NCBI GenBank assembly: GCA_038064595.1
Contig: JBBTSV010000009.1
Location: 8,769 to 72,768 of the forward strand
Length of the DNA stretch: 64,000 bases
Reading direction: 5' to 3'
Origin: Patescibacteria group bacterium
Lineage (GTDB): Bacteria; Patescibacteriota; Minisyncoccia; Phycocordibacterales; Phycocordibacteraceae
The notes under the pieces are model-generated. The model did no database searches, was not told where the DNA came from, and was given only the letters and a program-made list of their open reading frames with translations. The position numbers were made by a program, and so were the translations under genes. Below are positions 1-64,000 of the stretch, piece by piece (position 1 is the stretch's first letter; each line of letters begins with the position of its first letter).

Positions 1-267
1 GTTGAGCTCTTGGAACGTGGGGTAGAGCTTGGCCAGCTCCTCGAGCTCAGTCGGACAAATAAAGGTGAAGTCAGCAGGATAGAAGACGAGTACTGTCCAC
101 TTGCCACGCAGCTTCGAGAAACTCATGGTGTGTATCGCACCCTTGTGATACACCTCAAATTCAAAATCGGGAGCAGACTCCCCCACCTTCACCAAGGAGA
201 GGTGGTCGTGCACAAAGTCGTGGAACTCACCACAGTGTTCACAATAGTTGCTCTTGGTCTCTTTCAT
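1..267 (-). CDS. Peroxiredoxin (AhpC/TSA family), N-terminal 89 aa; gene continues past window start
   Basis: Reverse-strand translation from ATG at 265-267 reads MKETKSNYCEHCGEFHDFVHDHLSLVKVGESAPDFEFEVYHKGAIHTMSFSKLRGKWTVLVFYPADFTFICPTELEEL. The FTF(I/V)CPTE motif is the Prx peroxidatic-Cys motif. ORF is open to the window edge. Confidence 0.7.
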   Translation of the reverse strand, partial: MKETKSNYCEHCGEFHDFVHDHLSLVKVGESAPDFEFEVYHKGAIHTMSFSKLRGKWTVLVFYPADFTFICPTELEELAKLYPTFQELN

Positions 268-313
268 ACAAATGGAGTTTTTATTGATAAGGTGTAAAAC
301 TAGTCTACACGGT

Positions 314-1180
314 ATGATGCGCAACGCCAAATCGCTCAAAATCCTCTGTATCGCCGGGCCGACCGCTTCGGGTAAGTCTCCGCGCGCGGTCGAGGAGGCG
401 CTTCTGCGCGAGGGCGAGATTATCTCGGTCGATTCACGCCAAGTCTACCGCGGGCTCGACATCGGGACCGAGAAGATCACTACCGAGGAGATGCGAGACG
501 TGCCGCACCACCTGATCGACATTCGTGAGGTACACGAGCCCTACTCTGCCGGCGACTTCGTCGCTGATGCGACGCGCCTAATTGAGGAAATCTCGGCGCG
601 CGGCAAGCTGCCGATCTTGGTAGGCGGAACGCACTTTTACTTTGACGCACTCCTCTTAGGGCTCCCTGCGGTAGAGGGTGATCCGATGCTGCGCGCAGAA
701 CTTGAAAAGCTCTCGACCGAGGAGCTTTTTGCGCGCGTCCGCTCCGCGGACGCGCGCAGAGCGAGCGAACTCGACCCCAAAAATCGTCGGCGCCTCATTC
801 GTGCGCTCGAAATAATCGCCTCCCTCGGCAGCGTCCCGTCCCGCGCTGTACCTACGCCCCCTTTTGGAACAAGGTTTAACCTTGTTGAATGGATCGTGAT
901 TGACCCCTCGAGAGAGGAGTTGCGGCCGCGCATTGACGCCCGGCTTGAGGCCGCGCTTGCGCGCGGCCTCGTCGACGAAGTGCGTCGTGTGCGCGAGCAG
1001 GTCGGCGACGCGCGCCTCAACGAGCTCGGGCTTGAGTATAAAATCGTAGGTGAATATCTGCGTAATGAGCGCAGTGAGGAGTCGCTCCTCCCCGCTCTCT
1101 CGAGCAAGCTCTGGCAGTATGCGCGTCGCCAGAAAGCCTGGCTGCGCAAACTCCAACTTGGGGGTCCGACCCCCAAGTAA
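314..1180 (+). CDS. miaA: tRNA dimethylallyltransferase
   Basis: ILCIAGPTASGKS P-loop, DSRQVYRGLDIGTEKIT, HHLIDI, GGTHFY: the canonical MiaA motif order. Start is taken at the internal MM just before the P-loop. The C-terminal LGGPTPK plus stop codon is encoded by the P1 palindrome. Confidence 0.85.
   Translation: MMRNAKSLKILCIAGPTASGKSPRAVEEALLREGEIISVDSRQVYRGLDIGTEKITTEEMRDVPHHLIDIREVHEPYSAGDFVADATRLIEEISARGKLPILVGGTHFYFDALLLGLPAVEGDPMLRAELEKLSTEELFARVRSADARRASELDPKNRRRLIRALEIIASLGSVPSRAVPTPPFGTRFNLVEWIVIDPSREELRPRIDARLEAALARGLVDEVRRVREQVGDARLNELGLEYKIVGEYLRNERSEESLLPALSSKLWQYARRQKAWLRKLQLGGPTPK
1157..1177. repeat. P1 palindromic element copy a (CTTGGGGGTCCGACCCCCAAG) forming the miaA 3' end and stop
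   Basis: Perfect 21-nt palindrome, identical to copies at 2350, 45442 and 57947. Confidence 0.9.
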
Positions 1181-1215
1181 ACGAATCGCCCCTCGCGGAG
1201 CAATCCGCGAGGGGG

Positions 1216-1485
1216 CTAGACCCTCTTGTCGATCTGAATCAGCAAGTCGTCGATCTGCTTTTTCATCACCTCAAAACGCTGTTTGGTGTCGGCCTGCGCC
1301 GCAAACTCCTGTTCGAGGGGCTCCAGGATGGTCTGCAGTATGCAGACGAGCTCTCGGAGCTTTTCTGTTCGCCTTCCTCTCATGGGTTGGTTGACCCATA
1401 CCAGGTTCTGAACATCGAGCTCCGCGACCGCGAAATTAACCGCGACCAGAGACTCGATGTGGATTAGGCAGTCCTTTGTCATCAT
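1216..1485 (-). CDS. Hypothetical small protein (89 aa)
   Basis: ORF starting MMTKDCLIHIESLVAV..., with an AAAGGAG Shine-Dalgarno sequence 5 nt upstream of the ATG on the minus strand (plus-strand ctccttt at 1491-1497). No recognisable family. Confidence 0.45.
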   Translation of the reverse strand: MMTKDCLIHIESLVAVNFAVAELDVQNLVWVNQPMRGRRTEKLRELVCILQTILEPLEQEFAAQADTKQRFEVMKKQIDDLLIQIDKRV

Positions 1486-1537
1486 GGTGCTCCTTTCGAG
1501 CATTGTTGGATCCGCTGTTTGTATAGCACAGGAGAAG

Positions 1538-1572
1538 TATAAAAACAAAAGGCCCGTCACAATCGACGGGCC
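1538..1572 (-). terminator. Intrinsic terminator (GGCCCGTC-acaatc-GACGGGCC followed by a T-tract on the minus strand)
   Basis: Perfect 8-bp GC-rich stem with a 6-nt loop, followed on the minus strand by TTTTGTTTTTAT. Confidence 0.75.
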
Positions 1573-1831
1573 TGGGCGGGGACGAGAACGATTGGTTTTG
1601 GGGACTACTTCCCCGGGGCTCCTCTGGCTGCCCATCGTTCTCGCCCCCGACTTACATTGCATCCACGCCAGAGGTGGATGGCTGCACGCCTCACTCGGCG
1701 TCCCGCGTCTACACAGCTCAAGAGCGGGTCGAGGCCTCACACAGACCTCGGAAGGGCTTGTTGGCTTATTACTCCTATCTCCACACCGGGAGAGACAGAG
1801 GAGCGGCTAAGCTCTGAAGGCAAACAAGCTA
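1546..1831 (-). ncRNA. Candidate structured ncRNA or riboswitch-like leader (about 290 nt), identity unknown
   Basis: Bounded by a TTGACA-16-TATACT promoter and a perfect intrinsic terminator on the minus strand. No credible ORF. Internal long-range complementarity (GGGGACGAGAACGAT at 1577-1591 with ATCGTTCTCGCCCCC at 1636-1650) and a nested hairpin GGGGA-ctact-TCCCC. No match recognised by eye to the tmRNA, RNase P, SRP or 6S consensus. Confidence 0.35.
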
Positions 1832-1836
1832 GTTCA

Positions 1837-1864
1837 AGTATACACTCCCCCACCCTTTTGTCAA
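1837..1864 (-). promoter_or_regulatory. Sigma-70-like promoter, TTGACA-16 nt-TATACT, minus strand
   Basis: Plus-strand tgtcaa at about 1859-1864 and agtata at about 1837-1842 give a perfect -35 and a 5/6 -10 on the minus strand. Confidence 0.55.
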
Positions 1865-1976
1865 CCCCCGTAAGTGGTTCTCCCCATCTGGCCCGCAAAA
1901 CGCAGTGCGCTGCTGCTGGTATGATATATCATACCTTTTTTCCCTGATCGACTTAGAGACCTACGATGTCCGTAGG
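1859..1976 (-). repeat. Promoter-containing repeated module, copy A (about 118 bp; includes the GGTATGATATATCATACC palindrome and a TACGATGTCCGTA motif)
   Basis: Near-identical to 44621-44737 from the -35 TTGAC through gcgttttgcg-gtgcgctgctgctggtatgatatatcatacctttt-ccctgatcgacttag-gac-tacgatgtcc. Confidence 0.8.
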
Positions 1977-2038
1977 TGGGAGTTATAAACACACAAGCCC
2001 ACACGGGGTGGGCTTGTTTTCGGCGCGAGAAGGGGCGA

Positions 2039-2263
2039 TCAATCGGCTGCTGCCTCTCCCACACGCTTGGCAAGCATGGCCAGATATTTCTGGTTGCCCG
2101 TGCCGCGGTTGTGGTCGAAGAAGATGCCGCATGCAGTGCAGCACTCGACCATCCCGATCTCGTACTGCCCACTGCCGCAGTTGGGGCACGGCGGCTTCGC
2201 CGTATCGAGCGGCGCGACGAGGGCCGCCAAGGCTGGCGGCACATTTGAAAACGGTGGTGGCAT
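2039..2263 (-). CDS. Putative zinc-ribbon small protein (74 aa)
   Basis: MPPPFSNV...CPNCGSGQYEIGMVECCTACGIFFD gives a CxxC-18-CxxC arrangement. AAGAAAGG Shine-Dalgarno sequence 8 nt upstream of the ATG on the minus strand. Confidence 0.4.
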   Translation of the reverse strand: MPPPFSNVPPALAALVAPLDTAKPPCPNCGSGQYEIGMVECCTACGIFFDHNRGTGNQKYLAMLAKRVGEAAAD

Positions 2264-2345
2264 GAAAGGACCTTTCTTGTTGTCAGGAGACATTCCCGAC
2301 CCAGACTCAAAGCTACCCTCCCTCCCCCACCCCGTCAAGAATTCC

Positions 2346-2374
2346 CCAACTTGGGGGTCCGACCCCCAAGTTGG
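2346..2374. repeat. P1 palindromic element copy b (extended 29-nt palindrome CCAACTTGGGGGTCCGACCCCCAAGTTGG), intergenic
   Basis: Perfect palindrome, immediately followed by GGGACTTACGATGTCCGTA, which supplies the stop codon of the next gene. Confidence 0.9.
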
Positions 2375-2377
2375 GAC

Positions 2378-2806
2378 TTACGATGTCCGTAGATTGCCGT
2401 TGCGGGATTTGAGGTACTTCCAGCCGATGAGGAGGAAAGAGACGACAGTCAGAACCTGCGCGGCGAGCCGCGCCGCGTCGTCTCGGTAGAATGGATAGAG
2501 ATCCATGAACCCGCCAGACGTGACGGGATTTGAGGCGATGAAAATAATCGAGAGTGGCACCGCCCACACTGCCAGCTTGAGCCAGGAGTTAAAAATGGGT
2601 CGGGAAATCAGGACCAAAATAATCGTGAGAGGTAGGAGGTAGAGAGAAAAATTATAGAATGGGTTTGTAAAGTACTGGTAGATATGGCTGACCCAATTGC
2701 TATAACATACTCCGTATGAATACATACACCAATAACTAAAGTGGGCAAATCCGACGCCAACCAGTGCGATGACGAGTGGCACACTCTGCATGAGTTTGTT
2801 TTTCAT
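2378..2806 (-). CDS. Hypothetical polytopic membrane protein (142 aa)
   Basis: Several hydrophobic helices, no recognisable family. The stop codon lies within the ACGATGTCCGTA motif. Confidence 0.5.
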   Translation of the reverse strand: MKNKLMQSVPLVIALVGVGFAHFSYWCMYSYGVCYSNWVSHIYQYFTNPFYNFSLYLLPLTIILVLISRPIFNSWLKLAVWAVPLSIIFIASNPVTSGGFMDLYPFYRDDAARLAAQVLTVVSFLLIGWKYLKSRNGNLRTS

Positions 2807-2812
2807 TTTTGG

Positions 2813-5800
2813 TCAAAAGAGTTTTTTGAATGCAGTCCAGAGTCCATACGCACCATTATAGACTGCCGCGCCCACCTTCTTGAGCCATGACTGTTGAGAG
2901 ACTGCGTCAAGAGCTGATGCTGTCTGCGGGACATTCACTGGTGCCTTTTTCACTGTCGTAGTAGCCACTGTTACTGTCTTCTTGGTTTGAGCTACCTTCT
3001 TAGTAGTCGTGCTCGTAGCGGGGGGATGAGTGATAACGGGGCTCAGAGCCACTGTCGCTGTCGTCGTAGCGATAACAGGAATGGAGATGGCGCCAGCGCC
3101 TCCGCCAGAGCTTGCCTCTGGTACTGGAGGGGCTTGAGCTGGAGGCTCGTAGCTCACGGTCTCACCGGCCTTAAAGCCAATCAAGAGATCCTCTCTCCCA
3201 TCTCCGTCCTCATCCACCCGGAGCGTAGAGGCTGTGTCGAGGCCGCCGGAGATGTTGAGTCTCACGCTCGTTTTGGGAGTCACGGGGACGTCTGCGATGC
3301 TGCTTGAGGTGGCCACCACCCCACCCACGCTCTCCTCAATGTCGAGTGTGAAGGTCCCAGTATCTTGACCATACAACGTGAGTTCATATCGGCCACTCTC
3401 GGGTACGATGAGGTATTTAAGCTCGCCGAGCTCTCCGTAGGTCGAGCTTGGGATGTCTTCTGTGACCGACCCGTCGACAGCAAGGCCGGTGATATTGCCG
3501 AGTGAGTCTGTGGCCTGGAGAGTGAGTGGTGAGTGGAGGAAAAAGATGAGTTTCTTTTCGGAGGTGGATTCTGGTTGAGTAACAGTGATGAAGTTTGGCA
3601 AAGGATCAGAACCCTCCCTAATACTGTTTTGAATAAAATCCTTTAGCAAAGGTATCTCAAAAAGATTTTTGTGATCAAATTTTGTTTTAGTGCCGGGAAT
3701 GTTATTGATCTTTGCCAAATCAACCCAATACCTCTTCACGGCTGTGCTGGAGGCCATCATGATCGCGCTCGGGACGGTGACGGTACCATCGCCGTCTTCG
3801 ACAAAGATGGGCTTGTAGAGACGCTTTGACTTCCCGGGAGGAGAGTAGAAATTGATCCCTGCGAGTGTGTCGATGCCCCACCCGGCGATCTGATCGACTT
3901 TTATGCCGTCTGGCGGGGTCCAGAAGTCGAGTGCCGCGTGCTGCCTATTTGCGTAGTCAATCAGATCGGCATTAAGAATCTCTGCAGACTTGACGTCTTT
4001 TTCTTCCGGCTTCTCTCGCCCACCCTCCTTGGCGAGAAGAAAGTCGGCGAGCGCGACACGGTTTGCTATCGTTGCGCCATATGCTGCAAACTCTTTGGTG
4101 TACCCATTTCCTGAAAAGCGTATGACCGGGTGCGCTGCATCTCCCATAGTGCTCTCAAGGTAGTACTCCGACGGGAGGAGGTGGTATGCCATAGGCGCAT
4201 TCTGTGCGAGCGCCCGAGCGGTCGCTTCGTGCACAATCGAGAACCCGAGAAACGAGATGCCTTGGTTGTATCCGTACAAAAGCGCCCCGATGCTCTCCGG
4301 GGCGCCGCTCTGCGGCGCCCCGACCATAATCACCTTGTCCACCAGCGTGGGAGCTGCACTCCCGAGCTTTTTCAAGAGCGCCTTGGCAAGAAGACCGCCA
4401 TTGCTGTGCGCGACAATTGTCACCTTTCCGCTCTTCGATGAGGCGGCGAGCCGACGTAACTCCTGCAGTACATACGGAGTCGATGTGGCTCGCAAGTCTC
4501 CGGAGTAGTAGATGCGGCCATCTTTATTGTTCCCATAGGCGAGAATGTCGTCGAGAGAAAGTCGCCAATCATAGGCGATCGGCTCCCAGTCGTTGATAGT
4601 CCCATCGGCTTTGAGCGCATCCATCTGTGCGACGAGCGAGTCGTAGATCTTCCCGCCGAAGGGGATCTCTTCTATCACATCGCGCTCTTTTGCGTAAATA
4701 TCAAAACGCGCGCTCGTGCCGTCGGCGTTGAGATAGAGGTCTTTCATATCCGTATCACCCGCAGGTTCCCAAAGCTTCTCCGTCCCGCCATCATAATCAG
4801 GACGATAGAGCCGGCTCCCCTCTATACCGGGCAGAAAGAGAACATTTGAGAAGCCTGAGGTCGCCACGCCCCACGACGTAAGCCAAGGTGAGAACTGGAC
4901 CGTACTTCCCGTGACATACTCGACTGCGTTACCCGTGCCGCCAAGATTATCCGGGTCGTTATAAGGGCCACTCACATCGCCCCAGAAATTGTCGGTGGCA
5001 TCGATCGTTGCGGCGACATGTACCACAAGCCCTCCTGAGGTGTTGTCCGCGATCTTGTTCTGCGAGAGCGTATACAAAGAATTTGTTCCGTACGTGCTTA
5101 TACCCGTGTCATTCTGCGTAATTTCAGTATTGGTAAGCGCCAGTTCATTCGAAAATTCAGGCCTCGACCCGTAATCGGCGACCCCCGCTCCGTACGGAAA
5201 CTCAGAAATAATCGAGTCTCGCATTTCTATTTTCCCACCGTTAAAGGTAACGAGCGCGTCCCCCGTGCCCCCGATCATGCGCACCCCAGTAAGCGCGAGG
5301 CGTGCATCAGCAACTTCTATCGCGTCAAAAGCATCGGTATTGGTTATAGTCGCATCCTGTACGGTGAGTGACGACTGATCGTAGACCGCTAGGGCTGGTC
5401 CGTCTGAGATGGTATCGAACCGCGCATCGCGCATTTCAATAGAGCTCTGGACAAAGGTCATGACCGCTCCAGAGCTGTCAGAAATAGAACGTATCGTTGA
5501 GCTTGCCACACGAGCGCTACTGCCCACGTATACCGCAATAACTTGAGAGGAAACACCCTCAGCAAGAAAGTCAGAGATTGATGCGTGGCTGTTCTGGTAG
5601 ATCTGGATGCCGAAGTCCACGTTGTGCAGCGTGACCTGTGCAAGTGTCGCAGTACTCCCATAGCTAAGCTCGACCGCGGCATCTAAGATACGCTCAAAAC
5701 GGGCACGCTCAAGAAAAAGAGTTCCTCCTGATACAAGGATCCCACGATCGCTATCCTTCACAACAGAGTCAGAAAAGGTGAGTGGGTTCTTGCTGTCGTC

Positions 5801-6169
5801 ACGGAGAGTAGAGAGGTGTTCAAATTCAACCCACCGAAACGTTGACGAAAGACTCCCTGCGTCGAGATGCAGTGACCATGACCCGCTCGGTGCCGTAAGT
5901 GCGATGGGCGCGTCTTCTGTTCCTTGTGCACTGATCGCGCCGTGCACCTTCAAGCTGCTCCCAGGGGCAAAGTGTACGACAACCTCCGGCTCAATTGAGA
6001 GTGTGACACCCGCACCAATCGACACCACACCCTCAACAAGGTACGGACTTCCCTCTTTGGTCCATGTCGTCGATTCTGAAATAGATTCAGCGACCAGAGT
6101 GTCAGCAAAAGCGGTACCTGCGCTTAAGAAAAAAACGCAGACGATGCCGGTGCATATTGCCGCCTTCAT
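2813..6169 (-). CDS. Large secreted protein (1118 aa): signal peptide, parallel beta-helix-like repeats, lipase/esterase-like alpha/beta-hydrolase segment, Pro/Thr-rich stalk
   Basis: N-terminal MKAAICTGIVCVFFLSAGTAFA signal peptide. Repetitive Ser/Thr/Asp/Gly beta-helix-like segments. VTIVAHSNGGLLAKALL GXSXG-type nucleophile elbow. C-terminal PPAQAPPVPE...TTTATVALSP low-complexity stalk. Confidence 0.8.
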   Translation of the reverse strand: MKAAICTGIVCVFFLSAGTAFADTLVAESISESTTWTKEGSPYLVEGVVSIGAGVTLSIEPEVVVHFAPGSSLKVHGAISAQGTEDAPIALTAPSGSWSLHLDAGSLSSTFRWVEFEHLSTLRDDSKNPLTFSDSVVKDSDRGILVSGGTLFLERARFERILDAAVELSYGSTATLAQVTLHNVDFGIQIYQNSHASISDFLAEGVSSQVIAVYVGSSARVASSTIRSISDSSGAVMTFVQSSIEMRDARFDTISDGPALAVYDQSSLTVQDATITNTDAFDAIEVADARLALTGVRMIGGTGDALVTFNGGKIEMRDSIISEFPYGAGVADYGSRPEFSNELALTNTEITQNDTGISTYGTNSLYTLSQNKIADNTSGGLVVHVAATIDATDNFWGDVSGPYNDPDNLGGTGNAVEYVTGSTVQFSPWLTSWGVATSGFSNVLFLPGIEGSRLYRPDYDGGTEKLWEPAGDTDMKDLYLNADGTSARFDIYAKERDVIEEIPFGGKIYDSLVAQMDALKADGTINDWEPIAYDWRLSLDDILAYGNNKDGRIYYSGDLRATSTPYVLQELRRLAASSKSGKVTIVAHSNGGLLAKALLKKLGSAAPTLVDKVIMVGAPQSGAPESIGALLYGYNQGISFLGFSIVHEATARALAQNAPMAYHLLPSEYYLESTMGDAAHPVIRFSGNGYTKEFAAYGATIANRVALADFLLAKEGGREKPEEKDVKSAEILNADLIDYANRQHAALDFWTPPDGIKVDQIAGWGIDTLAGINFYSPPGKSKRLYKPIFVEDGDGTVTVPSAIMMASSTAVKRYWVDLAKINNIPGTKTKFDHKNLFEIPLLKDFIQNSIREGSDPLPNFITVTQPESTSEKKLIFFLHSPLTLQATDSLGNITGLAVDGSVTEDIPSSTYGELGELKYLIVPESGRYELTLYGQDTGTFTLDIEESVGGVVATSSSIADVPVTPKTSVRLNISGGLDTASTLRVDEDGDGREDLLIGFKAGETVSYEPPAQAPPVPEASSGGGAGAISIPVIATTTATVALSPVITHPPATSTTTKKVAQTKKTVTVATTTVKKAPVNVPQTASALDAVSQQSWLKKVGAAVYNGAYGLWTAFKKLF

Positions 6170-6208
6170 AGGAAAGGGGGTATGCCACTATGGTATCATC
6201 TCCACATC

Positions 6209-7879
6209 ATGGGTACATCAGTGGAAGATCTGAAAGAATCGTTGCAGGGGGTGATGAGGGGGGAGGTGAAGGATGACGAGGCGAGCCGTAGAGCGGCGAG
6301 CCGAGATACCTCGCTCTTTGAGCGGATGCCGTCGCTCGTGGTCTGCCCTGCTGATGCGGAGGACGTGAGCGCGGTGGTGAAGGAGGTGCGGCGCGCCCGC
6401 GAAGCGGGCGCGGAGATCTCTCTCACTGCTCGTGCCGGAGGTACCGACATGTCGGGCGGCCCACTGACTACCAGTGTGGTCCTCTCACTCACCCAACACC
6501 TGAATCACATTGCCGAGGTTGGCAACGACTACGCGATAACTGAACCGGGAGTGTATTATCGCGACTTCGAGAAAGCGACCCTCGAGAAGGGTCTCATCCT
6601 CCCCTCCTACCCCGCGAGCCGCGAGATCGCTGCAATGGGCGGTATCGTCGCCAACAACTCCGCCGGCGAGCGTACGCTTGAGTATGGACAAACCGAGCGG
6701 TATATCGAGGAGATGGATGTCGTCCTCTCTGACGGCTCGACGGCCCACTTTGGCCCCCTCACCCCTACCGAGCTCGAAGAGAAAAAGGGCCTCCAGAATC
6801 TTGAGGGGGAGATCTACCGCACTATGGACACTCTCCTTGCCGAGAACGCTGCCTTAATAGAGGAGAAACGCCCCAAGGTGTCCAAGAATGCGGCCGGTTA
6901 TGGCCTCTGGCGCGTCAAGGATCCTGCCACCGGCACTTTCAACCTCGCCCAACTTATCTGCGGCTCGCAGGGCACCCTCGCGCTCTGGACGAAGGCAAAG
7001 CTCTCGCTCGTAAAGCCTAAGGAGCATCGCGCGATGCTCGTCATCTTTCTCCATGAGATGGGGCTCCTCCCTGAAATCGTACAGCGCGTCCTCCCACACA
7101 ACCCGGAGTCATTTGAGTCCTACGACGACCACACCTTCACGCTCGCGGTGAAGTTTCTCCCCCAGGTGCTCTCTCAAATGGGCTTTATCAAGGCAGCCAA
7201 GCTCGGGATAGATTTTCTCCCTGAAGCGGCGATGGTCGCCACCGGCGGGGTGCCGAAGATGATCCTCATGGCCGAGTTCTCCGATGACACGATCGAGGCG
7301 GCTGACGCGCGCGCCGAGGCGGCGCGCGTCGCTCTCGTCGACCTCAACCTCCAGATGAAAATCGAAAAGGATGAGAAGGAGTCGGAGAAGTATTGGATCG
7401 TTCGTCGCGAGAGCTTCAACCTGCTCCGTAAAAATGTCCACGGGCTCCACACAGCACCCTTCATCGACGACTTTGTCGTCCCACCCACAAGCTACTCTGA
7501 ATTTTTGCCAAAATTGAATGCGCTTCTCGCTGAGTACTCCTCTCACTTCATCTACACCGTCGCGGGACACGTGGGTAACGGCAACTTCCATATCATCCCG
7601 CTCATGGATCTCACCAAAGAAGAGAATCGCCAGGTGATCCTCGATCTCGCGCCGCGCGTCTACGAGCTGGTGATTAAAGAAGGCGGCACCACCACCGGCG
7701 AGCACAACGACGGCATTATCCGCACCCCGTATCTCCCGATGCTCTTTGGCGAAGAGATGGTCGCGCTCTTTGAAAAGACGAAGAAAGTCTTTGACCCGCT
7801 CAACATTTTTAATCCTGGGAAAAAGGTCGGGGGCGTCTTCGAAGATATAAAAAGAGACATGCTGAAATCAGTGACTTGA
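6209..7879 (+). CDS. FAD-linked oxidase (GlcD / D-lactate dehydrogenase family)
   Basis: FAD-binding PCMH-like N-terminal domain (VVCPADAEDVSAVVKEVRRAREAGAEISLTARAGGTDMSGGP) and a C-terminal FAD-oxidase_C-like region. Start taken at the internal MGTSVEDL; the ORF extends to 6182. Confidence 0.7.
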   Translation: MGTSVEDLKESLQGVMRGEVKDDEASRRAASRDTSLFERMPSLVVCPADAEDVSAVVKEVRRAREAGAEISLTARAGGTDMSGGPLTTSVVLSLTQHLNHIAEVGNDYAITEPGVYYRDFEKATLEKGLILPSYPASREIAAMGGIVANNSAGERTLEYGQTERYIEEMDVVLSDGSTAHFGPLTPTELEEKKGLQNLEGEIYRTMDTLLAENAALIEEKRPKVSKNAAGYGLWRVKDPATGTFNLAQLICGSQGTLALWTKAKLSLVKPKEHRAMLVIFLHEMGLLPEIVQRVLPHNPESFESYDDHTFTLAVKFLPQVLSQMGFIKAAKLGIDFLPEAAMVATGGVPKMILMAEFSDDTIEAADARAEAARVALVDLNLQMKIEKDEKESEKYWIVRRESFNLLRKNVHGLHTAPFIDDFVVPPTSYSEFLPKLNALLAEYSSHFIYTVAGHVGNGNFHIIPLMDLTKEENRQVILDLAPRVYELVIKEGGTTTGEHNDGIIRTPYLPMLFGEEMVALFEKTKKVFDPLNIFNPGKKVGGVFEDIKRDMLKSVT

Positions 7880-8570
7880 AACAGCAAAGGCGCCCGTAGG
7901 CGCCTTTGATTTTGTGCATCGCGTCGATACATCAGTGCGCGGCTGCCCGCGCAATAATGCTCTCTGCAAGCCGGGGGGTGAGCTCAAGGAGTAGCAGCCG
8001 CGCGCGCATACTCTGCGAACGCATGAGTAGGTCGATGTTCTGCGGATGCAGCGCACACGACTGACACACACGACACGGGAGGGTGCACTCACTGCCGGGA
8101 CAGCTTGGGGAGGATATTTCCTCGCCCACCGGGAGCCTTTTGGTCGCAGCCATACTACGACCTCAACCCTGAACGTTGCCCGCGCTCTGCGGGTGCACGT
8201 TCCAGGCACTCCTGCCGCAGACGCGCGCCATATCGTGGCTTCTCGGCGAGAAGCCCGAGTCGGCGTTTGCGTCGCTCTGCCCGTGCCTGCTCAAAGAGCT
8301 CCGGTTCTTGGACCTCCAGCGGCTCGCTGGGAGGAACGTAGTCAAACACATGGTTCCGCATCTCACACTCCTTGGTTGTTGTTGTCCGAGCCCTCGGTAT
8401 GGGCTCGACGTTTTTGATACTACGCCTTCATTCTAAAAAGACAATCCGCTGTGCACAGAGCACAGAGTCTGCTACTATACTCCGCATATGAAACGCGCTT
8501 TCGCCATCGTTATTGTCGTCCTCCTTGTGCTCGGGATGATCGGGAGTCTCCTGCCAACCTTTTTTATTAG

Positions 8571-9794
8571 CTAATTAGGGGGCGCGACCACGACGCTAAT
8601 CGAGGCTGGGTCTTGTGGGAATGACTTACGCCAAAAGGGTCGCAGGATAAGAACTGCGCGCTTCACCTCTGGATAGTTAGTGAGGGCGACTTCAGCTGCC
8701 GAGCGAGTTTTACCGGCAACAGCAGCAGCGATGGTGGTGGGGTCAACTGTATATTCAAGTGCAGCGGTTCCTGAAAGCGCAAAGGTAAATGAGGGGACAT
8801 TTGGCTCTGGAAGATTCGGCGCAGTGAGACGAACCGCGCTCGTAGGCAAGAGAGTGAGCGCGCCACCTTGATACCCCAATCCAAGGACTGATCCTGCAAT
8901 AGCTTCTGCAAGAAGCGCGTTGGGGAAAACGACTGCCGTCACCGTCCCCTGCTCCTTCACATCAACCATGCCGGCCGTCGCTGAAGGAGTGGAGCTTAAA
9001 CTCTCAAAGGTCGTGGTCGCAGCACCTTCAAGCAGAACATACCCTTCTGGCACTTGTTCCTGAATACTCGTAAGGAGGTCTGGGGTGAGCGCTTTCACGA
9101 GCGCGTTGCGCGTCTCTTTCTCAAGTACGGCATCAACGACCGGCTCAACCCCTGAAGAACCACCCGTCATCGCATTCGTCGAACGTGCATACACTTGAGT
9201 CGCTTGAGGTGTGCCAGCAAAGCCGGGTACCGTAAACGAGGTTGGTCCAACGTTATACGTACTTCCTGGTTTGTCAGCCGTCACCTTGACTGAAATGGAT
9301 CCTGGTTTGGCAGTACTCCCTCCCGGGACAGTGATAGCTGACTTGATACGGAAGATGAGACCTGCCGTTGTCGCAAAGCGGGTATTCGCGACGAGGTGTT
9401 GTGCCTTCATCTGTGTGTTGTAGACCGTGATTGTTCCTGACGCACTCGTCGAGACCTCCTTGGTTCCGTTTCCTTTGACGCTCTGGGTCGCGATTTTTTG
9501 TGCGGTGATGATCTCATACGGGAGCGTGCCGGTGCTCTGCGTTGCGGTAAAAGAACTCTGGACCGCAGCCGACGCTGTGCTCGGCGTAATCTGTATCTTG
9601 GCACTCGAGAAGTAGAAGAGAGCACCGACTGAGGCACCGACCACGATGAGCACCGTAAAGAAGGTGATGAAAGGGAAGCGTGGGGAACGATCGATCGGCC
9701 GGGGCGGGATGCGACCTCCGGGGGTGGCTATATCAGTCATGGTATCAAACTCTTTTCGACGTGAGGGAGGGGTAATATCGTTTAGTGTGCGCAT
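8571..9794 (-). CDS. Single-pass membrane-anchored protein downstream of the PilM/FtsA-like gene, possibly a pilus or divisome partner
   Basis: Short Pro-rich cytoplasmic N-terminus, one transmembrane helix (FPFITFFTVLIVVGASVGALFYF), about 330-aa Thr/Ser/Ala-rich ectodomain. Confidence 0.5.
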   Translation of the reverse strand: MRTLNDITPPSRRKEFDTMTDIATPGGRIPPRPIDRSPRFPFITFFTVLIVVGASVGALFYFSSAKIQITPSTASAAVQSSFTATQSTGTLPYEIITAQKIATQSVKGNGTKEVSTSASGTITVYNTQMKAQHLVANTRFATTAGLIFRIKSAITVPGGSTAKPGSISVKVTADKPGSTYNVGPTSFTVPGFAGTPQATQVYARSTNAMTGGSSGVEPVVDAVLEKETRNALVKALTPDLLTSIQEQVPEGYVLLEGAATTTFESLSSTPSATAGMVDVKEQGTVTAVVFPNALLAEAIAGSVLGLGYQGGALTLLPTSAVRLTAPNLPEPNVPSFTFALSGTAALEYTVDPTTIAAAVAGKTRSAAEVALTNYPEVKRAVLILRPFWRKSFPQDPASISVVVAPPN

Positions 9795-9834
9795 ATGGTG
9801 GTAGTATAGCAGTTTTTATTCCGCCACCACCCTC

Positions 9835-10863
9835 TTAGGGTGTGCTCTGATTTTTCCAGTACAGCGTCATGAGAAGCATGAGGAGGTCGGCCGGGCTCGT
9901 CGTCGACTGTTGGACAAAATTGGCAAGCTGGCCGGCAACGACCGGGACCACCGTCGGGGGGCTATCAGAGAGCCAGAGGTCGCCGAGTTTAGCGGCCGCG
10001 AGCGCCTCTTGGAGACCAAATATCTCTGGCTCCCGAGCAAGAAGAAAGATCGTTCGTGGGAGCGGGAACTGGCGCGCAAGCTCCGCAAGCTCGGTCCGAA
10101 TCTGCTGAACCCACCCCTCGACGGTGGCAATGTTTTCAGTCACCTGTGAGTGCGCCATAAAGAGGTCACGTCGCACGAGCGCGATCGAGGTGAGTGGCTC
10201 GGTCACGTCAAAGATGAGTGCGTCGCGCTCGTGCGGGAAAACCGTGCGGATCACCTGATAGCGGAGCGAGCTGCCTGCAATCGGATACACATTCTTAGTA
10301 TGATAGGCGTGTTCGAGTGTGGTGATGATTGCGTTGGCAATCGACTCGTCAATAAGCGACGTGAGGATCACGATCTCCGCACGATGTACCTCTTTGTCGT
10401 ATGGATCTTTAGTCTCATAGCCGTTCAGAATGGTGCCGATCACGCTCTCGTCGACCAGTATTTTGCCGGTCGGTTTCGCTTGCGTTTTCTCGAGCACACT
10501 CGCGACGAGTCGCCTCGAGAAGACAAAGGGTTTCTGCTCCTCCAGGTACTCACTCCGGACAAAGGTGCGCTGCCAGGGTGCGTCGACCGAGACAAGAATA
10601 GCGTCTGCGCTCCCTCGGCCGGTAAGCCGCAAGAGCGCCGGCGCACCGTCTCGGATGAGCACTTCATCGAGCTCTGTGAGTGCACGGACAACTGCCTCCT
10701 GCTCCAGCTCTCCATCACGGAACTCAATCTGTACCCGCGTCGTGTAGACGAGCTGCGGGAGCACGTCTGCGGGAAAGTGGGCGTAGCCGCCCGTGACCGA
10801 GCGTGCGCCAACGTCGATCAACACCACCGACTCACCGGTATGCCGCTTTCCAAACAAGCTCAT
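9835..10863 (-). CDS. Actin-like (ASKHA) ATPase, PilM/FtsA family
   Basis: N-terminal VVLIDVGARSVTGGY phosphate-1-like motif and overall length about 340 aa, consistent with PilM/FtsA. The assignment between the two is not resolved. Confidence 0.45.
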   Translation of the reverse strand: MSLFGKRHTGESVVLIDVGARSVTGGYAHFPADVLPQLVYTTRVQIEFRDGELEQEAVVRALTELDEVLIRDGAPALLRLTGRGSADAILVSVDAPWQRTFVRSEYLEEQKPFVFSRRLVASVLEKTQAKPTGKILVDESVIGTILNGYETKDPYDKEVHRAEIVILTSLIDESIANAIITTLEHAYHTKNVYPIAGSSLRYQVIRTVFPHERDALIFDVTEPLTSIALVRRDLFMAHSQVTENIATVEGWVQQIRTELAELARQFPLPRTIFLLAREPEIFGLQEALAAAKLGDLWLSDSPPTVVPVVAGQLANFVQQSTTSPADLLMLLMTLYWKNQSTP

Positions 10864-10914
10864 CCCTTTATTCTAGCACTTCCGCTCTGCACTAAACTCC
10901 CTGTGCGTGCGTAC

Positions 10915-12732
10915 TCACTGCAAAACGGCTTTGATGCGCCGCACCCCCGCTGACGACGCTTCTTCTTTCACGATTTTAAACTGCGCACCACCCTCACCAA
11001 GCTCGCGCGTGTTGGAGACGTGTGGTCCACCACAAAACTCTATCGAAAATGCGCTCTCAAGGGGTCCCACCGAATACACCGAGACGGTCTCGGGGTAGGT
11101 GGCGCCAAACTCGTGTTCCGCCCCGAGCTTCTCTGCCTCCTCCTTCTTCATGTCGGTGCGCACCACCGGAATAGCCTCCATTATCTTCTCGTTCACGATT
11201 TCTTCTACCTTCTTGATTTGTTCGGAAGTCATTTTCGATCCGTACGAGAAATCGATACGCAGGCGCTCACTGGTGATATTGCTCCCCCTCTGGTGCACCT
11301 CGGGGCCGAGCACCATCTGGAGCGCCTTCAGGAGGAGGTGGTGCGCCGTGTGGTAGCGCACCGTCTCTACCGCGTGGTCAGCGAGCCCGCCGGCAAACTT
11401 CTGCGCGGCACCCGCCCGCGAGAGCGCCTGGTGCTCCGCCATCTTCTGCTTCACGTCTTCAAAGTCTATCCCCGCGCCGCGCTCCGCAGCGATCTCGGCC
11501 GTGAGCTCGACTGGAAAGCCGTAGGTGGTGAAGAGCATAAAGGCATCAATGTTTTCTCCCATCTTCTCAAGTTCGCGCATACCATTTGAGAGCGTCTTTC
11601 TGAATTGCTGTTCCTCTTTCTCAAGCTCCTCTTTGATAGTCTGCGCGGCCGCGTGCACAAACGGATACTGCGCAACGTACGCGGCGCCAAAGCCTTCGGC
11701 AACCTCGGCCAAGACGGCATCTTTGATCCCGAGCTTGTCGGCCTCGCGTATCGAGCGACGAATCAGGCGTCTAAGCACATAGCCCTGTTCGGCATTACTC
11801 GGCCGGATCCCCGACGCGATCATGAAGGTCGCTGCGCGCACGTGATCAAGGACGATCCTAAACGACCTTGTATCTGCGCCACCATTTTCGACAAGGTTTA
11901 ACCTTGTTTCGTAGGACTTTCCTGATCGCTGTTCTAGCACAGTGCGTGCTTGGTCGAATACGTCGGTGAGAAAGACGTCTGGGTTGTTGCGTGTCGCGGC
12001 CGTCATGCGCTCGAGCCCGCCGCCAAAGTCGACATTCTGCTTCGGCAATTTAGCGAATCCATCTGCCGTCTTGATGTATTCCATAAAGACCGAGTTGCCG
12101 ATCTCCATGAAGCGCCCACAGTCGCAGTTGGGGTGACACGCTTCGCCAAAGGCGCTGTCGTGTGGCGTCTGGAAGTCAAAAAAGAGTTCAGAATCGGGAC
12201 CGCCCGGCTCGCCCACAGGCATTTTGTCGGGAGTGCCGGAGCGGCTCCACCAATTCTTCTTGGCATCGTAGAAGAGAATGTGGTCGTCGGGCATGCCGAT
12301 CTGCTTCCAGATCTCAGCGGCCTCGGTATCCTTGGGTAGGCCGAGCGCTTCGTCGCCTAGGAAGCAGGTGACCCAGAGTCGCTCCTTGGGCAGCCCGAGC
12401 TCACTAGTGACAAACTCATAGACCCACGGGAGCTGCTCTTTTTTAAAATAATCACCGAGGCTCCAATTGCCGAGCATCTCAAAAAAGGTTGTGTGGCGAT
12501 TATCGCCCACCTCCTCGATGTCGCCGGCGCGGAACGAGAGCTGCGAGTCGACCAGCCGCGTGCCTAGGGCGTGCGGCTGGCCGAGGAGGTATGGCACCAA
12601 GGGCTGCATCCCCGAGCTCGTGAAGAGCGTGGTCGGGTCATTCTCGGGCACGATGGGCGCCGACGGTATCACCGCGTGCCCCCTTGCAGCAAAAAACGCT
12701 AAATATTTCTCCCGCACTTCGTTCACGGTCAT
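10915..12732 (-). CDS. alaS: Alanine--tRNA ligase, short form (605 aa, no C-Ala domain)
   Basis: MTVNEVREKYLAFFAARGHAVIPSAPIVPENDPTTLFTSSGMQPLVPYLLG AlaRS N-terminal signature, plus an editing domain with a Cys/His cluster near the end. Confidence 0.9.
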   Translation of the reverse strand: MTVNEVREKYLAFFAARGHAVIPSAPIVPENDPTTLFTSSGMQPLVPYLLGQPHALGTRLVDSQLSFRAGDIEEVGDNRHTTFFEMLGNWSLGDYFKKEQLPWVYEFVTSELGLPKERLWVTCFLGDEALGLPKDTEAAEIWKQIGMPDDHILFYDAKKNWWSRSGTPDKMPVGEPGGPDSELFFDFQTPHDSAFGEACHPNCDCGRFMEIGNSVFMEYIKTADGFAKLPKQNVDFGGGLERMTAATRNNPDVFLTDVFDQARTVLEQRSGKSYETRLNLVENGGADTRSFRIVLDHVRAATFMIASGIRPSNAEQGYVLRRLIRRSIREADKLGIKDAVLAEVAEGFGAAYVAQYPFVHAAAQTIKEELEKEEQQFRKTLSNGMRELEKMGENIDAFMLFTTYGFPVELTAEIAAERGAGIDFEDVKQKMAEHQALSRAGAAQKFAGGLADHAVETVRYHTAHHLLLKALQMVLGPEVHQRGSNITSERLRIDFSYGSKMTSEQIKKVEEIVNEKIMEAIPVVRTDMKKEEAEKLGAEHEFGATYPETVSVYSVGPLESAFSIEFCGGPHVSNTRELGEGGAQFKIVKEEASSAGVRRIKAVLQ

Positions 12733-12809
12733 ATGTAGAGAGAGTACCGCACTCATATAAAAAGCAGAAGCCCCATTGCTGGAGCTTCGCGGTCGTGCCG
12801 AACGGTTGG

Positions 12810-13343
12810 TCAGTGGCGCCGGACGAAGTTGGGGACCAGAAGAAGGTTGGCCGTCCCAAATTCGTTTTCGAACGCATGAAAGACATGCGTCCTGACTCCG
12901 TCGTCCCACCAATACTGCACACAGAAGAGAGCGACCGGTCTTTTCGGATCGCCCGTCGGGGTGAAGCAGTGGAGCGAGAAACTCCCGCTCAGATCTCGGA
13001 TCACCTGCGCTGGCCCCGTCTCCTCGAGGTGCGCCAAGACGGCTTCGACCTGCGACAAGGTCAGCGTGTGCCCCAACGCAATCAGCAGGGTGCCGAGTGC
13101 ACGCTCGGTGAGCCTATCACCCCGACCGAGTCCAAGAAGTGCAGCGGCGGCGTTGCGATCATTCCACTTCTCGCCGTCGTCCCAGGCAAACACCGTGACC
13201 AGCGTCAGCGGCGTCGCTGGCTGCATGATTGGTAACCACCGGTCGATGTCGGCGTCCCTACTAGCGACCTGATCAAAGCAGGTGAGCGTAGTCTTCTCCG
13301 CGGTGGGGCTCACGGGGATGTGACCCGCGATCCTAAGATCCAT
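12810..13343 (-). CDS. Hypothetical protein (177 aa)
   Basis: ORF only; no recognisable motifs. Confidence 0.35.
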   Translation of the reverse strand: MDLRIAGHIPVSPTAEKTTLTCFDQVASRDADIDRWLPIMQPATPLTLVTVFAWDDGEKWNDRNAAAALLGLGRGDRLTERALGTLLIALGHTLTLSQVEAVLAHLEETGPAQVIRDLSGSFSLHCFTPTGDPKRPVALFCVQYWWDDGVRTHVFHAFENEFGTANLLLVPNFVRRH

Positions 13344-13490
13344 TTCAATCTCCTTTGGGGTGGGGCCGCGGACGCGGCAGAAGCGAACGGGATTGTGCTT
13401 CTGGACGCATTATATAATAAAACTTTAAACTTGCAATTCTCCTCTTTTCTCTGATTTCCCTTCGATTCCCTTTCGGTATACGATGCAGAT

Positions 13491-15467
13491 ATGAAAAAGG
13501 ATTGGGGATTTGATACGCGCGATATTGATACCACGATGCGGCCGCAGGATGATTTTTATAAGTATGTGAACGGCGGGTGGTTGAACAAGAATCCGATACC
13601 GGCTGAAGAGTCGAGTTGGGGGTCATTCCGTATTTTGCGCTACGAGACCGAGAAGCAGCTGAAGCAGATTGTGACAAAGCTCGTTGCGCAGCCCCGACGC
13701 CGGGGGGTCGGGGCCCCGACCGATGCGTCGGGGCTCGTGCGTGACTTGTACCGCTCGGGGCTCGACATGCCGGCGCGTAACCGCGCCGGCCTCGCGCCGC
13801 TTAAGTCGTGGCTCGAGAGGATTGAGAAAATCAGGGATGTGAAGTCACTCGTCACCACCCTCGCCCACTTCGAGAAGATCGGTGGGGGCGGCCCGTGGGG
13901 CCTCATGGTTGATCAAGACATGAAGGACAGCCGGAAGTATGTGGTCTATGTACACCAGAGCGGGCTGGGGATGCCCGACCGCGACTACTACCTGAAGGAC
14001 GATGCCGAGTCCAAGCGGGTGCGGAGCGCCTATGAGAAGCATCTCGACGCGATTTTCATACTTTCGGGCGTGACGCGTGCTGAAGCCAAGAAGAAGCGCG
14101 ATGTTGTGATGCAGATCGAGAACGCGATTGCAAAGATCTCAATGAGCAAAGAGGAGCTGCGGGATGTGGATAAGACGTATCACAAGATGACCGTGCGGGC
14201 GCTTGCGAGCCTCTCGCCCGCCGTCGACTGGCAGAGCTACTTCAAAATCGTCGGCACGGGCACGCTACGTGAGGTCATCGTCATGCAGCCCACATTTATC
14301 AAGGCTGCTGCTGCCCTCTTGAAGAAGTTCTCGATCGAGGAATGGCAGACCTACCTCACCTGGCACCTCGTCGGCGGCGCCGCGAGCTACCTAGGGGAGA
14401 GATTTGAGAAACAGAACTTTGCCTTCTACGGCACCGTTCTCTCGGGCGTGAAGGTGATGAAGCCCGCGTGGCGCCGCGCACTCTCTACGGTCAACGGCTG
14501 CCTCGGCGAGGTCCTCGGGCAGCTCTATGTCAAAGCGTACTTTAGCCCACGCGCAAAGAAAGAGATCGAGACAGTCGTCACAGATCTCTTCAGAGCCTAC
14601 GAAAATCGGATCAAGAATCTCGACTGGATGAGTGTCGCGACCAAGAAAAAAGCACTCGTGAAGCTCTCGCAGGTGACGCGCAAGCTCGGCTACCCAGACA
14701 AGTGGAAGAGCTACAAGGGTCTCGTTATCCGACCCGACGACTACTTTGGCAATATTCTGCGTGCGTCACTCAAGGAACACGCACGGATGATGCGTCGGCT
14801 CCAGAAGCCGGTCGACCGTAAGGAGTGGTTCATGACCCCGCAGACCGTGAATGCCTACTGTAGCTTTGGCCTCAATGATGTCGTCTTCCCTGCCGCTATC
14901 CTCCAGCCGCCCTTCTTCAATGTCGATGCTGACGACGCGGTCAACTACGGCTCGATCGGCTCGGTCATAGGACACGAGATCACGCACGGCTTTGACGATC
15001 AGGGTTCCAAGTTTGACGGCTACGGCAACCGCACCACCTGGTGGACCCCGATCGACCGCAAACGATTTGAGAAAAAAGCGCACGTACTGGTCGAGCAGTT
15101 TAATCGCTACCGCGTCGCCGGCGGACTCAGGGTGAACGGCGAGCTCACGCTCGGCGAGAATATTGCCGACCTCGGTGGTGCGTCAATCGCCTTTGACGCC
15201 TATCAGCTCCGGCTGAAGAAAACGGGACGCAAGGATATTGACGATCTGACGCCCGAACAGCGATTCTTTATGAGCTTCGCCCTTTTTGAGCGCGAGAACC
15301 GCCGCAAGGAGGCGCAGATGACGCAGGTGCTCACCGATCCGCACTCGCCCGGCCAATTCCGCATCAACGGTCCCGCGTCAAACCTCCACGAGTTCTATGA
15401 AGCGTTTGGGGTCAAAAAGGGTGATGCGCTCTTTCGTGAGTCGTCAAAGCGTGCGAAGATTTGGTAA
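13491..15467 (+). CDS. M13-family zinc metallopeptidase (PepO / neprilysin-like)
   Basis: HEITHGFDD zinc-binding HExxH, ENIADLGG, NAYC motifs. Carries an in-frame E2 palindromic insertion near the N-terminus (RRGVGAPTDASGL). Confidence 0.9.
   Translation: MKKDWGFDTRDIDTTMRPQDDFYKYVNGGWLNKNPIPAEESSWGSFRILRYETEKQLKQIVTKLVAQPRRRGVGAPTDASGLVRDLYRSGLDMPARNRAGLAPLKSWLERIEKIRDVKSLVTTLAHFEKIGGGGPWGLMVDQDMKDSRKYVVYVHQSGLGMPDRDYYLKDDAESKRVRSAYEKHLDAIFILSGVTRAEAKKKRDVVMQIENAIAKISMSKEELRDVDKTYHKMTVRALASLSPAVDWQSYFKIVGTGTLREVIVMQPTFIKAAAALLKKFSIEEWQTYLTWHLVGGAASYLGERFEKQNFAFYGTVLSGVKVMKPAWRRALSTVNGCLGEVLGQLYVKAYFSPRAKKEIETVVTDLFRAYENRIKNLDWMSVATKKKALVKLSQVTRKLGYPDKWKSYKGLVIRPDDYFGNILRASLKEHARMMRRLQKPVDRKEWFMTPQTVNAYCSFGLNDVVFPAAILQPPFFNVDADDAVNYGSIGSVIGHEITHGFDDQGSKFDGYGNRTTWWTPIDRKRFEKKAHVLVEQFNRYRVAGGLRVNGELTLGENIADLGGASIAFDAYQLRLKKTGRKDIDDLTPEQRFFMSFALFERENRRKEAQMTQVLTDPHSPGQFRINGPASNLHEFYEAFGVKKGDALFRESSKRAKIW
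13691..13734. repeat. E2 nested-palindrome element copy 1 (CCCGACGC...GCGTCGGG), in frame in the peptidase gene
   Basis: gccccgacgccggggggtcggggccccgaccgatgcgtcggggc: outer arms CCCGACGC/GCGTCGGG, inner arms TCGGGG/CCCCGA. Confidence 0.85.
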
Positions 15468-15469
15468 TC

Positions 15470-15844
15470 ATGTCCAACACCACCGACGCGGTTATCGCCT
15501 TTGACTTCGACGGCGTCATTGCCTCGTACCAGGGCTTTATCTCTCATGCTGACGTTCAGCCACCGAATCCGGAAGTGGTAAAAACAATGCAGCTCCTGCG
15601 CGAGAAAGGATGCAAAATTATGATTCACTCCACCCGCGGCAATGACTTTCTCGCGCACTACTGCGAGCAGTTCTCACTTCCCGTCGACTACATCAATCGT
15701 CGCCCTGATCTGGTTGGCGAGAACCCCGGTAAGCCCATCGCCTTTGTGTATATCGATGATCACGCGCTCTGCTATCGAGGTCAAAACGCCGAGGACCTTG
15801 TCGACGAGGTAGTCAACTTCAAGCCCTACTGGCGCGACGCGTAA
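15470..15844 (+). CDS. Small HAD-superfamily phosphatase-like protein
   Basis: N-terminal IAFDFDGVIA with the DxDG(T/V) motif I of HAD hydrolases. Confidence 0.55.
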   Translation: MSNTTDAVIAFDFDGVIASYQGFISHADVQPPNPEVVKTMQLLREKGCKIMIHSTRGNDFLAHYCEQFSLPVDYINRRPDLVGENPGKPIAFVYIDDHALCYRGQNAEDLVDEVVNFKPYWRDA

Positions 15845-15898
15845 CTTTATACACTACTCATTGCTCGACCAGCTAACTGGGTTGCTATACTACTTTCA

Positions 15899-16369
15899 AT
15901 GAGTCCTGACTTACTTCAGTGGGCCACGATCCTCTTTAAAGAGCGGGGCGGGACATACGAGACCCTCAGCGCTGAACTGCTCAAGACCGGATATACCCGT
16001 AAGGACATCGATGCGGTATACGACGAGATGGTGCGGCTTGGGCACGCGCTCCCTCCTCCTCCCGCACCAGAAAAGCATATGCCCACGAGTGCTCAGAGCA
16101 CCCCAAGCGCGCCGCACGCGCCGACCTCACCAGAAGAAGTTCAGGCACACGTTGACGAGGCACGCGTTGTCGATGAAGAGGTGCACACCCGCATCTCAAA
16201 GCCTGTCGCGTTTCTCATACTTGGCATCATCCTAGCTCTTGTCGCTTCACTCTTCGGCACCTACTGGTACGCAAAAAATAATCCGCAAGGTTCCCTCGCT
16301 GCGGCCATAAACAAAATAGCCGTCACTCTCTACCTCAACCCGCCCTTCTCGCAAACCCCGGCGCCCTAG
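15899..16369 (+). CDS. Hypothetical protein with C-terminal transmembrane helix
   Basis: ORF with a Pro-rich linker and a single C-terminal hydrophobic helix. Confidence 0.35.
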   Translation: MSPDLLQWATILFKERGGTYETLSAELLKTGYTRKDIDAVYDEMVRLGHALPPPPAPEKHMPTSAQSTPSAPHAPTSPEEVQAHVDEARVVDEEVHTRISKPVAFLILGIILALVASLFGTYWYAKNNPQGSLAAAINKIAVTLYLNPPFSQTPAP

Positions 16370-16383
16370 CACTTGTTAAAGCA

Positions 16384-16408
16384 CGAGGGGCCCCGGTGGG
16401 GCCCCTCG
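16384..16408. terminator. Bidirectional hairpin terminator between convergent genes (CGAGGGGCCCC-ggt-GGGGCCCCTCG)
   Basis: Perfect 11-bp GC stem with a 3-nt loop. Confidence 0.6.
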
Positions 16409-16411
16409 AAT

Positions 16412-16786
16412 TCATCGCCTCTGCGGGGGAAACCTCGCGAAATGCTCGAACACATGGGCGAGCACGCCCAGAGTCAGAAGCATCCCGATGATTGCCGTCC
16501 AGGCGACCGGTGAGGTCGGTGAGGTATGGTAGGAGAACACTGCCCCCACCACCAAACCCACAGGGACGAGTCCAGCCACCACCGCGATCTCCGGAAGAGC
16601 CGGCCCCTCTTCGTTCTTACCGATATCGGCCAGAAGTGAGAGGAGTAGGCTCATGCCCGAAAACGGCATGGAAAGCCGCCAGAGCCAGTCGCCTGCCTCA
16701 AGCGACATGCTCGCCCACACTCCTCCAACGAGAAACGACACCCCCGTCATAAGGAGGCCCCCGTGAAAGATCTTCTCTGCCTTCAT
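16412..16786 (-). CDS. Hypothetical membrane protein
   Basis: Four predicted hydrophobic helices; start taken at the internal MKAEKIF. Confidence 0.4.
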   Translation of the reverse strand: MKAEKIFHGGLLMTGVSFLVGGVWASMSLEAGDWLWRLSMPFSGMSLLLSLLADIGKNEEGPALPEIAVVAGLVPVGLVVGAVFSYHTSPTSPVAWTAIIGMLLTLGVLAHVFEHFARFPPQRR

Positions 16787-16829
16787 GTGACCTCCTTGTC
16801 GAAGTGAAAGCAGGTTGACTGTATAGCGC

Positions 16830-17522
16830 CTACGAGATCCAGTCAATCGGGGTCTCGCCGTGAGCCTCCAGATAACCGTTCACTTTTTTAAAATGGCCAT
16901 TGCCGAAGAAACCCGATGCGGCCGAGAAGGGTGAGGGGTGCGCGGATTCAAGCACCAGGTGTTTAGTGCGGTCAATATGCGCGCCCTTGGCGCGAGCATA
17001 GTTGCCCCACAGCATGAAGACGAGGCGCGTGCGCTCCTCGGAAAGCGTGCGGATAACTGCATCGGTAAACTGCTCCCATCCTTGATTCTGATGCGAGCCA
17101 GCCGTGTGTGCCCGCACGGTGAGAGTTGCATTGAGAAGTAAGACCCCCTGCCTCGCCCACCGCGTGAGATCTCCTCCGCGATTGATGGACACTACGTGTC
17201 CATCAATCGCGCCGTATTCATCTGCAATTTCTTTGAAAATGTTTTGAAGTGAGGGCGGGGTCGCGACCCCCTCATCGACCGCGAAGCAGAGACCGTTGGC
17301 CTGATGCGCCCCATGGTAGGGGTCTTGGCCGAGAATAACGACCTTCACCTGCTCAAAGGGGCAAAGATCAAACGCTCTGAAGATATTCTTGGGCGCGGGA
17401 TACACCACTCCCTCCTGGTATTCTTTTTTTACAAAACTGGTCAGCACTGTGAAATATTCTTTTTCAAATTCACCAGAGAGCTTCTCCTTCCACGTTTTCT
17501 CAATCTTCACCTCCATAAACAT
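16830..17522 (-). CDS. ung: Uracil-DNA glycosylase (family 1)
   Basis: VVILGQDPYHGAHQANGLCFAV (GQDPY water-activating loop) and HPSPFSA near the C-terminus. The start codon overlaps the upstream gene's stop as TAATG, inside a REP. Confidence 0.9.
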   Translation of the reverse strand: MFMEVKIEKTWKEKLSGEFEKEYFTVLTSFVKKEYQEGVVYPAPKNIFRAFDLCPFEQVKVVILGQDPYHGAHQANGLCFAVDEGVATPPSLQNIFKEIADEYGAIDGHVVSINRGGDLTRWARQGVLLLNATLTVRAHTAGSHQNQGWEQFTDAVIRTLSEERTRLVFMLWGNYARAKGAHIDRTKHLVLESAHPSPFSAASGFFGNGHFKKVNGYLEAHGETPIDWIS

Positions 17523-17547
17523 TAGGACACTGGGTGTCCTAACTTTT
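17520..17547. repeat. REP palindrome copy R1 (TTAGGACAC-TGG-GTGTCCTAA)
   Basis: Same palindrome flanks the RAYT gene at 48662, 49338 and 49391. Here it encodes the last eight residues and the stop codon of the MGMT-like gene. Confidence 0.85.
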
Positions 17548-17791
17548 CTGCGTCGAGGAGCTTTCTTTTTACGTCAGGTCCGCCGCGGTTATACTCGCCG
17601 ATCTGTCCATCGCTCCGAACAACGCGGTGGCACGGCACCGTGGGGTCATAATTGTTTTTCATCACGGTGCCCACAGCGCGCGCGGCGCCTGGGTGCCCGA
17701 TGGCGCGCGCCACCTCGCTGTAACTCTTGGTCTGCCCTTTGGGAATCTGGCGCACGGCATCGCGCACGCGGTCGGCAAAGCTGCTCCTCAT
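17522..17791 (-). CDS. Methylated-DNA--protein-cysteine methyltransferase-like (Ogt/Ada C-terminal-domain only, 89 aa)
   Basis: HPGAARAVGTVMKNNYDPTVPCHRVV, with the PCHRV active-site motif. Start taken at the internal MRSSFADR. Confidence 0.7.
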   Translation of the reverse strand: MRSSFADRVRDAVRQIPKGQTKSYSEVARAIGHPGAARAVGTVMKNNYDPTVPCHRVVRSDGQIGEYNRGGPDVKRKLLDAEKLGHPVS

Positions 17792-17792
17792 A

Positions 17793-18656
17793 TTATTTCT
17801 TTCCCGACGCTTCGGTCGGGACCCCGACCCCTTGGCGTCGGGGCTTATTCTTCGCATGCAGTGCTTGAAGCGCTTTCCCGGCTGCCTCACGGTAAGTGCA
17901 ATGCTCGCAGGGGCCGCCGCCAAAGGAGGTTCCTATCTTAGGGATCTCGTCACTCATGAGCATTGCCTTTAGGTCATACACCGCCCCCTCGACCCATGCA
18001 TCGCTTCCGGTATACGCTATGAGTTCGACGTCAAACTCGAGCTTCCCGTCAAAAGCCTCGGCATCTGCCTTCCCGTTCACGTAGACAAAGTAGGCCGTCG
18101 GCGAAACGCTGAAGCCATTTTTGCGAAAGAGCCACTGATAGATCTCGAGCTGGCGCTTGTACGCATCGTAAAGGTCGTCCTCGGTTGAAGGGCCGACCTT
18201 CTTACTGGTCGCTTTATAGTCGGCGATGATGAGCTCGCCGGTGGGCGTCACCCAGACGTCGTCGATCCCTCCGCGCACAAGAATGTTAGTCGGCTCATGG
18301 AGATGGCTTATCCCGCGCCGGAGCGCATCACGCCACTCCTCCATCCGCTCGTCAGCAAAAGGGACAGCATCGAGCCCGTATTTCTGGAGCAAAGGATGTC
18401 TGGTCTTGTGGGCGCGATGGATGTCAAACTCACGCTTCAGGAGCTCATCGACCGCGTTGTTGAGAGTGAAAGAAGGCATCGAGGGGCGCTTCACCCCGAG
18501 CCGCATATCGAGGTAGGCACAGCGCGGACACTCGACAAAGAGGTCGATCTTGGAGCGACTCACCTTAAAGGGCTCCGGTGAAGCGGGGTCAAAGGTACTG
18601 CTTTTGCGGGTGAAGGCCATGTTAGGAAAGGGTGAGCGCGTCGGTGAAGTATGCAT
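17793..18656 (-). CDS. PD-(D/E)XK nuclease, Cas4/RecB-like with four Cys (putative Fe-S cluster)
   Basis: N-terminal FVECPRCAYL, IADYKATSK (D-x-K), C-terminal GGGPCEHCTYREA. The C-terminal tail RRQGVGVPTEASGKK is encoded by E2 element copy 2. Confidence 0.65.
   Translation of the reverse strand: MHTSPTRSPFPNMAFTRKSSTFDPASPEPFKVSRSKIDLFVECPRCAYLDMRLGVKRPSMPSFTLNNAVDELLKREFDIHRAHKTRHPLLQKYGLDAVPFADERMEEWRDALRRGISHLHEPTNILVRGGIDDVWVTPTGELIIADYKATSKKVGPSTEDDLYDAYKRQLEIYQWLFRKNGFSVSPTAYFVYVNGKADAEAFDGKLEFDVELIAYTGSDAWVEGAVYDLKAMLMSDEIPKIGTSFGGGPCEHCTYREAAGKALQALHAKNKPRRQGVGVPTEASGKK
17802..17844. repeat. E2 nested-palindrome element copy 2, forming the C-terminal tail of the Cas4-like gene
   Basis: tcccgacgcttcggtcgggaccccgaccccttggcgtcggggc. 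Confidence 0.85.
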
Positions 18657-20484
18657 CGTACCACGCCGCGAGCATCATGAGGATAAAAATCTTGCGGGCG
18701 TTGTTACGCGCGCCTGAGACGTGGTCCTGGATGAGCTTGCGCACGATAGTCATATCAAAATGCTGCGCGAGAAAGGGGTGGTTCACCAGAGGTCCCTGCC
18801 AGTCGGTGCGTTCCTTGAGCCACGCGGCAAGCGGGATCGGGAAGCCGAGCTTTTTCCGCTTCTGGGTGGTCGGCGGGACAAAGGCCTTGGCGGCCTTGCG
18901 CAAGAGGTACTTGGCATTCTCTACCGTGCCGTCCTGATAGCGTAGACGATCAGGGATCGTACGGGCAAAGTTGGCCACCTTCATGTCGAGAAAGGGAACC
19001 CGCAGCTCAAGCGAGTGCGCCATGGTCATCTTGTCGGCCTTCGCGAGGATATCGCCGGGGAGCCAGAGGTGCATATCGGCATACTGCATCTGGGTCGGCT
19101 CTGACCATCTCTGGACCTTCGCATAGAACGGATGCAGGTCGATACGTTTGTGAGGTGTACCCTTCCAGATCTTCCGTGCATCAGCGTCAGAAAAGATGTA
19201 GGCGTTCCCGATATAGCGTTCCGCGAGCGGCTTGCCGTAGCGCTTTAGAAAGTTGAGGCCGCGCAGAGAAAACGGGAGGCGGCCAAGCCAGAGCAACGGG
19301 ACGCGCAGCAGTGCCGGTAAACGTGCGAACGTGGCAAAGGAGTAGGGCTCGCGGTAAATCCCGTACCCGCCAAAGAGTTCGTCTGCTCCCTCGCCGGAGA
19401 GCACCACCTTCACGTGCTTGTGTGCCTCGCGCGCGAGGAAGTAGAGTGCGATGGCGGCCGGGTCAGCCACCGGCTCGTCAAAGTGCCACGCAATCTTCGG
19501 TAACATTTTGAAATATTCATCGGGGTCAAGCACGATCTCCGTGTGCGTTGTGTGAAGTGCGTCAGACTGCTCGCGCGCCTCGGCAAACTCATTGATCTCT
19601 TTTGACCCGATGGTGAAGGTCTTCAACTCTCCGGTGGGGTGCACCGCGCGGATGGCACCCACGATCAGCGCGCTATCGACGCCGCCGGAGAGGAAGGCTC
19701 CCAGCGGCACGTCGCTGATAAGATGATGTGCGACCGAGTCCTGTAGAATCTCCTCCAGCTCTTTGGTCGCTGTTCCCTCCTCCATGTGCCCATTCTCTTC
19801 AAAGCGATAATCCCAGTAGGTGGTGGCCTCGGCCTTACCGCTCGCCGCGTCGATCATGAGGTAGGTCGCCGGTGGGAGACGGTAGATCCCCTTGAAGAGA
19901 GTCTCGGGGAGCGGGTTGTACTGAAATGAGAGGTATTGGTAAATCGCCGCTTCATTCACCACCTTCTCAAAACCAGGATAGGTGAGTAAGCTCTTCACCT
20001 CCGAGCCGAGCGCACGTATCTTTCCTTCTTGTTCCAAGTAGTAGAGCGGCTTAATGCCAAAGGGGTCGCGCGCCGCCATCACCGTACCCTTTTTCATATC
20101 GTAGAGAAAGAAGGTGAACATCCCGCGCAGGAGCTTGACCACATCGGCGCCGCGCTCCTCGTACAGGTGGAGAATGACCTCCGTGTCACTCTCGGTCTTA
20201 AAGGTGTGTCCGCGCTCGAGGAGGCCGGTGCGGAGCTCGCGGTAGTTGTAGATTTCGCCATTGAAGACGATGAGGAGTGAACCGTCTTGTGAAGTGATCG
20301 GTTGCTTGCCGCCCGCAACGTCGATGATACTCAAGCGCCGCATCCCGAGCGCGACCGCCGGGTCAACGAAGGTGCCGCTATCGTCGGGGCCACGGTGTAT
20401 AATGCGCTCCAGCATCAGATCAAGCGCCTCCTGGGCCCCCTTTTTGCCCCCCACGGGGTGAATGATGCCAGCAATACCACACAT
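18622..20484 (-). CDS. asnB: Asparagine synthetase (glutamine-hydrolysing)
   Basis: MCGIAGI N-terminal nucleophile Cys; SGGVDS PP-loop motif (FLSGGVDSALIV). Confidence 0.9.
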   Translation of the reverse strand: MCGIAGIIHPVGGKKGAQEALDLMLERIIHRGPDDSGTFVDPAVALGMRRLSIIDVAGGKQPITSQDGSLLIVFNGEIYNYRELRTGLLERGHTFKTESDTEVILHLYEERGADVVKLLRGMFTFFLYDMKKGTVMAARDPFGIKPLYYLEQEGKIRALGSEVKSLLTYPGFEKVVNEAAIYQYLSFQYNPLPETLFKGIYRLPPATYLMIDAASGKAEATTYWDYRFEENGHMEEGTATKELEEILQDSVAHHLISDVPLGAFLSGGVDSALIVGAIRAVHPTGELKTFTIGSKEINEFAEAREQSDALHTTHTEIVLDPDEYFKMLPKIAWHFDEPVADPAAIALYFLAREAHKHVKVVLSGEGADELFGGYGIYREPYSFATFARLPALLRVPLLWLGRLPFSLRGLNFLKRYGKPLAERYIGNAYIFSDADARKIWKGTPHKRIDLHPFYAKVQRWSEPTQMQYADMHLWLPGDILAKADKMTMAHSLELRVPFLDMKVANFARTIPDRLRYQDGTVENAKYLLRKAAKAFVPPTTQKRKKLGFPIPLAAWLKERTDWQGPLVNHPFLAQHFDMTIVRKLIQDHVSGARNNARKIFILMMLAAWYDAYFTDALTLS

Positions 20485-20504
20485 ATTGAACTACTATACC
20501 ACGC

Positions 20505-21782
20505 ATGGAAAAACTCCTTAAAACGGCCAAGAAATTCATCCCGCACTGGCTTTTTACTACCCTCCAGCCGGCCTATCACTACCTCCTCGCCGCGGTCGGT
20601 GCGGTGCGCTTTGGGTTCCCGTCACGGAAACTCTGTGTGGTCGGCGTCACCGGAACCAATGGCAAGACAACAACGGCTACCCTGCTCTATCGCGTCGCAA
20701 CTGCGCTTGGTTATAAGGCAGGTCTTATTTCTACCGTGGAGAACATTATTGCGGGCACCGTGGTTCCCACTAACCACACGACCCCCGACCCGATCTCGCT
20801 CAACAGAACCTTGCGAGACATGGTTGACGCAGGCTGCACTCACGTCTTTATGGAGGTGTCATCACACGCACTGCATCAGAACCGTGTGATGGGCGTACGA
20901 TTTGCTGGAGGGATATTTACCAATATCACACACGACCATCTCGACTATCACAAAACTTTTGAGAACTATTTTCGGGCAAAGAAAAAATTCTTTGAGATGC
21001 TCCCCAAGGGCGCCTTTGCTCTCTCCAACACCGACGCGAAGCACGGAGACACGATGCTTGAACACATCGACGCCACGCCCTACTCGTACGGCTTCCAAGG
21101 GAGCGAGAACTTCCATGGTGAAATAGTGGAGGTTAGCGTTCATGGATTGCGCCTTGTCTTTAATGGCGTCGCGGTGAGTGCCAAACTCCTCGGCACCTTC
21201 AATGCCTACAATCTTCTCGCGGTGTGGAGCGCGTGCCAGTTACTCGGTTTCGACGGAGAGAAGGTCACGGAAATTTTGAAAGATATAGAACCCCCGACGG
21301 GACGCTTTGAGCACTTCATGTCGCCCTTGGGCGTGATGGTGATCGTTGACTACGCCCACACGCCTGACGCTCTAGAGAACGTGCTCCGCACGATACGAAC
21401 CTCGTTTACAGGTGCACGAGTGATTTCTATCTTTGGGTGCGGCGGTGATCGCGACCCGATGAAGCGTAAACTGATGGGAGAGATTGGCACACGACTCTCC
21501 GACATCGCCATATTCACCTCCGACAATCCGCGAAGCGAGGATCCCGAAAAGATTCTTGACCAGATGGAGAGCACGCTCTCCGAGGCAGAGCGAGAGAAAG
21601 TGACTCGCATCGCCGATCGTCGTGCGGCGATCGCGCACGCGCTGGAAATAGCTCGCAAGGGCGAAATCGTGCTGTGCGCCGGCAAGGGGCACGAAGACTA
21701 TCAGGAGATCAGGGGCGAGAGGCACCACTTCAACGACGCTGAAGAGTTCAAGAAGCTTTTTGTAAAGAACGTAGGCCCGTAA
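20505..21782 (+). CDS. murE: UDP-N-acetylmuramoyl-tripeptide synthetase (MurE-like Mur ligase)
   Basis: VVGVTGTNGKTTTATLL P-loop, DNPRSEDP motif, three-domain Mur ligase length. Confidence 0.8.
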   Translation: MEKLLKTAKKFIPHWLFTTLQPAYHYLLAAVGAVRFGFPSRKLCVVGVTGTNGKTTTATLLYRVATALGYKAGLISTVENIIAGTVVPTNHTTPDPISLNRTLRDMVDAGCTHVFMEVSSHALHQNRVMGVRFAGGIFTNITHDHLDYHKTFENYFRAKKKFFEMLPKGAFALSNTDAKHGDTMLEHIDATPYSYGFQGSENFHGEIVEVSVHGLRLVFNGVAVSAKLLGTFNAYNLLAVWSACQLLGFDGEKVTEILKDIEPPTGRFEHFMSPLGVMVIVDYAHTPDALENVLRTIRTSFTGARVISIFGCGGDRDPMKRKLMGEIGTRLSDIAIFTSDNPRSEDPEKILDQMESTLSEAEREKVTRIADRRAAIAHALEIARKGEIVLCAGKGHEDYQEIRGERHHFNDAEEFKKLFVKNVGP

Positions 21783-21809
21783 AGATAAGCTGAAATATAT
21801 GGCGAGTAA

Positions 21810-22649
21810 CTAGCCCTCGAGGAGGCTGGTTGCTTCGGCGAGAATTTCGCCGACCCGTTCACTCGAGAGGTGGAGTACATCGAGACGCGTCCGATCTTCA
21901 ACCAATTCGTCGACCGCGATGGTTCCATGCTCAATCAACATCCGCTTCTCGGCGAGTGAGAAATTCGTGAGCGCAGTTATGGGATAGACTTTTGTGCGAG
22001 ACATCTGCATGTACAGTGTGTTGTCGAGAGGATACCCCCACCCCAAGAGCTCAACTCCCGAGCACTGTGCATAGGCAATCGCCTCCGAAGTAAATTTAGT
22101 ATTGGTGACGAGCATGCCACGATCAATCGGACACTCACGTTTTGTTGGATCGCATGAAAAAATATCGTCAAAACGACTCTTGACATACAGGGCGACCTTG
22201 AGGTCAGTCTTATACCCCGGATCATTATGGTACTTCAGCTCGGCCGCAAGAAATGTGTTTTGGTCTGGATGCGACGCGTAAAAATCAACTTCATGGGCGA
22301 CACACTTCCCTTGGATTATTTTTCGTGTCTCGACCTGCCAGCCCTCTTTTTTAAAAAGGTGAGAGATGAAATCTTCAAATGGGTGTCCTGTCGGCCCAAG
22401 CTCAAGAAGCGCACGGCGGAGCGCGTAGCGGGCGGCGACGGGGCGCGCTTCCCTCCGCAGAAGGGCAAACGCGCGAGAATAAATCTCTCGTGAGGACGCG
22501 CCCGGCAAAACGGTTGTGGTGATAGCACGAGCGATACGTTCAGCGGTATGTGCGCCAGCCCCCGCGCGCTCAAGTGAGACAATGAGCCGTGTTGGATCAA
22601 ACACCTCGTGTGTCCCGTCGGCCTTGACGATGGTAGGAGGTGGGATCAT
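21810..22649 (-). CDS. ATP-cone domain fused to a restriction-endonuclease-like (Mrr-cat-type) domain
   Basis: N-terminal ATP-cone-like IVKADGTHEVFDPTRLIVSLERAG...AERIA. C-terminal region with DFYASHPDQNTFLAAELKYHN, which looks like a PD-(D/E)XK-type D...E-x-K. Confidence 0.5.
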   Translation of the reverse strand: MIPPPTIVKADGTHEVFDPTRLIVSLERAGAGAHTAERIARAITTTVLPGASSREIYSRAFALLRREARPVAARYALRRALLELGPTGHPFEDFISHLFKKEGWQVETRKIIQGKCVAHEVDFYASHPDQNTFLAAELKYHNDPGYKTDLKVALYVKSRFDDIFSCDPTKRECPIDRGMLVTNTKFTSEAIAYAQCSGVELLGWGYPLDNTLYMQMSRTKVYPITALTNFSLAEKRMLIEHGTIAVDELVEDRTRLDVLHLSSERVGEILAEATSLLEG

Positions 22650-23062
22650 GAGCGTGTAGTGCTTGCCGTGACACCGTTGACGGTCACGGTTATCGGCAGC
22701 TCGGCGGGCGCCGCAAGCGTGGTCGAAAAAGAGACTGTCGTAGGGAGTTGGAGACACACTCCCGTATCAGAGGATACGGTAAGGGCAACCTCGATGCTCT
22801 CTGGACTCGTTGAGGCCCCGCGGAGGTATGCCGCAGCGACAATGGTCGTACAAACGGTTGGTACCTCAAGCGAGCCTGAGAGCGTGTGCTGTCCTTTTTG
22901 ATAACTATCGCGAAGCGACACGACTGGGATTATTAGTGCAGCCTGTTTCTCGTCAGAAGGGGGGATGATGTCGCGCGTTGTGTGCGGAACTGAAATCACA
23001 AACCCGCCGACGATAATAACTGCGATGATGGTCGCTGCGACCCATAGTCGTCTCTGATTCAT
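22646..23062 (-). CDS. Hypothetical membrane-anchored or secreted protein (138 aa)
   Basis: N-terminal transmembrane or signal-anchor segment (LWVAATIIAVIIVGGFVI), followed by a Ser/Thr-rich segment. Confidence 0.4.
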   Translation of the reverse strand: MNQRRLWVAATIIAVIIVGGFVISVPHTTRDIIPPSDEKQAALIIPVVSLRDSYQKGQHTLSGSLEVPTVCTTIVAAAYLRGASTSPESIEVALTVSSDTGVCLQLPTTVSFSTTLAAPAELPITVTVNGVTASTTRS

Positions 23063-23994
23063 GCGGTAATAATACCACCACCCGCGAGCATTCCACGAGC
23101 GGTAAAGAAAACAATCGACTGACCCGGCGTTGGGAGTTCAGGGAGTGTGGTGAGTGCACCAAACGTGTCTCCCTTCACGTGGCCCGCAGAGCGCGGGCCA
23201 CGATAGCGATACTGTGCATCGACCACTTCTTGTGGGTCGGTGAACCAGTTCGCATCGCGGAAGCGGATCGCGGTCACCGTTGATGCGCGCGTCTTGGACA
23301 CCTGCACTTCTCCGGTCTCGACATCCTTACCAACCACATACCACGGCCCCCCTGTCCGAGGGATGCGCTGACCGATGGTGTATAAAAGCGCTGGGTTATC
23401 ACTCCCCAATTCAGCGCGCAAGAACTCTTCAACCGAGACGCTCCCTAGAAAACAGACACCCTGACTATCCTTTTTTTCTGCAACGGGAAGATTGAACTTC
23501 TGTGCAAGCTCACGCACTTTTTCTTTCTCCATCTGGCCGACCGGAAAGAGTGTCGCCTCAAGAACTTCTTTCGGCACTGCCCAGAGAAAGTAACTCTGAT
23601 CTTTCTCACCGGAGCGATAGTGGCCCATCGCGATAGCATCGGCACCCTGTGCCATCGCATAGTGATAGAATGCGCCAAACTTCACTTCCTTATTGCACAT
23701 CACGTCTGGATTGGGAGTACGGCCAGCGCGATACTCGCGCAGCAAGTAATCGATGACACCTTTCTTATATTCTGCACTCGCGTCAAGCGTGAGGAACGGG
23801 ATCTGGAGACGTGCCGCAACGCGCATCGCATCGCGACGCTCCTCTGCCCAGCTGCAGGGCATGCCGGGCGGGTACCAGCCCTTGATAAACACGCCAGTCA
23901 CGTGCGCTCCCGCCTCCTGAAGAAGTGCGGCAGACACCGCCGAGTCCACCCCTCCCGAGAGCCCCACGTATATCTCCTTTCCTTTCACATCCAT
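23059..23994 (-). CDS. mnmA: tRNA-specific 2-thiouridylase
   Basis: IYVGLSGGVDSAVSAALL PP-loop; catalytic Cys-containing motifs of MnmA. Confidence 0.9.
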   Translation of the reverse strand: MDVKGKEIYVGLSGGVDSAVSAALLQEAGAHVTGVFIKGWYPPGMPCSWAEERRDAMRVAARLQIPFLTLDASAEYKKGVIDYLLREYRAGRTPNPDVMCNKEVKFGAFYHYAMAQGADAIAMGHYRSGEKDQSYFLWAVPKEVLEATLFPVGQMEKEKVRELAQKFNLPVAEKKDSQGVCFLGSVSVEEFLRAELGSDNPALLYTIGQRIPRTGGPWYVVGKDVETGEVQVSKTRASTVTAIRFRDANWFTDPQEVVDAQYRYRGPRSAGHVKGDTFGALTTLPELPTPGQSIVFFTARGMLAGGGIITA

Positions 23995-24026
23995 TGAGAC
24001 ATCTAATCATGCTTCCCGTTTGGTAG

Positions 24027-24986
24027 CTATCGTGAGAGATATTTGGCTTGATTGGCCTGGTGGCCTGCGTAAGTAGCGGCGTAACGCATCACGCCGTCGC
24101 GGTCGGTGAGGTAGTAGAGGTAGGGGGTTTTCGTCGGGTGGAGCGCCGCCTCGATGCTCTCAAGTCCTGGGTTACAGATGGGTCCCGGCGGGAGCCCCCG
24201 ATAGAGGTAGGTGTTATACGGTGAGTCGACTTTGAGGTCCTCATACGAGGGCGAGTATGTGGGGCGCGCAAAAATATACCCAAAGACAGCGTCGACCTGA
24301 AGCGGCATGTCAATCAAGAGGCGGCGCCAGAGAATCCCGGAGATGACGCGCTTGGTCTCAAGGGTGCGCGCCTCCCGCTCAAGGAGCGACGCCATGATGA
24401 CAATGTCGGAAAGGCGGCGACCCGACGCGCGAATCTCGGCGGCATAGGGCGCGATCTTGGCGTCGAAGGTGGTGCGCATTGCCTGTACCACGGAATCTGC
24501 ATCAGCTCCGGGCGGGAAAATATAGGTATCGGGAAAGAGGTATCCCTCATACTCTTTTCCTGCCACCCTCACCTCTTCAGCAGAGATCTCCGGAAGCGCA
24601 TCGGCAACTCGGTCCGCGATCTCACGCACCGTGAGTCCTTCAAAGATCGTGATTCGTGCAGGGGGTATCCCGTAGTCGCCGTGTCCAAGTCGCCACGCAA
24701 TCAAGAGGCTACTCTGCGGTTTTGAAAAGTTGTAGGCCCCCGCCTGCACGGTCGTAGCCGACCCAAAGAGACGAAGCACATAGGGGAAGAGGCTCTCATG
24801 GCGAATGAGGCGGGCGGCAGCGAGCTTCTGTGCAATTACCGGAGCGGGATCCCCTTTTTTAACGACAAAGATCTCTCCCGTAGGGAACGCAGTCGGCGAC
24901 CCAAAGAGATACGCATAGCTCAACAGGCAGAAAAGAACGACCACGCCCGCTACCGCCCACCGCTTGTGTCCTAGAATGTGCCGCAT
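24027..24986 (-). CDS. mltG: Endolytic murein transglycosylase (YceG/MltG)
   Basis: N-terminal transmembrane helix; YceG-like domain with C-terminal YLYYLTDRDG...YAATYAGHQAN. Confidence 0.85.
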   Translation of the reverse strand: MRHILGHKRWAVAGVVVLFCLLSYAYLFGSPTAFPTGEIFVVKKGDPAPVIAQKLAAARLIRHESLFPYVLRLFGSATTVQAGAYNFSKPQSSLLIAWRLGHGDYGIPPARITIFEGLTVREIADRVADALPEISAEEVRVAGKEYEGYLFPDTYIFPPGADADSVVQAMRTTFDAKIAPYAAEIRASGRRLSDIVIMASLLEREARTLETKRVISGILWRRLLIDMPLQVDAVFGYIFARPTYSPSYEDLKVDSPYNTYLYRGLPPGPICNPGLESIEAALHPTKTPYLYYLTDRDGVMRYAATYAGHQANQAKYLSR

Positions 24987-24995
24987 GCCCGTGTA

Positions 24996-26405
24996 TTAAA
25001 TAGGGAGATCGGTTGGTGCGTCGCCGGTTGCCGAATGGACGCGATTAAGCCCCGGCGTCTCCACCGAGCGCGAGGGGATATGAAAAATGGTCGCAAGCTC
25101 TTCGGTACTCATCACCATAAGTTCATGCATTTTGAGCCCACCCTCAAAAAAGGGGTCGTAAAAGAATTGCCGGCGACGGTACGCCTCAACAAGCTCGTGC
25201 CGGAATTCATTCTTACGCTTCTCGACGCCGATTTCCCACGGATAATCGTCAAATTTTTTCATCCAGTTGGTCGAATTGATACCGTTCCACCCCTCGGTCG
25301 AGAAAGGCTTGAAGAGTGCGATCATATGCGCAATGGTAGGACCGTAGAAATTCTCGGGGCGGGCGAGATAGATGCAGCGCGCACCGACATCAAAACCCAG
25401 TTTGGAGACATTCCGGTCAATAGCAGCCATCTTCTCAAGTTGTCCCTTTGTCGGGTTCGGGAATCCAGGGCGTTCCTCTCCTGTCACAATGTCGATATAG
25501 GTATCACGAGTCGTTTCTCGAATTTTCATTATGAGCTCCTTGGCCTGATCCTTCCAGGTGTAGACCTTTCCTTCGGTATTGAGCTTCCCGTATTTCTCGC
25601 CCTTGTGGGCGCGAATAACAAACTGGAGCCAGAGATACTCCCCTTTTCCGACTGACGCCATAAACTCGATGAGGTTAGCGAGCGGGTCCGTCTGTTCCGG
25701 CTCTTTCTGAACCTTATCGAGCCCATACTCAACGTACGTTTTAATAGGAAGCGCGTCGTTGTCGGCGGTGTGTTTAAAATCACAGCCCCAGATGCTCCAT
25801 TCATGAGACGGTGCATTCAGCATGCGGGTGTAGTCGGGTGCCTCGATGATCTGCATCCCGGGGTACTGTGCGTAGAGCTGGCTCTCGACGAGGCGTCGAA
25901 GCTCTGCGCGTCCCCAGATAAAGAAATGTACTTCACCTTCAAATGAGGCTATCTCGAGTGAGAAGTAGGGGCGGATGCCTCCCTGGAAGCGCTGCCACCA
26001 CGTCGACTCCCCGCCCGTGAGGTGAAGGGTCGAGAGAAAGGCCTCCATAGCAAGCGGGGTCTTGACTAGGGTGCGCGGCGGCTTGAGCTCAAGAAGGATG
26101 TAGTTCTTCTTGGCAATAAATTCTGAGCGTTTCAAGATATACCACAGATGGTACGCACTCCCGACCAGAAGGATAGGGAGCCACATGGGTGCGAGCCAGA
26201 ACGCTATCGCCAGTGCCTCTGACACCGTCGCAGGCATAAAAACAAATGCCATGAGGAGTACCGAGAGACCGAGGAGCAGAACCGGCCATTTCTCAAAACG
26301 GAGGCCAATCCGGTTATTAAGGTCTTTTTGTATCGCCTCAAGCTGGTGCAGAAATAACATGGATGACTCCAGTATATCAAACAAAGTGCGGTGCCCACCG
26401 GGCAC
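24996..26405 (-). CDS. Hypothetical membrane protein (469 aa; two N-terminal transmembrane helices plus a large soluble domain)
   Basis: ORF with clear hydrophobic helices and good coding periodicity; no recognisable family by eye. Confidence 0.5.
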   Translation of the reverse strand: MPGGHRTLFDILESSMLFLHQLEAIQKDLNNRIGLRFEKWPVLLLGLSVLLMAFVFMPATVSEALAIAFWLAPMWLPILLVGSAYHLWYILKRSEFIAKKNYILLELKPPRTLVKTPLAMEAFLSTLHLTGGESTWWQRFQGGIRPYFSLEIASFEGEVHFFIWGRAELRRLVESQLYAQYPGMQIIEAPDYTRMLNAPSHEWSIWGCDFKHTADNDALPIKTYVEYGLDKVQKEPEQTDPLANLIEFMASVGKGEYLWLQFVIRAHKGEKYGKLNTEGKVYTWKDQAKELIMKIRETTRDTYIDIVTGEERPGFPNPTKGQLEKMAAIDRNVSKLGFDVGARCIYLARPENFYGPTIAHMIALFKPFSTEGWNGINSTNWMKKFDDYPWEIGVEKRKNEFRHELVEAYRRRQFFYDPFFEGGLKMHELMVMSTEELATIFHIPSRSVETPGLNRVHSATGDAPTDLPI

Positions 26406-26432
26406 CGCACTTTGTGTGTCGATATTAGATAT

Positions 26433-27512
26433 CTAAACTGCGACGTAGCGTCCGTCCTTGAGACGTTTGAAATAGCGTGCGTCGTTGAGGTTGACCAAGA
26501 TGGTGTTGTCCTTCACAAACCGTGCACGCTTCACCTGATGAATAATTTCATCCTTTTTCATCGGGCCATTACTCGCCAGTGTCTCGCGGATCACATCGCG
26601 CACGACGCCGGGCTTGTAGCCCCACTCGGTGAGTGCGTAGAGTCCTCGGCCCACGAGTACAAACCGGGGATCCTTGATGAGCTCGTTGTGGGTCGTCGCA
26701 ATGTGCGCCTTCTTGGAGAAGAGCGAGCCGATGGTCTTGGCAACGGTGGAGAAGTGCATCGGTTCGCCATGGCGCTTCACGGCGAGATAGGCATAGTCAC
26801 GGATACCCTTGATGCGAATCGCTGGAGCTGACGCGCGCCCCCACTCAGCGAGCGGATTATTCCCGATGTGCTTTGAGAGTGAGAGCCACCGCTTGAGCAC
26901 CTCTTCATTCTTATACGCATCATTAACCTCTTTGAGTTCCTCGAGAAAACGGTCGAGGAGATCACCCTCGGAGAGGACCTCGTCATCAGAAAGCGAAGCG
27001 TAGAGACGCGAGAGCGCGTCGTGAATATGCTTTGCCGTTGCCTTATCGACGTGCCAGCGGGCAAAAAATTCATTTGTCTCGCGCTCGCGATAAAATGCTG
27101 AATCGAGCATCAAGAAAAAGCGGAAACGGTTGCGCGTCTTCTCGTCTTTCCCAAGAAGCGCGAGCAGCACCTCTTCAGGAACGATTGCGCCAAGCGCGTC
27201 GATGTACGCCGCGAGCTCCGTGAATGAGGCTGCCGCCTCTTTAAACGCCTTGCTCGCACGGACGGCGTCAAGACCTGCGGCCTCGATCTGGCGAACACGC
27301 TCACGGGTCACCCCTGCGTGGTCACCGATCGCCTCAAGAGTTTCGCGGGTCGCCGTGGTACCAAGCCCAAAACGGCGTGTGAGTACTTCGCGTGCCCGAG
27401 TCGGCGCGGCCGCGAGGAGACGCTTGACCAGTGCTGCACTGTCAAACGAAAACGAGGCGGGCGAAGCCGTCTTGGCGGGCATGGGCCGTTTCGATTTAGC
27501 GACCTTCTTCAT
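26433..27512 (-). CDS. Sigma-70 region-4-like HTH protein (359 aa)
   Basis: N-terminal REVLTRRFGLGTTATRETLEAIGDHAGVTRERVRQIEAAGLDAVR, which is canonical sigma-70 region 4. The rest is unassigned. Confidence 0.5.
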   Translation of the reverse strand: MKKVAKSKRPMPAKTASPASFSFDSAALVKRLLAAAPTRAREVLTRRFGLGTTATRETLEAIGDHAGVTRERVRQIEAAGLDAVRASKAFKEAAASFTELAAYIDALGAIVPEEVLLALLGKDEKTRNRFRFFLMLDSAFYRERETNEFFARWHVDKATAKHIHDALSRLYASLSDDEVLSEGDLLDRFLEELKEVNDAYKNEEVLKRWLSLSKHIGNNPLAEWGRASAPAIRIKGIRDYAYLAVKRHGEPMHFSTVAKTIGSLFSKKAHIATTHNELIKDPRFVLVGRGLYALTEWGYKPGVVRDVIRETLASNGPMKKDEIIHQVKRARFVKDNTILVNLNDARYFKRLKDGRYVAV

Positions 27513-27707
27513 GTGGTCTAATATATACCAAATCCCTTACAAGACGTCAATAGGCCGGTTTTTACCCCACCACCCGTATCCACAGGGACTTGCAAAAAGG
27601 GTACATTTCTGGCATATTGTGGTTACTCGCAGAGTATTCGAGCTTCGCTCGGTCGTATACGACCGCAAGTGTTCAGTTTCGGCGAGATTAACCGGTTAGA
27701 TCTACAC

Positions 27708-28073
27708 ATGGACAATCAGCAGGCAGCAGTTCAGGGAAACAAGCTCTACGTAGGCGGTATTCCCTACCGCTCGACCGAGGACGACCTTAAGAAGGCCTTT
27801 GGTGAGGCCGGAAACGTCGTTTCCGCGAGCATTATTAGCGACCGCATGACAGGTCGTTCACGTGGCTTCGGCTTCGTTGAAATGGCATCTGAAGCGGAAG
27901 CTCAAGCAGCTATCGACCGCTGGGATGGCAAAGAGATGGATGGGCGCACGCTCTCCGTCTCCTTTGCTCGCCCGCAAGGTGATCGTCCTCCGCGCCGCGA
28001 CGGCGGTTTTGGGGGCGGTGATCGTGGTGGTTTCGGTGGTGGTCAAGGCGGCTATGGCCGCGGTGGGTACTAA
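27708..28073 (+). CDS. RRM-type RNA-binding protein with Gly-rich (RGG) tail
   Basis: RNP-2 LYVGGIPY and RNP-1 RGFGFVEM motifs; C-terminal GGFGGGDRGGFGGGQGGYGRGGY. Confidence 0.85.
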   Translation: MDNQQAAVQGNKLYVGGIPYRSTEDDLKKAFGEAGNVVSASIISDRMTGRSRGFGFVEMASEAEAQAAIDRWDGKEMDGRTLSVSFARPQGDRPPRRDGGFGGGDRGGFGGGQGGYGRGGY

Positions 28074-28084
28074 CTCACGCCCCA

Positions 28085-28130
28085 CAAAACAGTCCCGCCC
28101 GTTCATAAAGAACGGGCGGGACTGTTTTGT
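28085..28130 (+). terminator. Long perfect hairpin terminator after the RRM gene
   Basis: CACAAAACAGTCCCGCCCGTTC-ataaa-GAACGGGCGGGACTGTTTTGTG, a 22-bp perfect stem. Confidence 0.6.
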
Positions 28131-28144
28131 GGTAGCGTCTCTCT

Positions 28145-29014
28145 ATGACCAAGGACGAGCTGTGGCTCCTCACTGAAAAATACGGCGGCGCACTTTCTCC
28201 CGCATACGAAGCCGACCGCGCCCGGCTCGCCTCTGGCGAGCCGCTGGCCTACGTCATCGGCTGGCAACCTTTTCTCGGTCTCAAAATATATCTCGACTCC
28301 CACCCTCTCATTCCCCGACCAGAAACGGAGTGGTGGGTCGACGCACTGCTGCGAGAGCCGAGTCGGGGCGTTCCCGAGAAGAGAGTCCCGCAGCGCGTCG
28401 GCGCGAGGGGAGGCGATTTTTCAGCAGAAAAAGACGCCGCTCTCCTCGAGGGAACACTCGACGAGGCGCCACTGAAATTTCTCGACCTCTGCGCCGGATC
28501 GGGCGCGATAGGGTGTGCAGCATTGAAGCTGACTGACGCCGACATCTATTTTGGCGAGATCGACCCGGCGCACCAAGCAACGATTGAGAAAAATGTCCGT
28601 GAGAATGATCTCGACGCGTCGCGTGCACATATTAAAATCGGTGATCTCTTTGAGCCCTTTGGTGACATGCGTTTCGACATCATCGCCTGTAACCCGCCAT
28701 ACATTCCTACGGAGCGAGTGCTCGAGAAAAGCGTTGCCGACTACGAGCCCGCGCTCGCGCTCCGCTCGGGCAACGACGGACTCGACCTGATCCGTCGTAT
28801 CGCCACCGAGCTCCGACAGCACCTCACTCCTGCCGGAGTTGCCTGGATCGAGTGCGACAGCGCGCACGCGGCAGCTCCGACGCCCAGAGGGGGCGGAGCC
28901 CCGATCACAAGCGTCGGGGCCGCGTGCGCGCTGTTCACCTCCGCAGGCTTCTCTGCCACGATACGCACCGACCAGTACAAAGTACCCCGAGTGATTGTAG
29001 TATCATTCTCGTAA
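28145..29014 (+). CDS. prmC: Release-factor glutamine N5-methyltransferase (PrmC/HemK)
   Basis: DIIACNPPYIP (NPPY) motif, SAM-binding DLCAGSGAIG. Contains low-complexity insertions and an in-frame E2 element near the C-terminus. Confidence 0.8.
   Translation: MTKDELWLLTEKYGGALSPAYEADRARLASGEPLAYVIGWQPFLGLKIYLDSHPLIPRPETEWWVDALLREPSRGVPEKRVPQRVGARGGDFSAEKDAALLEGTLDEAPLKFLDLCAGSGAIGCAALKLTDADIYFGEIDPAHQATIEKNVRENDLDASRAHIKIGDLFEPFGDMRFDIIACNPPYIPTERVLEKSVADYEPALALRSGNDGLDLIRRIATELRQHLTPAGVAWIECDSAHAAAPTPRGGGAPITSVGAACALFTSAGFSATIRTDQYKVPRVIVVSFS
28873..28920. repeat. E2 nested-palindrome element copy 3, in frame in prmC
   Basis: gctccgacgcccagagggggcggagccccgatcacaagcgtcggggcc. Confidence 0.8.
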
Positions 29015-29274
29015 TGCCTGGACAGCCACTCCAACCCTTTGCGCCGCCGAACATGATTCTCGGTAACCTGCCCGGCGGCCTCACGTCAGGCATGCTCATA
29101 ACCTGGGGCTGGTACGCTGTGTGCGCCTTTTGGGTCGTCTACACGCTCGTCGCGATCTACCACTGGATCAAATATTCCCACGCATCTTGGGTTATGGTTC
29201 CTGCAATCGCACTCCACCTCCTAGTCTCGTCCTCTCTTATCGTCTATGCTTTTACGGGCATCTGGTATCTATGA
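29014..29274 (+). CDS. Small membrane protein (86 aa)
   Basis: Start ATG overlaps the prmC stop (TAATG); two hydrophobic helices; stop overlaps the next start (ATGA). Confidence 0.4.
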   Translation: MPGQPLQPFAPPNMILGNLPGGLTSGMLITWGWYAVCAFWVVYTLVAIYHWIKYSHASWVMVPAIALHLLVSSSLIVYAFTGIWYL

Positions 29275-29816
29275 AAGAATTTGAACTCGAACCGGGAGAG
29301 TTTGTCGTGGAGCAGCTCCGCAAACATTGGCTCCTCTTTGTGGGTGAGCTCTTGCCCTTTGCCATCCTCGCCGCCCTCCCTTTTGCGATCCCCAAACTCC
29401 TCCCCCTTGCACCACCACTCGCCTCTTTTTCAGTGTATTTCGACTACAGCACGGCGGGTGGGCGGGTCCTCTTGGGGATCTGGCTCCTTGTCACCTGGAC
29501 AAGCGCATGGGGCGCCTTTACCCGCTACTTCCTTAACGTGTGGGTGCTCACGAGCCAGAGGATCGTCAATATTAAGCAACGCCAATTCTTCTCGCGCGCC
29601 GTATCGAGCCTCTTCCTCTCCCGCGTCCAAGACGTGACCACCACAGTCGAAGGGGTCCTCTCCTCTTTTCTCAATATCGGCGATATAAAAGTGCAGTCTG
29701 CTGGTGAGGAGATCGAGTTTGTTATGCGCGGTATCCCCCGCCCAGAGTCTATGCGTGATTTGATCCTTAAGTATGTCCCTGAGGAGGATGAACAGAAACC
29801 AGCTGATCGGCAGTAA
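29271..29816 (+). CDS. Membrane protein with bacterial PH-like (YdbT/bPH_2-like) domain
   Basis: Two transmembrane helices followed by a region resembling DUF304/bPH_2 (SQRIVNIKQRQFFSRAVSSLFLSRVQDVTTTVEGVLSSFLNIGDIKVQSAG). Confidence 0.5.
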   Translation: MKEFELEPGEFVVEQLRKHWLLFVGELLPFAILAALPFAIPKLLPLAPPLASFSVYFDYSTAGGRVLLGIWLLVTWTSAWGAFTRYFLNVWVLTSQRIVNIKQRQFFSRAVSSLFLSRVQDVTTTVEGVLSSFLNIGDIKVQSAGEEIEFVMRGIPRPESMRDLILKYVPEEDEQKPADRQ

Positions 29817-29841
29817 GGGAGAGACGTGATAAAATCACGTC

Positions 29842-31077
29842 ATGAGCGAGCCTCTTTCTACCGACTCCTATAAAGGCGTCCGCGACTTCTACCCCAAGGA
29901 CTGGGCGCGGCTTTCCGCGCTCTTCACCCGTGTGCGCGAAACGCTTGCACGCTGGGGCTATGAAGAATACAACGCCTCCCCGCTCGAGCGTGCCGAACTC
30001 TATGAGGCCAAAACATCAGAAGAGATCGTGGGCGAGCAGACGTACACCTTCACCGACCGCGGCGACCGGCGCGTGACACTTCGACCCGAGATGACCCCCA
30101 CCCTTGCGCGCATGGTGGCCGGCAAGCGTCGCGAGATGCCCTTCCCGCTTCGCTGGTTCTCGATCGGCAACCGCTTCCGCTATGAGCGTCCACAGAAGGG
30201 ACGCCTCCGTGAGTTTTACCAAGTCGACGTTGACCTTGTTGGGCTCCCTGAGGGCGAGGCCGACCTTGAGATTATCCAGCTTGCCTCGGCACTCGTGCGC
30301 GACTGCGGTGCTGCTGAAAAAGATTTTGTGATACGCGTGAACTCACGCACCCTTCTCAACGCTGCGTGTAAGGCCGCAGGGTTACAAGGCGATGCGGTGC
30401 GCTCCTATCTCCATCTCTTGGACAAGCGCGCGAAGATGACCCCCGAGGCCTTCACCGCCGCGCGCGAGACTATCACAACAAAAGATCCTCTTACCTTCAT
30501 TAAGACAGATGAGATGGAGACGTTTGTCGCGACGCTGAAAGCACGTGGAGTGAGCAATGTTGTGTTTGACTCCGGAATCACGCGCGGCTTCGACTATTAC
30601 ACCGGGCTCGTTTTTGAGGTCTTCGACACGAGCCTTGAGAATCCGCGCGCACTCTTTGGCGGTGGCCGCTACGACCAGCTCGTCGCACTCTTTGGCGGTG
30701 AGCCTATCCCTGCGGTGGGCTTCGCCTTTGGCGATGTCGTTTTCGCTGACTTCCTCGAGACGCATGACCTCACGCTTCCCGCCAGCACAGCGCGCCCCCA
30801 GCTCTACCTGGGCACCCCCATCGAGAGCGATATCCCCGCGACACAAGCGTTTGCCCAGACACTGCGCGCAGAGGGTGTGCGCGTCTTCGTGAATCTCACC
30901 CAGAAGTCGCTCGGAGAGCAGATCAGGGATGCCGTGAAGCGCGAGATTCCCTTCTTCATCGCCTACGGCGCCGACGAGATCGCGAACAATACCGTGCGGA
31001 TGAAAATCCTCGCGACGAGCGAGGAAGAGGAGCTCTCTATCACCAATATCGCCGCGCGTCTGCACGCGGAAAGCTAA
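29842..31077 (+). CDS. hisS: Histidine--tRNA ligase
   Basis: GVRDFYP, class II aaRS motifs, FGGGRYD motif 3 region, and a C-terminal anticodon-binding domain. Confidence 0.9.
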   Translation: MSEPLSTDSYKGVRDFYPKDWARLSALFTRVRETLARWGYEEYNASPLERAELYEAKTSEEIVGEQTYTFTDRGDRRVTLRPEMTPTLARMVAGKRREMPFPLRWFSIGNRFRYERPQKGRLREFYQVDVDLVGLPEGEADLEIIQLASALVRDCGAAEKDFVIRVNSRTLLNAACKAAGLQGDAVRSYLHLLDKRAKMTPEAFTAARETITTKDPLTFIKTDEMETFVATLKARGVSNVVFDSGITRGFDYYTGLVFEVFDTSLENPRALFGGGRYDQLVALFGGEPIPAVGFAFGDVVFADFLETHDLTLPASTARPQLYLGTPIESDIPATQAFAQTLRAEGVRVFVNLTQKSLGEQIRDAVKREIPFFIAYGADEIANNTVRMKILATSEEEELSITNIAARLHAES

Positions 31078-31078
31078 C

Positions 31079-31660
31079 ATGCGCGCTATCACCTTTGACA
31101 TTGAATCTATATCGGACTCGATGGTGCGTGGCCGCGTCGACGTGAACGAGCAGGAGCTCATCGTGATCGCTACCCATGACTCCGAAACCGACGCCTACAC
31201 TTCCTACTTTCGTGAAGACCTGCCCAAGCTCTGGCCGATACTCGAGCATGCCGACATGCTGATTGGTTTTAATTCTGACTTCTTCGACATCCCGCTGCTC
31301 AACCGCTACTACCCCGGCGACCTCTCCCATATCCGCTCACTCGACCTCCTCGCGGAGGTGCAGAAAGTGCTCGGCCGCCGCATCCGGCTCCAGTCGCTCG
31401 CTGAAGCGACGCTGGGGAGAGGGAAAAAGGGGGATGGGCTGAAGGCACAGGACTGGTGGCGCGAGGGCAAACGCGACAAGGTCGCCGAATACTGCATTGA
31501 AGACGTGCGACTTACGCGCGAGCTCTATGACTACGCGCGTAAAAACGGTGTTCTTAAATTTAAGGATTTGCGCGATATTCGCGACATCAAGCTCGACACG
31601 AGCCGTTGGGAGGAGCAGCGCATGAACGCACCTACCCTAACTCACGCGCTACAACTATGA
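31079..31660 (+). CDS. DEDD-type 3'-5' exonuclease
   Basis: Exo I ITFDIES, Exo II FNSDFFDIPLL and Exo III YCIEDVRLT motifs in the canonical order. Confidence 0.55.
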   Translation: MRAITFDIESISDSMVRGRVDVNEQELIVIATHDSETDAYTSYFREDLPKLWPILEHADMLIGFNSDFFDIPLLNRYYPGDLSHIRSLDLLAEVQKVLGRRIRLQSLAEATLGRGKKGDGLKAQDWWREGKRDKVAEYCIEDVRLTRELYDYARKNGVLKFKDLRDIRDIKLDTSRWEEQRMNAPTLTHALQL

Positions 31661-32322
31661 AAACCTCCTCTATCCCCCTTGCGATTGTGGCTGGTGGCAT
31701 CATCATCGCCGGTGCGATCTATCTCGCTGCGCCTCGTGGTCCCGTAGCGACTGAAGACGGGGACCCGCGTCTGGTCCGACCCGTGACGAGTGCAGACCAC
31801 ATACTCGGCAACCCCACCGCACAAGCCTTTATTATCGAGTACTCCGATATCGCCTGCGACTTTTGCAAAGACTTCCACACCACCATGCGCCAGCTCATGA
31901 CTAGTGAGAGCGCGTCAGGAAAAGTAGCGTGGGTCTTCCGACACTTCCCGCTCACCGAGATACACCCCACCGCTCTCTCGCTTGCGCGCGCCACAGAGTG
32001 TGCCGCGAGTGTCGGGGGGAATGAAATGTTCTGGAAATTTACTGACGCGCTCTACGCCAAACAGCCGGTCGACCCGAGCACGCTCGGGAGCCTTGCGAGT
32101 TCAGTCGGCATCTCGGGCACTGCCTTCGCGAGCTGCTACGCAACCGCCTCGTCAACCATCGAGGCACGCATTCAAGCTGATCGCCAAAATGCGCTCGACA
32201 TTGGCGCACAAGGAACGCCTTATTCGCTCATCGTCGTCCCGGGCAAAGCACCGGTGGTCGTCGACGGCGCCTACCCCTACGACAGCCTGAAGCTCCTGCT
32301 CGACAACGCCCTCTCAAATTAA
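31657..32322 (+). CDS. DsbA-family thiol:disulfide oxidoreductase (membrane-anchored)
   Basis: N-terminal transmembrane helix; thioredoxin-fold CxxC as DIACDFCKDF. Confidence 0.7.
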   Translation: MKTSSIPLAIVAGGIIIAGAIYLAAPRGPVATEDGDPRLVRPVTSADHILGNPTAQAFIIEYSDIACDFCKDFHTTMRQLMTSESASGKVAWVFRHFPLTEIHPTALSLARATECAASVGGNEMFWKFTDALYAKQPVDPSTLGSLASSVGISGTAFASCYATASSTIEARIQADRQNALDIGAQGTPYSLIVVPGKAPVVVDGAYPYDSLKLLLDNALSN

Positions 32323-32363
32323 AGCGCGAAGGCTGTAAGCGATTTTTAGGGCTCCGCAGCGCA

Positions 32364-33209
32364 CTACTCCTCGCCGATTAAACCAAGTCGGTAGAGCTCA
32401 AAAGAGTGGTCGCCCTCGAACATGTCGGAGGGGTTGGGGAGATAGGTACGTGCGCGCATGATCTCAGCCGTTGCTTCTTCAAGGAGACGATGGAAGACGT
32501 TGAAGTCTTCAGCGTGCTCCTTAAAGTCAATCGCGTAGCGCCGCATCTGTGGGCTGCTGTCCGCATTTTTGGTCTTCTTGCACTCGTAGACGATAAATTG
32601 ACGCACCGGCTTATTGAAGAGCTCCCGCACCGTGTAGTAGTTAAATATCGCCTGAATAATAAAGAGTGTCTTGACCGCCCCGCCCTTACTAAACGCGGCG
32701 ACGAACTTATGATCGACGATATCTACCGCGCCCTCCTCCAGCTTCGACGCGACCACGAGATCAGAGACCGCCTTCAAGGGGAGCGAGAGTCCGGTGACCT
32801 CGACCACCCCCTTCACCTCGACCCCGAGCACCGTATGGCGTGGTGGACGCGCGAGGTAATAACCGATCGCACGTAGATACTCTATCTCCATTAATTTCCG
32901 TTTCTCCTTCTGTGCACGCATCGACTTAGCCTTCCCGAAATTGATTTCAAAGTCGGCAATGGCGCGTAGATACTCGAGCCCGCGCGCTATCGCGAGCTCC
33001 TTGGGCACGCCACTATAAAAATGCTCGAGCGCGTAGTGCCCTGCGCTACCCACCGCCGAGGCGGGGGTGCGCGGGGTGTCGTAGATCTCCTCGACATAGC
33101 GCGCGTACCACGCAAGTGGGTTGCGTAAAAACGCCATCAAGCTCGAGTGGCTCCAGTGCTTAATCGGCGCCTTCTTCCGCTTCCCCACCTGTTTTCTCTT
33201 TTTCTGCAT
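32364..33209 (-). CDS. PD-(D/E)XK nuclease (RecB/Cas4-like PDDEXK_1 type, no Cys cluster)
   Basis: N-terminal WSHSSLMAFLRNPLAWY, like the SxSxL..F..CP..Y motif. Catalytic region GAVDIVDHKF (D-x-D-x-K). Confidence 0.6.
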   Translation of the reverse strand: MQKKRKQVGKRKKAPIKHWSHSSLMAFLRNPLAWYARYVEEIYDTPRTPASAVGSAGHYALEHFYSGVPKELAIARGLEYLRAIADFEINFGKAKSMRAQKEKRKLMEIEYLRAIGYYLARPPRHTVLGVEVKGVVEVTGLSLPLKAVSDLVVASKLEEGAVDIVDHKFVAAFSKGGAVKTLFIIQAIFNYYTVRELFNKPVRQFIVYECKKTKNADSSPQMRRYAIDFKEHAEDFNVFHRLLEEATAEIMRARTYLPNPSDMFEGDHSFELYRLGLIGEE

Positions 33210-33228
33210 ATTTTTAGTTTAGTATAGA

Positions 33229-33273
33229 CTATCCAAGCTTTGTCCCTATAGAGACATATCTTGGATACCTCTC
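33229..33273. promoter_or_regulatory. 45-nt operator/promoter-like element copy 1 (TATCCAAG-N22-CTTGGATA), about 20 bp upstream of the nuclease gene
   Basis: ctatccaagctttgtccctatagagacatatcttggatacctc, near-identical to the copy at 33878. Confidence 0.55.
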
Positions 33274-33857
33274 TATTCTGGAGGGAGGTCAAAGTGTTCC
33301 CGGAGATGCGCATCTCGCTCCAACCGCTCTACGATCATGTACAACACATCTGCTCCTACACGAAAGCTCGCTTTAACGAGCGCAATGAGATCCTCACAGT
33401 CATATGGGTAGATCCATACACTGTCCTGTAGTCGAACAAACCCGTACTCCTGCATAAAACGACGGAGACTTACGCGTATACCCTTACGTCGCTCCGGAAT
33501 ATCAAAGATGACCACCCGCCACCGCCTATCCCAGCGTCTTTTCTTATTGCTTACCTTCTTTTCAAGTTCCATCTTGACCACAAGCTCCCCTTTTTCAGTT
33601 ATGCGCGCCACACGCCTCCCCCTCACTTCACTAAATTCTATAAGCCCGCGGGCAGCAAGACGTCCGAGCGCCGACTTTGTTTGATAATTAAACCGTGCAC
33701 CTTTCTTGTATCCGGGAAAGTACTCAATCAGACGAAGGGCGTTCGGTATCGCTACCGCCGTCATCACCACACCCCCGACAACCACCGCGGCAAGGAGTGC
33801 TTGTTGAAATGTACCCAGTCGCCGTTCGCGTCGTGCAACTCGCTCAAGATTCCCCAT
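33273..33857 (-). CDS. PaaX-like regulator: N-terminal transmembrane helix, winged HTH, and a Cas2/VapD-like fold domain
   Basis: wHTH SALGRLAARGLIEFSEVRGRRVARITEKGEL. Next comes WRVVIFDIPERRKGIRVSLRRFMQEYGFVRLQDSVWIYP. This mirrors the PaaX GKWLLLLSEG...LIWQGFGALAPSLMA segment and the Cas2 beta1-alpha1 pattern, with Asp on beta1. Confidence 0.5.
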   Translation of the reverse strand: MGNLERVARRERRLGTFQQALLAAVVVGGVVMTAVAIPNALRLIEYFPGYKKGARFNYQTKSALGRLAARGLIEFSEVRGRRVARITEKGELVVKMELEKKVSNKKRRWDRRWRVVIFDIPERRKGIRVSLRRFMQEYGFVRLQDSVWIYPYDCEDLIALVKASFRVGADVLYMIVERLERDAHLREHFDLPPE

Positions 33858-33877
33858 TCATTTCAGGCTAGCACATC

Positions 33878-33922
33878 ACTATCCAAGCTTTGTACCTATA
33901 GAGACATAGTGTGGATACCTCC
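33878..33922. promoter_or_regulatory. 45-nt operator/promoter-like element copy 2, about 20 bp upstream of the PaaX-like gene
   Basis: cactatccaagctttgtacctatagagacatagtgtggatacctcc. Confidence 0.55.
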
Positions 33923-34141
33923 TTTGTAAAAGACGGTCCGCGTGGTGACACGCGAACCGAAGCATTTGGATCTGGGCACTGATGACTCCTATTCACCCGG
34001 TCCATCTTCCGGTTCAACAGGAGCCTTGCACACTGCGTACAGCATTCCCTTATGGGAATGCTTTCCTCGATCCTCATTGGCTGTTTCCGCTTTTTCGATC
34101 ACTCTATCGTTGGATTTTTTGCAGTTCACCAAAGCAGAGAT

Positions 34142-35461
34142 CTAGTAACTCTTCAGATGGCGGGCTTTGTTGTGGGTGCGGATTTTCTCAAGCGCTTTTG
34201 CCTCGATCTGGCGGATGCGCTCTCGCGTGACGCCGAACTCTCTACCCACCTCTTCAAGCGTGTGGTAAATACCGTCCATAAGTCCATGGCGCATCTCAAG
34301 GATCCTGCGCTCCTTAGGCGAGAGATCATTCAAGATCTGACGCACCTGCTCAGAGAGAATGCGCTCTGACGACTCTTGTACTGGTGAGGGGATTTTGTCG
34401 TCGGGAATAAAGTCGCCCAGTGTGGACTTCTCATCATCATCGGAGCCAACCGGATTCTCCAAAGAGAGTGTATCTTGGTTAATCTTCTCGATTTGATAAA
34501 TCTTCTCCGGCTCAACGCCCATCTCAACTGCGATTTCTTCAGCCTGCGGATCACGCCCAAGAACCTGTGCGAGACGGCGCGAGACCTGCTTATACTTGGC
34601 GATCGTCTCCACCATATGCACGGGGATACGGATCGTGCGGCTTTGATCAGCGAGCGCGCGCGTGATCGCCTGGCGGATCCACCACGTCGCGTAGGTGGAG
34701 AACTTGTACCCCTTCTTCCAGTCAAACTTGTCCACCGCACGGAAGAGTCCCAAATTCCCTTCTTGAATAAGATCAAGGAGAGTGAGGTCTGGGCTACGGC
34801 CGACATACTTCTTGGCAATCGAGACCACGAGACGCAGGTTGCTGCGCGCGAGGATGTTGCGTGCTTCGGCGTCACTCTTCTCGATACGCTTGGCGAGCTC
34901 ACGCTCCTCAGCGGCAGTGAGGAGCGGGTACTGCCCAATCTCACGGAGATAGATCTGGATAGAATCGTAGCCGGTGGAGTGCCGGTCTTTAATGTTGCGT
35001 GTTGCGAGGTATTCGTCAGCGGCATCTTCAAGCATGCCGCCCTCGAGCACGTCTACACCGGCGATAGCAAAACGTTCGTACAGCGACTCGAGGAAGTTGA
35101 CATCCTCTTCAACATGCGGAAATGATTTTAGAATCTCGTTATAGGTGACATAGCCGCGCTCCTTTCCCTTCTCAATAAGTGCTTCAGCCGAGAGTGCTTT
35201 CTGTGCGCCGGCTTTTGCCTTTGCACCACGCACAGCAGCGCGCACCACCTGCTTCTTGGAGACCTTGTGCGTGGTCACTTTTTTGGCCTTCTTCTTGGCA
35301 GGCACGCGCTTCTTAACCGATTTTTTGATCGGCTTTCTGGTACGTTTTGTTGCTTTGGGATGAGACGTGGCCCTCTTCTTTTTGGTAGCGGATTTTTTGG
35401 TCATAAATAAAATAGGTCGGTCAACCGCCGAGCACAGAAAGACGTGCAGAGAGTGTGGCAC
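34142..35461 (-). CDS. rpoD: RNA polymerase sigma factor (sigma-70 family, primary)
   Basis: Region 1.2/2 [16 protein letters not shown], region 2.4 [14 protein letters not shown], region 4; Lys-rich N-terminus. Confidence 0.9.
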
Positions 35462-37106
35462 ACCGCTGCTGCGCCTCCGTGATGCGGAGTAAGTTGTTGG
35501 CCGTTTCGGCTCTCCGTAATTGTGCTACTGCGTCCTCATACGCCTCGCGGATCACCGCTTCTTCAAAGGCGCGGAGAAGCTCATCTCCCGCATGCTCGTC
35601 CGGACCTTCGCCCACCATTTCTTCAGCATGAAATATGGCGGCCTCCGGAGGCGAGTCAGACGGGAAGATTTCAGCCTCGGTAATTCGACAATACTCTGAT
35701 TTGACGTGCTCTGCAAGCGGTGTTTCGGGGTACGCGTGGACAAGCGCGCGCAGTAGTTCATCGCGTGTCTCACGCGCGGTACGCGTGACACCAATCTCCG
35801 ACTGAGCCCCCACCTCTCCAGTAGAGACGGGCATGCGTGGGACTCGTTTCAATGACTCCCGCACCGCTTCACTGCTCACTCCCAAGGTGCGCGCGGTCAC
35901 TTGGATAAAGTGATCCCGTTCCATCGGACTCGGGAGCGCGATCAGGAGCGGGAGCACGATAGCCTCCACCTTACGCAAGAGCCGGTGAGAGTCGTGTTCA
36001 CTCTCGGCAAGCTCGGCGAGGAAGAACTCGATAATCGGCTGCGCCGCGAGCACGCGCTTGGTGAACTCTTTGGGATCTTCGTGCACGAGATCGGCCGGAT
36101 CCTTGCCCTTAGGCAAACGTGCTGCCTTGACCCGCAGCCCGGCAGCGAGCGCGAGTGTGGCTGAGCGCGCCGTGGCGGAGAGCCCGGCCGGGTCCGCATC
36201 AAGCACGAGCATGAGGTTCTCACTAAAGCGCTTCATAAGTCGCAGGTGCTGCTCCGTAAGCGCAGTGCCCGAGAGCGCGACCGCGCTTGAGAAGCCGGCC
36301 TGATGCGCCAAGAGCACGTCCATCTGCCCTTCAACCAGCATCACGAAGCCCCGGGTCCGGATTGCATCTTTAGCACGATCAAGCCCAAAGAGAAGCTCCG
36401 ATTTGTGATAGAGCTCGGTCTCCGGACTGTTCAGATATTTCGCCGGTTCATCGGCAGAAAGTGCCCGCCCTGTGAAAGCGACCACCCGCCCCGCGCTGTC
36501 ACGAATTGGGAACATGAGTCGATTGCGGAAGCGATCATAGTAGGTGCCCGGCTTGCCGTCGGCCTCCTTCACGAGCCCGGCAGAAAGCAGCTCTTCGAGT
36601 GTGAAGCCTTTAGCGGAAAGCGCTTCTAGGAGCGCGCGCCACTCTGCCGGCGCAAAGCCAAGCCGCCACTCTTTTATCGTTTCGGCAGTGAGCCCCCGTG
36701 TATGGGCATAGGCTTCCGCCGTGCTCCCCGAAAACTGTCCGGCATACCACTCGCTCGCGGTACTCATCACAGCATACAGCCGTTCTTTTTTAGTCGAATC
36801 TTCTCGCGGACCACCTTGGTATGTTTCAATCACCACGCCGGCTTTCTCAGCGAGAATCTTGAGCGCACCCTTGAAGTCGACCCCTTCGATTTTCTCGATG
36901 AATGAGAACCCATCCCCGCCGAGCCCACAGCCAAAGCAGTGCCACGTCCCCCGCTCTGGAGAAACATGGAAGCTGGGCGTCTTCTCTTTATGAAAGGGGC
37001 AGAGCCCTCTCACCGACTTTCCCGCCCGCACAAGCTTCACGTACGGACTGACGATGTCCGTAATCGAGAGACGCTCCTTGATGAGAGCGACCGTGTCTTG
37101 TGCCAT
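35421..37106 (-). CDS. dnaG: DNA primase
   Basis: Zinc ribbon [13 protein letters not shown]...[10 protein letters not shown]; TOPRIM region with MLVEGQMDV. Confidence 0.9.
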
Positions 37107-37109
37107 AGA

Positions 37110-40100
37110 CTAGAGCGCGCGGGTGGTGCGGGTGGTGCTGGTGTAATCCGTCTGAGCAGGTGCTGGACGTGACGCCTGGAGATTTTTGATGTGAGCAAAC
37201 TTCTTCGATCCCATGAAGCCCGTACCTGCAGGTATGAGACGGCCGAGAATCACGTTCTCCTTGAGGCCGCGGAGACGATCTACCGAGCCGCGCAGCGCAG
37301 CATTGATGAGGATTTTGGTGGTCTGTTCGAAGGAAGCGGCCGAGAGGAATGACCGGCGCGAGAGGGCACTCTCCTTAATGCCCAACACGATATCGTGTGC
37401 CGTGGGCGGCATCTTGTTGGCATCATTCATCTCCTTAACTGCCTTCGCAAACTCCCAGTCTTCGACGACATCGCCGATCGAGTAGTCCGTGTCGCCGGCG
37501 TCCGTGATCTTTACGCGAGAGAACATCTGCTTCACCACCACCTCGAGGTGCTTACGGGAGACGGAGGCACCCTGAAGCTCATAGATCTTGGACGCTTCAG
37601 CGATGATGTATTCCTGAACCATCGCGCGGCCCGCATAGTCGAAGAGCTCGTCAAGATCAGCAGAACCGTCGGTGAGAATCTGACCCTTCTTGACTTCATC
37701 GCCCTCCTTCACCAAGGGAACGCGTGGATATGGCGCGAGATACTCGTACGCGGAACCATCCTTCTTACCCTGACCCGCTGTCGGTGCAACCACGATAACC
37801 TTCTCGCGACCCTCTTCCTTAATTTCAGAGACGATGCCGTCTGACTTAGAGACCACGGCCGGGTTCTTCGGCGCGCGCTTCTCAAACACTTCCTCCACGC
37901 GCGGGAGACCGCTCGTGATGTCACCGCCGACTGATGCCACGCCGCCGGCGTGGAAGGTGCGCATCGTGAGCTGCGTACCCGGCTCACCGATCGCTTGAGC
38001 AGCGACTGTCCCCACTGCCTCACCGAGATCAACGGGTTCTTGGGTGGTGAGATCCATACCATAGCAGGTCTGGCAGATGCCATAGCGCGTCTCACACGAC
38101 ATAGGCGAGCGTGCGACTACCGACGAAACCGATGAAGCGGCAAGCTTTTCTGCGTCTGCAATCGAGAGATAGTGTCCGGCGGTAAAGAGCGCTCCGCTCT
38201 CGTCCTTGACTTCTTCAGCAAGCACGCGCCCCCGGAGCGCTTCAGCGTAGTTAATCTGGATACCCGAAGCACTGACCCGATTAATCTTCACGCCTCGTTT
38301 CGTTCCACAATCGATCTCGGTCACAATCGAGTCTTGCGCGACGTCAAAGAGGCGGCGCGTGAGGTAGCCCGCCTTTGCCGTGCCGAGTGCGGTGTCAGTG
38401 AGACCTTTGCGCGCTCCGTGCGTTGACATGAAGTACTCGATGGGGTTGAGTCCTTCGATCATTGAGGAGATAATTGGCACTTCGATCGTTTCGCCCGCTG
38501 TGTTCTGGATGAGACCCTTCATACCGGCCATCTGGGTGAGGTTACCCAAGGTACCGCGCGCACCCGACTTCACCATGTCGGCCACCGAACCCATCGGATC
38601 AAGCTCCGCCGCCACTTTTTCCTCAACGAGCTGCTTCGCACCCTGCCACGTCTCGATCGCCATGCGACGCTTCTCCTCTTCAGAGAGGAGGCCGTTTTGA
38701 TAATCCTCCTGAATTTTCACCACCTTAGCCGCAGCTTCGGTAATAATGTCTGACTTTGCTTCAGGCACTGATACGTCATCTATTGACCACGAGATACCTG
38801 AGCGGGTTGCGTAGTCGAAGCCGAAGCGCTTCACCTTGTTGACGATATCGGGCACCGCATCGAGTCCATACCGAGCAATACAATCCGTGACAATACGAGC
38901 GAGCACCTTCTTGGTGATGGTCTCGTTCACAAACGGGTAATCCGCGGGGAGCACGGTGTTGAAGAGGAGCCGTCCGACCGTTGTTTCAAACGGACGTCCG
39001 TCAAACATCTTGTACTTCTCCTTCCCTGTAACTGGCAACACCTTGATCTTGGCGCGCAGGTCGATCGCGTTATATTCTGACGCGAGGATCGCGGAATTCG
39101 GTGACGAGAAATGCTTCCCTTCTCCCGTGAGACCATCGACCGCCTTCGTAAGCCAGTAGACGCCGAGAATGATGTCGAGTGGCTTCCCCGTGAGCACAAT
39201 CATGTCGCCGGAACCTGGCTTGAGGATATTTTTGTTGGCGCTCATGATGTGAGCTGCTTCCCACTGTGCCTCGTCAGAGAGCGGTACGTGCACGGCCATT
39301 TGGTCGCCGTCGAAGTCGGCATTAAACGCGTTACAGACGAGTGGGTGAAGCTGGATTGCGTCTCCTTCAATGAGGCGGGGGCGAAATGCTTGTATGCCTT
39401 GACGGTGGAGCGTCGGGGCGCGGTTGAGGAGGACATACTTGCCAGCAATAGCCTCTTCAAGCAACTCCCATACCTCTGCAACACCGTCTTCAATAAGACG
39501 ACCTGCGCCGCGTATGTTGAATGCAAGCTCGCGCGAAAGCAGGCCGGCGATGACAAACGGGCGGAAGAGCTCGAGCGCCATGTGCTTGGGGAGTCCGCAC
39601 TCATCAAGCTCGAGGTCGGGACCAACAACAATCACTGAGCGACCAGAGTAGTCAACGCGCTTACCGAGGAGATTCTGACGGAAGTAACCCTGCTTCCCTT
39701 TCAGGTAGTCAGCGAGGGACTTCAGCGGGCGACGCTGCGCCATGGTCATTGCGCCAGCAGCGGCACCACTCTTCCTGATCGAGTTGTCGAGCAAAGCGTC
39801 GACCGCCTCCTGGAGAATGCGCTTTTCATTTCGGAGGATCACCTCCGGCGCATGGATGTCAATCAGCTTCTTGAGACGATTGTTGCGGTTGATCACGCGA
39901 CGATAGAGGTCGTTCACGTCACTTGTTGCATGGCGACCGCCCTCAAGCGCGACCATCGGCCGCAGTGCCGGTGGGATCACCGGGATGCGTGTGAGGAAGA
40001 GCCACTCGGGACGGACGCCTGAAGCGATGAGCCCCGCAATAAGCGAGAGGCGCTTCGCGAGTTTCTCGCGCTCGGCCGCGCCTGCGTGCTCATAACGCGC

Positions 40101-40820
40101 CGCAAGCGTTTTCTCGAGTTCTTTCAGATCAAGTTTGCAGAAAATATCATAAATGGCCTCCGCGCCGATGCGTGCCTCAAAGAGACCGCCGTATTTGACC
40201 GAGAAGCGGTGGTACTCAAGCTCGTCGAGCACTCTGCCGATTACCATACCGTCAATCTCTGTCTTGGTGATGGTCATTTTCTCCTTGAGTGCATCACGCT
40301 CTTTGTCGCTCTCGAGCGACTTGTACTTTGACTTATATTCACTCTCGAGCTCAGAGAGAAGGCGCTTTTTCTCCTCTTCTGCAATCCTCGTCACGATGTA
40401 GCCGGCAAAGTAGACGACTTTTTCAATATCGGTGGCCGACGCTCCAAGCAGAAGTGCCATGCGACTCGGGACTGAACGAAGAAACCAAATGTGAGCGACG
40501 GGCGTACAGAGCTCGATGTGGCCCATGCGCTCGCGACGAACGATCGAGCGAGTGATCTCGACCCCACACTTGTCACAGACAATGCCTTTGTAGCGGATGC
40601 CTTTGTACTTACCGCAGTAACACTCATAGTCCTTTTCGGGACCAAAGATTTTCTCGTCAAAGAGTCCGTGCTTCTCCGAGCGCTGGGTGCGGTAGTTGAT
40701 GGTCTCCGGCTTGGTGACCTCTCCTGACGACCAAGCGAGAATACGCTCGGGAGATGCGAGAGCGAGGCGCAGTCCATTCCACGTATCACGCGGAGGAAGT
40801 TTGCGGGGGGTGAATGCCAT
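37110..40820 (-). CDS. rpoC: DNA-directed RNA polymerase subunit beta-prime
   Basis: NADFDGDQMAVH catalytic motif, zinc-binding Cys clusters, full length 1236 aa. Confidence 0.95.
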   Translation of the reverse strand: MAFTPRKLPPRDTWNGLRLALASPERILAWSSGEVTKPETINYRTQRSEKHGLFDEKIFGPEKDYECYCGKYKGIRYKGIVCDKCGVEITRSIVRRERMGHIELCTPVAHIWFLRSVPSRMALLLGASATDIEKVVYFAGYIVTRIAEEEKKRLLSELESEYKSKYKSLESDKERDALKEKMTITKTEIDGMVIGRVLDELEYHRFSVKYGGLFEARIGAEAIYDIFCKLDLKELEKTLAARYEHAGAAEREKLAKRLSLIAGLIASGVRPEWLFLTRIPVIPPALRPMVALEGGRHATSDVNDLYRRVINRNNRLKKLIDIHAPEVILRNEKRILQEAVDALLDNSIRKSGAAAGAMTMAQRRPLKSLADYLKGKQGYFRQNLLGKRVDYSGRSVIVVGPDLELDECGLPKHMALELFRPFVIAGLLSRELAFNIRGAGRLIEDGVAEVWELLEEAIAGKYVLLNRAPTLHRQGIQAFRPRLIEGDAIQLHPLVCNAFNADFDGDQMAVHVPLSDEAQWEAAHIMSANKNILKPGSGDMIVLTGKPLDIILGVYWLTKAVDGLTGEGKHFSSPNSAILASEYNAIDLRAKIKVLPVTGKEKYKMFDGRPFETTVGRLLFNTVLPADYPFVNETITKKVLARIVTDCIARYGLDAVPDIVNKVKRFGFDYATRSGISWSIDDVSVPEAKSDIITEAAAKVVKIQEDYQNGLLSEEEKRRMAIETWQGAKQLVEEKVAAELDPMGSVADMVKSGARGTLGNLTQMAGMKGLIQNTAGETIEVPIISSMIEGLNPIEYFMSTHGARKGLTDTALGTAKAGYLTRRLFDVAQDSIVTEIDCGTKRGVKINRVSASGIQINYAEALRGRVLAEEVKDESGALFTAGHYLSIADAEKLAASSVSSVVARSPMSCETRYGICQTCYGMDLTTQEPVDLGEAVGTVAAQAIGEPGTQLTMRTFHAGGVASVGGDITSGLPRVEEVFEKRAPKNPAVVSKSDGIVSEIKEEGREKVIVVAPTAGQGKKDGSAYEYLAPYPRVPLVKEGDEVKKGQILTDGSADLDELFDYAGRAMVQEYIIAEASKIYELQGASVSRKHLEVVVKQMFSRVKITDAGDTDYSIGDVVEDWEFAKAVKEMNDANKMPPTAHDIVLGIKESALSRRSFLSAASFEQTTKILINAALRGSVDRLRGLKENVILGRLIPAGTGFMGSKKFAHIKNLQASRPAPAQTDYTSTTRTTRAL

Positions 40821-40846
40821 GGTGGTGAAATTAGAAATGGATAGGA

Positions 40847-43800
40847 CTACTCAGCATCTGGCTCGGGTGGCAGGTTGAGTGGCTCAACATCAAGCGCGAG
40901 GCCGCGGATCTGATTGGTAAGAACCGCAAAGGACGCCGGCGTGCCTGAGTGACTAATCGGCTCGCCCTTCACAATAGCGTCAAAGGCTGCCGAACGGCCC
41001 TGAATATCGTCAGACTTGATGGTGAGCATTTCGCGGAGTGTGTACGCTGCGCCATACCCAAGCAGCGCCCACACTTCCATTTCACCAAAACGTTGCCCAC
41101 CGTTCTGTGCTTTACCGCCCAAGGGCTGTTGGGTGATAAGACTGTAGGGACCAATCGAGCGCATGTGGATCTTGTCTTCAACCATGTGATGGAGCTTCAA
41201 GATGTACATGTACCCAACCGCGATATGTTGTGCAAAGGCCGCACCCGTCCGTCCGTCAAAGAGCTGCATCTTACCGCCGCGATCAAAGCCCGCAGCTTCA
41301 AGCTCGTTACGGATCTCGTCAGGTGTCGCCCCAGCAAACGGCGGAACTACCGCTTGGTACCCTAGGGTGTGAGCAGCAAGCCCGAGGTGCATCTCGAGGA
41401 TTTGGCCGAGATTCATACGGCTCGGGACGCCAAGCGGGGTGAGAATGAGGTCGATTGGGTTCCCGTCTTTATCAAACGGCATATCGGCGATCGGGAGCAC
41501 TCGTGAGATCACTCCCTTGTTTCCGTGGCGACCTGCGAGCTTGTCACCCACTGAGACGTTGCGCACCTGCGCCACCGTCACCACAATCTTCTTGATGACA
41601 CCGCTCTCAAGCTGGTCTCCCTTCTCGCGTGAGAAGACCCGCACACCGATAGTACGTCCCCGCTTGCCTCCCTCCATGCGAAGACTGGTGTCCTTTACGT
41701 CCTTCGCCTTATCACCAAAGATGCTGCGCAGGAGGCGCTCCTCGGGCGTGAGCTGGGTCTCGCCCTTCGGCGTCACCTTACCGACGAGGATGTCACCTGG
41801 ACGTACCTCTGCACCAATGCGGATCACGCCCTCTTCATCAAGATTTTTGAGACGGAGCTCACCGACATTTGGAATATCGTGCGTCGTGGTCTCCGGACCG
41901 AGCTTGGTGTCGCGTACGACACACTCGAAATCTTCAATGTGCACGGTAGTAAACTTGGCTTCCTCCACGAGACGCTCTGAGATAATGATGGCATCCTCAT
42001 AGTTGGCACCACTCCAGCTCATGAAGGCAACGCGCACATTCTGACCGAGCGCGAGCTGACCATGATCGGTCGAGGAGTTATCGGCGAGCACATCACCTTT
42101 CTTGATCGTATCTCCAAGCACCACAGACGGGCGTTGCATGAAGGTTGAGTTCTGGTTGGTCTGGGTCAAGCCCTGGAGGCGATATTCTTTCTTTTTCCCC
42201 TCTTTGTTCTCGACGACAACCTTGCGCGCATCGACGTAGGAGACGGTACCGGACTCTGTGGCGACCACCAAGCGACCGGTACTCATTGCAGCGTGCTCCT
42301 CAATACCCGTCGCCACGAGCGGCGCTTCAGGAATGAGCACAGGAGTTGCCTGCTTTTGCATGTTAGAGCCCATCAGAGCACGGTTTGCGTCGTCGTGATC
42401 AACAAATGGGATCATGCAGGTTGCGATACTAAACATTTGATAGGTTGACGCGTCCATAAGCGTGATCTGTTCACGCGACACAATAATAGGGTCACCCTTG
42501 AAGCGCGCCTCGACCCGATCAGTGATGATCCGGTGTTGCTCGTCGAGCTGGGTCGCGCCGTGCGCAATGAGTTCAAGCTCTTCGTCGAGCGCGTTGAGAT
42601 ACACAATCTCTTCTGTCACTTTCCCGTTCTTCACCTTGGCGTATGGAGTCTCAATAACGCCAAAGTCATTGGTACGCGCGTGGGTCGCCAGGCGCAAAAT
42701 GAGACCAATGTTTTGTCCTTCTGGGGTGTGGATGGGACACAGGCGACCGTAGTGAGAAGGGTGCACGTCACGCACCTCAAAGCCTGCACGCTCGCGCGTG
42801 AGACCGCCCGGCCCGAGCGCGGAGAGGGTGCGCATATTCTCGAGCTCCGCGAGAATATTCTGCTGATCCATAAACTGCGAGAGTTGGTTAGCCGTGAAGA
42901 ACTCATGCACCGACGCGTGGAACGGGCGCGGATTCACAAGTGCCATCGGGAGTGTGGTCTCGCTCTCGATTGTCGACATGCGGTCTTGGATGTTGCGCTT
43001 CATGCGGCTCATGCCGACCCGCATGCGCGCCTGTAAGAGCTCGCCGACAAAGCGTACGCGACGGAACCCAAGGTGATCGATGTCATCTGGGCGCGCATGC
43101 GGGTCGGCATTGAGCTTCGTAATCTCTGAAATGATGCGGACGAAGTCAGCGAGCGTGAGGACACGCTTCTCGAGTGCTTTCTCGGTGGTGGGGAGACCAA
43201 AGCGAGAGTTAAGACGGTGACGCCCCACCTTACCGAGGTCGTAACGTTCAGCCGAGAAGAGCGACTGAACGAAGTTCTTTGCGTTTTCAGGGGTCGCGAG
43301 ATCGCCATCGCGCATACGGCGATGGATCTCGATATACGCTTCCTCAACCGACTTCGCCTCCTCATGCTCAAGAGTCGCCTTAATAGCGGCAAGTGCGAGC
43401 GGGTCGTTGGCAAAGTGCTTAGTGACCGCCTCGCCCACGCCACCACCAAAGACCGTGAGGAGTTCAGTGATTGGAAACTTGCGCTTACGATCGATCTTCA
43501 CAAAGATCGCGCCATCTGCTTCAGAGTCAAACTCGATCCATACCCCGCGAAGCGGGATGATCTTAGCGCCAAAGAAGGGCTTCCCGCGCAAGAGTTCAGA
43601 AACAAAAAATACCCCAAAGCTTCGTGCAAGCTGTGGGACAATCGCACGCTCCACCCCCGAAACGATGAATGAGCCGTGTGGCGTCATCATCGGCATGTCA
43701 GCAAGGAAGATCTCCTGTGACTTCTCCGAGCCGAGCGTCTTATTAATGAGCTTCACGGTCGCTTTGACTGGAGCCTCATAGGTGCGCATATTCTGACGCG

Positions 43801-44026
43801 CGAAATCCTCATCATACTTTGGCTCACCCACTTCAAACTTCTCAAACTGGAGTTCAAACTTTTTACCCGAGTAGTCGGTAATAGGCGAGAACTCACGGAA
43901 CAATTCCGCGAGACCGTCCTTAAGCAACCAGTCGAAGGAGCCACGCTGGTGGCCGACGAGGTCAGGGAACGACACCTTGGGAGCCCGGTACGCACCAAAG
44001 GTCTTCTGCACGAGGTTCTTGCGCAT
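40847..44026 (-). CDS. rpoB: DNA-directed RNA polymerase subunit beta
   Basis: Conserved GRHGNKGV, rifampicin-region and fork-loop motifs; length 1059 aa. Confidence 0.95.
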   Translation of the reverse strand: MRKNLVQKTFGAYRAPKVSFPDLVGHQRGSFDWLLKDGLAELFREFSPITDYSGKKFELQFEKFEVGEPKYDEDFARQNMRTYEAPVKATVKLINKTLGSEKSQEIFLADMPMMTPHGSFIVSGVERAIVPQLARSFGVFFVSELLRGKPFFGAKIIPLRGVWIEFDSEADGAIFVKIDRKRKFPITELLTVFGGGVGEAVTKHFANDPLALAAIKATLEHEEAKSVEEAYIEIHRRMRDGDLATPENAKNFVQSLFSAERYDLGKVGRHRLNSRFGLPTTEKALEKRVLTLADFVRIISEITKLNADPHARPDDIDHLGFRRVRFVGELLQARMRVGMSRMKRNIQDRMSTIESETTLPMALVNPRPFHASVHEFFTANQLSQFMDQQNILAELENMRTLSALGPGGLTRERAGFEVRDVHPSHYGRLCPIHTPEGQNIGLILRLATHARTNDFGVIETPYAKVKNGKVTEEIVYLNALDEELELIAHGATQLDEQHRIITDRVEARFKGDPIIVSREQITLMDASTYQMFSIATCMIPFVDHDDANRALMGSNMQKQATPVLIPEAPLVATGIEEHAAMSTGRLVVATESGTVSYVDARKVVVENKEGKKKEYRLQGLTQTNQNSTFMQRPSVVLGDTIKKGDVLADNSSTDHGQLALGQNVRVAFMSWSGANYEDAIIISERLVEEAKFTTVHIEDFECVVRDTKLGPETTTHDIPNVGELRLKNLDEEGVIRIGAEVRPGDILVGKVTPKGETQLTPEERLLRSIFGDKAKDVKDTSLRMEGGKRGRTIGVRVFSREKGDQLESGVIKKIVVTVAQVRNVSVGDKLAGRHGNKGVISRVLPIADMPFDKDGNPIDLILTPLGVPSRMNLGQILEMHLGLAAHTLGYQAVVPPFAGATPDEIRNELEAAGFDRGGKMQLFDGRTGAAFAQHIAVGYMYILKLHHMVEDKIHMRSIGPYSLITQQPLGGKAQNGGQRFGEMEVWALLGYGAAYTLREMLTIKSDDIQGRSAAFDAIVKGEPISHSGTPASFAVLTNQIRGLALDVEPLNLPPEPDAE

Positions 44027-44222
44027 GTGAGTTTTGCGTGAAGTAATAATTTCTCTATATATAAATGCGAACGCACGAAGGACTTCCCTCGCTTGTGCGT
44101 TTCTTCAGTTCCCGCTATAAATCTTGCTCACCCCCTCACATCGTAACTCAGTCGTATCTTGTATCAGCAGAGTACCACCCCTACTCCACCCATGCAACCC
44201 CCTATGGGGATAAGCAAAACCC

Positions 44223-44528
44223 CTACTTCTCGCCTGTCTTTGCGTCGTCCGACCCGGATTGAAAATCTTCAACCGAGAACGGGCTCTTCATGCCTGGCGT
44301 CCAGTCCTCGACTTTGATTTCCCCATCAGTCTTTTCATACTCACCTACGTTATAGGCAATGAGTTGGGAGAATCGCTTCATATGTTCGGGAGTAAATGCA
44401 AAGACTTGCGCATTCGCCCCAGACAGTATTGCTAGTAGGATTGTCTTACCAGCATTGCCACGCATCACTGCCACATTGGTGTCGTCTGCAAACTGCTTCG
44501 GCGCACTTCTCCAAAATTGTTCATTCAT
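44223..44528 (-). CDS. Hypothetical small protein (101 aa) downstream of repeated promoter module copy B
   Basis: ORF from the internal ATG (MNEQFWRSAPKQ...), because the predicted transcription start of module B lies downstream of the longer ORF's start. Contains a P-loop-like GNAGKT but has no assignable family. Confidence 0.3.
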   Translation of the reverse strand: MNEQFWRSAPKQFADDTNVAVMRGNAGKTILLAILSGANAQVFAFTPEHMKRFSQLIAYNVGEYEKTDGEIKVEDWTPGMKSPFSVEDFQSGSDDAKTGEK

Positions 44529-44595
44529 ATATATCAATTGGCTGATAACTCGATCTGCCGAAATCACATACGTCCTCGTACGATTTGACCTTACT

Positions 44596-44737
44596 ACTAT
44601 CACCTTTTACTGCACCCCGCGTCAACCTCTGCGCAATGGTTCACACCCCCTTGGCTCGCAAAACGCGGTGCGCTGCTGCTGGTATGATATATCATACCTT
44701 TTCCCTGATCGACTTAGGGACTTACGATGTCCCTATA
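44596..44737 (-). repeat. Promoter-containing repeated module, copy B
   Basis: Shares the -35 TTGAC, gaacca, gcgttttgcg, GGTATGATATATCATACC palindrome and GGGACTTACGATGTCC motif with copy A at 1859-1976. Confidence 0.8.
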
Positions 44738-45025
44738 AAAGCGCACCGCCCCGGGTGGGGCGGCGTGGCGCACAAGGTCGATCACCGTTTAGTCTTCTTA
44801 TTGTTCGGCGTGACCGACTTCTTGGCACGGCTCTTTGCCGCTGCGAAATCACCAACGTAGACGCTGACGAGGCGACGCACGCCCGAATCAGGATGATTCA
44901 TCTTGTCGAACATCCTCGCCTCGTGTGCGAGTGAAGGAACTCCTTTTGCCATGGCGAACTCCTTTGGTTGACACGTCTGGGCCTGCGAACAGGCTTGGGG
45001 ATTAGTTTACCACTCAAAACGCGAA

Positions 45026-45694
45026 TTATTTCTTCTCGCGCCACTTTTCAATCTCGGCGTGGTGGCCGGTTTGGAGGACTTTTGGCACGCGATAATTCTT
45101 CTTTTTGTATGAAATAGTTTCTGGCCGGGTGTAGACGGCACTTGACGCGACGCGACGCTCCTCGACGGAGGCGTCCTTACCGAGAACGCCCGGGAGCCGG
45201 CGCGTCACCGCGTCGACTACCGCGAGCGCCGGTAATTCCCCACCCGTGTAGACCGCCTCGCCCACGGCATACTCCTTCACTGGCGCGAGGGTCTTGAGGA
45301 TTTTCTTGGCGCGCTCATCGATCCCCTCGTAGCGGCCGCATACGAGGATCACGTCGCTATACTTTTTTATAAGCGCGTCAGCGTCTTTATTGGTGAACTG
45401 CTTCGCGCTCGGGCTGAACCACACAATCACCGATTTCTTCAACTTGGGGGTCCGACCCCCAAGTGATTTCTGAACGGCTTTGACTACGGGAAGCGCCATC
45501 ATCACCATCCCGGGGCCCCCGCCGTAGGGCTTTTCATCTACTTTCTTGTAGCTCCCTGCAGGGCCCGCGACGAAGTCGCGGGGGTTCTGATACTTCACCA
45601 CTATCTTCTTCTCCTTACGCGCACGTCCGATAATCGACGCGCCCAAATATGCGTCGCACGCTTCTTCAAAAAGAGTGACGAGATGGAATCTCAC
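45026..45694 (-). CDS. trmD: tRNA (guanine37-N1)-methyltransferase
   Basis: SPOUT-fold TrmD motifs (VILVCGRYEGIDERA, GGELPALAVVDAV). Contains an in-frame 21-nt P1 palindrome encoding LGGRTPK. Confidence 0.85.
   Translation of the reverse strand: MRFHLVTLFEEACDAYLGASIIGRARKEKKIVVKYQNPRDFVAGPAGSYKKVDEKPYGGGPGMVMMALPVVKAVQKSLGGRTPKLKKSVIVWFSPSAKQFTNKDADALIKKYSDVILVCGRYEGIDERAKKILKTLAPVKEYAVGEAVYTGGELPALAVVDAVTRRLPGVLGKDASVEERRVASSAVYTRPETISYKKKNYRVPKVLQTGHHAEIEKWREKK
45442..45462. repeat. P1 palindromic element copy c, in frame inside trmD
   Basis: cttgggggtccgacccccaag. Confidence 0.9.
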
Positions 45695-46011
45695 AGCGAG
45701 AGTTCGTCGACCACTTGGTCGACGGTCTTATGCTCGGAAGTAGTCGGGATCTCGCGCTTGCCGCCCACCGGCTCGTTGATCTTGAGGCTGACGCGCGCAT
45801 TGTGCTTCATGCCAAAAACGCGCAGAAGCGGGCGCAGTGCCAGCGTGGCGAGCTTGCCGTCTTTTCCAATAATCCGACCCATGTCGTCGGGGTGGACCGT
45901 AAGGGTGAGGAGGACGCCCAGGTTGTCGGCCGTGCGCTCGATCACTACCGCCTCAGGGTGGTCAACGAGTGCCTTGATGACATAGTCGAGAAATGCATGT
46001 TCCGGTTCCAT
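45691..46011 (-). CDS. KH-domain RNA-binding protein (YlqC-like)
   Basis: GRIIGKDGK GXXG loop of the KH fold; conserved position between rpsP and trmD. Confidence 0.75.
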   Translation of the reverse strand: MEPEHAFLDYVIKALVDHPEAVVIERTADNLGVLLTLTVHPDDMGRIIGKDGKLATLALRPLLRVFGMKHNARVSLKINEPVGGKREIPTTSEHKTVDQVVDELSL

Positions 46012-46044
46012 ATTGAGAATAGTAGCACCGCCTGTAGCGGTGTT

Positions 46045-46533
46045 TTATGCAGCAGGAGTTTCCTCTGCAACCGGCGTGACCTCTGGTGCAGGTTCTGCCT
46101 CTGCGACGACTTCAGCCTCAGTCGGCATTTCTACCGGAGCTTCAGCGGCAGGAGCTTCCTCAACTGCCGGTGCTTCTGCGGCGACCTTCTCTGCAGCAGT
46201 AGCGTCAGCAACGGCCTTGGCCGCCGCTGCCTCCTCGGCGATCTTTGCCTCATTCTTCTGCGGACTCTTCTTGGGAAGGACATTCACCTTCTTGCCCGCA
46301 ATCACCCCCTTGTTCACTAGGAGATTGTGGATCGAGTCGGTCGGCTGGGCCCCTTTGCTGATCCAGTGCTTGACCTGCTCCTCGTCGAGGGTGAGCGCCT
46401 TGCTGCGCGGATTGTAGGTACCGAGGAGCTCGACGATATTGCCCGCCTTGGCAGCGCGCTCTTTCTCGAGGACGACAATGCGAAACGCCGGATCATTGGT
46501 CCGGCCGATGCGCTGGAATCGAATCATCAACAT
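46045..46533 (-). CDS. rpsP: 30S ribosomal protein S16 with about 80-aa Ala/Glu/Pro-rich C-terminal extension
   Basis: MLMIRFQRIGRTNDPAFRIVV...LGTYNPR S16 signature. C-terminal tail AAEKVAAEAPAVEEAPAAEAPVE... Confidence 0.85.
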   Translation of the reverse strand: MLMIRFQRIGRTNDPAFRIVVLEKERAAKAGNIVELLGTYNPRSKALTLDEEQVKHWISKGAQPTDSIHNLLVNKGVIAGKKVNVLPKKSPQKNEAKIAEEAAAAKAVADATAAEKVAAEAPAVEEAPAAEAPVEMPTEAEVVAEAEPAPEVTPVAEETPAA

Positions 46534-46580
46534 GAGAGCGACTATAGCAGAAGGCGCATAATATTGCTAGAGTACGGGAA

Positions 46581-48581
46581 ATGTCGGCAGACGCATCTCT
46601 CGAAGGCCCCATCGTCATGACCCGCAAGGGCTTTGGCTTCTTCCCCTTGGGCGACGATCAAGAAGACCTCCTGATCCCGCCGGAGTGGACCGGCCACGCG
46701 CTCTCAGGCGACGTGGTCAAGGTCGAGCGTGTCGGGACCTATCAAGACCCTTCAGGCCGGATGGCTCCGAGGGAGGCTGGGAAGGTGGTCGAGATCGTCT
46801 CGCGCGCTCGAGAGACATTTGTCGGCACTCTTATTGCCCCGACGCCAGAAGTCGGGGTCCCGACCGAAGCGTCGGGAAAGAGTGAGATCACATTGCTCCA
46901 GTGTGACTATAAGAAGATGTATGTGCCGATTGTCATACTCGACCGCGGTGATGCACCGCTCGGCTACAAGGTGCTTGTGCGCCTGGTAAGCTGGGAGGCC
47001 GACAAAGCGTATCCCCTCGGCGAGATTGAAGAAGTGATCGGCCCCGCAGGAAATCATGAGACCGAGATGCGCTCGCTCGCACTTGGGCAGGGGTTCAGGA
47101 GCGACTTCCCTCCTGGCGTCGTCACAGCAGCACGGGATCTCGAGATGCGCGGTCGGCAGATGCTCGCGGACGAAGCCGAGAATCCCAAACGACGTGATTT
47201 TAGAAAAGTACCGACCTGCACCATCGACCCCTTTGATGCCAAAGACTTTGACGATGCCCTCTCGGTGCAGACCTTGCCCGATGGAAACATTGAAGTGGGC
47301 GTGCACATCGCCGACGTCTCCTTTTTTGTGAAGCCCGGCAACGAGCTCGACAAAGAGGCGCGTGAACGGGCCACGAGTGTCTACCTCGTCGACCGCACGA
47401 TCCCGATGCTCCCCCACATTCTCTCCACCGACCTCTGTTCACTCAATCCCAATGAAGATCGTCTGTCGGTCTCGGCAGTGTTCACGCTCGATACGGATGC
47501 AAACATTGTGAATGAATGGTTCGGCGAAACGGTGATTCACTCTGATAAACGCTTCACGTATGAGAATGCACAAGAGGTGCTCGATGCCGGAAAAGGCGAG
47601 CTTCATGCTGAACTCTCGCTCCTCTACGACCTCTCGAAGAAGATCCGCACGCGCCGCCAAGAGAAGGGGGCGATCGAGTTCGACACCGCTGAAGTCAAAA
47701 TCGAACTCGATGAGACGGGTAAACCAATCGCAATAAAACTCAAAGAGCGCAAAGCGACCAATCTCCTCATTGAAGATTTTATGCTCCTTGCCAACGAGGC
47801 CGTCGCCAAGCACTTGAATAAGCTCACCCGTAACGGCGGCCCCCACTTCGCCTCGCTCTACCGTATCCACGACGAGCCGGACTCTGACCGCATCGAGAAC
47901 CTCGCACACCTCCTGCGCGTCATGGGCTATCACCTGAAAACTGCCGGCGGCAAGGTCACCGGCGCAGAACTGAACAAACTCATGGAGTCGGTCAAGGGCA
48001 CGCCCGAGGAATACCTGGTCAAGACCGCGACCCTGCGCTCGATGAGTAAGGCGGTCTACACGACCCGCAACATTGGCCACTTTGGTCTGGCGTTTGAGTT
48101 CTATACTCACTTCACCTCCCCGATCCGTCGTTATCCCGACCTTATCATCCACCGCTTGGTGAAGGCGCACAGCGGCGGCGACCCTATCACGCCCGCGGAG
48201 ATGCAGGAGTTTGACCGGCTCGCGGTGCACGCCTCGGAGCGCGAGGTGGCGGCCGCCGACGCCGAACGTGATTCTATCAAGATGAAGCAGGTTGAATTTC
48301 TCGCGGAACATATCGGCGAGACCTTTGACGCCGTGATCTCGGGCGTGACCGAGCGCGGCCTCTACGTAGAAGAGCAGACCACCCACGCCGACGGCATGAT
48401 CAACATCCGCGTCCTCGGCGAGCTCCCGGATCAGGTGGGTGATTACTTCGACTTCGAAGAAAAACAGTACAGGCTCGTCGGCCGTCGGACCAAGAAGAGC
48501 TACCGTCTCGGCGACCCCATCCGCGTGAAGCTCATCGCCGCCCGTATTGCCGAAAAAGAGCTCGACTTCCTCCCCGCCTAA
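46581..48581 (+). CDS. rnr: Ribonuclease R (RNB family 3'-5' exoribonuclease)
   Basis: Cold-shock-like N-terminus; RNB catalytic motifs (DPFDAKDFDDALS, GHFGLAFEFYTHFTSPIRRYPDL); C-terminal S1 domain. In-frame E2 element near the N-terminus (EVGVPTEASGKS). Confidence 0.9.
   Translation: MSADASLEGPIVMTRKGFGFFPLGDDQEDLLIPPEWTGHALSGDVVKVERVGTYQDPSGRMAPREAGKVVEIVSRARETFVGTLIAPTPEVGVPTEASGKSEITLLQCDYKKMYVPIVILDRGDAPLGYKVLVRLVSWEADKAYPLGEIEEVIGPAGNHETEMRSLALGQGFRSDFPPGVVTAARDLEMRGRQMLADEAENPKRRDFRKVPTCTIDPFDAKDFDDALSVQTLPDGNIEVGVHIADVSFFVKPGNELDKEARERATSVYLVDRTIPMLPHILSTDLCSLNPNEDRLSVSAVFTLDTDANIVNEWFGETVIHSDKRFTYENAQEVLDAGKGELHAELSLLYDLSKKIRTRRQEKGAIEFDTAEVKIELDETGKPIAIKLKERKATNLLIEDFMLLANEAVAKHLNKLTRNGGPHFASLYRIHDEPDSDRIENLAHLLRVMGYHLKTAGGKVTGAELNKLMESVKGTPEEYLVKTATLRSMSKAVYTTRNIGHFGLAFEFYTHFTSPIRRYPDLIIHRLVKAHSGGDPITPAEMQEFDRLAVHASEREVAAADAERDSIKMKQVEFLAEHIGETFDAVISGVTERGLYVEEQTTHADGMINIRVLGELPDQVGDYFDFEEKQYRLVGRRTKKSYRLGDPIRVKLIAARIAEKELDFLPA
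46838..46877. repeat. E2 nested-palindrome element copy 4, in frame in rnr
   Basis: ccccgacgccagaagtcggggtcccgaccgaagcgtcggg. Confidence 0.8.
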
Positions 48582-48582
48582 T

Positions 48583-48603
48583 TACGGACATCGTAAGTCC
48601 GTA
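48583..48603. repeat. TACGGAC-atcgtaa-GTCCGTA stem-loop motif (fourth copy of the ACGATGTCCGTA family)
   Basis: 7-bp inverted arms; related copies at 1958, 2373 and 44717. Confidence 0.6.
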
Positions 48604-48645
48604 TATTTACTTCGCCACGGCGACGGCTTCGTCGAACTTGACGGA
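48600..48645 (-). other. Duplicated remnant of the smc 3' end (encodes LSVKFDEAVAVAK plus stop), a direct repeat of 49752-49797
   Basis: cggcgacggcttcgtcgaacttgacggagag is shared between the two sites. Both encode the identical SMC C-terminal peptide with a few silent differences. Confidence 0.7.
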
Positions 48646-48661
48646 GAGCAGTCTCCGCCCA

Positions 48662-48688
48662 AAGTTAGGACACCCAGTGTCCTAACTT
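48662..48688. repeat. REP palindrome R2 (AAGTTAGGACAC-CCA-GTGTCCTAACTT)
   Basis: Perfect palindrome; contains the RAYT stop codon. Confidence 0.9.
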
Positions 48689-49329
48689 TCTATCTCATCC
48701 GCTCTTGATGCGAGGTCTGGATTTGAAATGATTTCCTCTATAGTTTGTTCATATTCGCTTGGCATTCCGAGCACAGGAGAAATCTCATTGGACTCGATAA
48801 TTGAAGGAAAATTATGATTACCAAAATAGTCGAGATGACTACTCCACCGATAATTTTGCAAAGCAGTCAGAGCACCTGATACATCCTGTACCTCTCCTTT
48901 TCTCCATTCGGGATGCGTATAGTCAAGCGGGTTCAAATGAATATAGAACGGGATGTAAAGGAAGTGGGCGTCTCGCTCAATGAGCACTTTACGGTATTTG
49001 CCTTGCCACAAGACACCCGATCGCTCGTATCGCCTATTAAAGTATTTTGTGTACCCCATATTCATCTTGTGCATGAACATTGAAATTCCGTTTTCGACCC
49101 TTTCTGATACCAAGAGATGATAGTGATTTTTCATCAGACAGAAAGCATGAATATCAATGAGCCGCTCGCGTTTACGGTGCTCGTCCTTCCGTTCATTCAA
49201 AATATAATTCGGTACGGGATGTACGTCATTGAGAACGAATAAATCATGGGTAAACCTCACTCTGTCTTGATCGTCCATAACAACGTCTCGTTTATCGACT
49301 CCGCGCCCAATCAGATGCCAAAAGTTCAT
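48682..49329 (-). CDS. REP-associated tyrosine transposase (RAYT; IS200/IS605 TnpA-like HUH-Y1)
   Basis: HUH motif in CLMKNHYHLLV and a downstream catalytic Tyr region (YTKYFNRRY), about 215 aa. Flanked on both sides by the same palindrome, which is the classic REP-RAYT arrangement. Confidence 0.8.
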   Translation of the reverse strand: MNFWHLIGRGVDKRDVVMDDQDRVRFTHDLFVLNDVHPVPNYILNERKDEHRKRERLIDIHAFCLMKNHYHLLVSERVENGISMFMHKMNMGYTKYFNRRYERSGVLWQGKYRKVLIERDAHFLYIPFYIHLNPLDYTHPEWRKGEVQDVSGALTALQNYRWSSHLDYFGNHNFPSIIESNEISPVLGMPSEYEQTIEEIISNPDLASRADEIES

Positions 49330-49337
49330 AGCTCTAT

Positions 49338-49359
49338 GTTAGGACACCCAGTGTCCTAG
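49338..49359. repeat. REP palindrome R3
   Basis: gttaggacacccagtgtcctag, immediately upstream of the RAYT start codon. Confidence 0.85.
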
Positions 49360-49390
49360 TTTTTGTCCTATCCCCTGTTTACCATTTCTG

Positions 49391-49420
49391 AAAGTTAGGA
49401 CACTGGGTGTCCTAACTTTC
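49391..49420. repeat. REP palindrome R4 (inverted relative to R3; forms a REPIN-like doublet with a 31-nt spacer)
   Basis: aaagttaggacactgggtgtcctaactttc. Confidence 0.9.
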
Positions 49421-49422
49421 AG

Positions 49423-49749
49423 TTACTCAATGACAAAATCGAGTTGTATTTCTGGGATGCCGAGAGACTTCCCATACTCAACCGCGTCATGCCAGGTCGA
49501 TTTATTGGAGTATAAAATCTCAAACGTTTTGTCCTTAAATACTACGAGCACTTTGTCGTGGCCCGGCTCCCAAAAATGCACGTACCACTTCCCACCTTTA
49601 AGATAGGAGCCAAATTCGGCCGCGAGGTTCTCGCTTATACTTACTTTGTGCACTATCCAATCCCCACTGTGCCACGTCTTTAAAATCTGTACGTTATCGA
49701 GCACACCTCTATCGCTCAAACTATTCTCAATTACCGTGCCCGTAAGCAT
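49423..49749 (-). CDS. Hypothetical protein (108 aa) carried inside the REP/RAYT module
   Basis: ORF MLTGTVIENSLSD...KWYVHFWEPGHDKVLVVF..., no known family. Its stop abuts REP R4 and its start abuts the smc stop. Confidence 0.4.
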   Translation of the reverse strand: MLTGTVIENSLSDRGVLDNVQILKTWHSGDWIVHKVSISENLAAEFGSYLKGGKWYVHFWEPGHDKVLVVFKDKTFEILYSNKSTWHDAVEYGKSLGIPEIQLDFVIE

Positions 49750-49750
49750 G

Positions 49751-51967
49751 CTATTTCGCGACGGCGACGGCTTCGTCGAACTTGACGGAGAGAAGCTTAC
49801 TGACGCCGTCTGAACCCATGGTCACGCCGTAGAGGATACTGGTGCGGCTCATGGTCTCGCGGTTATGGGTGATTACAATCAGCTGACTCTTCTGCGCCAA
49901 GTTTTCGATCATGTCGCCGTAGCGGCGGCTGTTGGCCTCGTCGAGCGCCGCGTCGGTCTCGTCGAGGATGAGGAAGGGCGGCGGGTTGACCTGGCTCATG
50001 GCGAAGATGAGTGCGATCGAGGTGAGCGCGCGCTCACCACCTGAAAGCTGCATGAGTGAGCGCACCTTCTTCTTGGGTAGATTGACCGCAATCTCGATGC
50101 CCGCGCGCTCCTTCTTTTCTTCTGCTCCACTCTCGAGCTCGGTCTCATCGAGATCGTCAAGTACTTCCACTTCTTCAGGCTCTTCGAGCGTGAGGCGTGC
50201 GTTCCCGCCACCGAACATAAGCGCAAAATATTCACTAAAGGAGGCATTCACCTTTGCTAACCCTTCTGAGAAATGCTTAGCTAGTTCCGTATCCAAGTCG
50301 GTGATGAGTCCGCGCAGGCTCGCGGCAGACTTCGCGAGATCGTCGAGCTCACTCGCGAGGAATGTCTCGCGCTCTGACACTTCTTTATGCTCCTGACGAA
50401 TCTCTTCACCGGTACCCCCCGCTTCTTCAAGGCGGATCTTGAGGCGCTCAAGACCGCGCTGACGGTCTTCTTGTGCCTTACGCTCTTCTTCTGGCACACG
50501 CTCAAGCGGCGTGTACGAGAGCGCCGCAATGCCCGCGATCGCGAGTACCTCGCTCTTATTGCGCTCGAGCGTCTCCACAAGAAGCGTGAGTTCATATTCT
50601 CGTGCTTCATACTTGGCTATCATCCCTTCCTCATGCGCCTTTGACTGCGCTGCGTCGAGGATTCGACGGCGGATCTCACGCCCCGTTTCTTCAAGCACTA
50701 TCATCCCTTCTCTCGCGCGGGCGCGCGCAAGCTCGGCTTCTTCAAGAGCGCGAGAGGTTTGGGTAAATTTTTCTGCAAGCTCGGTCTGTTCACGTTCAAG
50801 CTTGTGTACCGCATCTTCTTCATCAGAGAGCCGCTCACTGTTTGGCGATCCATGCCGTGTAAAGAAAAAACGAATTGCACGAGTAATTGCGTCGAGTGCC
50901 GCACGTAACGACTCGACGGTCCCCCCTGCGTTCGCCGACTGCGTCTCCACTTCTGCGCGTAGCGACTCAAGCTCCTCACGCGCGACCTTGGCATATGGCT
51001 CACGCGCAACCGCTGCTGCACGACGCTTCACTTCAGCAAGTGCACCTTCAACACGACCCGTCTCCCGTGAGAGTGTGGCGCGCGCGCTTGAGAGCTCGGA
51101 GACCTCGCGCTCTGCTCTGCGCAGTACCTCAGTACGCGATATCGTCTCCTTGTCTGCCGACTTGGGGTCGGCGACCAGATCAAGCTCCGCGCTCACGGCC
51201 GCGAGTCGCTCCTTGGCATGCGCAAGCGCGACTGCTGCTGCCTGCTTCTCTCTCACTACATAGGCATCTTCGATAGAGAAGTATGTTTGTGCAAGACTCG
51301 TGAGCTCGCTCCGGAGCGCGTCTGAACGCTCAAGCTTCTTAACTTGACCTTCCAAGAAGCGCAGATGCGGTGCGAGCTCGCGACGGAGTGAGTTCACTTG
51401 GACAATGTTGTCCTCCGTCTTCTCGAGCTTACGCGTGGCCTCCTGCTTTTTAAACTCATACACTTTGAGCCCAAGCGCGTCCTCGAGCATCGCGCGGCGA
51501 TCTCGCGCTGACGCGAGCAGGATCCGGTCTGCCTCGCCTTGAGAAATAATGTGGTGACTCGTGTCGCCGATGTTCGCCCCCGCAAGCAACTCCTCGATAT
51601 CACGCAGTCGGACTCGAGAACCATTAATCGAATACTCGCTCGTCCCATCACGGAAGACAACGCGCTCGATCGCCACTTCGTCAAAATCGATTTTGAAAAT
51701 GCGTCGCGCATTATCGAAGACGACCACCACTGATGCACGGTTTGCGCGAGACGCCGTGTGGGAACCGTTGAAGATAAGATCCTCCGCGCGCTTGCCGCGC
51801 ATGCTCTTCATCGACTGCTCGCCAAGCGCAAAGCGAAATGCTTCGGCGACATTACTTTTGCCGGAACCATTCGGCCCTACGATCGCCGTAGTCGCACTCG
51901 AAAAGTCGAGTACCGTTTTCTTGGCAAAGGATTTAAACCCAACGATCTCAAGTCGCTTTAACATCAC
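49751..51967 (-). CDS. smc: SMC-like chromosome segregation ATPase, short form (738 aa)
   Basis: Walker A VGPNGSGKSN, coiled coils, ABC signature LSGGERALTSIAL, Walker B/D-loop ILDETDAALD. Confidence 0.75.
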   Translation of the reverse strand: MMLKRLEIVGFKSFAKKTVLDFSSATTAIVGPNGSGKSNVAEAFRFALGEQSMKSMRGKRAEDLIFNGSHTASRANRASVVVVFDNARRIFKIDFDEVAIERVVFRDGTSEYSINGSRVRLRDIEELLAGANIGDTSHHIISQGEADRILLASARDRRAMLEDALGLKVYEFKKQEATRKLEKTEDNIVQVNSLRRELAPHLRFLEGQVKKLERSDALRSELTSLAQTYFSIEDAYVVREKQAAAVALAHAKERLAAVSAELDLVADPKSADKETISRTEVLRRAEREVSELSSARATLSRETGRVEGALAEVKRRAAAVAREPYAKVAREELESLRAEVETQSANAGGTVESLRAALDAITRAIRFFFTRHGSPNSERLSDEEDAVHKLEREQTELAEKFTQTSRALEEAELARARAREGMIVLEETGREIRRRILDAAQSKAHEEGMIAKYEAREYELTLLVETLERNKSEVLAIAGIAALSYTPLERVPEEERKAQEDRQRGLERLKIRLEEAGGTGEEIRQEHKEVSERETFLASELDDLAKSAASLRGLITDLDTELAKHFSEGLAKVNASFSEYFALMFGGGNARLTLEEPEEVEVLDDLDETELESGAEEKKERAGIEIAVNLPKKKVRSLMQLSGGERALTSIALIFAMSQVNPPPFLILDETDAALDEANSRRYGDMIENLAQKSQLIVITHNRETMSRTSILYGVTMGSDGVSKLLSVKFDEAVAVAK

Positions 51968-51994
51968 TCACTATTGTAGCAAATGTCTGTGGCA

Positions 51995-52687
51995 CTACGC
52001 CCACGCAAGTGTGGCAAGTCCCGCCTCGGCAGCAGCCTGCTCGGCCTCCTGCTTGCTCTGCCCGTTGCCGCGCGCAATCTCCTTCTCACCGATAAAGACG
52101 CCGACCGTGAAGAGCTTGGCGTGGTCGGGACCCTCCTCTGAAATCGTTTCGTAGGTGGGAGTGATGCCCTTCTTCTCCTGCGCAAGCTCCTGAAAGCGGC
52201 TTTTCGCGTCTTGGTAAGAACGCAGGGCGATGATGTCATCAATTTTTCCAAAAAGATTCTTCGCGATAAATGATTCGGCCTCCCCAAAGCCTTGGTCAAG
52301 ATACAATGCGCCGATGATCGCCTCAAATGCATCAGCAAGGATCACGTCGCGCGCGCGGCCGGTATCTTTCGCTTCGCCCTTCGACAATAGAAGAAATTCA
52401 TTGATCCCAAGTGCTTGAGCGCTCTCGGCGAGCGAGACTGTGTTCACGAGCGCGGCACGGTAGCTGGTGAGCTCGCCCTCTGGCTTGGCCGGATATTTTT
52501 TATAGAGAAAGTCGGTCGCGGCGAGCTCCAAAACCGCGTCGCCGAGAAACTCGAGTCGCTCATTATGAGCTCCCGAATAATCGCGATGTTCGTTGAGATA
52601 GGAGCGGTGCGTCAGCGCCTCGACCAAGAGGGCGGGGTTGATAAATGTGAGACCGAGCTTCTCTGCACAGAGGGAGACGTCAGGCAT
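51995..52687 (-). CDS. rnc: Ribonuclease III
   Basis: NERLEFLGDAVLE RNase III signature; C-terminal dsRBD. Confidence 0.9.
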   Translation of the reverse strand: MPDVSLCAEKLGLTFINPALLVEALTHRSYLNEHRDYSGAHNERLEFLGDAVLELAATDFLYKKYPAKPEGELTSYRAALVNTVSLAESAQALGINEFLLLSKGEAKDTGRARDVILADAFEAIIGALYLDQGFGEAESFIAKNLFGKIDDIIALRSYQDAKSRFQELAQEKKGITPTYETISEEGPDHAKLFTVGVFIGEKEIARGNGQSKQEAEQAAAEAGLATLAWA

Positions 52688-52719
52688 ATCAAGCTAGTAT
52701 GCCGCAGACAGACGAGAAA

Positions 52720-53646
52720 TCAATGCCCCGACTTACTCGACTTATCGAGAAGCTTCTGAACTGCGTTCGTCACGATCGGCAGCATGTCGTCGTAAAAATT
52801 GAGATCAATGATGTCTTGAAGGCGGAACCATTTGGCGTCGTCGAGCCCTCCCTTGCCTTGCTGGAGCTGAAGCGGCTCAAAGGCTGAGTGTGCAAGAAAG
52901 TAGACCACACGCTTACGGTACTTCCCGCGCTCAGGGTGTGACGCGGTGTACTCATTTTCACCGATCTTCTCCTCGATTGTAATATCGAGCCCGATCTCCT
53001 CTTTAATTTCCCGCACCGTGCCCTGCTCAGCGGTCTCGTTCTCGATTGCCGGATTGTCGCCAATTTTACCCTTTGAGAGTGTCCAGTGGCCAAATACGTC
53101 GTGCACGAGCGCAAGATAAATCTGACCCTCGTGTTTAGCGTAGACCACCGCACCACCAAGCTGCTGCAAAGGAAGATCTTCATACCGCTTCTTCTGTTTG
53201 TTCTTTCCTTGATCTTCTTTGCCCGGTTCACCGAGCTCCTTATAGACGGCGCCAAGGACTCCGTTCACGAAGCGTCCGCTTGAATCACCACCGAAGGTTT
53301 TGGCGAGTTCGATCGCCTCGTTGATCGCCACCTTAGCCGGCACCTGGGTCCGATCGGCAAAGAGAAGCTCAAAGAGCCCCAGCCGGAGAATGTTGCGGTC
53401 GACGGGAGCAATACGGTCAAGTGGCCACTCGGGAGCGGCCTTCTCGATCACGAGATCAATGTCTTGTTGCTTTGCGAGCACGCCGTGAAGGAGGCCGTCC
53501 ACAAACGATCGATCAATATCATCGCCCCCAAACTCGACAATATTACGCTCGAGAATGGCTTTGGCTTCTTCAAGAGAAGCGTGCGTCGTATCCCACTCAA
53601 ACAGTGTTTGGAGAACAACGGAGCGTGCGAGATGTCGGTTCGCCAT
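52720..53646 (-). CDS. nusB: NusB-like antitermination domain fused to a Nudix hydrolase domain
   Basis: N-terminal about 150 aa carrying NusB signatures (ARSVVLQTLFEWD..., RIAPVDRNILRLGLFELLF, INEAIELAKTFGGDSSGRFVNGVL). C-terminal Nudix box GKIGDNPAIENETAEQGTVREIKEEIGLDI (Gx5Ex7REUxEExGU). Confidence 0.75.
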   Translation of the reverse strand: MANRHLARSVVLQTLFEWDTTHASLEEAKAILERNIVEFGGDDIDRSFVDGLLHGVLAKQQDIDLVIEKAAPEWPLDRIAPVDRNILRLGLFELLFADRTQVPAKVAINEAIELAKTFGGDSSGRFVNGVLGAVYKELGEPGKEDQGKNKQKKRYEDLPLQQLGGAVVYAKHEGQIYLALVHDVFGHWTLSKGKIGDNPAIENETAEQGTVREIKEEIGLDITIEEKIGENEYTASHPERGKYRKRVVYFLAHSAFEPLQLQQGKGGLDDAKWFRLQDIIDLNFYDDMLPIVTNAVQKLLDKSSKSGH

Positions 53647-53813
53647 GGAAAGATCTGTACTTGGAGTATATCAGTAAAAAGAGATGCGCAAACGCACAAT
53701 GTGTAAAAGCGCGCACCTTTGTTTATTGAGGGAGCTCCGCAGCGCTGGCGCGAGGCCGAGCAAATTTTCAGCAGAAAATTATGCGTCTCCCGAAAGAGAC
53801 AAAGGTGCGGCGC

Positions 53814-54170
53814 TTAAACCCCGCCGCCGAAACCTGAACGTGCCTTGGGGCGCCCACCGGTCGAGACCTTGCCCGTCACTCCCTTACCGAGCTTCGCCTC
53901 TGCGTTGGCGTGCTCATCGTGGGCATGATCGTGCGCATGCGGCGCGACCGGCGCCGTCGAAGGGCCCTTCACCTTCTCTTTGCCCGAGACCTTTGCCACG
54001 CGCGCCGGCGCGATCTGCTTGCCGCGATACATGCCGGTCGCTTCGTCGAGACGGTGCGGGAGACGGGTGTTACCGCTCTCCTTGTCCTTGACGACTTTCG
54101 TCGCCGTGAGGGCGTGGTGAGAGCGGCGGTTGTTGGTGTGGCCACGGGTGTGGCGCATGCGGATTGACAT
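53814..54170 (-). CDS. rpmF: 50S ribosomal protein bL32 with His-rich C-terminal extension
   Basis: NRRSHHALTATKVVKDKESGNTRLPHRLDEATGMYRGKQI matches the bL32 pattern (R.HDAL.A...D..SGE..L.HH....G.YRG..V). Start taken at the internal MSIRMRHTRG. C-terminal APHAHDHAHDEHANAE extension. Confidence 0.55.
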   Translation of the reverse strand: MSIRMRHTRGHTNNRRSHHALTATKVVKDKESGNTRLPHRLDEATGMYRGKQIAPARVAKVSGKEKVKGPSTAPVAPHAHDHAHDEHANAEAKLGKGVTGKVSTGGRPKARSGFGGGV

Positions 54171-54867
54171 ACGCCCTACCCTACCATGCCTGCGTAAAAT
54201 TGGAAAGCGCCGGCCCGTTGTGGTGGGTCGGCGCTGTCTCGGGCGGCGCTTGTGGCGCCTCACCCGTTTGGCGAAGCCTGCTGCTTCGCGGACTTCACGG
54301 CGTAGATGGCCGCGAAGACCGGATGCGGCTCGTGAATCGGCACCGGTGGGCGTTGCGGGAACTGCAGGGGTACCCCCTGTTTCTCGGGGGTAGGAGTTCT
54401 CGACTCCTTCTTTTTCATGTGTTTCTCCTAGGTTTTTTCCTTCTTTGCATCCAACCACCCGGCTGGACACAAGCTGATAGTATAGTCTTATTTGTATATG
54501 AAATCAAGGCTTTCTCGTGACGGGTGTGGAAATCAAAACGCCGCCCGGGTGTGGCGGCGTTTCGTGGGCGGCCCTTGTGGGGCCTAGCGACGAAGATCGC
54601 AGTGGAGTGCCTGCCCCGGGTTCACCGGCGCGTGGCGGATGCTGCAACAGACGGTCTCTCCGTGCGGCGTCGGGTCGATGACCCGAGCACCCACGCACGG
54701 CCGCCCATTGATCACGCACGACCCAAAGTCGTGCAGTTTCAGTAGGTCGACGGTCGCCGATAGCGTGCCGTTGTCGTTCTGCTGCGGAATCAGTAGTTCT
54801 GAACGCATATCCTCACTCCTCAGTGTTCCTGCCATTTTGTGATGGGACCCCATCACAAGCCTCCACA

Positions 54868-55467
54868 CTACCCCTGCCCCTTTGGCAAATCAAGGTGGAT
54901 GAAAGTGCGGCGGTGGATAGCTGATAGGCCGTATTTTTTAAGTGCTTCATAGTGCGCCGCGGTACCATACCCCTTGTGTTGCTCAAGGCCGTAGTGCGGA
55001 TACTCTTTTGCGAGCTCCACCATGAGTCTGTCGCGCGTCACCTTGGCCACTATTGAGGCGAGCGATATGAGCGGCACGAGCTCGTCGCCGTTAATAATCG
55101 TCTCTTGCGCATATTCACTCGGCGCGCGTAGCGCGCCGTCAAGTAGCACGTGCACCAACGCGCTGTCTGGTGCAAGTGCGCTCACGCCGCGCGCGAGCGC
55201 GCGGCGCACTGCAGTCGCTATCCCCTCCTCATCTATCGCTGCGGCACTCTCGATCTCAACACGAAACTGCGCGTCGCCTTTGGCGACGCGTTCTTCAAGC
55301 ATCGTAAAAAGTGCCTCGCGTTTCTTTTCTGAAAGCTTCTTCGAGTCCCGCACGCCCGGGAACTCCTTCGCGACGTCGAAGCCTTCTGGCACCATCACGA
55401 CCCCCACGGCCACCGGCCCTGCCAAGGGGCCCCTCCCCGCCTCATCTGCCCCCAGGAGAAACTGCAT
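54868..55467 (-). CDS. rnhB: Ribonuclease HII
   Basis: GADEAGRGPLAGPV N-terminal motif with the catalytic DE. Confidence 0.85.
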   Translation of the reverse strand: MQFLLGADEAGRGPLAGPVAVGVVMVPEGFDVAKEFPGVRDSKKLSEKKREALFTMLEERVAKGDAQFRVEIESAAAIDEEGIATAVRRALARGVSALAPDSALVHVLLDGALRAPSEYAQETIINGDELVPLISLASIVAKVTRDRLMVELAKEYPHYGLEQHKGYGTAAHYEALKKYGLSAIHRRTFIHLDLPKGQG

Positions 55468-55490
55468 GAGAAAAGTATATACTGGAGCCT

Positions 55491-58004
55491 ATGGCCGCGC
55501 GATTTATTCATCTCCATACTCACAGCCACTACTCCTTCCTCCAGGCGCTGCCAAAAATTGATGAGCTCGTGGAGAAGGCGGTCGCAGAGGGGATGGACGC
55601 CCTCGCACTCACCGACGCTGGCAACATGCACGGCGCGATTGATTTCTACAAGGCCGCCACCAAGGCCGGGATTAAACCGATCCTTGGCGTCGATGCGTAC
55701 CTCGCTCCCCGCTCGCGCCACGATCGCGACCCACAGGTGGACAGCAAACGCTCGCGCATCGTGCTCCTTGCAGAAAATAATACGGGCTACACCAATCTCC
55801 TCGCGCTCGTGACACAATCGTGGACGGAGGGGTTCTATGAGCGCCCGCGCCTCGATAAAGAGCTCTTACGCGCGCATGCCACAGGCGTGATCGCGGTGAT
55901 CCCCTCATTTGCAGGCGATGTCGCCCAACACCTGCGCGCCGGCGACCCTGCCGGCGCGGCCGCTGCCATCGCAGAATATAAAACTATATTTGGTGTGGAG
56001 AATCTCTTTCTTGAGATCACGCACCACCCCAAGGTCGCTGGACACGAGGTACTGATGAAAAAAATAGTCGCGCTCGCGAGAGAAACGAAAACCCCGCTCC
56101 TCGCCCAGCACGATGTCTACTACCTCTCTCCCGACGATCGCGCGGCGACCGAGATCATGCGTCGTATCCAGCACGGCGAGCGCGGGAGAAATGAAGATGA
56201 AGACTTCTCCTTTATTAGTGACGCAACAGCGCGTTCTTTTTTCAAAGACCTCCCCGACGCGATCGAGAACTCTGGAAGAATCGCCGACCGCTGCAGCCTC
56301 TCTTTTGAGCTCGGCAAGTGGACCTTTCCTGCAGTACCCGTCTCACCCGGATTTGCCGACCATAATGAAGAGCTACGCGCCAAAGCATTTGCCGGGATCA
56401 GAGCACGCAGCCTTGAGGAGACGAAGGAGGTCGTCGACCGCATCGAGTACGAGTTGAAAATTATTATCGACAAAGGGTTCGCGGTGTACTACCTGATCGT
56501 CGCCGACCTCCTCGGCTTTGCGCGCCGCTCCGGTATTCTCACTACCACGCGAGGCTCCGCCGCAGGGAGCCTTGTCGCCTATCTCATTGGTGTGACCAAC
56601 GTGAACCCGCTTTTCTATAAACTCCCTTTTGAACGCTTCCTCAACCCCGAGCGCCCCAAGGCGCCAGACATCGACATGGACATAGCCGACAATCGTCGTG
56701 ACGAGATGATCGCCTATACCAAGCAGAAGTACGGCGAGGATCACGTCGCTCAGATCGGCACCTTCGGCACTATGATGGCGCGTGCCGCGGTGCGCGATGT
56801 CTCACGGGCGCTCGGTCACGCGTACGCGACCGGTGACCGGATCGCTAAACTCATCCCGATGGGCTCACAGGGATTCCCGATGACCATTGATCACGCTCTC
56901 GATCTTGAACCAGATTTGAAAGTGCTCTACGACGAAGACGACGACGCGCACGAGATTCTTGACCTCGCGAAACGTATTGAGGGGTGTGTACGTCACGTCG
57001 GCGTCCATGCGGCCGGTGTGGTGGTCGCCCCGACCCCTCTCATTAATTGGACACCCATCCAGCCCGACCCAAAGGGCACCGGCAAGCTCATCACTCAGTA
57101 CGACATGTACTCGATCACCGACGAGTATGGCGGGGTCGGACTGCTCAAATTCGACTTCCTCGGGATTAAGAACTTGGCGATTCTCGCCGACGCTGTCTTG
57201 CGGGTGAAAGAGACTCGCGGGATCGATGTTGATATCGAAAATGTCCCCATCGACGACACCAAGACGTATGAAATGCTGGCGCGCGGCGAGACTGAGGGCA
57301 CGTTTCAGTTAAACGGCTCAGGTATGACGCGCTGGCTTAAAGAGCTTCGCCCTTCGACTATCCACGACATCAACGCCATGGTTGCGCTCTACCGACCCGG
57401 ACCGATGGAAACAATCCCTCAGTATATTGAGCGTAAACATAGCCCAAAACTCATCCGCTTCGTTGACCCACGGATGAAAGACTATCTTGATTTCTCGTAC
57501 GGCTTGCTCGTGTATCAAGATGACGTGCTCCTTACCGCGATCACTCTTGCGGGCTACTCCTGGCTTGAGGCCGACCAGCTCCGCAAAGCGATGGGCAAAA
57601 AAATTCCAAAAGTGATGCGGGCTGAAAAAGAGAAGCTCCTCAAGGGGTTTATAGAATATGGAAAGCTCACTCCTGAAAAAGCTGAGAAACTCTGGTCGCT
57701 CATCGAGCCCTTTGCTGCCTACGGCTTTAACAAGGCACACGCCGCAAGCTATGGTAAGGTCGCCTACCAGACCGCGTATATGAAGGCAAATTACCCTGTC
57801 GAATATCTCTGCGCACTTCTCACTGCCGAGTCGGGCGACACCGAACAGGTCGCTGTTTTTGTCGGGGAAGCGAAGCGTATGGGTATCTCCGTCCTCCCGC
57901 CAGACGTCAACGAGAGCGGGAGCGACTTCACGGTGGTGCAGCGTGACTTGGGGGTCGGACCCCCAAGTTGGGGGAGGCCATCCGTTTCGGTTTGTCTTCT
58001 ATAA
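55491..58004 (+). CDS. dnaE: DNA polymerase III alpha subunit, N-terminal 837 aa (PHP, palm and fingers); frame broken at a P1 palindrome
   Basis: PHP motif FIHLHTHSHYSFLQA; DnaE catalytic-region length. The ORF ends 37 nt after a P1 element and the downstream ORF continues the protein in another frame. Confidence 0.85.
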   Translation: MAARFIHLHTHSHYSFLQALPKIDELVEKAVAEGMDALALTDAGNMHGAIDFYKAATKAGIKPILGVDAYLAPRSRHDRDPQVDSKRSRIVLLAENNTGYTNLLALVTQSWTEGFYERPRLDKELLRAHATGVIAVIPSFAGDVAQHLRAGDPAGAAAAIAEYKTIFGVENLFLEITHHPKVAGHEVLMKKIVALARETKTPLLAQHDVYYLSPDDRAATEIMRRIQHGERGRNEDEDFSFISDATARSFFKDLPDAIENSGRIADRCSLSFELGKWTFPAVPVSPGFADHNEELRAKAFAGIRARSLEETKEVVDRIEYELKIIIDKGFAVYYLIVADLLGFARRSGILTTTRGSAAGSLVAYLIGVTNVNPLFYKLPFERFLNPERPKAPDIDMDIADNRRDEMIAYTKQKYGEDHVAQIGTFGTMMARAAVRDVSRALGHAYATGDRIAKLIPMGSQGFPMTIDHALDLEPDLKVLYDEDDDAHEILDLAKRIEGCVRHVGVHAAGVVVAPTPLINWTPIQPDPKGTGKLITQYDMYSITDEYGGVGLLKFDFLGIKNLAILADAVLRVKETRGIDVDIENVPIDDTKTYEMLARGETEGTFQLNGSGMTRWLKELRPSTIHDINAMVALYRPGPMETIPQYIERKHSPKLIRFVDPRMKDYLDFSYGLLVYQDDVLLTAITLAGYSWLEADQLRKAMGKKIPKVMRAEKEKLLKGFIEYGKLTPEKAEKLWSLIEPFAAYGFNKAHAASYGKVAYQTAYMKANYPVEYLCALLTAESGDTEQVAVFVGEAKRMGISVLPPDVNESGSDFTVVQRDLGVGPPSWGRPSVSVCLL
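57947..57967. repeat. P1 palindromic element copy d inside dnaE (net 20-nt insertion flanked by direct TTGGGGG repeats)
   Basis: gacTTGGGGGtcggacccccaagTTGGGGGaggcc. Confidence 0.9.
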
Positions 58005-58699
58005 AAAATTTCGGCGAGGGGATCTCGGAAGCGATTATCGCCGAGCGTAAAGCGCACGGCTCCTACGCCTCGCTCTCCGACTTTCTCGCGCGTGTGGGCT
58101 CCAAAAATTTAAATCGTAAATCGCTCGAATCACTGATTAGGTGTGGTGCGCTCGACTCTCTCACCACCGCCACCCACAAACGCGGAACGCTTCTTGAGAA
58201 CATTGAGACCTTGCTTTCCTTCCATCGCGAGGCGACTGCGATCGCTCCTCAAGATTCGCTCTTCGGCACACTCATGGCACCACCACCACTCACGCTCCCC
58301 GAGGGTGCTGCGACGTCACTCACCGACAAACTTATGTGGGAGAAGGAACTCCTCGGGATCTACGTGAGCGGGCATCCGCTCGACGCACACGCGGCTCTCA
58401 CCCAGAAAGCAGTCCTCTCTATAGCAAAGATTAAAGAAGAAATGCAGCCGGGACTCCTCCTGATTCTCCCGGTCCTCCTCACCACCGTGCGCAGTATCCT
58501 CACCAAGAGCGGAGAGAAGATGGTCTTTCTCACGGTTGAAGATAAGAGTGGGTCCATTGAGGCGGTCGTCTTCCCGAGGCTCCTGAAGGAACATGCGCGC
58601 ATTCTCACCCCGGGCGCGTGCCTCCTGATTAAAGGCAAGGTCTCGGTGCGCAACGGCGAGCCCTCGCTCGCTATCGAGGAGCTGAAGCTGCTTTCCTAG
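57968..58699 (+). CDS. dnaE: DNA polymerase III alpha subunit, C-terminal part (HhH, OB region), in a different frame from the N-terminal part
   Basis: Begins LGEAIRFGLSSIKNFGEGISEAII, the conserved DnaE IRFGL.AIK.(V/F)G segment that normally follows ...DFTVV... Confidence 0.8.
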   Translation: MGEAIRFGLSSIKNFGEGISEAIIAERKAHGSYASLSDFLARVGSKNLNRKSLESLIRCGALDSLTTATHKRGTLLENIETLLSFHREATAIAPQDSLFGTLMAPPPLTLPEGAATSLTDKLMWEKELLGIYVSGHPLDAHAALTQKAVLSIAKIKEEMQPGLLLILPVLLTTVRSILTKSGEKMVFLTVEDKSGSIEAVVFPRLLKEHARILTPGACLLIKGKVSVRNGEPSLAIEELKLLS

Positions 58700-58718
58700 T
58701 GTGGTATATTCTCGATAT

Positions 58719-59960
58719 ATGGATACCCCTGCCCCCAAAGAGAATGATCACAAAAAGCTCGGCCGCGAGCTCGACCTCTTCGCCTTCTCTGACGCGGTGG
58801 GCAAAGGACTCCCCCTCTTCACCCCCAAAGGTTCGGTGATCCGCCGTGAACTCGAGCGCTTTATCGTTGACGAAGAGATCCGCCGCGGTTACCTACATGT
58901 TTACACCCCTGATATTGCCAAGATCGATTTGTATAAAAAGAGTGGACACTACCCACACTACAAGGACTCTATGTATGCACCGATAGAGATCGACGACGAA
59001 CAATTCATGCTTCGCCCGATGACCTGCCCGCATCACTTTGAACTCTACCTTCGTAAACCAGTGAGCTACCGAGAGTTGCCGATGCGCATCGCCGAGCTCG
59101 CCCAACTCTATCGCTATGAACAGTCCGGTGAGCTTATGGGGCTCCAGAGAGTCCGCACCTTCTGCCTCGCTGATGCTCACATCATATGTGCAAACGACGA
59201 GCAGGCCGTGCAAGAAGTGGCCGGAGCGCTCGACCTCATCGAATACGTCGCCAGTGTGTTTGGTCTCGCCTACGGTACTGATTATCGTTATCGACTCTCA
59301 CTCGGGGATCGTACGAATACAGAAAAATATGTAAAAAATGACGCGGCGTGGGAAAAGAGTGAAGATCTTCTGCGTAAACTTCTCGTGCAACGTGGCAAAG
59401 ATTTTATCGAAGCAAAAGATGAGGCAGCGTTCTATGGTCCAAAGATTGATATCCAAATGAAGAATGTGAACGGCAAAGAGGATACTGCCTTCACAGTCCA
59501 ATATGACTTTCATTTCCCTGTTCAATTTGATCTCACCTATATGGGTGAAGATGGCGAGAAACACCGCGCCGTCGTCGTTCACCGTTCTTCAATTGGTGCT
59601 ATCGAACGTATCATGGCCTTCTTGATTGAGAAATATGCCGGTGCCTTCCCGCTCTGGCTCTCGCCGGTGCAGGTGAAGGTCCTCTCCATATCTGAAAAGC
59701 ATGCGGCGTATGCAAGGCAGGTGGTGGACGCGCTTAAGGGCGCGCGTATCCGCGCAGAACTCGACAACTCGAACGAGTCACTCGGAAAGAAGATCCGCAG
59801 CGGCAAAGAGGAGAAAGTTCCCTACCTCCTCGTCGTGGGCGATAAAGAAGCGGATACTCAAACAGTGTCCGTCGAAAGTCGTGACCACGGCAAGCTCGAG
59901 AGCTCTGCGATCGCCGCCTTCATCGCACGCGCGTCTGAAGAGATTACGCGCCGAGCGTAA
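58719..59960 (+). CDS. thrS: Threonine--tRNA ligase, short form (catalytic plus anticodon-binding domains only)
   Basis: Class II motifs (FMLRPMTCPHHFELY, RVRTFCLADAHIIC, GAIERIMAFLIEKY). Lacks the N-terminal TGS/editing domains. Confidence 0.85.
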   Translation: MDTPAPKENDHKKLGRELDLFAFSDAVGKGLPLFTPKGSVIRRELERFIVDEEIRRGYLHVYTPDIAKIDLYKKSGHYPHYKDSMYAPIEIDDEQFMLRPMTCPHHFELYLRKPVSYRELPMRIAELAQLYRYEQSGELMGLQRVRTFCLADAHIICANDEQAVQEVAGALDLIEYVASVFGLAYGTDYRYRLSLGDRTNTEKYVKNDAAWEKSEDLLRKLLVQRGKDFIEAKDEAAFYGPKIDIQMKNVNGKEDTAFTVQYDFHFPVQFDLTYMGEDGEKHRAVVVHRSSIGAIERIMAFLIEKYAGAFPLWLSPVQVKVLSISEKHAAYARQVVDALKGARIRAELDNSNESLGKKIRSGKEEKVPYLLVVGDKEADTQTVSVESRDHGKLESSAIAAFIARASEEITRRA

Positions 59961-59967
59961 AAAATGA

Positions 59968-59995
59968 TGGACATGATGGACACGTAGTGTCCATC
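59968..59995. terminator. Hairpin terminator between convergent genes (GATGGACAC-gta-GTGTCCATC); core resembles the REP palindrome
   Basis: 9-bp perfect stem; the adjacent AAAAGTTAGG resembles the REP flank. Confidence 0.5.
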
Positions 59996-60000
59996 AAAAG

Positions 60001-63000
60001 TTAGGCTCCGAGGACGGCGAGGGCGCGGGCGAGGGCGAGCTTCGCACCGGTCACGCCCGTTGAATAACTTGAGTCAATCGCATTACTCAAAGAAGAGATA
60101 AGCTTCTCCAGGGTCGGAGTGTCGAGGCGAGCTGTGAGCCGCGCAATGTCGGGCGCACAGGGCGTGCCGTCAACACGCGCGCGGTACGCGTCATCGAGGA
60201 GACATGCGGTGGCCGAGAGAAGCTCTTCTGCAGCTCCTCCTCCCCGTACTTCTTGACGCAGCCCCGCGAAGACCGCCGTGCGATCACCCTCAATAAGCGC
60301 AGCGACAAAGCCGCGCACTGATGCCGGGGCCGCACTCTCTGGTACCAACGCTACTGCTGGGGTCTCCGCAACAACCGGCTCTACGTTCTCGTAGATCGGC
60401 TCTACATTTTCATATATTGGCTCAACATTCTGGTGTTCCTTCGCCGCCGCCGCGCTCGCATGACGACGAGAGAGACCTTTCACAATATCGTCGATCGAAA
60501 GCGATCCTCCTTCAGCAAACGACTTAAAGCCGTCATAGGTCGAGTAGGTACGAGGTGCGTCTGACGCGGGTGGAGGTGTGTGTTGAGGTTGAGGCGTTGG
60601 AGCCGGCGAAGCAGAGGCGGCAAGAGCCACGGTAGGAGCTGACTCAGATGAATTAAGAACGGTGTGAATCCGAGCACCAAACATGCGGAATTGGCGATTC
60701 GTAAAGGGTACTGCCCGGAAGAGAATAAGATAGGCAACCGCAAGCGCCCACATGATAAGCGCTAGCCAATAGAGCGTCGTTCCGAGGGGTCCGAGAGAGA
60801 GACCAGTCTGTGGAATCTGCGCGAGGTAGAGGTACGCAAGCGACTGTGCTTGTGGAAATACTGCAAGACTCACTGTGGGTGGCGGCGCACTGCCACCGCC
60901 ACCGCCACTAGGCGGCGGTTGCCCACAGTTTCCGCTACAACCACCGCCGCCACCCGACGAGTCAACAATGAGTGCTGTCGAACAGGTGACGGTTTGCCCG
61001 TTCGTCCCTGTGAACGTGCCCACATAGGTGTACGTCTGTGCGTTGGTCGGCGAAACTCTTGTCGAACTCGGGATAGTGGTGGTCGCGCCGATACCGTTAT
61101 CTATCGTTACACTTTGGACATTAGTGCCGCCCCACGAAAGGGTCGCGCTGCCACCGGTCGTATAGCGCGTTGGCGAGAGGCTCATCGTACAGGTCGGCGC
61201 GGGCGGAGTGGTCGTCACCGTGACAGTTGCCGAGCATACTGCTGATGCACCCGAGGCGCCGGTTACCGTACCGGTATACGTTGTCGTTGTAGTCGGAGTG
61301 GTCGATGTCGCACCTGACACTATCGAGGTCACTGCACCGATCCCTTGGTTAATCGAGAAGGCAGTAGCGTTGCTGGTATTCCACGAAAGAGTCGAGGTTG
61401 CACCCTGCTGAATTGCGGCCGGGGTCGCCGTGAGGGTACAGGTCGGTGCCGGAGGAGTAACTGAGACCGTCACCGTATCCGCACACGTCACAGTACCGCC
61501 CGGACCCGTTGCGGTGCCGCTATAGATGGTGGTCGCGGTTGGTGTGACCGAGCGAGAACCGCCCGCAAGAGGAGTCACTGATCCCACACCACGATCGATA
61601 GTGAATGAGGTGGTGTTGGTGGTGGTCCACGCGAGACTGGAGGCAGTGCCTTCGACAATCGTCTTGGGAGACGCGGTGAGGGTGCAGGTGGGGGCGGGGT
61701 GGTCAGTAACGGCCACGGTGTCAGCACAGGTATTGGTCAACCCATTTGCTCCGGTCACGGTGCCGGTGTACGTGGTCGTCACGCTCGGTGAGACCGAGCG
61801 GGAACCGCCAACAACGGGGGTCACAGAACCAATCCCCTGGCTGAGGGAGATGGATGTCGCATTGGTCGTCGTCCATGCAAGTGAAGAAGCTGCGCCGTTG
61901 AGTATGGATGCGGGAGACGCCGTGAGGGTACAGCTCGGGACCGGCACTGCCGTCACCGTCACGGTGGCGGTACATGGTGTGGAACCTCCCGGACCCGTTG
62001 CGGTGCCGCTATAGATGGTCGTCGTTGAGGGTGAGACCGAACGAGAGCCGGCAGCGACTGGCGTCACCGAACCAACGGCGTGATCAATGACAAATGAGGT
62101 GGCGTTGGTGGTAGTCCACTCAAGTGAAGATGCCGAACCGGTTTGAATGATGGAGGGAGATGCGGTGAGGGTGCAGGTGGGTGCGGGAGGGGGTGTCACC
62201 GTGATCGTTCTGCTGCAGGTATCTGAACCGCCTGCGCCCGTCACGGTGCCGGTGTACGTGGTCGTCACGCTCGGTGAGACCGAGCGAGAACCACCAATAA
62301 CGGGTGTCACGGAGCCAATCCCCTGATTGAGGGAGATGGATGTCGCATTTGCCGTGTCCCAGGAGAGGGTGGTTGAGGATCCGGCTTCAATGGAGAGCGC
62401 TGATGCAGTGAGTACGCACGTGGGAGGAGGAGGTGGAGGAAGTGGCGTCACCGTCACCGTATCCGCACACGTCACAGTACCGCCCGGACCCGTTGCGGTG
62501 CCGCTATAGATGGTGGTCGCGGTTGGTGTGACCGAGCGAGAACCGCCCGCAAGAGGAGTCACTGATCCCACACCACGATCGATAGTGAATGAGGTGGTGT
62601 TGGTGGTGGTCCACGCGAGACTGGAGGCAGTGCCTTCGACAATCGTCTTGGGAGACGCGGTGAGGGTGCAGGTGGGGGCGGGGTGGTCAGTAACGGCCAC
62701 GGTGTCAGCACAGGTATTGGTCAACCCATTTGCTCCGGTCACGGTGCCGGTGTACGTGGTCGTCACGCTCGGTGAGACCGAGCGGGAACCGCCAACAACG
62801 GGGGTCACAGAACCAATCCCCTGGCTGAGGGAGATGGATGTCGCATTGGTCGTCGTCCATGCAAGTGAAGAAGCTGCGCCGTTGAGTATGGATGCGGGAG
62901 ACGCCGTGAGGGTACAGCTCGGGACCGGCACTGCCGTCACCGTCACGGTGGCGGTACATGGTGTGGAACCTCCCGGACCCGTTGCGGTGCCGCTATAGAT

Positions 63001-64000
63001 GGTCGTCGTTGAGGGTGAGACCGAACGAGAGCCGGCAGCGACTGGCGTCACCGAACCAACGGCGTGATCAATGACAAATGAGGTGGCGTTGGTGGTAGTC
63101 CACTCAAGTGAAGATGCCGAACCGGTTTGAATGATGGAGGGAGATGCGGTGAGGGTGCAGGTGGGTGCGGGAGGGGGTGTCACCGTGATCGTTCTGCTGC
63201 AGGTATCTGAACCGCCTGCGCCCGTCACGGTGCCGGTGTACGTGGTCGTCACGCTCGGTGAGACCGAGCGAGAACCACCAATAACGGGTGTCACGGAGCC
63301 AATCCCCTGATTGAGGGAGATGGATGTCGCATTTGCCGTGTCCCAGGAGAGGGTGGTTGAGGATCCGGCTTCAATGGAGAGCGCTGAGGCGTTCAGCACA
63401 CAGGTGGGTGCGGGAGCGGGCGGAGGCGGGGCCGTCACGGTGATCGTTGCGACGCAAGAATTTGAACCGAAAGCGCCGACCGCGGTACCCGTGTAGGTGG
63501 TCGTAACGGTGGGCGAAACCGTTTGTGAACCGGATCCCGTGAGAAAGAGACCGACTATTTTATCGATAAAGAAGAGGGTGGAGTTGGTCGTCGTCCACGA
63601 GAGCACAGCGCTCGATCCCTCCTCTATGGTCGTAGGAGATGCGGTAAACGTACAGGACGGATCCGGAGAAGGAAACGCGCACCCGCCAAGGTAGGTAACG
63701 TCCCAGGTGCAGCTGTTGCGCGTCCATGACGCCATACCAACGGTAGCGCCAGCAGGGATACCGTACTGACCAGCCCAGTCGGCGCAGGCGACTGGATCTT
63801 GTGGAATCTCGTTTGGTACGCACGCCGGAGGTGGCTCGGTGCAGCCGCCCGTGTACGTTACGTCCCAGGTGCAGCTATTGCGCGTCCAAGAAGCCATGCC
63901 GACCGTGGCGTTCGCTGGGATACCGTACTGACCAGCCCAGTCGGAACACGCAACTGGCTCTTGTGTGATTTCAGTTGGTACGCACGCCGGAGGTGGCTCG
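60001..64000 (-). CDS. Giant cell-surface protein with tandem Ig-like repeats, 5'-partial (over 1330 aa in window)
   Basis: At least 12 repeats of about 95 aa (TCTLTASP..I..G.SS.L.WTTTNATS..I..G.GSVTP..GGSRSVSP..TTTY.GT.TG.GG...C..T.TVT). Three N-terminal MASWTRNSCTWDVTY modules. Gly-rich linker, one transmembrane helix (LGPLGTTLYWLALIMWALAVAYLILF), and a roughly 340-aa cytoplasmic tail containing an NVEPIYE x3 repeat. The ORF is open at the window end. Confidence 0.85.
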   Translation of the reverse strand, partial: EPPPACVPTEITQEPVACSDWAGQYGIPANATVGMASWTRNSCTWDVTYTGGCTEPPPACVPNEIPQDPVACADWAGQYGIPAGATVGMASWTRNSCTWDVTYLGGCAFPSPDPSCTFTASPTTIEEGSSAVLSWTTTNSTLFFIDKIVGLFLTGSGSQTVSPTVTTTYTGTAVGAFGSNSCVATITVTAPPPPAPAPTCVLNASALSIEAGSSTTLSWDTANATSISLNQGIGSVTPVIGGSRSVSPSVTTTYTGTVTGAGGSDTCSRTITVTPPPAPTCTLTASPSIIQTGSASSLEWTTTNATSFVIDHAVGSVTPVAAGSRSVSPSTTTIYSGTATGPGGSTPCTATVTVTAVPVPSCTLTASPASILNGAASSLAWTTTNATSISLSQGIGSVTPVVGGSRSVSPSVTTTYTGTVTGANGLTNTCADTVAVTDHPAPTCTLTASPKTIVEGTASSLAWTTTNTTSFTIDRGVGSVTPLAGGSRSVTPTATTIYSGTATGPGGTVTCADTVTVTPLPPPPPPTCVLTASALSIEAGSSTTLSWDTANATSISLNQGIGSVTPVIGGSRSVSPSVTTTYTGTVTGAGGSDTCSRTITVTPPPAPTCTLTASPSIIQTGSASSLEWTTTNATSFVIDHAVGSVTPVAAGSRSVSPSTTTIYSGTATGPGGSTPCTATVTVTAVPVPSCTLTASPASILNGAASSLAWTTTNATSISLSQGIGSVTPVVGGSRSVSPSVTTTYTGTVTGANGLTNTCADTVAVTDHPAPTCTLTASPKTIVEGTASSLAWTTTNTTSFTIDRGVGSVTPLAGGSRSVTPTATTIYSGTATGPGGTVTCADTVTVSVTPPAPTCTLTATPAAIQQGATSTLSWNTSNATAFSINQGIGAVTSIVSGATSTTPTTTTTYTGTVTGASGASAVCSATVTVTTTPPAPTCTMSLSPTRYTTGGSATLSWGGTNVQSVTIDNGIGATTTIPSSTRVSPTNAQTYTYVGTFTGTNGQTVTCSTALIVDSSGGGGGCSGNCGQPPPSGGGGGSAPPPTVSLAVFPQAQSLAYLYLAQIPQTGLSLGPLGTTLYWLALIMWALAVAYLILFRAVPFTNRQFRMFGARIHTVLNSSESAPTVALAASASPAPTPQPQHTPPPASDAPRTYSTYDGFKSFAEGGSLSIDDIVKGLSRRHASAAAAKEHQNVEPIYENVEPIYENVEPVVAETPAVALVPESAAPASVRGFVAALIEGDRTAVFAGLRQEVRGGGAAEELLSATACLLDDAYRARVDGTPCAPDIARLTARLDTPTLEKLISSLSNAIDSSYSTGVTGAKLALARALAVLGA
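61468..63435. repeat. Perfect tandem duplication (2 x 984 bp, identical over about 930 bp) inside the giant surface-protein gene
   Basis: 61468-62400 is identical to 62452-63384; the encoded 162-aa and 84-aa alternative-frame ORFs are also identical. Confidence 0.9.

Follow-up and report, generated by a model that had tools for sequence, protein, structure and literature searches.

P1, a palindrome recurring in and between genes

The window, by which we mean the whole 64,000-nucleotide stretch of DNA analysed, carries several copies of a short perfect palindrome (P1), most of them inside genes. P1 reads ACTTGGGGGTC(C/G)GACCCCCAAGT, with a constant core of 23 nt whose centre base is S. The 21-mer CTTGGGGGTCSGACCCCCAAG has four exact matches in the window, at 1157-1177, 2350-2370, 45443-45463 (centre C) and 57947-57967 (centre G). 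These are the four copies of the original prediction, and 100 dinucleotide shuffles of the window contained none, in line with a chance expectation of none. Allowing up to 3 mismatches, a scan of the window found no further P1 copies.

Three of the four copies lie within long ORFs. Copy 1 (1156-1178, plus strand, centre C) is located at the 3' end of miaA, copy 3 (45442-45464, minus strand) lies within trmD and keeps the frame, and copy 4 (57946-57968, plus strand) lies within dnaE, where the frame is shifted in the window. Copy 2 (2345-2375, no strand assigned) is intergenic, between minus-strand ORFs at 2039-2338 and 2378-2806, and is the same singlet in three independent assemblies. The palindromes are thus as real as predicted, but their sizes are a 23-nt core and a 31-nt perfect palindrome for copy 2, rather than 21 to 29 nt. 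The P1 stem is perfect, with 10-11 bp and a loop of 1-3 nt; the singlet hairpin has a predicted energy of -10.4 kcal/mol as DNA, and the 31-nt palindrome of copy 2 is predicted to reach -16.5 kcal/mol as a single-stranded DNA hairpin. No GTAG or CGTC tag is present at the hairpin end: in the oriented flanks of 20 copies, only an A...T pair extends the 21-mer and positions further out are variable. P1 contains no stop codon in any of the six frames.

P1 copies in miaA and trmD and an empty site

In miaA (tRNA isopentenyltransferase, PF01715; 314-1180, plus strand), copy 1 codes for the final seven codons, LGGPTPK, as predicted; of the stop codon, which it had been thought to supply whole, it provides only the first T of TAA. 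Homology of MiaA to solved structures stops at ...WLRK, two residues before the palindrome, and the copy is a singlet in an independent assembly.

Copy 3 is read in frame as LGGRTPK within a hypervariable loop of TrmD (trmD, 45026-45694, minus strand), as the original prediction had it. Among 119 TrmD homologues, 5 carry the P1-encoded peptide, 31 carry L-G-G-x-T-x-K variants, 16 carry a VGRxTSY palindrome and 67 carry something else or nothing; the net length of the insertion is about +3 aa. The trmD gene of the metagenome-assembled genome P6-10 has an identical 27 nt at the same site, despite a gene identity of only 80%. A compensated variant, ACTTGGCGGTTCAACCGCCAAGT, is present at this site on contig L061, a decayed copy is present on L063, and the trmD gene of L068 has a different perfect 23-nt palindrome, TGTAGGACGTCGGACGTCCTACA, on exactly the same nucleotides. 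Four stem positions of the latter differ from P1, all of them compensated, and the centre GTCGGAC is common to both. Two further compensated P1 variants are found on L002. Judged by these sequence comparisons, the compensated variants indicate that the hairpin is maintained at the DNA level.

An empty P1 site is present in the window at 6512-6541 (plus strand), in the gene for a FAD-linked oxidase (6182-7879). The P6-10 orthologue carries a 33-nt insert with P1 at this position (LGVRPPSEIDG), in which P1 is bordered by unrelated extra bases.

The break in dnaE and the inverted doublet

The dnaE gene (55491-58699, plus strand) appears in the window as two ORFs, 55491-58004 and 57968-58699, with a single P1 copy that shifts the frame and a downstream ORF in the -1 frame. 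In L012, an independent assembly, 7387 nt align to the window without a mismatch, a single 25-nt gap being the only difference, and dnaE is an intact gene of 1077 aa. The real locus is an inverted doublet of 23 + 2 + 23 = 48 nt, in frame, with centres G then C; the 25 nt missing from the window are CAACTTGGGGGTCCGACCCCCAAGT. Since L012 has the doublet in otherwise identical sequence, 25 nt have been lost from the window. Collapse of the doublet during assembly is the most probable cause, and it splits dnaE into two ORFs. The copy that was predicted to be in frame is therefore out of frame in the window. The second copy is also visible in L010, L011 and L014, and with two inverted copies at dnaE in other assemblies of the same strain the true count for this stretch is five. 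Contigs break or turn error-ridden exactly at this hairpin: L013 and L014 stop within the doublet, and L014 continues into adapter sequence. The doublet is predicted to fold as a 22-23-bp stem with -30 kcal/mol as DNA and -53 kcal/mol as RNA.

In DnaE, the insert falls in a loop that separates the finger and HhH domains. The closest orthologues (75% identity) are without it, reading FTVVGEEKDA-IRFGL, and it aligns with a gap in Taq Pol III alpha. The dnaE of P6-10 contains a doublet at this position that also keeps the frame.

The break could also be biological: the polymerase might be split, ribosomes might bypass the hairpin, or a programmed -1 frameshift might take place on the G run. The -1 frame of the downstream ORF would fit, as would the TTGGGGG that flanks a 20-nt segment (removal of 20, 23 or 26 nt restores the frame) and the short C-terminal DnaE fragments found on long contigs in several other assemblies. 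However, programmed frameshifting or bypass calls for a real and conserved break, and this one is absent from L012, which is identical but for 25 nt, and from the in-frame doublet of P6-10. Together with the second copy in three more contigs and the assembly faults sitting on the hairpin itself, this makes a biological break extremely unlikely.

The coding P1 copies are thus insertions rather than ancestral protein sequence, as had been predicted, given DnaE orthologues without the insert, insert-free forms of TrmD, the end of MiaA homology and a site filled in one genome and empty in another. Clean indels of 21 or 20 nt, which were expected at such sites, were not what we found; the differences are 48 nt in dnaE, 33 nt in the P6-10 oxidase gene and about +3 aa in TrmD. 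A 23-nt unit alone is unable to yield in-frame singlets.

Distribution and conservation of P1

The whole of P6-10 contains 11 exact copies of P1. Public contigs yielded about 60 unique sites, about half of them inside long ORFs, where P1 occupies all three reading frames of unrelated genes; copies also lie between genes. Groundwater, marine sediment and soil all supplied contigs with the identical 23-mer, their G+C content spanning 32-58%, and it is shared even by organisms whose RNase HII identity is only 49%. Between two genomes, the palindromes show no substitution in 23 nt (trmD) and none in 46 nt (dnaE), whereas the flanking genes are 80% and 75% identical. Simple neutral tolerance does not explain the lack of substitutions against flanks that diverge by 20-25%. 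Doublets are present in dnaE (window strain and P6-10), in def of P6-10 and on contig L027, with spacers of 2-6 nt, and singlets are at least as common. Apart from the dnaE locus of the window strain, contigs with doublets are L005, L006 and L027.

RAYT genes between P1 hairpins

P6-10 contains a Y1_Tnp gene (PF01797, 28.8 bits against a cutoff of 23) with P1 on both sides and two internal copies. The same pattern recurs on three unrelated metagenome contigs (L018, L037 and L048); genes of this kind, homologues of IS200/IS605-like Y1 (HUH) transposases, are known as RAYT. P1 is located on both sides of the gene in L003, L037 and L048, while in L018 it lies downstream with a variant upstream. 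Several homologues are named 'REP element-mobilizing transposase RayT' by JGI, and the best and only NCBIfam match is REP_Tyr_transpos (NF047646), with scores of 26.1 and 41.1 bits that lie below the curated cutoff of 80. The NHFH (HUH) motif and the YVNLN motif of the catalytic-Tyr helix are invariant in the alignment. A low-confidence AlphaFold model (pLDDT 52) searched against the PDB with Foldseek has IS200/IS605 TnpA proteins and the E. coli RAYT (4ER8) as its top 27 matches. Members of this clade have two copies of their own hairpin inside the ORF, and these co-vary.

In the window strain, the P1-type RAYT (P0345) is found outside the window but on the same contig, which is 139.5 kb long. 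Its neighbour is the gene gap, in P6-10 too. Four copies of a compensated variant, P1' (ACTTGGAGGTGARACCTCCAAGT, GGAGGT..ACCTCC), accompany it, with a fifth 1.7 kb away, and contig L059, which carries the RAYT of the window strain, shows P1' on both sides. No copy of P1' was found in the window. Since the strain's own RAYT is flanked by P1' and the window has none, its P1 copies may be relics or may be served by relaxed specificity. The P1-type RAYT is single-copy, and its presence at the same place in two genomes suggests vertical inheritance.

The window has a RAYT paralogue of its own, a Y1/HUH transposase-like gene (48682-49329, minus strand) that is 38% identical to the P1-type RAYT. It is not the P1 enzyme, and another palindrome family flanks it. 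This second REP family, TTAGGACACnnnGTGTCCTAA, spans 48661-49422 (no strand assigned) with three hairpins around the gene (48661-48689, 49340-49358 and 49388-49422) and has a fourth copy at 17522-17542. The hairpin at 48661-48689 provides the TAG stop of the paralogue, and no internal hairpins were found in its ORF. Another paralogue, on L020, is likewise flanked by palindromes other than P1.

A probable REP-type element and its alternatives

We consider it probable, at roughly 80%, that P1 is a REP-type element of a RAYT-linked system, that its copies are tolerated in loops and termini, and that the dnaE break reflects a lost 25-nt unit. This reading builds on the repeats and their hairpin potential, the RAYT linkage, the insertion polymorphism, the compensatory variation and the doublet. 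The system is assigned to Paceibacteria-like Patescibacteria, and its host is a groundwater genome. If it acts like E. coli TnpA-REP and IS608 TnpA, RAYT would bind and cut the P1 hairpin in single-stranded DNA, and this action would spread copies singly or as inverted, REPIN-like doublets. A copy landing in a gene would survive where a loop or terminus is tolerant and the net length preserves the frame, as its lack of a stop codon in all six frames allows. The copies at the miaA end and in the trmD and dnaE loops would be translated as short Gly/Pro/Thr-rich peptides, presumably neutral and needing no function of their own.

It is conceivable, though we lean against it, that this RAYT clade, together with its hairpins, makes up a self-referential system, in which RAYT exchanges hairpin for hairpin (conversion) or is autoregulated through its embedded hairpins, instead of simple insertion followed by decay. 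Under this tentative extension, each RAYT ORF would have two copies of its own REP at fixed positions, one ahead of the HUH strand and one behind the catalytic-Tyr helix, and a change in one would be matched in the other and in the non-coding copies that flank the gene. REPs at fixed nucleotides of essential genes would be kept perfect or swapped for another perfect palindrome while the gene diverges by 20-25%.

P1 might instead be a motif selected by the host, with its link to RAYT secondary; for example, it could bind a cellular protein, serve in DNA uptake or act as a structural signal in RNA or DNA. The identity of the 23-mer at about 60 sites over such a range of G+C, its persistence at 49% RNase HII identity and the unsubstituted palindromes of trmD and dnaE would all agree with selection. 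We nevertheless find this improbable: copies fall in every frame of unrelated genes and between genes, sites are polymorphic among close relatives, some copies decay (L063), and the sole systematic association is with RAYT genes, each paralogue having its own palindrome. At about 1 per 13-16 kb, P1 is also far sparser than known uptake sequences.

Very little speaks for the orphan element, resembling Rickettsia palindromic elements (RPEs), that the original prediction suggested: a self-contained palindrome spreading in frame into ORFs with no dedicated enzyme. Copies that keep the frame, found in many ORFs of relatives as well as in trmD, dnaE and the end of miaA, do behave as inserted palindromes, and this part of the suggestion stands. 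Classical RPEs are about 100-150 bp long and encode 30-50 aa, whereas P1 has only 23 nt. RPE-4 and RPE-6 are classed with CGTC-type REPs, for which no transposase is known (PMC3733652), but P1 lacks the CGTC tag. Four independent contigs show it beside a RAYT dedicated to it, with P1' taking that place in the window strain, and this puts P1 in a REP/RAYT system. It is hardly plausible either that the palindromes arise and are rewritten where they stand, through template switching or repair directed by hairpins at replication, and accumulate in tolerant loops with no transposition. Both TGTAGGACGTCGGACGTCCTACA in L068 and the compensated variant in L061 occupy the same trmD site, and hairpins from template switching are among the subjects discussed in bioRxiv 10.1101/2023.04.19.537475. 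Yet such an origin leaves unexplained why about 60 unrelated sites share one 23-mer, why there are doublets and RAYT flanks, and why a site can be empty in one genome and filled in another, with unrelated extra bases around P1. In-place rewriting could be additional to transposition.

Comparison with known systems

As a REP-type element, P1 resembles the E. coli REP/RAYT system (TnpA-REP, PDB 4ER8) in its short GC-rich dispersed hairpins, in a single IS200-like Y1/HUH gene between the same hairpins, with an own REP for each paralogue, and in the NHFH and YVNLN motifs and a fold search that finds IS608 and ISDra2 TnpA along with 4ER8. It differs in being tagless with a perfect stem, in a copy number that is low for REPs, and in having about half of its copies within ORFs, whereas classical REPs are mainly extragenic. 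Its RAYT clade scores under the NCBIfam cutoff and has two own hairpins in the ORF, and its host belongs to Patescibacteria, not Proteobacteria. For the E. coli RAYT, only binding and cleavage in vitro are known, as cited in PMC3733652. Like REPINs, the inverted P1 doublets (dnaE, def, L027) can fold into one long hairpin, but their spacers are just 2-6 nt and they are translated within essential genes.

Intragenic REPs, REP dimers, dnaE insertions and REP-supplied stop codons have been described in other phyla (Di Nocera 2013, PMC3733652), where intragenic REPs are often located in replication and repair genes and thought to occupy tolerant loops. P1 differs from these in sequence family, tag and phylum, and it has a cognate RAYT, whereas CGTC REPs/RPEs (RPE-4, RPE-6) have none. 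With classical RPEs of the RPE-1 type it shares palindromic in-frame inserts in host genes that stay functional, but it is 23 nt long and RAYT-linked; classical RPEs are not known to have a linked transposase or to occur outside Rickettsia. IS200/IS605 elements (IS608, ISDra2) have the same enzyme fold and a gene flanked by subterminal hairpins recognised as single-stranded DNA. In contrast to them, the P1 RAYT gene is not multi-copy and only its hairpins are dispersed, without tnpB and without distinct left and right ends.

Implications

In-frame REPs in ORFs, dnaE included, are already known in other phyla (PMC3733652). What P1 adds is a new lineage, a hairpin with no GTAG/CGTC tag, a 23-mer that stays identical in very divergent genomes and a RAYT clade with two co-varying internal hairpins; in the literature searched, we found no comparable elements in Patescibacteria. 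For annotation, a collapsed inverted REP doublet made an intact dnaE look like a pseudogene or split gene, and the short C-terminal DnaE fragments on long public contigs may have a similar cause. REP/RAYT biology reaches Patescibacteria (CPR), where hairpins lie largely inside genes, essential ones included, because these tiny, gene-dense genomes have scant intergenic space. The embedded co-varying hairpins, together with perfect or replaced hairpins at orthologous sites, make the action of RAYT on REPs testable, with P1 substrates that are defined, very small and available in many natural variants.

Identification of P1 copies in the window

We searched the window with the 21-mer of the P1 palindrome family, CTTGGGGGTCSGACCCCCAAG. 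It matches exactly at 1157, 2350, 45443 (centre C) and 57947 (centre G), and not once in 100 dinucleotide shuffles, confirming the four-copy palindrome of the original prediction; tolerating 3 mismatches yielded no extra match in the window. In a perfect-hairpin scan the part common to all copies measures 23 nt, ACTTGGGGGTC(S)GACCCCCAAGT, and the palindrome between genes spans 31 nt (2345-2375), not the 29 nt first reported. The same scan also revealed several other palindrome families. Scans of positions 1-64000 for tRNA genes and for Rfam families (gathering thresholds) detected neither, which places P1 outside known RNA families.

None of the frames of P1 contains a stop codon, and its three readings are LGG(P/R)TPK, LGV(R/G)PPS and TWGSDPQV. 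In miaA it forms the C-terminus (...RKLQ-LGGPTPK-TAA), where the final T of the hairpin doubles as the first base of the stop, and in trmD it is read in frame as ...AVQKS-LGGRTPK-LKK.... In independent assemblies, both the miaA copy and the intergenic one are single. Our ORF classing of P1 sites is crude and mislabels some high-GC sites (e.g. window copies 1 and 2), so that proportions are approximate only.

P1 copies are inserted into their host genes

Comparison with orthologues shows that the P1 copies are inserted and not ancestral protein sequence, as had been proposed. The closest DnaE orthologues (about 75 % identical regionally) read ...FTVVGEEKDA-IRFGL... without an insert, the same loop carries other, unrelated inserts in other lineages, and the stretch QRDLGVGPPSQLGGPTPKL lies opposite a gap in Thermus aquaticus Pol III alpha, between DFKVV and GEEILFGL. 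Among 119 TrmD homologues (76-87 % identity), 5 carry P1, 31 carry L-G-G-x-T-x-K variants and 16 carry VGRxTSY, and the remaining 67 show either a different sequence or the shortest loop, with no insert (ALKGKKGKKVIVWF); aligned with solved TrmD structures, the P1 segment falls on a poorly conserved loop. MiaA homology to solved structures ends at ...WLRK, two residues upstream of P1, and the window MiaA lacks the C-terminal tail of roughly 35-40 residues seen in the solved proteins. A filled and an empty site are seen in the FAD-linked oxidase gene: in MAG P6-10 (JANLHF01), a relative with P1, it contains a 33-nt insert with P1 (LGVRPPSEIDG), and the window orthologue (6182-7879) is uninterrupted (...EVGND|YAITEP...).

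The clean 21-nt (or 20-nt) indels that had been expected were not found. Insert lengths are 48 nt in dnaE, 33 nt in the P6-10 FAD oxidase and about +3 aa in TrmD, and there is therefore no single insertion unit. A search of the P1 flanks for a conserved insertion target found only A...T beside the 21-mer to be constant.

dnaE carries an inverted P1 doublet

In the window, the dnaE ORF at 55491-58004 translates the palindrome as DLGVGPPS and meets a stop 37 nt further on, and a second ORF (57968-58699) carries on DnaE in the -1 frame. Neither the 837-aa N-terminal DnaE ORF nor the ThrRS ORF had an exact match on record, so we used the neighbouring RNase HII gene as a substitute query to reach the locus in other assemblies. 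The RNase HII protein is recorded in eight contigs, from Hainich H41 (the same groundwater site) and other runs. One of these, L012 (Logan SRR32696710), aligns with the window over 7387 nt with 0 mismatches and one 25-nt gap, and contains a P1 doublet, GCGTG-ACTTGGGGGTCGGACCCCCAAGT-CA-ACTTGGGGGTCCGACCCCCAAGT-TGGGGGAGG, within a single 1077-aa dnaE ORF (...VVQR DLGVGPPS Q LGGPTPK LGEAIRFGL...). The predicted DnaE peptide across the insert is DLGVGPPSQLGGPTPK, and its predicted TrmD counterpart is SLGGRTPK. The dnaE of MAG P6-10 (75 % nucleotide identity) also carries a doublet here, in frame and with another 2-nt spacer.

Other assemblies falter at this position. L010 (ENA) and L011 (NCBI GCA_964356635.1) also contain the second copy, with abundant errors immediately after it, and L013 and L014 terminate within the palindrome, L014 continuing into adapter sequence (AGATCGGAAGAGCG). 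The doublet is predicted to fold into one 22-23-bp hairpin (-30 kcal/mol as DNA, -53 as RNA), and such a strong structure is a plausible cause of the sequencing or assembly trouble. A programmed frameshift, a bypass or a split DnaE were the first explanations weighed for the break, and we dropped them once the doublet was found in L012, which is otherwise identical and has an intact dnaE. On the evidence of these alignments, the dnaE split in the window, and with it the single element originally described in this gene, is most probably an assembly artefact. Many short C-terminal DnaE fragments lie on long public contigs, and similar artefacts may be among them.

P1 is associated with a RAYT

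In an exact 21-mer scan of one genome per species, three Patescibacteria MAGs and one Amycolatopsis matched. The Amycolatopsis match (L009) is without the A...T flanks, and we attribute it to chance or to a terminator-like palindrome unrelated to P1. The P6-10 contig contains five P1 copies around and within a 221-aa ORF that scores above threshold for Pfam Y1_Tnp (IS200-like transposase), a homologue of the REP-associated tyrosine transposases (RAYTs); one copy lies on either side of the gene and two are internal and in frame (QLGGRTPKL, QLGGPTPKL). The exact P1 23-mer is present in 41 further metagenome contigs, which have a G+C content of 32-58 % and come from groundwater, soil, lakes and marine sediment; in 3 of them (L018, L037, L048) P1 directly flanks a RAYT homologue. 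The RAYT paralogue of the window (48682-49329, minus strand, 38 % identical) is flanked by a palindrome of a second REP family, TTAGGACACnnnGTGTCCTAA (span 48661-49422; this family has another copy at 17522-17542), and a paralogue on L020 by TGTGGGGATAGCATCCCCACA. A gene flanked by its own palindrome, with another palindrome for each paralogue, is the defining REPtron arrangement of RAYTs.

Several of the homologues bear the JGI name RayT, and the sole NCBIfam match to the RAYT is REP_Tyr_transpos, with a score under its cutoff. A phmmer search of the window paralogue against PDB sequences gave only chance matches to RNA polymerase beta', and after this uninformative result we used a fold search: for the AlphaFold model of the RAYT (pLDDT 52, low confidence), every one of the 27 best PDB matches is an IS200/IS605 TnpA or the E. 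coli RAYT 4ER8.

The window strain's own P1-type RAYT, P0345, is 71 % identical to that of P6-10 and is encoded beyond the window, on the 139.5-kb contig to which the window belongs. Like the P6-10 RAYT, its gene adjoins gap. Its two flanking and two internal hairpins are all a compensated variant, P1' (ACTTGGAGGTGA(A/G)ACCTCCAAGT), and a fifth, intergenic P1' copy lies 1.7 kb away. P1' was looked for in the window and not found, so one genome holds two sub-families, and the one beside the RAYT differs from the one seen in the window.

The original interpretation, of elements resembling Rickettsia palindromic elements, survives for insertion in frame and fails for the dnaE reading and the family assignment. 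P1 is best described as a REP-type element of a RAYT system.

Hairpins are embedded in the RAYT gene

P1-type RAYT ORFs with embedded hairpins (proteins P0241-P0510) lie at 2233-2898 on L003, the P6-10 contig, and at 3001-3666 on L059, the window strain's locus. The L-G-G-x-T-x-K motif occupies the same two positions, ahead of the HUH-motif strand and behind the catalytic-Tyr helix, in 120/120 closest homologues (70-83 % identical). Embedded inserts are absent from the window's paralogue and from those distant members of the family that have the canonical YIHLNP...WSS motif.

The two positions change together, and the flanking copies change with them. The four stem-encoding residues match between the two positions in 85/114 RAYTs; shuffled pairing gives 33 on average and never more than 49 (2000 trials). 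Among 116 representatives clustered at 50 % identity, 12 have an identical peptide (>=5 residues) at both positions (shuffled pairing: 0.1 on average, 2 at most), and all twelve peptides differ (e.g. LRSEASQL, LGYQVSKL, KFQHSVLE, LGNPVSK). The imperfect sequence CTTAGCGGCGAAACCCCTAAG is common to both internal copies of L018 and one of its non-coding flanks, indicating that the concerted change works on DNA and not on protein. We found no description of this architecture in a non-exhaustive literature search.

Conservation and replacement of the hairpin

P1 sites are more uniform than the genes around them. At the trmD site, 27 nt are identical between the window and P6-10, in a gene that is 80 % identical and differs at nearby synonymous sites, and in the dnaE doublet both arms are identical, with a different 2-nt spacer, in a gene that is 75 % identical. 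Assuming independent sites at those identities, a stretch of 23 nt would stay unchanged with a probability of about 0.006, and one of 46 nt with about 2e-6. The exact 23-mer also occurs in an organism whose RNase HII is just 49 % identical to the window's. In other relatives the trmD site holds a fully compensated palindrome (L061, ACTTGGCGGTTCAACCGCCAAGT), a decayed one (L063) or a different perfect 23-nt palindrome occupying exactly P1's nucleotides (L068, 1512-1534, TGTAGGACGTCGGACGTCCTACA, CVGRRTSYI), which has four compensated stem changes relative to P1 and an unchanged centre, and whose motif is the one encoded by 16 of the 119 TrmD homologues. Tolerated insertion accounts for where P1 copies survive, not for their degree of identity; a full account also needs selection via enzyme recognition, homogenisation among copies or horizontal spread of the system.

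Other palindromes and repeats

The hairpin at 48661-48689 provides the final two codons and the TAG stop of the RAYT paralogue, and L063 has a copy of the TTAGGACACnnnGTGTCCTAA family immediately downstream of trmD (10718-10760). A third family, with core TGATGGACACnnnGTGTCCATCA, comprises a 35-nt palindrome (17177-17211) in frame within the uracil-DNA glycosylase gene (16830-17522, Pfam UDG), encoding ...AIDGHVVSINRG..., and an intergenic copy (59974-59996). The palindrome (A)ACAAGGTTTAACCTTGT(T) is in frame in miaA (868-886, TRFNLV) and in the alanyl-tRNA synthetase gene 10915-12912 (11891-11907, TRLNLV). As both this palindrome and P1 lie inside it, miaA hosts two different palindromes; the 868-886 palindrome overlaps a segment alignable to solved MiaA structures and may not be an insertion.

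A repeat of about 90 nt, GCAAAACGCRGTGCGCTGCTGCTGGTATGATATATCATACCTTTT..CCCTGATCGACTTAGRGACYTACGATGTCCGTAG (1888-1976, 44651-44740; partial 2375-2392), contains a palindromic TATGATATATCATA box and could be promoter-like or a small RNA; it has no Rfam match. A structured-looking GC-rich stretch (about 1560-1860) gave no match in Rfam or tRNA scans. Single-copy intergenic perfect palindromes of 51 nt (28082-28132) and 35 nt (26381-26415) look terminator-like. The 1298-aa ORF at 60001-63897 has long internal repeats, with hairpin CGCTCGGTGAGACCGAGCG at 61782, 62268, 62766 and 63252 (spacing about 486-498 nt), and probably encodes a repetitive surface protein. In other contigs, exact P1 pairs 673-731 nt apart enclose small cassettes (L029 4627-5322 = L053 287-982; L020 6536-7289), namely a toxin-antitoxin pair of MNT (NTP_transf_2) and HepT, and a gene for a GIY-YIG nuclease together with an adjacent ORF. 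Such pairs of P1 may serve to mark small cargo or to mobilise it.

Comparison with known REP systems

Intragenic REPs are known in several phyla, and more than half of them occur as dimers or groups that encode 20-30 aa; many lie in genes for replication and repair, among them Rickettsia conorii dnaE, and REP ends can supply stop codons (PMC3733652, Di Nocera et al. 2013). RAYTs are single-copy and vertically inherited, with REP doublets at their flanks (PMC3116915, PMC5581495). Since intragenic REPs, dimers and REP-supplied stops are already published, the behaviour of P1 is of a known kind. The literature searched contained no RAYT or REP linked to Patescibacteria, and the P1 system differs from published REPs in this host lineage, in having neither a GTAG nor a CGTC tag, in its very small, perfect stem, and in its large (approximate) intragenic share and low copy number. 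A further difference is the P1-type RAYT clade, with hairpins embedded in the ORF. The system raises the testable question of how hairpins stay identical or are cleanly swapped at fixed sites, and why the RAYT gene bears them.

Follow-up and report, generated by a model that had tools for sequence, protein, structure and literature searches.

A probable new family of structured noncoding RNA behind a near-consensus promoter in groundwater Candidatus Kaiserbacteria

Introduction

On the minus strand of a 64-kb stretch of DNA (hereafter the window), carried on a contig from Hainich groundwater, a promoter and an intrinsic terminator enclose a putative RNA gene of roughly 290 nt, and a small protein gene begins shortly beyond the terminator. 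Is the RNA a regulatory leader of that gene, or is it a gene in its own right? The question arises in the Patescibacteria (CPR), whose genomes of about 1 Mb contain very little noncoding DNA. To our knowledge, apart from rRNA, tRNA and the universal RNPs, the structural and regulatory RNAs of the CPR are almost uncharted, and a search of the literature on structured RNAs of CPR/Patescibacteria yielded nothing relevant. Relatives of the window's MiaA protein are named Patescibacteria, Kaiserbacteria or Paceibacterota. A preliminary description of the sequence had proposed a noncoding RNA or a riboswitch-like leader; here we compare the locus with its counterparts in related genomes and weigh these readings.

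Results

The putative RNA gene of the window

The promoter scan placed TTGACA-16-TATACT at 1864..1837 on the minus strand, in agreement with the consensus at 11 of 12 positions. The −35 element TTGACA (1864-1859) is followed by a 16-nt spacer and the −10 element TATACT (1842-1837), and a G-run (GGGGGTTGACAAA) lies upstream of the −35 element. By itself the lenient promoter criterion performed at chance level (3 matches in 6 kb against 2.8 expected); the stricter pattern TTGAC-N(15-18)-TATAnT gave a single match across the 64-kb window, and the sequence at 1864-1837 is its sole near-consensus sigma-70 promoter. Judging from the spacing to the −10 element, the 5' end would be A1830/G1829, at a conserved (UA)GCUUGUU, and the 3' end would fall within the U-tract of an intrinsic terminator (1540..1573, minus strand). 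The terminator stem is AGGCCCGTC-GATTGT-GACGGGCCT in the DNA (1573..1550), followed by TTTTGTTTTT, and reads GGCCCGUC-GAUUGU-GACGGGCC plus UUUUGUUUUU in the RNA. The predicted transcript, its ends deduced from these signals, spans about 290 nt (1540..1830, minus strand). About 55 nt past the U-tract, outside the RNA element, lies an ORF (1216..1482, minus strand) with the Shine-Dalgarno sequence AAAGGAG and an ATGATG start at 1485/1482, which give a product of 88/89 aa. The promoter, terminator, Shine-Dalgarno sequence and ORF had been described beforehand, and each was found again to within 1-2 nt.

The 299-nt stretch folds with a free energy of −135.7 kcal/mol, compared with −107.1 ± 5.1 for shuffled sequences (z = −5.64; 0 of 200 shuffles were as good), and no internal tandem repeat was detected in or near the RNA. 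The long stem of about 15 bp that had been noted earlier is real, with 1634-1648 paired to 1578-1592, where the first assignment had paired 1636-1650 to 1577-1591.

Homologues in related genomes

As judged from sequence, five or more related Kaiserbacteria, ultra-small CPR bacteria from groundwater, have the RNA. The members are the window sequence (W) and four homologues: L055 (5147..4875, minus strand; nhmmer E = 2e-13), which has the same promoter and terminator and is 59% identical to W (161 of 273 aligned positions); L025 (about 6716..7008, plus strand), with promoter, hairpin and U-tract; L069 (about 2655..2350, minus strand), with promoter and terminator; and L171 (about 3526..3222, minus strand), located at the same miaA to FAD-oxidase site as the window RNA. 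The five RNAs are about 270-310 nt long, every homologue is closed by a GC-rich hairpin and U-tract, and a promoter of the form GGG(G)TTGACAAA...TATACT/TATAAT/TACAAT is located upstream of all five. Of the eight occurrences of the motif GG[TG]TGACA[AT] in 764 kb of Kaiserbacteria DNA, five are promoters of the RNA family. Near-consensus promoters in L046, L085 and L172 were considered as signs of further members and rejected, as they lie ahead of protein genes, not of this RNA.

When each member was used as an nhmmer query, the RNA body linked W and L055 only; the other matches (to L025, E values of 0.06-0.19) covered the promoter and 5' end only. A covariance model was trained on three 3' domains only, those of W, L055 and L069, and tested on 744 kb. 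Outside the training set its best matches were L025, with 30.4 bits (E = 9e-4), and L171, with 24.4 bits (E = 0.017), both of which sit exactly at the 3' ends predicted from the promoters. The model also matched an unrelated hairpin-plus-terminator of the same genome (L003, 5728-5834) at 31.8 bits, so that part of its signal is generic.

The family appears to be rare. Eighty GTDB loci reached through MiaA yielded three members, and the closer MiaA relatives P0005, P0006 and P0010 are followed by other genes, with no RNA. The route through the FAD oxidase yielded a member at one of five loci (L171), and the RNA was not found at L167, L170, L172 or L173. Altogether, most relatives among the approximately 85 loci examined have the syntenic site without the RNA. 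A search of JGI metagenomes with TTGACA-N16-TATACT-N4-8-GCTTGTT returned 53 matches, all chance-like and none resembling the family. In viral contigs the 5' motif had 0 matches and a generic hairpin pattern had 17, presumably by chance, and blastn against phage and plasmid collections gave no match.

The preliminary description had seen no plausible ORF within the RNA. Mechanically called ORFs do overlap it, one of them, of 174 aa, being the 88-aa gene extended to a GTG start, yet they are not conserved in comparison with the L055 homologue. Mismatches between W and L055 are spread evenly over the codon phases (38/36/38), with no codon periodicity, and the indels between the two (5, 5, 7, 2, 4, 3 and 1 nt) are mostly not multiples of three.

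Compensatory changes in the predicted helices

In all five members local hairpins follow one another in both the MFE and the centroid fold, with the 5' and 3' ends unpaired, and each member folds better than its own shuffles (z = −5.6, −3.0, −3.0, −2.5 and −2.1). The 5' domain of the window RNA, H1 (1756..1829, minus strand), is closed in the predicted fold by helix P1 (GCUUGUU/AACAAGC), inside which further helices extend to an apical hairpin bearing UCUCCCGGUGUGG. The 5' end GCUUGUU is common to four of the five members, and P1 pairing is kept in all five: L171 has GUUGGUU/AACCAAC, which amounts to two compensatory pairs, and L055, L069 and L025 have U-A to U-G changes. The apical motif of H1, UCUC(C)CGGU(A/G), is common to W, L025 and L069; the loop motifs are not uniform, and L055 and L171 deviate. 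Next come two or three hairpins that evolve fast and make up the middle of the RNA, and then the sequence GCAGCC and hairpin H5 (AUCCAC-CUCUGGC-GUGGAU; 1661..1685, minus strand). GCAGCC is unchanged in W, L055, L069 and L171. The H5 stem differs in sequence in each member, pairing is always kept, and four of its six pairs are altered on both sides (alignment A12), while its loops are similar to CCUnCUGG / CCUAGC. The long 3' hairpin, H6 (1578..1648, minus strand), consists of a 15-bp outer helix and two apical sub-hairpins and holds a conserved GUCCCCAAAAC-AAUCG strand. Pairing of its outer helix is 100% in W, L055 and L069, and columns with C-G/U-A, A-U/G-C and C-G/U-G/A-U are compensatory among W, L055, L069 and L025.

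The RNAalifold energy of the W/L055 alignment was −53.2, whereas shuffling of its columns gave −34.8 ± 4.8 (z = −3.84; 0 of 300). In the 3'-domain alignment, 93.8% of cells were paired and ten pairs were changed on both sides, a level that 0 of 500 shuffles reached; when the 3' partners were shifted by 1-3 columns, both-side changes were confined to two pairs at most. Part of this 3'-domain covariation comes from an alignment that had been fitted to the fold of the window RNA. Because MAFFT alignments of four sequences were inconsistent with the structure, we compiled the stems manually. Comparison across related genomes thus bears out the proposed structure with compensatory changes in P1, H5 and H6, drawn from 3-5 sequences, and the covariation statistics are weak because there are just five members, three of which are too diverged for pairwise nhmmer over the RNA body. 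Helices maintained through compensatory substitutions point to a structured RNA.

Comparison with known RNA families

Rfam 15 cmscan of the whole 64-kb window gave no match at the gathering threshold, and a scan of 1400-2050 (651 nt) at E ≤ 10 gave nothing but sub-threshold matches to unrelated families, namely miRNA, sRNA, lncRNA and frameshift-element models. Nothing consistent was obtained with L055, L069, L025 and L171 at E ≤ 5, so that neither the window RNA nor its homologues match a known Rfam family, and no aptamer or T-box core was recognized in any of them. The preliminary impression that the RNA does not resemble tmRNA, RNase P, SRP or 6S RNA was confirmed: no match to 6S (RF00013), RNaseP_bact_a/b, Bacteria_small_SRP or large_SRP, or tmRNA was found at E ≤ 10, and ARAGORN detected no tmRNA or tRNA in the window. 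The hallmark of SRP RNA is a domain IV hairpin with a GNAR tetraloop and conserved loops, symmetric and asymmetric; that of tmRNA is a tRNA-like acceptor/T-arm domain together with a tag reading frame.

Several partial resemblances were pursued and set aside. The P4 pseudoknot of RNase P has the consensus strands GGAAAGUCCGG ... ACAGAAnnCGGCUUA, and W has a P4-like string, GUAAGUCGGGGGC; this string falls within the local hairpin H6, and L055 does not share it. A Hammerhead_1 match in L171 (14.5 bits, at the CUGACGAG string) has no stem II and is absent from the other members. Some six GGA triplets per 290 nt, counted by eye, are roughly what composition predicts, which does not suggest a CsrB-like sponge. 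The ATCCAC of a possible DnaA box/oriC is not conserved in L055. As for omega-RNA, bridge RNA, retron msr-msd, tracrRNA and TIGR arrays, whose usual partners are IscB/TnpB, an IS110 recombinase, a reverse transcriptase, Cas or Tas, no partner gene was found at the loci, nor a repeat array in or near the element.

Genes adjoining the RNA

Genes on either side of the RNA vary among the genomes in the miaA to FAD-oxidase interval. The window has p88, the RNA, p74, p142 and a gene for an 1118-aa protein; L171 has p123, p127, the RNA and p67; L069 has a sigma70_r4 protein gene, the RNA and a beta-helix protein gene. In L055 the RNA stands alone, with no accessory gene, flanked by the FAD oxidase and by a convergent miaA downstream. 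L172 retains miaA-p68-FAD oxidase and lacks the RNA. The L025 RNA terminates against a convergent AAA-kinase-like gene; hence, in two of the five genomes no gene lies downstream in the direction of the RNA. A Pfam scan of the neighbours recognized MiaA, the FAD oxidase, the beta-helix/LCAT protein, sigma70_r4 and AAA, and the rest were unassigned. The 88-aa protein had no homologue but itself among 5.8 billion proteins and none in the GTDB scan, and its gene is missing from the other four RNA loci.

Discussion

The gene has a clear anatomy, is conserved in five genomes and contains covarying helices; it carries no coding signal, is accompanied by no conserved downstream gene and matches no known family. 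A promoter and terminator of its own at all five loci, amid neighbours that change, would be expected of a generic trans-encoded sRNA/ncRNA gene. We consider it likely that the locus encodes a stand-alone, strongly expressed, trans-acting structured RNA of about 290 nt that represents a new family in Candidatus Kaiserbacteria; its expression, its action in trans and the importance of particular loops are what we infer from this arrangement.

The window by itself would favour another reading, in which the RNA is a cis-acting leader (riboswitch or attenuator) and conditional termination at 1573-1540 controls expression of the 88-aa gene. The order of parts fits (promoter, structured RNA, terminator, 55 nt, strong SD, ORF), L069 and L171 likewise have a co-directional gene past the terminator, and no promoter of the 88-aa gene passes the scan, so that this gene may rely on read-through; by eye, it may be reached either in that way or from a weak promoter of its own, TTGTTT-17-TATACA. 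A leader would be expected to retain its gene, however, and this RNA has a different one at each locus, for which reason the leader reading fails. The co-directional genes encode a sigma70_r4 protein in L069 and a 127-aa protein of no assigned family in L171, unrelated to each other and to the 88-aa ORFan, while the L055 and L025 RNAs, ending at convergent genes, have nothing to regulate. Moreover, the L171 downstream gene has what appears by eye to be its own promoter (TTGACC-15-TATATA) past the terminator, no upstream segment complementary to the terminator 5' arm (GGCCCGUC) was seen by eye, and no Rfam riboswitch or T-box matched at E ≤ 10. The homologues therefore seem largely to refute a leader role, a cis-regulatory function for the adjoining gene is not supported, and we regard it as very improbable. 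Of the two possibilities in the preliminary description, the unannotated noncoding RNA stands, with promoter, terminator and helices conserved in four other genomes and no Rfam family, and the attenuator-type leader of an 89-aa gene falls, the downstream gene being unrelated or convergent in the other members. We think it equally improbable that the RNA is a housekeeping RNA of the CPR (6S, RNase P, SRP or tmRNA) so highly diverged as to escape the curated models. Such an RNA would have a strong conserved promoter, a stable-RNA size and a syntenic position, as here; the 64-kb window shows no other stable RNA, tRNA included; and the primary sequence of 6S RNAs is notoriously poorly conserved. 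Against this, the models of these families did not match at E ≤ 10 in the window or E ≤ 5 in the homologues, ARAGORN was negative, and the 5' and 3' ends are unpaired in five of five folds, which leaves no 6S rod and bubble, tRNA-like acceptor or RNase P P1. A housekeeping RNA should neither vanish from this site in close relatives nor diverge so fast.

The changing neighbourhood also raises the possibility that the RNA is part or marker of a variable islet (an antitoxin, guide or defence RNA, or an integration hot spot) and works with its small neighbours. In keeping with this, an 18-nt palindrome at 1918-1935, located 55 nt before the promoter, marks a break shared by independent Logan assemblies. 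However, none of the loci has, next to the RNA, a transposase, integrase, reverse transcriptase, Cas, IscB/TnpB or toxin domain; the L055 RNA has no accessory gene at all; and the phage and plasmid searches, the 5'-motif search of viral contigs and the search for tandem repeats were negative. We consider an islet function unlikely. Alternatively, there might be no function at the RNA level, the promoter and terminator being kept for some other purpose, such as transcriptional insulation where convergent and divergent genes meet, and the GC-rich spacer between them folding by virtue of its composition. The promoter is indeed the best-conserved part while the body drifts quickly, and the family is rare, most relatives doing without it at this site. 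Nevertheless, the length of 270-310 nt, the domain order and the helices are retained, the helices change in a compensatory way, pairing in the 3' domain stands at 94%, the consensus fold is better than that of column shuffles, and GCUUGUU, GCAGCC and UCUCCCGGUA are kept inside otherwise diverged RNAs. Genomes of about 1 Mb seldom retain 300 nt of useless spacer, and we find this explanation quite improbable. That the promoter is conserved better than the transcript is not explained by the trans-acting RNA model.

If the RNA is a stand-alone, trans-acting molecule, we would favour the following mode of action. The near-consensus, unusually strong sigma-70 promoter would drive transcription, which would end at the RNA's own intrinsic terminator, yielding an RNA with H1, closed by P1, at its extreme 5' end, followed by the middle hairpins, GCAGCC-H5, H6 and the terminator. 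This RNA would be abundant and most likely act in trans. The conserved apical loops, UCUCCCGGUA in H1 and CCUnCUGG in H5, would be its contact surfaces, either pairing with G-rich, Shine-Dalgarno-like sites of mRNAs or binding a protein partner, and the helices would serve only as a scaffold, which would account for their drift through compensatory changes. Complements of the H1 loop are not enriched in the window (26 matches versus 23.7 expected), and the best target site for this loop in the window (29290) is inside a coding region.

Among known systems, RsaE/RoxS and the hairpins of Staphylococcus aureus RNAIII, which are Hfq-independent and have C-rich apical loops, share with this RNA a sigma-70/sigA-type promoter, a terminator, an intergenic location and stable hairpins. 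The pyrimidine-rich apical loops found here (UCUCCCGG, CCUCUGG) would, like theirs, be complementary to GGAG-type ribosome-binding sites. The family shows no sequence or covariance-model similarity to those RNAs, however, its loops are not uniform and no target enrichment was seen, and RsaE/RoxS is shorter than the window RNA of about 290 nt. The RNA polymerase binders 6S RNA and Ms1, abundant RNAs of about 180-300 nt, are comparable in size class, poor conservation of primary sequence, strong promoter and presumably high expression, but the long rod of 6S RNA, whose central bubble mimics an open promoter, is lacking here, and the ends are unpaired in all five folds. Terminator-type riboswitches and T-box leaders have the same order of parts, in the window alone, whereas the gene association is not conserved (it is absent in two of five members) and no aptamer or T-box matches. 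The orphan raiA, HEARO, ROOL and OLE-type RNAs, classes without an assigned function, offer another parallel: like them, the present RNA is a conserved multi-helix RNA recognized through conservation and covariation only, and it is confined to one lineage. It does not match their Rfam 15 models, however; ROOL, GOLLD and OLE are larger, and HEARO adjoins IscB, whereas the window RNA adjoins neither IscB nor raiA.

The locus illustrates how a layout of promoter, structure, terminator, SD and ORF in a single genome can mimic a riboswitch; genome comparison points to the downstream gene as an unrelated, recently acquired ORFan. The general significance of the finding is limited by the narrow known distribution of the RNA (five species, and absence from the site in most relatives). 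Even so, a conserved RNA of 290 nt with so unusually strong a promoter gives research on the CPR a concrete candidate that can be tested. Tentatively, and with a chance well short of even, it may represent an unrecognized class of abundant structured RNA of about 300 nt in Kaiserbacteria-type CPR, with a new partner or function, whose gene is perhaps also a hot spot for insertion. If this were so, the RNA, transcribed from a promoter stronger than any other nearby, might for instance form a lineage-specific RNP or act as a global regulator in organisms whose noncoding RNAs are almost wholly uncharacterized, and small accessory genes may insert next to its gene.

Anatomy of the Element and Its Source

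Exact-protein look-ups traced the window to Hainich groundwater (well H41, 0.1-µm filter fraction), and identical copies were present in several Logan assemblies. For MiaA (314-1180, plus strand) there are hundreds of relatives with 74-82% identity, which are named Patescibacteria, Kaiserbacteria, Paceibacterota or Minisyncoccota; this places the host in the Kaiserbacteria group of CPR bacteria. At the other end of the window, long imperfect tandem repeats with periods of 243 and 489 nt and 63-74% matches (61495-63333) lie inside a 1298-aa ORF (60001-63897, minus strand), which presumably encodes a repeat-domain surface protein.

The preliminary description of a minus-strand RNA of about 290 nt (here predicted to span 1830-1540) was anatomically accurate in its promoter, terminator, helix of about 15 bp and downstream 88/89-aa ORF with a Shine-Dalgarno sequence, and the promoter-RNA-terminator feature is real. 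The promoter (1864-1837, minus strand) consists of TTGACA, a 16-nt spacer and TATACT, and matches 11 of 12 consensus positions. A promoter scan at a lenient threshold found 3 sites where 2.8 were expected, no more than chance; the pattern TTGAC-N15-18-TATAnT occurred once in the whole 64-kb window and eight times across the window and the comparison loci L011-L096. Near-consensus sigma-70 promoters are thus very rare, with one in the window. The terminator (1573-1540, minus strand) is a 10-bp GC-rich hairpin (1573-1550) followed by TTTTGTTTTT, and the start of the ORF, preceded by AAAGGAG, lies 55 nt past the U-tract. The 299 nt from promoter to terminator folded at −135.7 kcal/mol, whereas dinucleotide-shuffled versions gave −107.1 ± 5.1 (z = −5.64), and the computed fold includes the helix of about 15 bp (1634-1648 with 1578-1592, minus strand).

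Within the RNA, all on the minus strand, helix P1 closes the 5' domain H1 (1829-1756), in whose apical hairpin lies UCUCCCGGUGUGG; its counterparts are UCUCCCGGUACAG in L025, UCUCCGGUACAG in L069 and UCUCUCGAGCAG in L055, three loci of other Kaiserbacteria genomes. Two or three hairpins, which make up a variable middle section, separate H1 from the sequence GCAGCC and hairpin H5 (1685-1661), which has the loop CUCUGGC (CCUAGCC, CCUCCUGGAC, CCCUAGC or UUCU in other members); the long hairpin H6 (1648-1578) follows.

Homologues in Other Kaiserbacteria

Because the 88-aa protein is an ORFan, the conserved neighbours MiaA and FAD oxidase were used as anchors in the search for homologues. Sequence searches, pattern searches and inspection of a MiaA-anchored set of 80 GTDB loci led to three members. 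The L055 homologue (5147..4875, minus strand) was detected by nhmmer with E = 2e-13 and 59% identity over 273 aligned positions; those of L025 (about 6716..7008, plus strand) and L069 (about 2655..2350, minus strand) came from the MiaA-anchored set, and that of L171 (about 3526..3222, minus strand) was reached through FAD-oxidase relatives and occupies the same site, between miaA and the FAD oxidase gene. All five elements share a −35 element preceded by a G-run, GGG(G)TTGACAAA (GTGACA in L069), a −10 element reading TATACT, TATAAT or TACAAT, and, as terminator, a GC-rich hairpin followed by a U-tract; the transcript lengths deduced from these signals are 270-310 nt. The 5' end is (UA)GCUUGUU(C)GG, with GUUGGUU instead in L171. 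Five of the eight occurrences of GG[TG]TGACA[AT] in 764 kb of Kaiserbacteria DNA are promoters of these RNAs, and the tRNA genes of the same loci have no promoter of this type.

A covariance model of the 3' domain, R2, which was trained only on the window, L055 and L069 copies, was searched against 744 kb. L025, with 30.4 bits at E = 9e-4, and L171, with 24.4 bits at E = 0.017, were its top non-training matches, both exactly at the expected coordinates, and no further match was better than E = 0.6. The R2 signal is partly generic, since in a smaller search it gave 31.8 bits for an unrelated hairpin plus terminator at L003 5728-5834, at the 3' end of a 139-aa gene. This site, on the same contig about 1.25 kb past the left end of the window, consists of a long hairpin and, after it, GCAGGCCCCG...CGGGGCC, and a module of a hairpin and a GCAGGCCCC terminator may be a widespread way of building 3' ends in these genomes. 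A weak covariance-model match within the window (46790-46862, minus strand; 21.8 bits, E = 0.07) has the hairpin CCCCGAC-UUCUGGC-GUCGGGG followed by GCAAU, which resembles H5; it lies antisense within a 666-aa ORF and is probably due to chance.

The family looks rare, with five members found. About 85 other Kaiserbacteria loci lacked the RNA within 4 kb on either side of miaA or the FAD oxidase gene, and a scan of JGI metagenomes with the promoter and 5'-end pattern gave no true match.

Conservation of the Fold

In the alignment of the window and L055 copies, mismatches were distributed 38/36/38 over the three codon phases, and the indels measured 5, 5, 7, 2, 4, 3 and 1 nt. The RNAalifold consensus energy was −53.2, compared with −34.8 ± 4.8 for shuffles of the columns with the pattern of gaps and identities preserved (z = −3.84, 0/300). 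In a model-guided alignment of the 3' domains of the window, L055 and L069, which is biased towards a structure itself derived from the window copy, 93.8% of the cells are paired and both sides change in 10 of the 38 pairs, a number reached in none of 500 shuffles; sliding the 3' partners by 1-3 columns left both-side changes in at most two pairs.

The stems of all five members were also tabulated by hand. The P1 strand GCUUGUU is partnered by AACAAGC, AGCAAGC or GACAAGC; in L171, GUUGGUU/AACCAAC amounts to two compensatory pairs, and in L025 the two basal pairs are lost. The H5 stem differs in sequence in each member and forms 5-6 bp in all; four members carry GCAGCC ahead of it. H6 has compensatory columns of the types C-G/U-A, A-U/G-C and C-G/U-G/A-U. 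All five members fold better than their own shuffles (z = −5.6, −3.0, −3.0, −2.5 and −2.1). Covariation across related genomes, proposed earlier as a check, was seen among these few sequences, with the RNA conserved in four others and pairing kept in P1, H5 and H6. Judged from these comparisons, the element is very probably an independent gene for a structured, non-coding RNA.

Genomic Context and Alternative Readings

In Kaiserbacteria the interval from miaA to the FAD-linked oxidase gene is a variable region in which the number of small or unknown genes per genome ranges from 0 to 4 (window 1-7900; L055, L069, L171 and L172); in the window it encodes 74-aa zinc-ribbon-like, 142-aa membrane and 1118-aa beta-helix/LCAT-domain proteins. 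The L025 locus is unlike this site of the other four members: a pilin-like 338-aa gene, a tRNA gene (6516-6586, same strand as the RNA and about 100 nt upstream of its promoter), the RNA and a convergent AAA-kinase-like gene follow one another. A perfect 18-nt palindrome, GGTATGATATATCATACC, lies in the window at 1918-1935, 55 nt upstream of the −35 element; it looks like a plus-strand terminator because TTTTTT follows on that strand, and none of the other four genomes has it ahead of the RNA. At least five independent runs yielded Logan contigs with an end or a start within the palindrome (overlap 1910-1934), a pattern suggestive of strain-level variation or a recombination junction.

The preliminary description left open whether the element was an ncRNA or a riboswitch-like leader of the 88/89-aa gene (1216-1482, minus strand), which lies between the RNA and convergent miaA. 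The former part stands, given a stand-alone element with a conserved fold; the leader reading is contradicted by the homologues, whose downstream genes are unrelated or convergent, and is most improbable. The RNA of L055 is alone between convergent miaA (3929-4882, plus strand), whose stop codon its terminator abuts, and the divergent FAD oxidase gene (5271-6935, plus strand); that of L025 ends against the convergent AAA-kinase-like gene. The co-directional gene downstream encodes a sigma70_r4-domain protein in L069, and in L171 it encodes a 127-aa protein and has a promoter-like site of its own past the terminator. The proteins of these genes resembled neither the 88-aa protein nor one another. 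The 88-aa protein, a species-level ORFan that is probably coiled-coil, had no relative among GTDB representatives; in a set of 5.8 billion clustered proteins its sole match was itself, and Pfam gave none. The RNA is the sole constant of the five loci, and the attenuator-like layout of the window arises because an ORFan lies downstream of a pre-existing RNA gene. Nor is the RNA at all likely to be a diverged 6S, RNase P, SRP or tmRNA: these models gave no match even at E ≤ 10, its ends are unpaired, its sequence drifts fast, and it is absent from the site in close relatives. The cmscan check proposed at the outset yielded no Rfam 15 match at the gathering threshold anywhere in the 64 kb, and at E ≤ 10 window 1400-2050 gave only sub-threshold matches to unrelated families, mostly miRNA/sRNA models; the homologues had no consistent Rfam match. 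ARAGORN found no tRNA or tmRNA in the window, and blastn against phage and plasmid collections gave no match.

That the RNA belongs to a variable islet or integration hot spot would fit with flanking genes that differ in every genome, with the RNA-less order miaA-p68-FAD oxidase in L172 (p68 being a 68-aa protein), and with the assembly breaks at the palindrome next to the promoter; however, there is no adjacent mobile or defence protein and L055 carries the RNA alone, and we consider this unlikely. An element devoid of function at the RNA level might be suspected since conservation is higher in the promoter than in the body, but this is very unlikely in view of the RNA's length, the order of its domains, the covariation and the conserved strings in its loops. 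We conclude that the RNA represents a new family, one that Rfam 15 lacks, and that the kind of element is ordinary: an orphan gene for a structured bacterial ncRNA.

Possible Function

Strong transcription and termination signals and the fold are conserved across the five loci, with no partner in cis, and we infer that the RNA would be abundant and act in trans. Its helices may serve as a scaffold, because they drift through compensatory change, and the few conserved unpaired sequences, namely the apical loops of H1 and H5 and the GCAGCC junction, may contact a partner. Both loops are rich in pyrimidines and complement GGAG-type sequences, so our first guess is that they would pair with ribosome-binding sites, as do the C-rich-loop sRNAs of Hfq-independent bacteria. 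The loop motifs are not uniform among members, and the complement of the H1 loop was not enriched within the window; we regard loop-mediated base-pairing as possible but doubtful, and protein binding as about equally possible. The known distribution is narrow and interest in the RNA moderate, but it merits follow-up as a candidate from a lineage whose ncRNAs are unexplored.

Follow-up and report, generated by a model that had tools for sequence, protein, structure and literature searches.

Two near-identical intergenic modules, each with the same perfect 18-nt palindrome, lie upstream of predicted promoters in the genome of a Patescibacteria bacterium, and this arrangement raises the question of what binds the palindrome and whether the modules control the genes that follow them. 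To our knowledge, transcription control is almost entirely unexplored in Patescibacteria, whose genomes are tiny and encode few regulators. The 64-kb window analyzed here was taken from a Patescibacteria contig of 139.5 kb from Hainich groundwater. In a preliminary description, the palindrome had been interpreted as an operator through which one DNA-binding protein co-regulates two small minus-strand transcription units, with a mobile promoter cassette as the alternative.

Results

Two Copies of One Intergenic Cassette

Local alignment on the minus strand delimited a cassette of about 116 nt that is intergenic and occurs twice in the 64-kb window, as copy A (1859-1976) and copy B (44620-44737), extending from a hairpin (TA[C/G]GGACATCG...) to the TTGAC of a -35 hexamer. 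The order of blocks that had been reported, TTGAC, gaacca, gcgttttgcg, palindrome and stem-loop, proved correct. The left block of 29 nt, which reads TGGCCCGCAAAACGCAGTGCGCTGCTGCT in copy A (1889-1917) and aligns with 44652-44680 in copy B, is identical at 27 of 29 positions, and the palindrome GGTATGATATATCATACC, the putative site of a TrpR-family protein, matches exactly at 18 of 18 positions (1918-1935 and 44681-44698). The spacer agrees at 18 of 20 positions with a 2-nt indel and the hairpin at 16 of 21, while conservation is weaker in the stretch adjoining the -35 hexamer (22/33). Similarity between the two copies ends at both cassette borders, with identities of 9/31 in the 30 nt beyond the hairpin end and 18/34 in the 30 nt beyond the -35 hexamer. 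On the upstream side, a terminator scan placed terminator-like hairpins of the preceding minus-strand genes 17 nt before cassette A (1993-2017, minus strand) and 7 nt before cassette B (44744-44765, minus strand). The occurrence of the module in two places is confirmed by this alignment and by Logan assemblies of four other sequencing runs, in which both copies were recovered. The contigs of these independent assemblies break inside the stretch shared by A and B, as a repeat present in two copies would cause them to do.

The complete cassette was not recovered again in any of 89 loci returned by public genome and metagenome scans, in which the metagenome collection lacks the window's own contig and may also lack other contigs of the source genome. 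The 29-nt block and the spacer were found in this genome only, the block being absent from every fetched locus, and since these parts are so restricted, the whole cassette is, judged by sequence comparison, a lineage-specific duplication. An inverted repeat joining the two cassette ends was present in neither copy, and no flanking target duplication was detected; with these features missing and only two copies of the whole element in 64 kb, a MITE was rejected, as was a phage origin, which found no match among 50,697 phage records. The proposal of a mobile promoter cassette consequently gained no support beyond the two copies themselves. According to the preliminary description, many copies without association to gene starts would have favored a MITE; such copies do occur inside genes of other genomes (see below), but the features of a MITE do not accompany them.

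Predicted Promoters and Downstream Units

Consensus matches identified sigma-70-type hexamers 16-18 bp apart next to both cassettes, namely the predicted promoters P_A (TTGACA-16-TATACT; 1837-1864, minus strand; 11 of 12 consensus positions) and P_B (TTGACG-18-GATAGT; 44596-44625, minus strand; 9 of 12 positions). A third related promoter region, P_C (2311-2392, minus strand), has the hairpin element (2373-2388), the TTGAC (2338-2334) and the spacer in common with P_A, and carries a 31-nt palindrome (2345-2375) in place of the 18-mer. The 11-mer spacer GGGTGGGGGAG occurs in exact form only in P_A and P_C within the window.

Downstream of P_A lies a candidate structured RNA of about 290-296 nt (1540-1835, minus strand) with a fold z-score of -5.2 relative to shuffles, which ends in a strong terminator (1573-1550). 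Copy A had been thought to drive a unit composed of this RNA and an 89-aa ORF (1216-1485, minus strand; no family match; start placed one codon later by the gene caller). The candidate RNA remains part of that unit, but the terminator separates it from the ORF. No homologue of the candidate RNA was present in any fetched locus, no match in the window reached the Rfam gathering score (weak, chance-level matches only at 1400-2450), and no tRNA or tmRNA was found. On the other side of the window, the predicted P_B faces a 101-aa ORF (44223-44528, minus strand), as described earlier, followed by rpoB (40847-44026). However, no minus-strand terminator is predicted between the two genes, and the unit may thus not be small. 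Four orthologues of the 101-aa gene (59-67% identity) do not adjoin rpoB, and the palindrome and hairpin are absent upstream of all four. Outside the window, parB (8282-8429 of L098) is located about 1.5 kb to the left of window position 1, and the copy A region may accordingly be near the replication origin.

The palindrome itself is situated about 65 bp upstream of each -35 hexamer and not over the promoter; by arithmetic on the predicted promoters, its center lies at about -96.5 (A) and -100.5 (B) from the predicted starts. This difference of about 4 bp places the two copies out of helical phase. The distance to P_A and P_B is too great for classical repression. No other match to GGTATGATATATCATACC with up to three mismatches was found in the window or in 100 shuffles, and the 14-nt core of the 18-mer had no match elsewhere in the window.

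The Hairpin Element and Further Palindromes

The stem-loop at the upstream end of the cassette is a copy of a hairpin element, GGAC-N7-GTCC (GGACTTACGATGTCC), that occurs four times in the window (1956, 2373, 44717, 48586). The earlier observation of a stem-loop shared by both modules thus stands, but the element is not confined to them, being found also at 2373-2388 (P_C, minus strand, motif match) and 48586-48601, and the register of the fold differs between copy A (GAGACCTACGATGTCC; 1956-1977, minus strand; ACCTACG/CGTAGGT) and copy B (TAGGGAC-TTACGAT-GTCCCTA; 44715-44735, minus strand; TAGGGAC/GTCCCTA). The fourth copy (TACGGAC-ATCGTAA-GTCCGTA; 48583-48604, plus strand) directly follows the stop codon of an RNase R-like (RNB-domain) gene. 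A fifth match, in dnaG, was treated as chance, as it deviates at two positions and codes for a conserved motif, ITDIVS. In other Patescibacteria the hairpin lies in frame inside murD, uvrB, tatD and rsmI (L013 2671, L032 4940, L063 3600, L079 7440), and the 21-mer inside uvrB of L032 is the same as that of copy B. The bases flanking the hairpin differ between copies yet remain complementary, and identical extended versions occur in unrelated genes. In tatD, the hairpin of one genome and the 18-mer of another fall in the same protein loop.

These observations bear on an explanation at the RNA level, according to which the cassette would be transcribed by read-through from upstream and its hairpins would serve as back-up terminators or RNA-stability elements. 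Such a role is consistent with the start of both cassettes 7-17 nt past a terminator, with the palindrome and a T-run that the terminator scan flagged as terminator-like on the plus strand, with the position of the fourth hairpin copy behind the RNase R-like gene, with the stop codon of a 142-aa gene (2378-2380) in the loop of a hairpin element, and with folds whose stability moderately exceeds that of shuffles (z about -3). We nevertheless consider it very improbable, since the genes and the T-run are on opposite strands, no more than 7 AT-rich pairs form the stem of the 18-mer, copies A and B do not share one hairpin register, and the link to TrpR-family genes described below would be left unexplained.

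A further palindrome, CCCAACTTGGGGGTC(C/G)GACCCCCAAGTTGGG, has four copies in the window (1146-1178, 2339-2375, 45432-45464, 57936-57968), which lie at the 3' end of miaA, in a promoter region, in frame inside trmD (SLGGRTPKL) and in dnaE. The last gene, encoding DNA polymerase III alpha, is split into two ORFs in different frames (55491-58004 and 57968-58699), with the break exactly at the 31-nt palindrome ACTTGGGGGTCGGACCCCCAAGT, which contains three runs of five G or C (57936-57968); an indel introduced by the assembly, a genuine frameshift or an element that is bypassed could each account for the break. The window also contains a REP-RAYT unit (48664-49416) with an IS200-like gene (48682-49329, minus strand; Y1_Tnp, 36.7 bits) flanked by GTTAGGACACCCAGTGTCCTAAC palindromes, of which a further copy is found at 17521 (17514-17546). 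Near the end of the window, a 1298-aa minus-strand ORF (60001-63986) with long, near-identical tandem repeats (units of about 243 and 490 nt) probably encodes a repetitive surface protein.

Occurrence of the 18-mer in Other Genomes

A scan of one genome per species returned 73 loci with the exact 18-mer, compared to about 9 expected by chance (596 Gb / 4^18, our calculation). About 42 of the 73 loci come from some 20 Patescibacteria MAGs, which are labelled Kaiser-, Adler-, Zambryski- and Giovannonibacteria, Paceibacterota and the like and carry 2-7 sites each. The consensus in Patescibacteria is longer than 18 nt, roughly (G/A)CTGGTATGATATATCATACCAG(C/T), although the apparent conservation among the loci of the DNA scan is inflated by their detection through exact matches. 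Variants of the palindrome include TG, AG and AC variants and a CGCGATATATCGCG type. On the complete chromosome OY969413.1 the six sites are scattered (280, 495, 851 and 910 kb of 993 kb), which ruled out a clustering of the kind seen for parS or matS sites.

About 21 loci belong to Bacteroidota (among them L004, L008, L025, L002, L039, L043 and L066, including Flavobacterium), in which the 18-mer lies upstream of a short helix-turn-helix gene that is XRE-like by eye. Their sequences suggest an independent use of the same palindrome, and because these copies precede XRE-like (by eye) genes, the 18-mer is not exclusive to one protein family.

TrpR-Like Genes between Palindromes

In the Patescibacteria loci, pairs of palindromes 465-530 bp apart enclose a gene of about 140 aa. 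In all 13 loci from the DNA search that contain this TrpR-like ORF, the ORF is both preceded and followed by an exact or near-exact palindrome. Since these loci had been found through the palindrome, a reverse test started from the protein, and all four homologues picked by protein similarity alone (70, 53, 37 and 36% identity) were likewise bracketed by perfect palindromes of 18-24 bp (TGTATGATATATCATACA, AGTATGATATATCATACT, ACTATGATATATCATAGT). The core TATGATATATCATA is kept in three of these four homologues with different outer bases, while the most divergent one combines a different recognition helix with a different palindrome, ACTATCGCGATATATCGCGATAGT. A protein and its cognate site co-vary in just this way.

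The two families of flanked proteins, all from other genomes, both pass the Pfam Trp_repressor profile (PF01371; 29.1 and 45.9 bits, cut-off 27) and are named 'Trp family transcriptional regulator' by NCBI; they do not reach the cut-offs of the NCBIfam models for TrpR and YerC. An AlphaFold model of a flanked protein reached a pLDDT of 76.5 overall and of 85-94 over approximately residues 11-100, and the top 42 PDB matches in Foldseek were all TrpR or TrpR-like chains (TM 0.6-0.8 on target). At the TrpR-like genes one site is found 3-34 nt before the ATG and must therefore overlap the promoter or the transcription start, so that the operator-over-promoter arrangement, absent from the window, is found at these genes elsewhere; the second copy follows the gene. 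Two observations speak against reading the palindrome as a TrpR-family site, namely that the same 18-mer is found beside two TrpR-like families whose recognition helices differ, and that many copies lie inside coding sequence, an unusual place for a classical operator.

Four TrpR-like genes have their ATG 4 nt past the palindrome and lack a Shine-Dalgarno sequence, as would fit a leaderless mRNA whose 5' end is about 7 nt downstream of TATCAT. This arrangement lends some support to an explanation in which the palindrome is a promoter core with -10-like hexamers on both strands, which would either initiate a short plus-strand RNA or provide the minus-strand units with a second promoter further upstream, the rest of the cassette being leader. 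In agreement with it, both window copies read TGGTATGAT, an extended -10, on the plus strand, copy A is followed on that strand by a hairpin and TTTT about 60 nt downstream, and the center GATATATC is kept even in the divergent palindrome. However, copy B has no plus-strand terminator, a small plus-strand ORF common to A and B was ruled out because the 2-nt indel puts the copies in different frames, the arms of a bare promoter would not vary in step with the neighboring protein, and copies inside genes would fire antisense and internal transcripts in essential genes. A promoter core thus appears quite unlikely to us.

A TrpR-like gene was found neither in the 64-kb window (tblastn) nor in the 4 kb to its left; a 139-aa ORF to the left of the window was considered and turned out to encode a membrane protein, and the region of the candidate RNA, considered as a remnant of a TrpR gene, showed no similarity. 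Window positions 2461-4447 are syntenic with the Kaiserbacteria locus L056, in which a palindrome-TrpR-palindrome unit adjoins the same membrane-protein and 1100-aa genes, and due to this synteny copy A may descend from such a unit. Elsewhere, the neighbors of TrpR-like genes also include uvrB, ruvA, recJ, rnhA, thyA and tmk. Most TrpR-like homologues in public assemblies are on very short contigs (0.8-3 kb), as expected if the flanking palindromes break short-read assemblies, and TrpR-like genes may for this reason be under-represented in MAGs.

For the two promoters of the window, these results uphold the initial interpretation of the palindrome as an operator only in part: as the putative site of one DNA-binding protein it, or a close symmetric variant, brackets TrpR-family genes in every case examined, but in the window it lies far upstream of both -35 hexamers. 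Co-regulation of the two units is not supported, in view of this distance of about 65 bp, the orthologues of the 101-aa gene that have no palindrome, and the lack of a TrpR-like gene in the window.

Palindromes inside Genes

Many of the Patescibacteria 18-mers are located inside long ORFs, whose products were identified by Pfam and PDB searches (L010, L013, L023, L024, L027, L029, L032, L033, L035, L049, L062, L072 and others). Repair and replication proteins make up 7 of the 15 host families by our own count (RecG, UvrB, UvrC, HhH-GPD glycosylase, methylpurine glycosylase (MPG), Pol III delta' (holB) and TatD); the other hosts are MurD, dihydroorotate dehydrogenase (pyrD), a class-I W/Y tRNA synthetase, Dus, TsaD, enolase, a ZIP transporter and a glycosyltransferase. 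The in-frame reading is nearly always GMIYHT, with two copies in the other open frame, YDISY. Orthologues from different MAGs carry the 18-mer at the same position in murD (five), recG (three) and holB (three of three compared, with two further metagenome holB loci that look alike by eye), although identity in the flanking DNA is only 50-80% and the residues next to the 18-mer are free to vary. On the basis of these alignments, the repeated use of one position by several genera is not a matter of chance, despite the bias of an exact-match search. In enolase the six codons of the 18-mer replace native codons without a gap, and in UvrB both the 18-mer and the hairpin lie in insertions relative to solved UvrB, of 13 and 19 aa, the 18-mer being in the one of 19 aa. 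The set of genes that bear the 18-mer differs between MAGs.

Copies of this kind could also be selfish or drifting palindromic DNA (REP-, RPE- or MITE-like) that copies itself into tolerant places, in which case the cassette would consist of two elements duplicated together and have no regulatory role. Unrelated palindromes indeed behave alike, as illustrated by the hairpin in its four host genes and by the third palindrome inside trmD and dnaE in the window. Moreover, the elements of UvrB occupy insertions, sub-families with identical extended flanks are found in unrelated genes, the 18-mer gene set is variable, a true REP-RAYT system is present in the window, and orthologues of the 101-aa gene occur without the cassette. 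We regard this explanation as unlikely nonetheless, given the low copy number (2-7 per genome), cassette ends without terminal inverted repeats or target duplications, the exchange of six enolase codons at unchanged length, and the invariance of the 18-mer at orthologous positions amid diverged flanks. In addition, the gene flanked by the palindrome encodes a DNA-binding protein, with which the palindrome co-varies, and not a transposase.

Discussion

The closest known system is the TrpR/HisR operator-repressor pair. TrpR and HisR (YerC) bind palindromes of about 20 bp with TGTA...TACA arms and often autoregulate (PMC9413887). The pair described here resembles this system in its partner, a small, presumably dimeric helix-turn-helix protein of the TrpR fold (PF01371) known from other genomes and predicted to bind the site, in a perfect palindrome of 18-20 bp with (T/G)GTA...TAC(A/C) arms, in the position of the site at the regulator's own gene, and in a lineage-specific motif that changes with the protein. 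The variant TGTATGATATATCATACA even has the TGTA...TACA arms of the published TrpR and proteobacterial HisR motifs, with a spacing that differs by 2 bp. In contrast to the known proteins of less than 110 aa, however, the proteins found here have a C-terminal extension and a length of about 140 aa, their genes are always followed by a second site, many sites are inside coding sequences, and no amino-acid biosynthesis genes are among the neighbors seen at these loci.

Other systems share single traits with the 18-mer. Similar to REP/REPIN sequences and their RAYT genes, of which the unit at 48664-49416 is an example in the window, short palindromes flank a single gene on both sides and are dispersed in addition, but the gene flanked by the 18-mer encodes a DNA-binding protein without a nuclease domain, the 18-mers are few per genome compared to tens to hundreds of REPs, and they lie inside genes; a flanked Y1 transposase gene with abundant, extragenic repeats is found for the GTTAGGACACCCAGTGTCCTAAC palindrome and not for the 18-mer. 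Rickettsia palindromic elements are selfish DNA in protein-coding genes, with insertions of about 100-150 bp. Like them, the palindromes described here are in frame in tolerant protein parts of housekeeping genes, whereas the unit is only 18-24 bp long and sometimes replaces codons with the length unchanged. The sites of parS, matS, SlmA and Noc are few, near-exact palindromes per genome, often in genes and recognized by one helix-turn-helix protein. The 18-mers are also few, near-exact and often inside genes, but they are scattered on the complete chromosome and the protein family is a different one. The searchable literature yielded no paper with the 18-mer and no account of palindromic elements in Patescibacteria genes, and the pair of TrpR-family protein and site appears to be undescribed there.

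On balance, we lean towards the view that the 18-mer is recognized by a dimeric TrpR-family protein whose gene lies outside the window, and that it forms part of two paralogous cassettes. Each cassette fills the gap that separates the terminator of a minus-strand gene from the -35 hexamer of the next minus-strand promoter, and is built of two short palindromic elements that occur throughout Patescibacteria genomes. A dimeric helix-turn-helix protein of about 140 aa would bind the 18-mer and, as the overlap of its site with the promoter or start at its own gene suggests, would regulate its own expression. On the two window copies, the protein would be located some 97 and 100 bp ahead of the predicted starts of P_A and P_B. 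At such a distance it might stop transcription that runs on from the upstream gene, or it might exert a long-range effect on the promoters; alternatively, it might merely mark the DNA, similar to the copies inside genes.

More tentatively, and with considerable doubt on our part, these sequences may belong to an undescribed system of Patescibacteria (class Paceibacteria and relatives), in which a TrpR-family protein is paired with a near-invariant palindrome of 18-24 bp that brackets its own gene and is kept in frame, nearly always as GMIYHT, inside housekeeping genes, with repair and replication over-represented. Such a system would represent an intragenic regulon or a form of DNA marking, and the cassette would be its intergenic outpost.

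For the window itself the outcome is more modest, as the cassette is real while any role at the two predicted promoters is putative. For Patescibacteria, a conserved DNA-binding protein together with an exact site that can be read from sequence provides a concrete handle for experiments. The copies in essential genes, which occupy the same positions across genera, reveal selection on a DNA sequence superimposed on the coding sequence. If regulatory, they would represent an unusual way of controlling repair genes, and if selfish, they would constitute a new, small relative of the Rickettsia palindromic elements.
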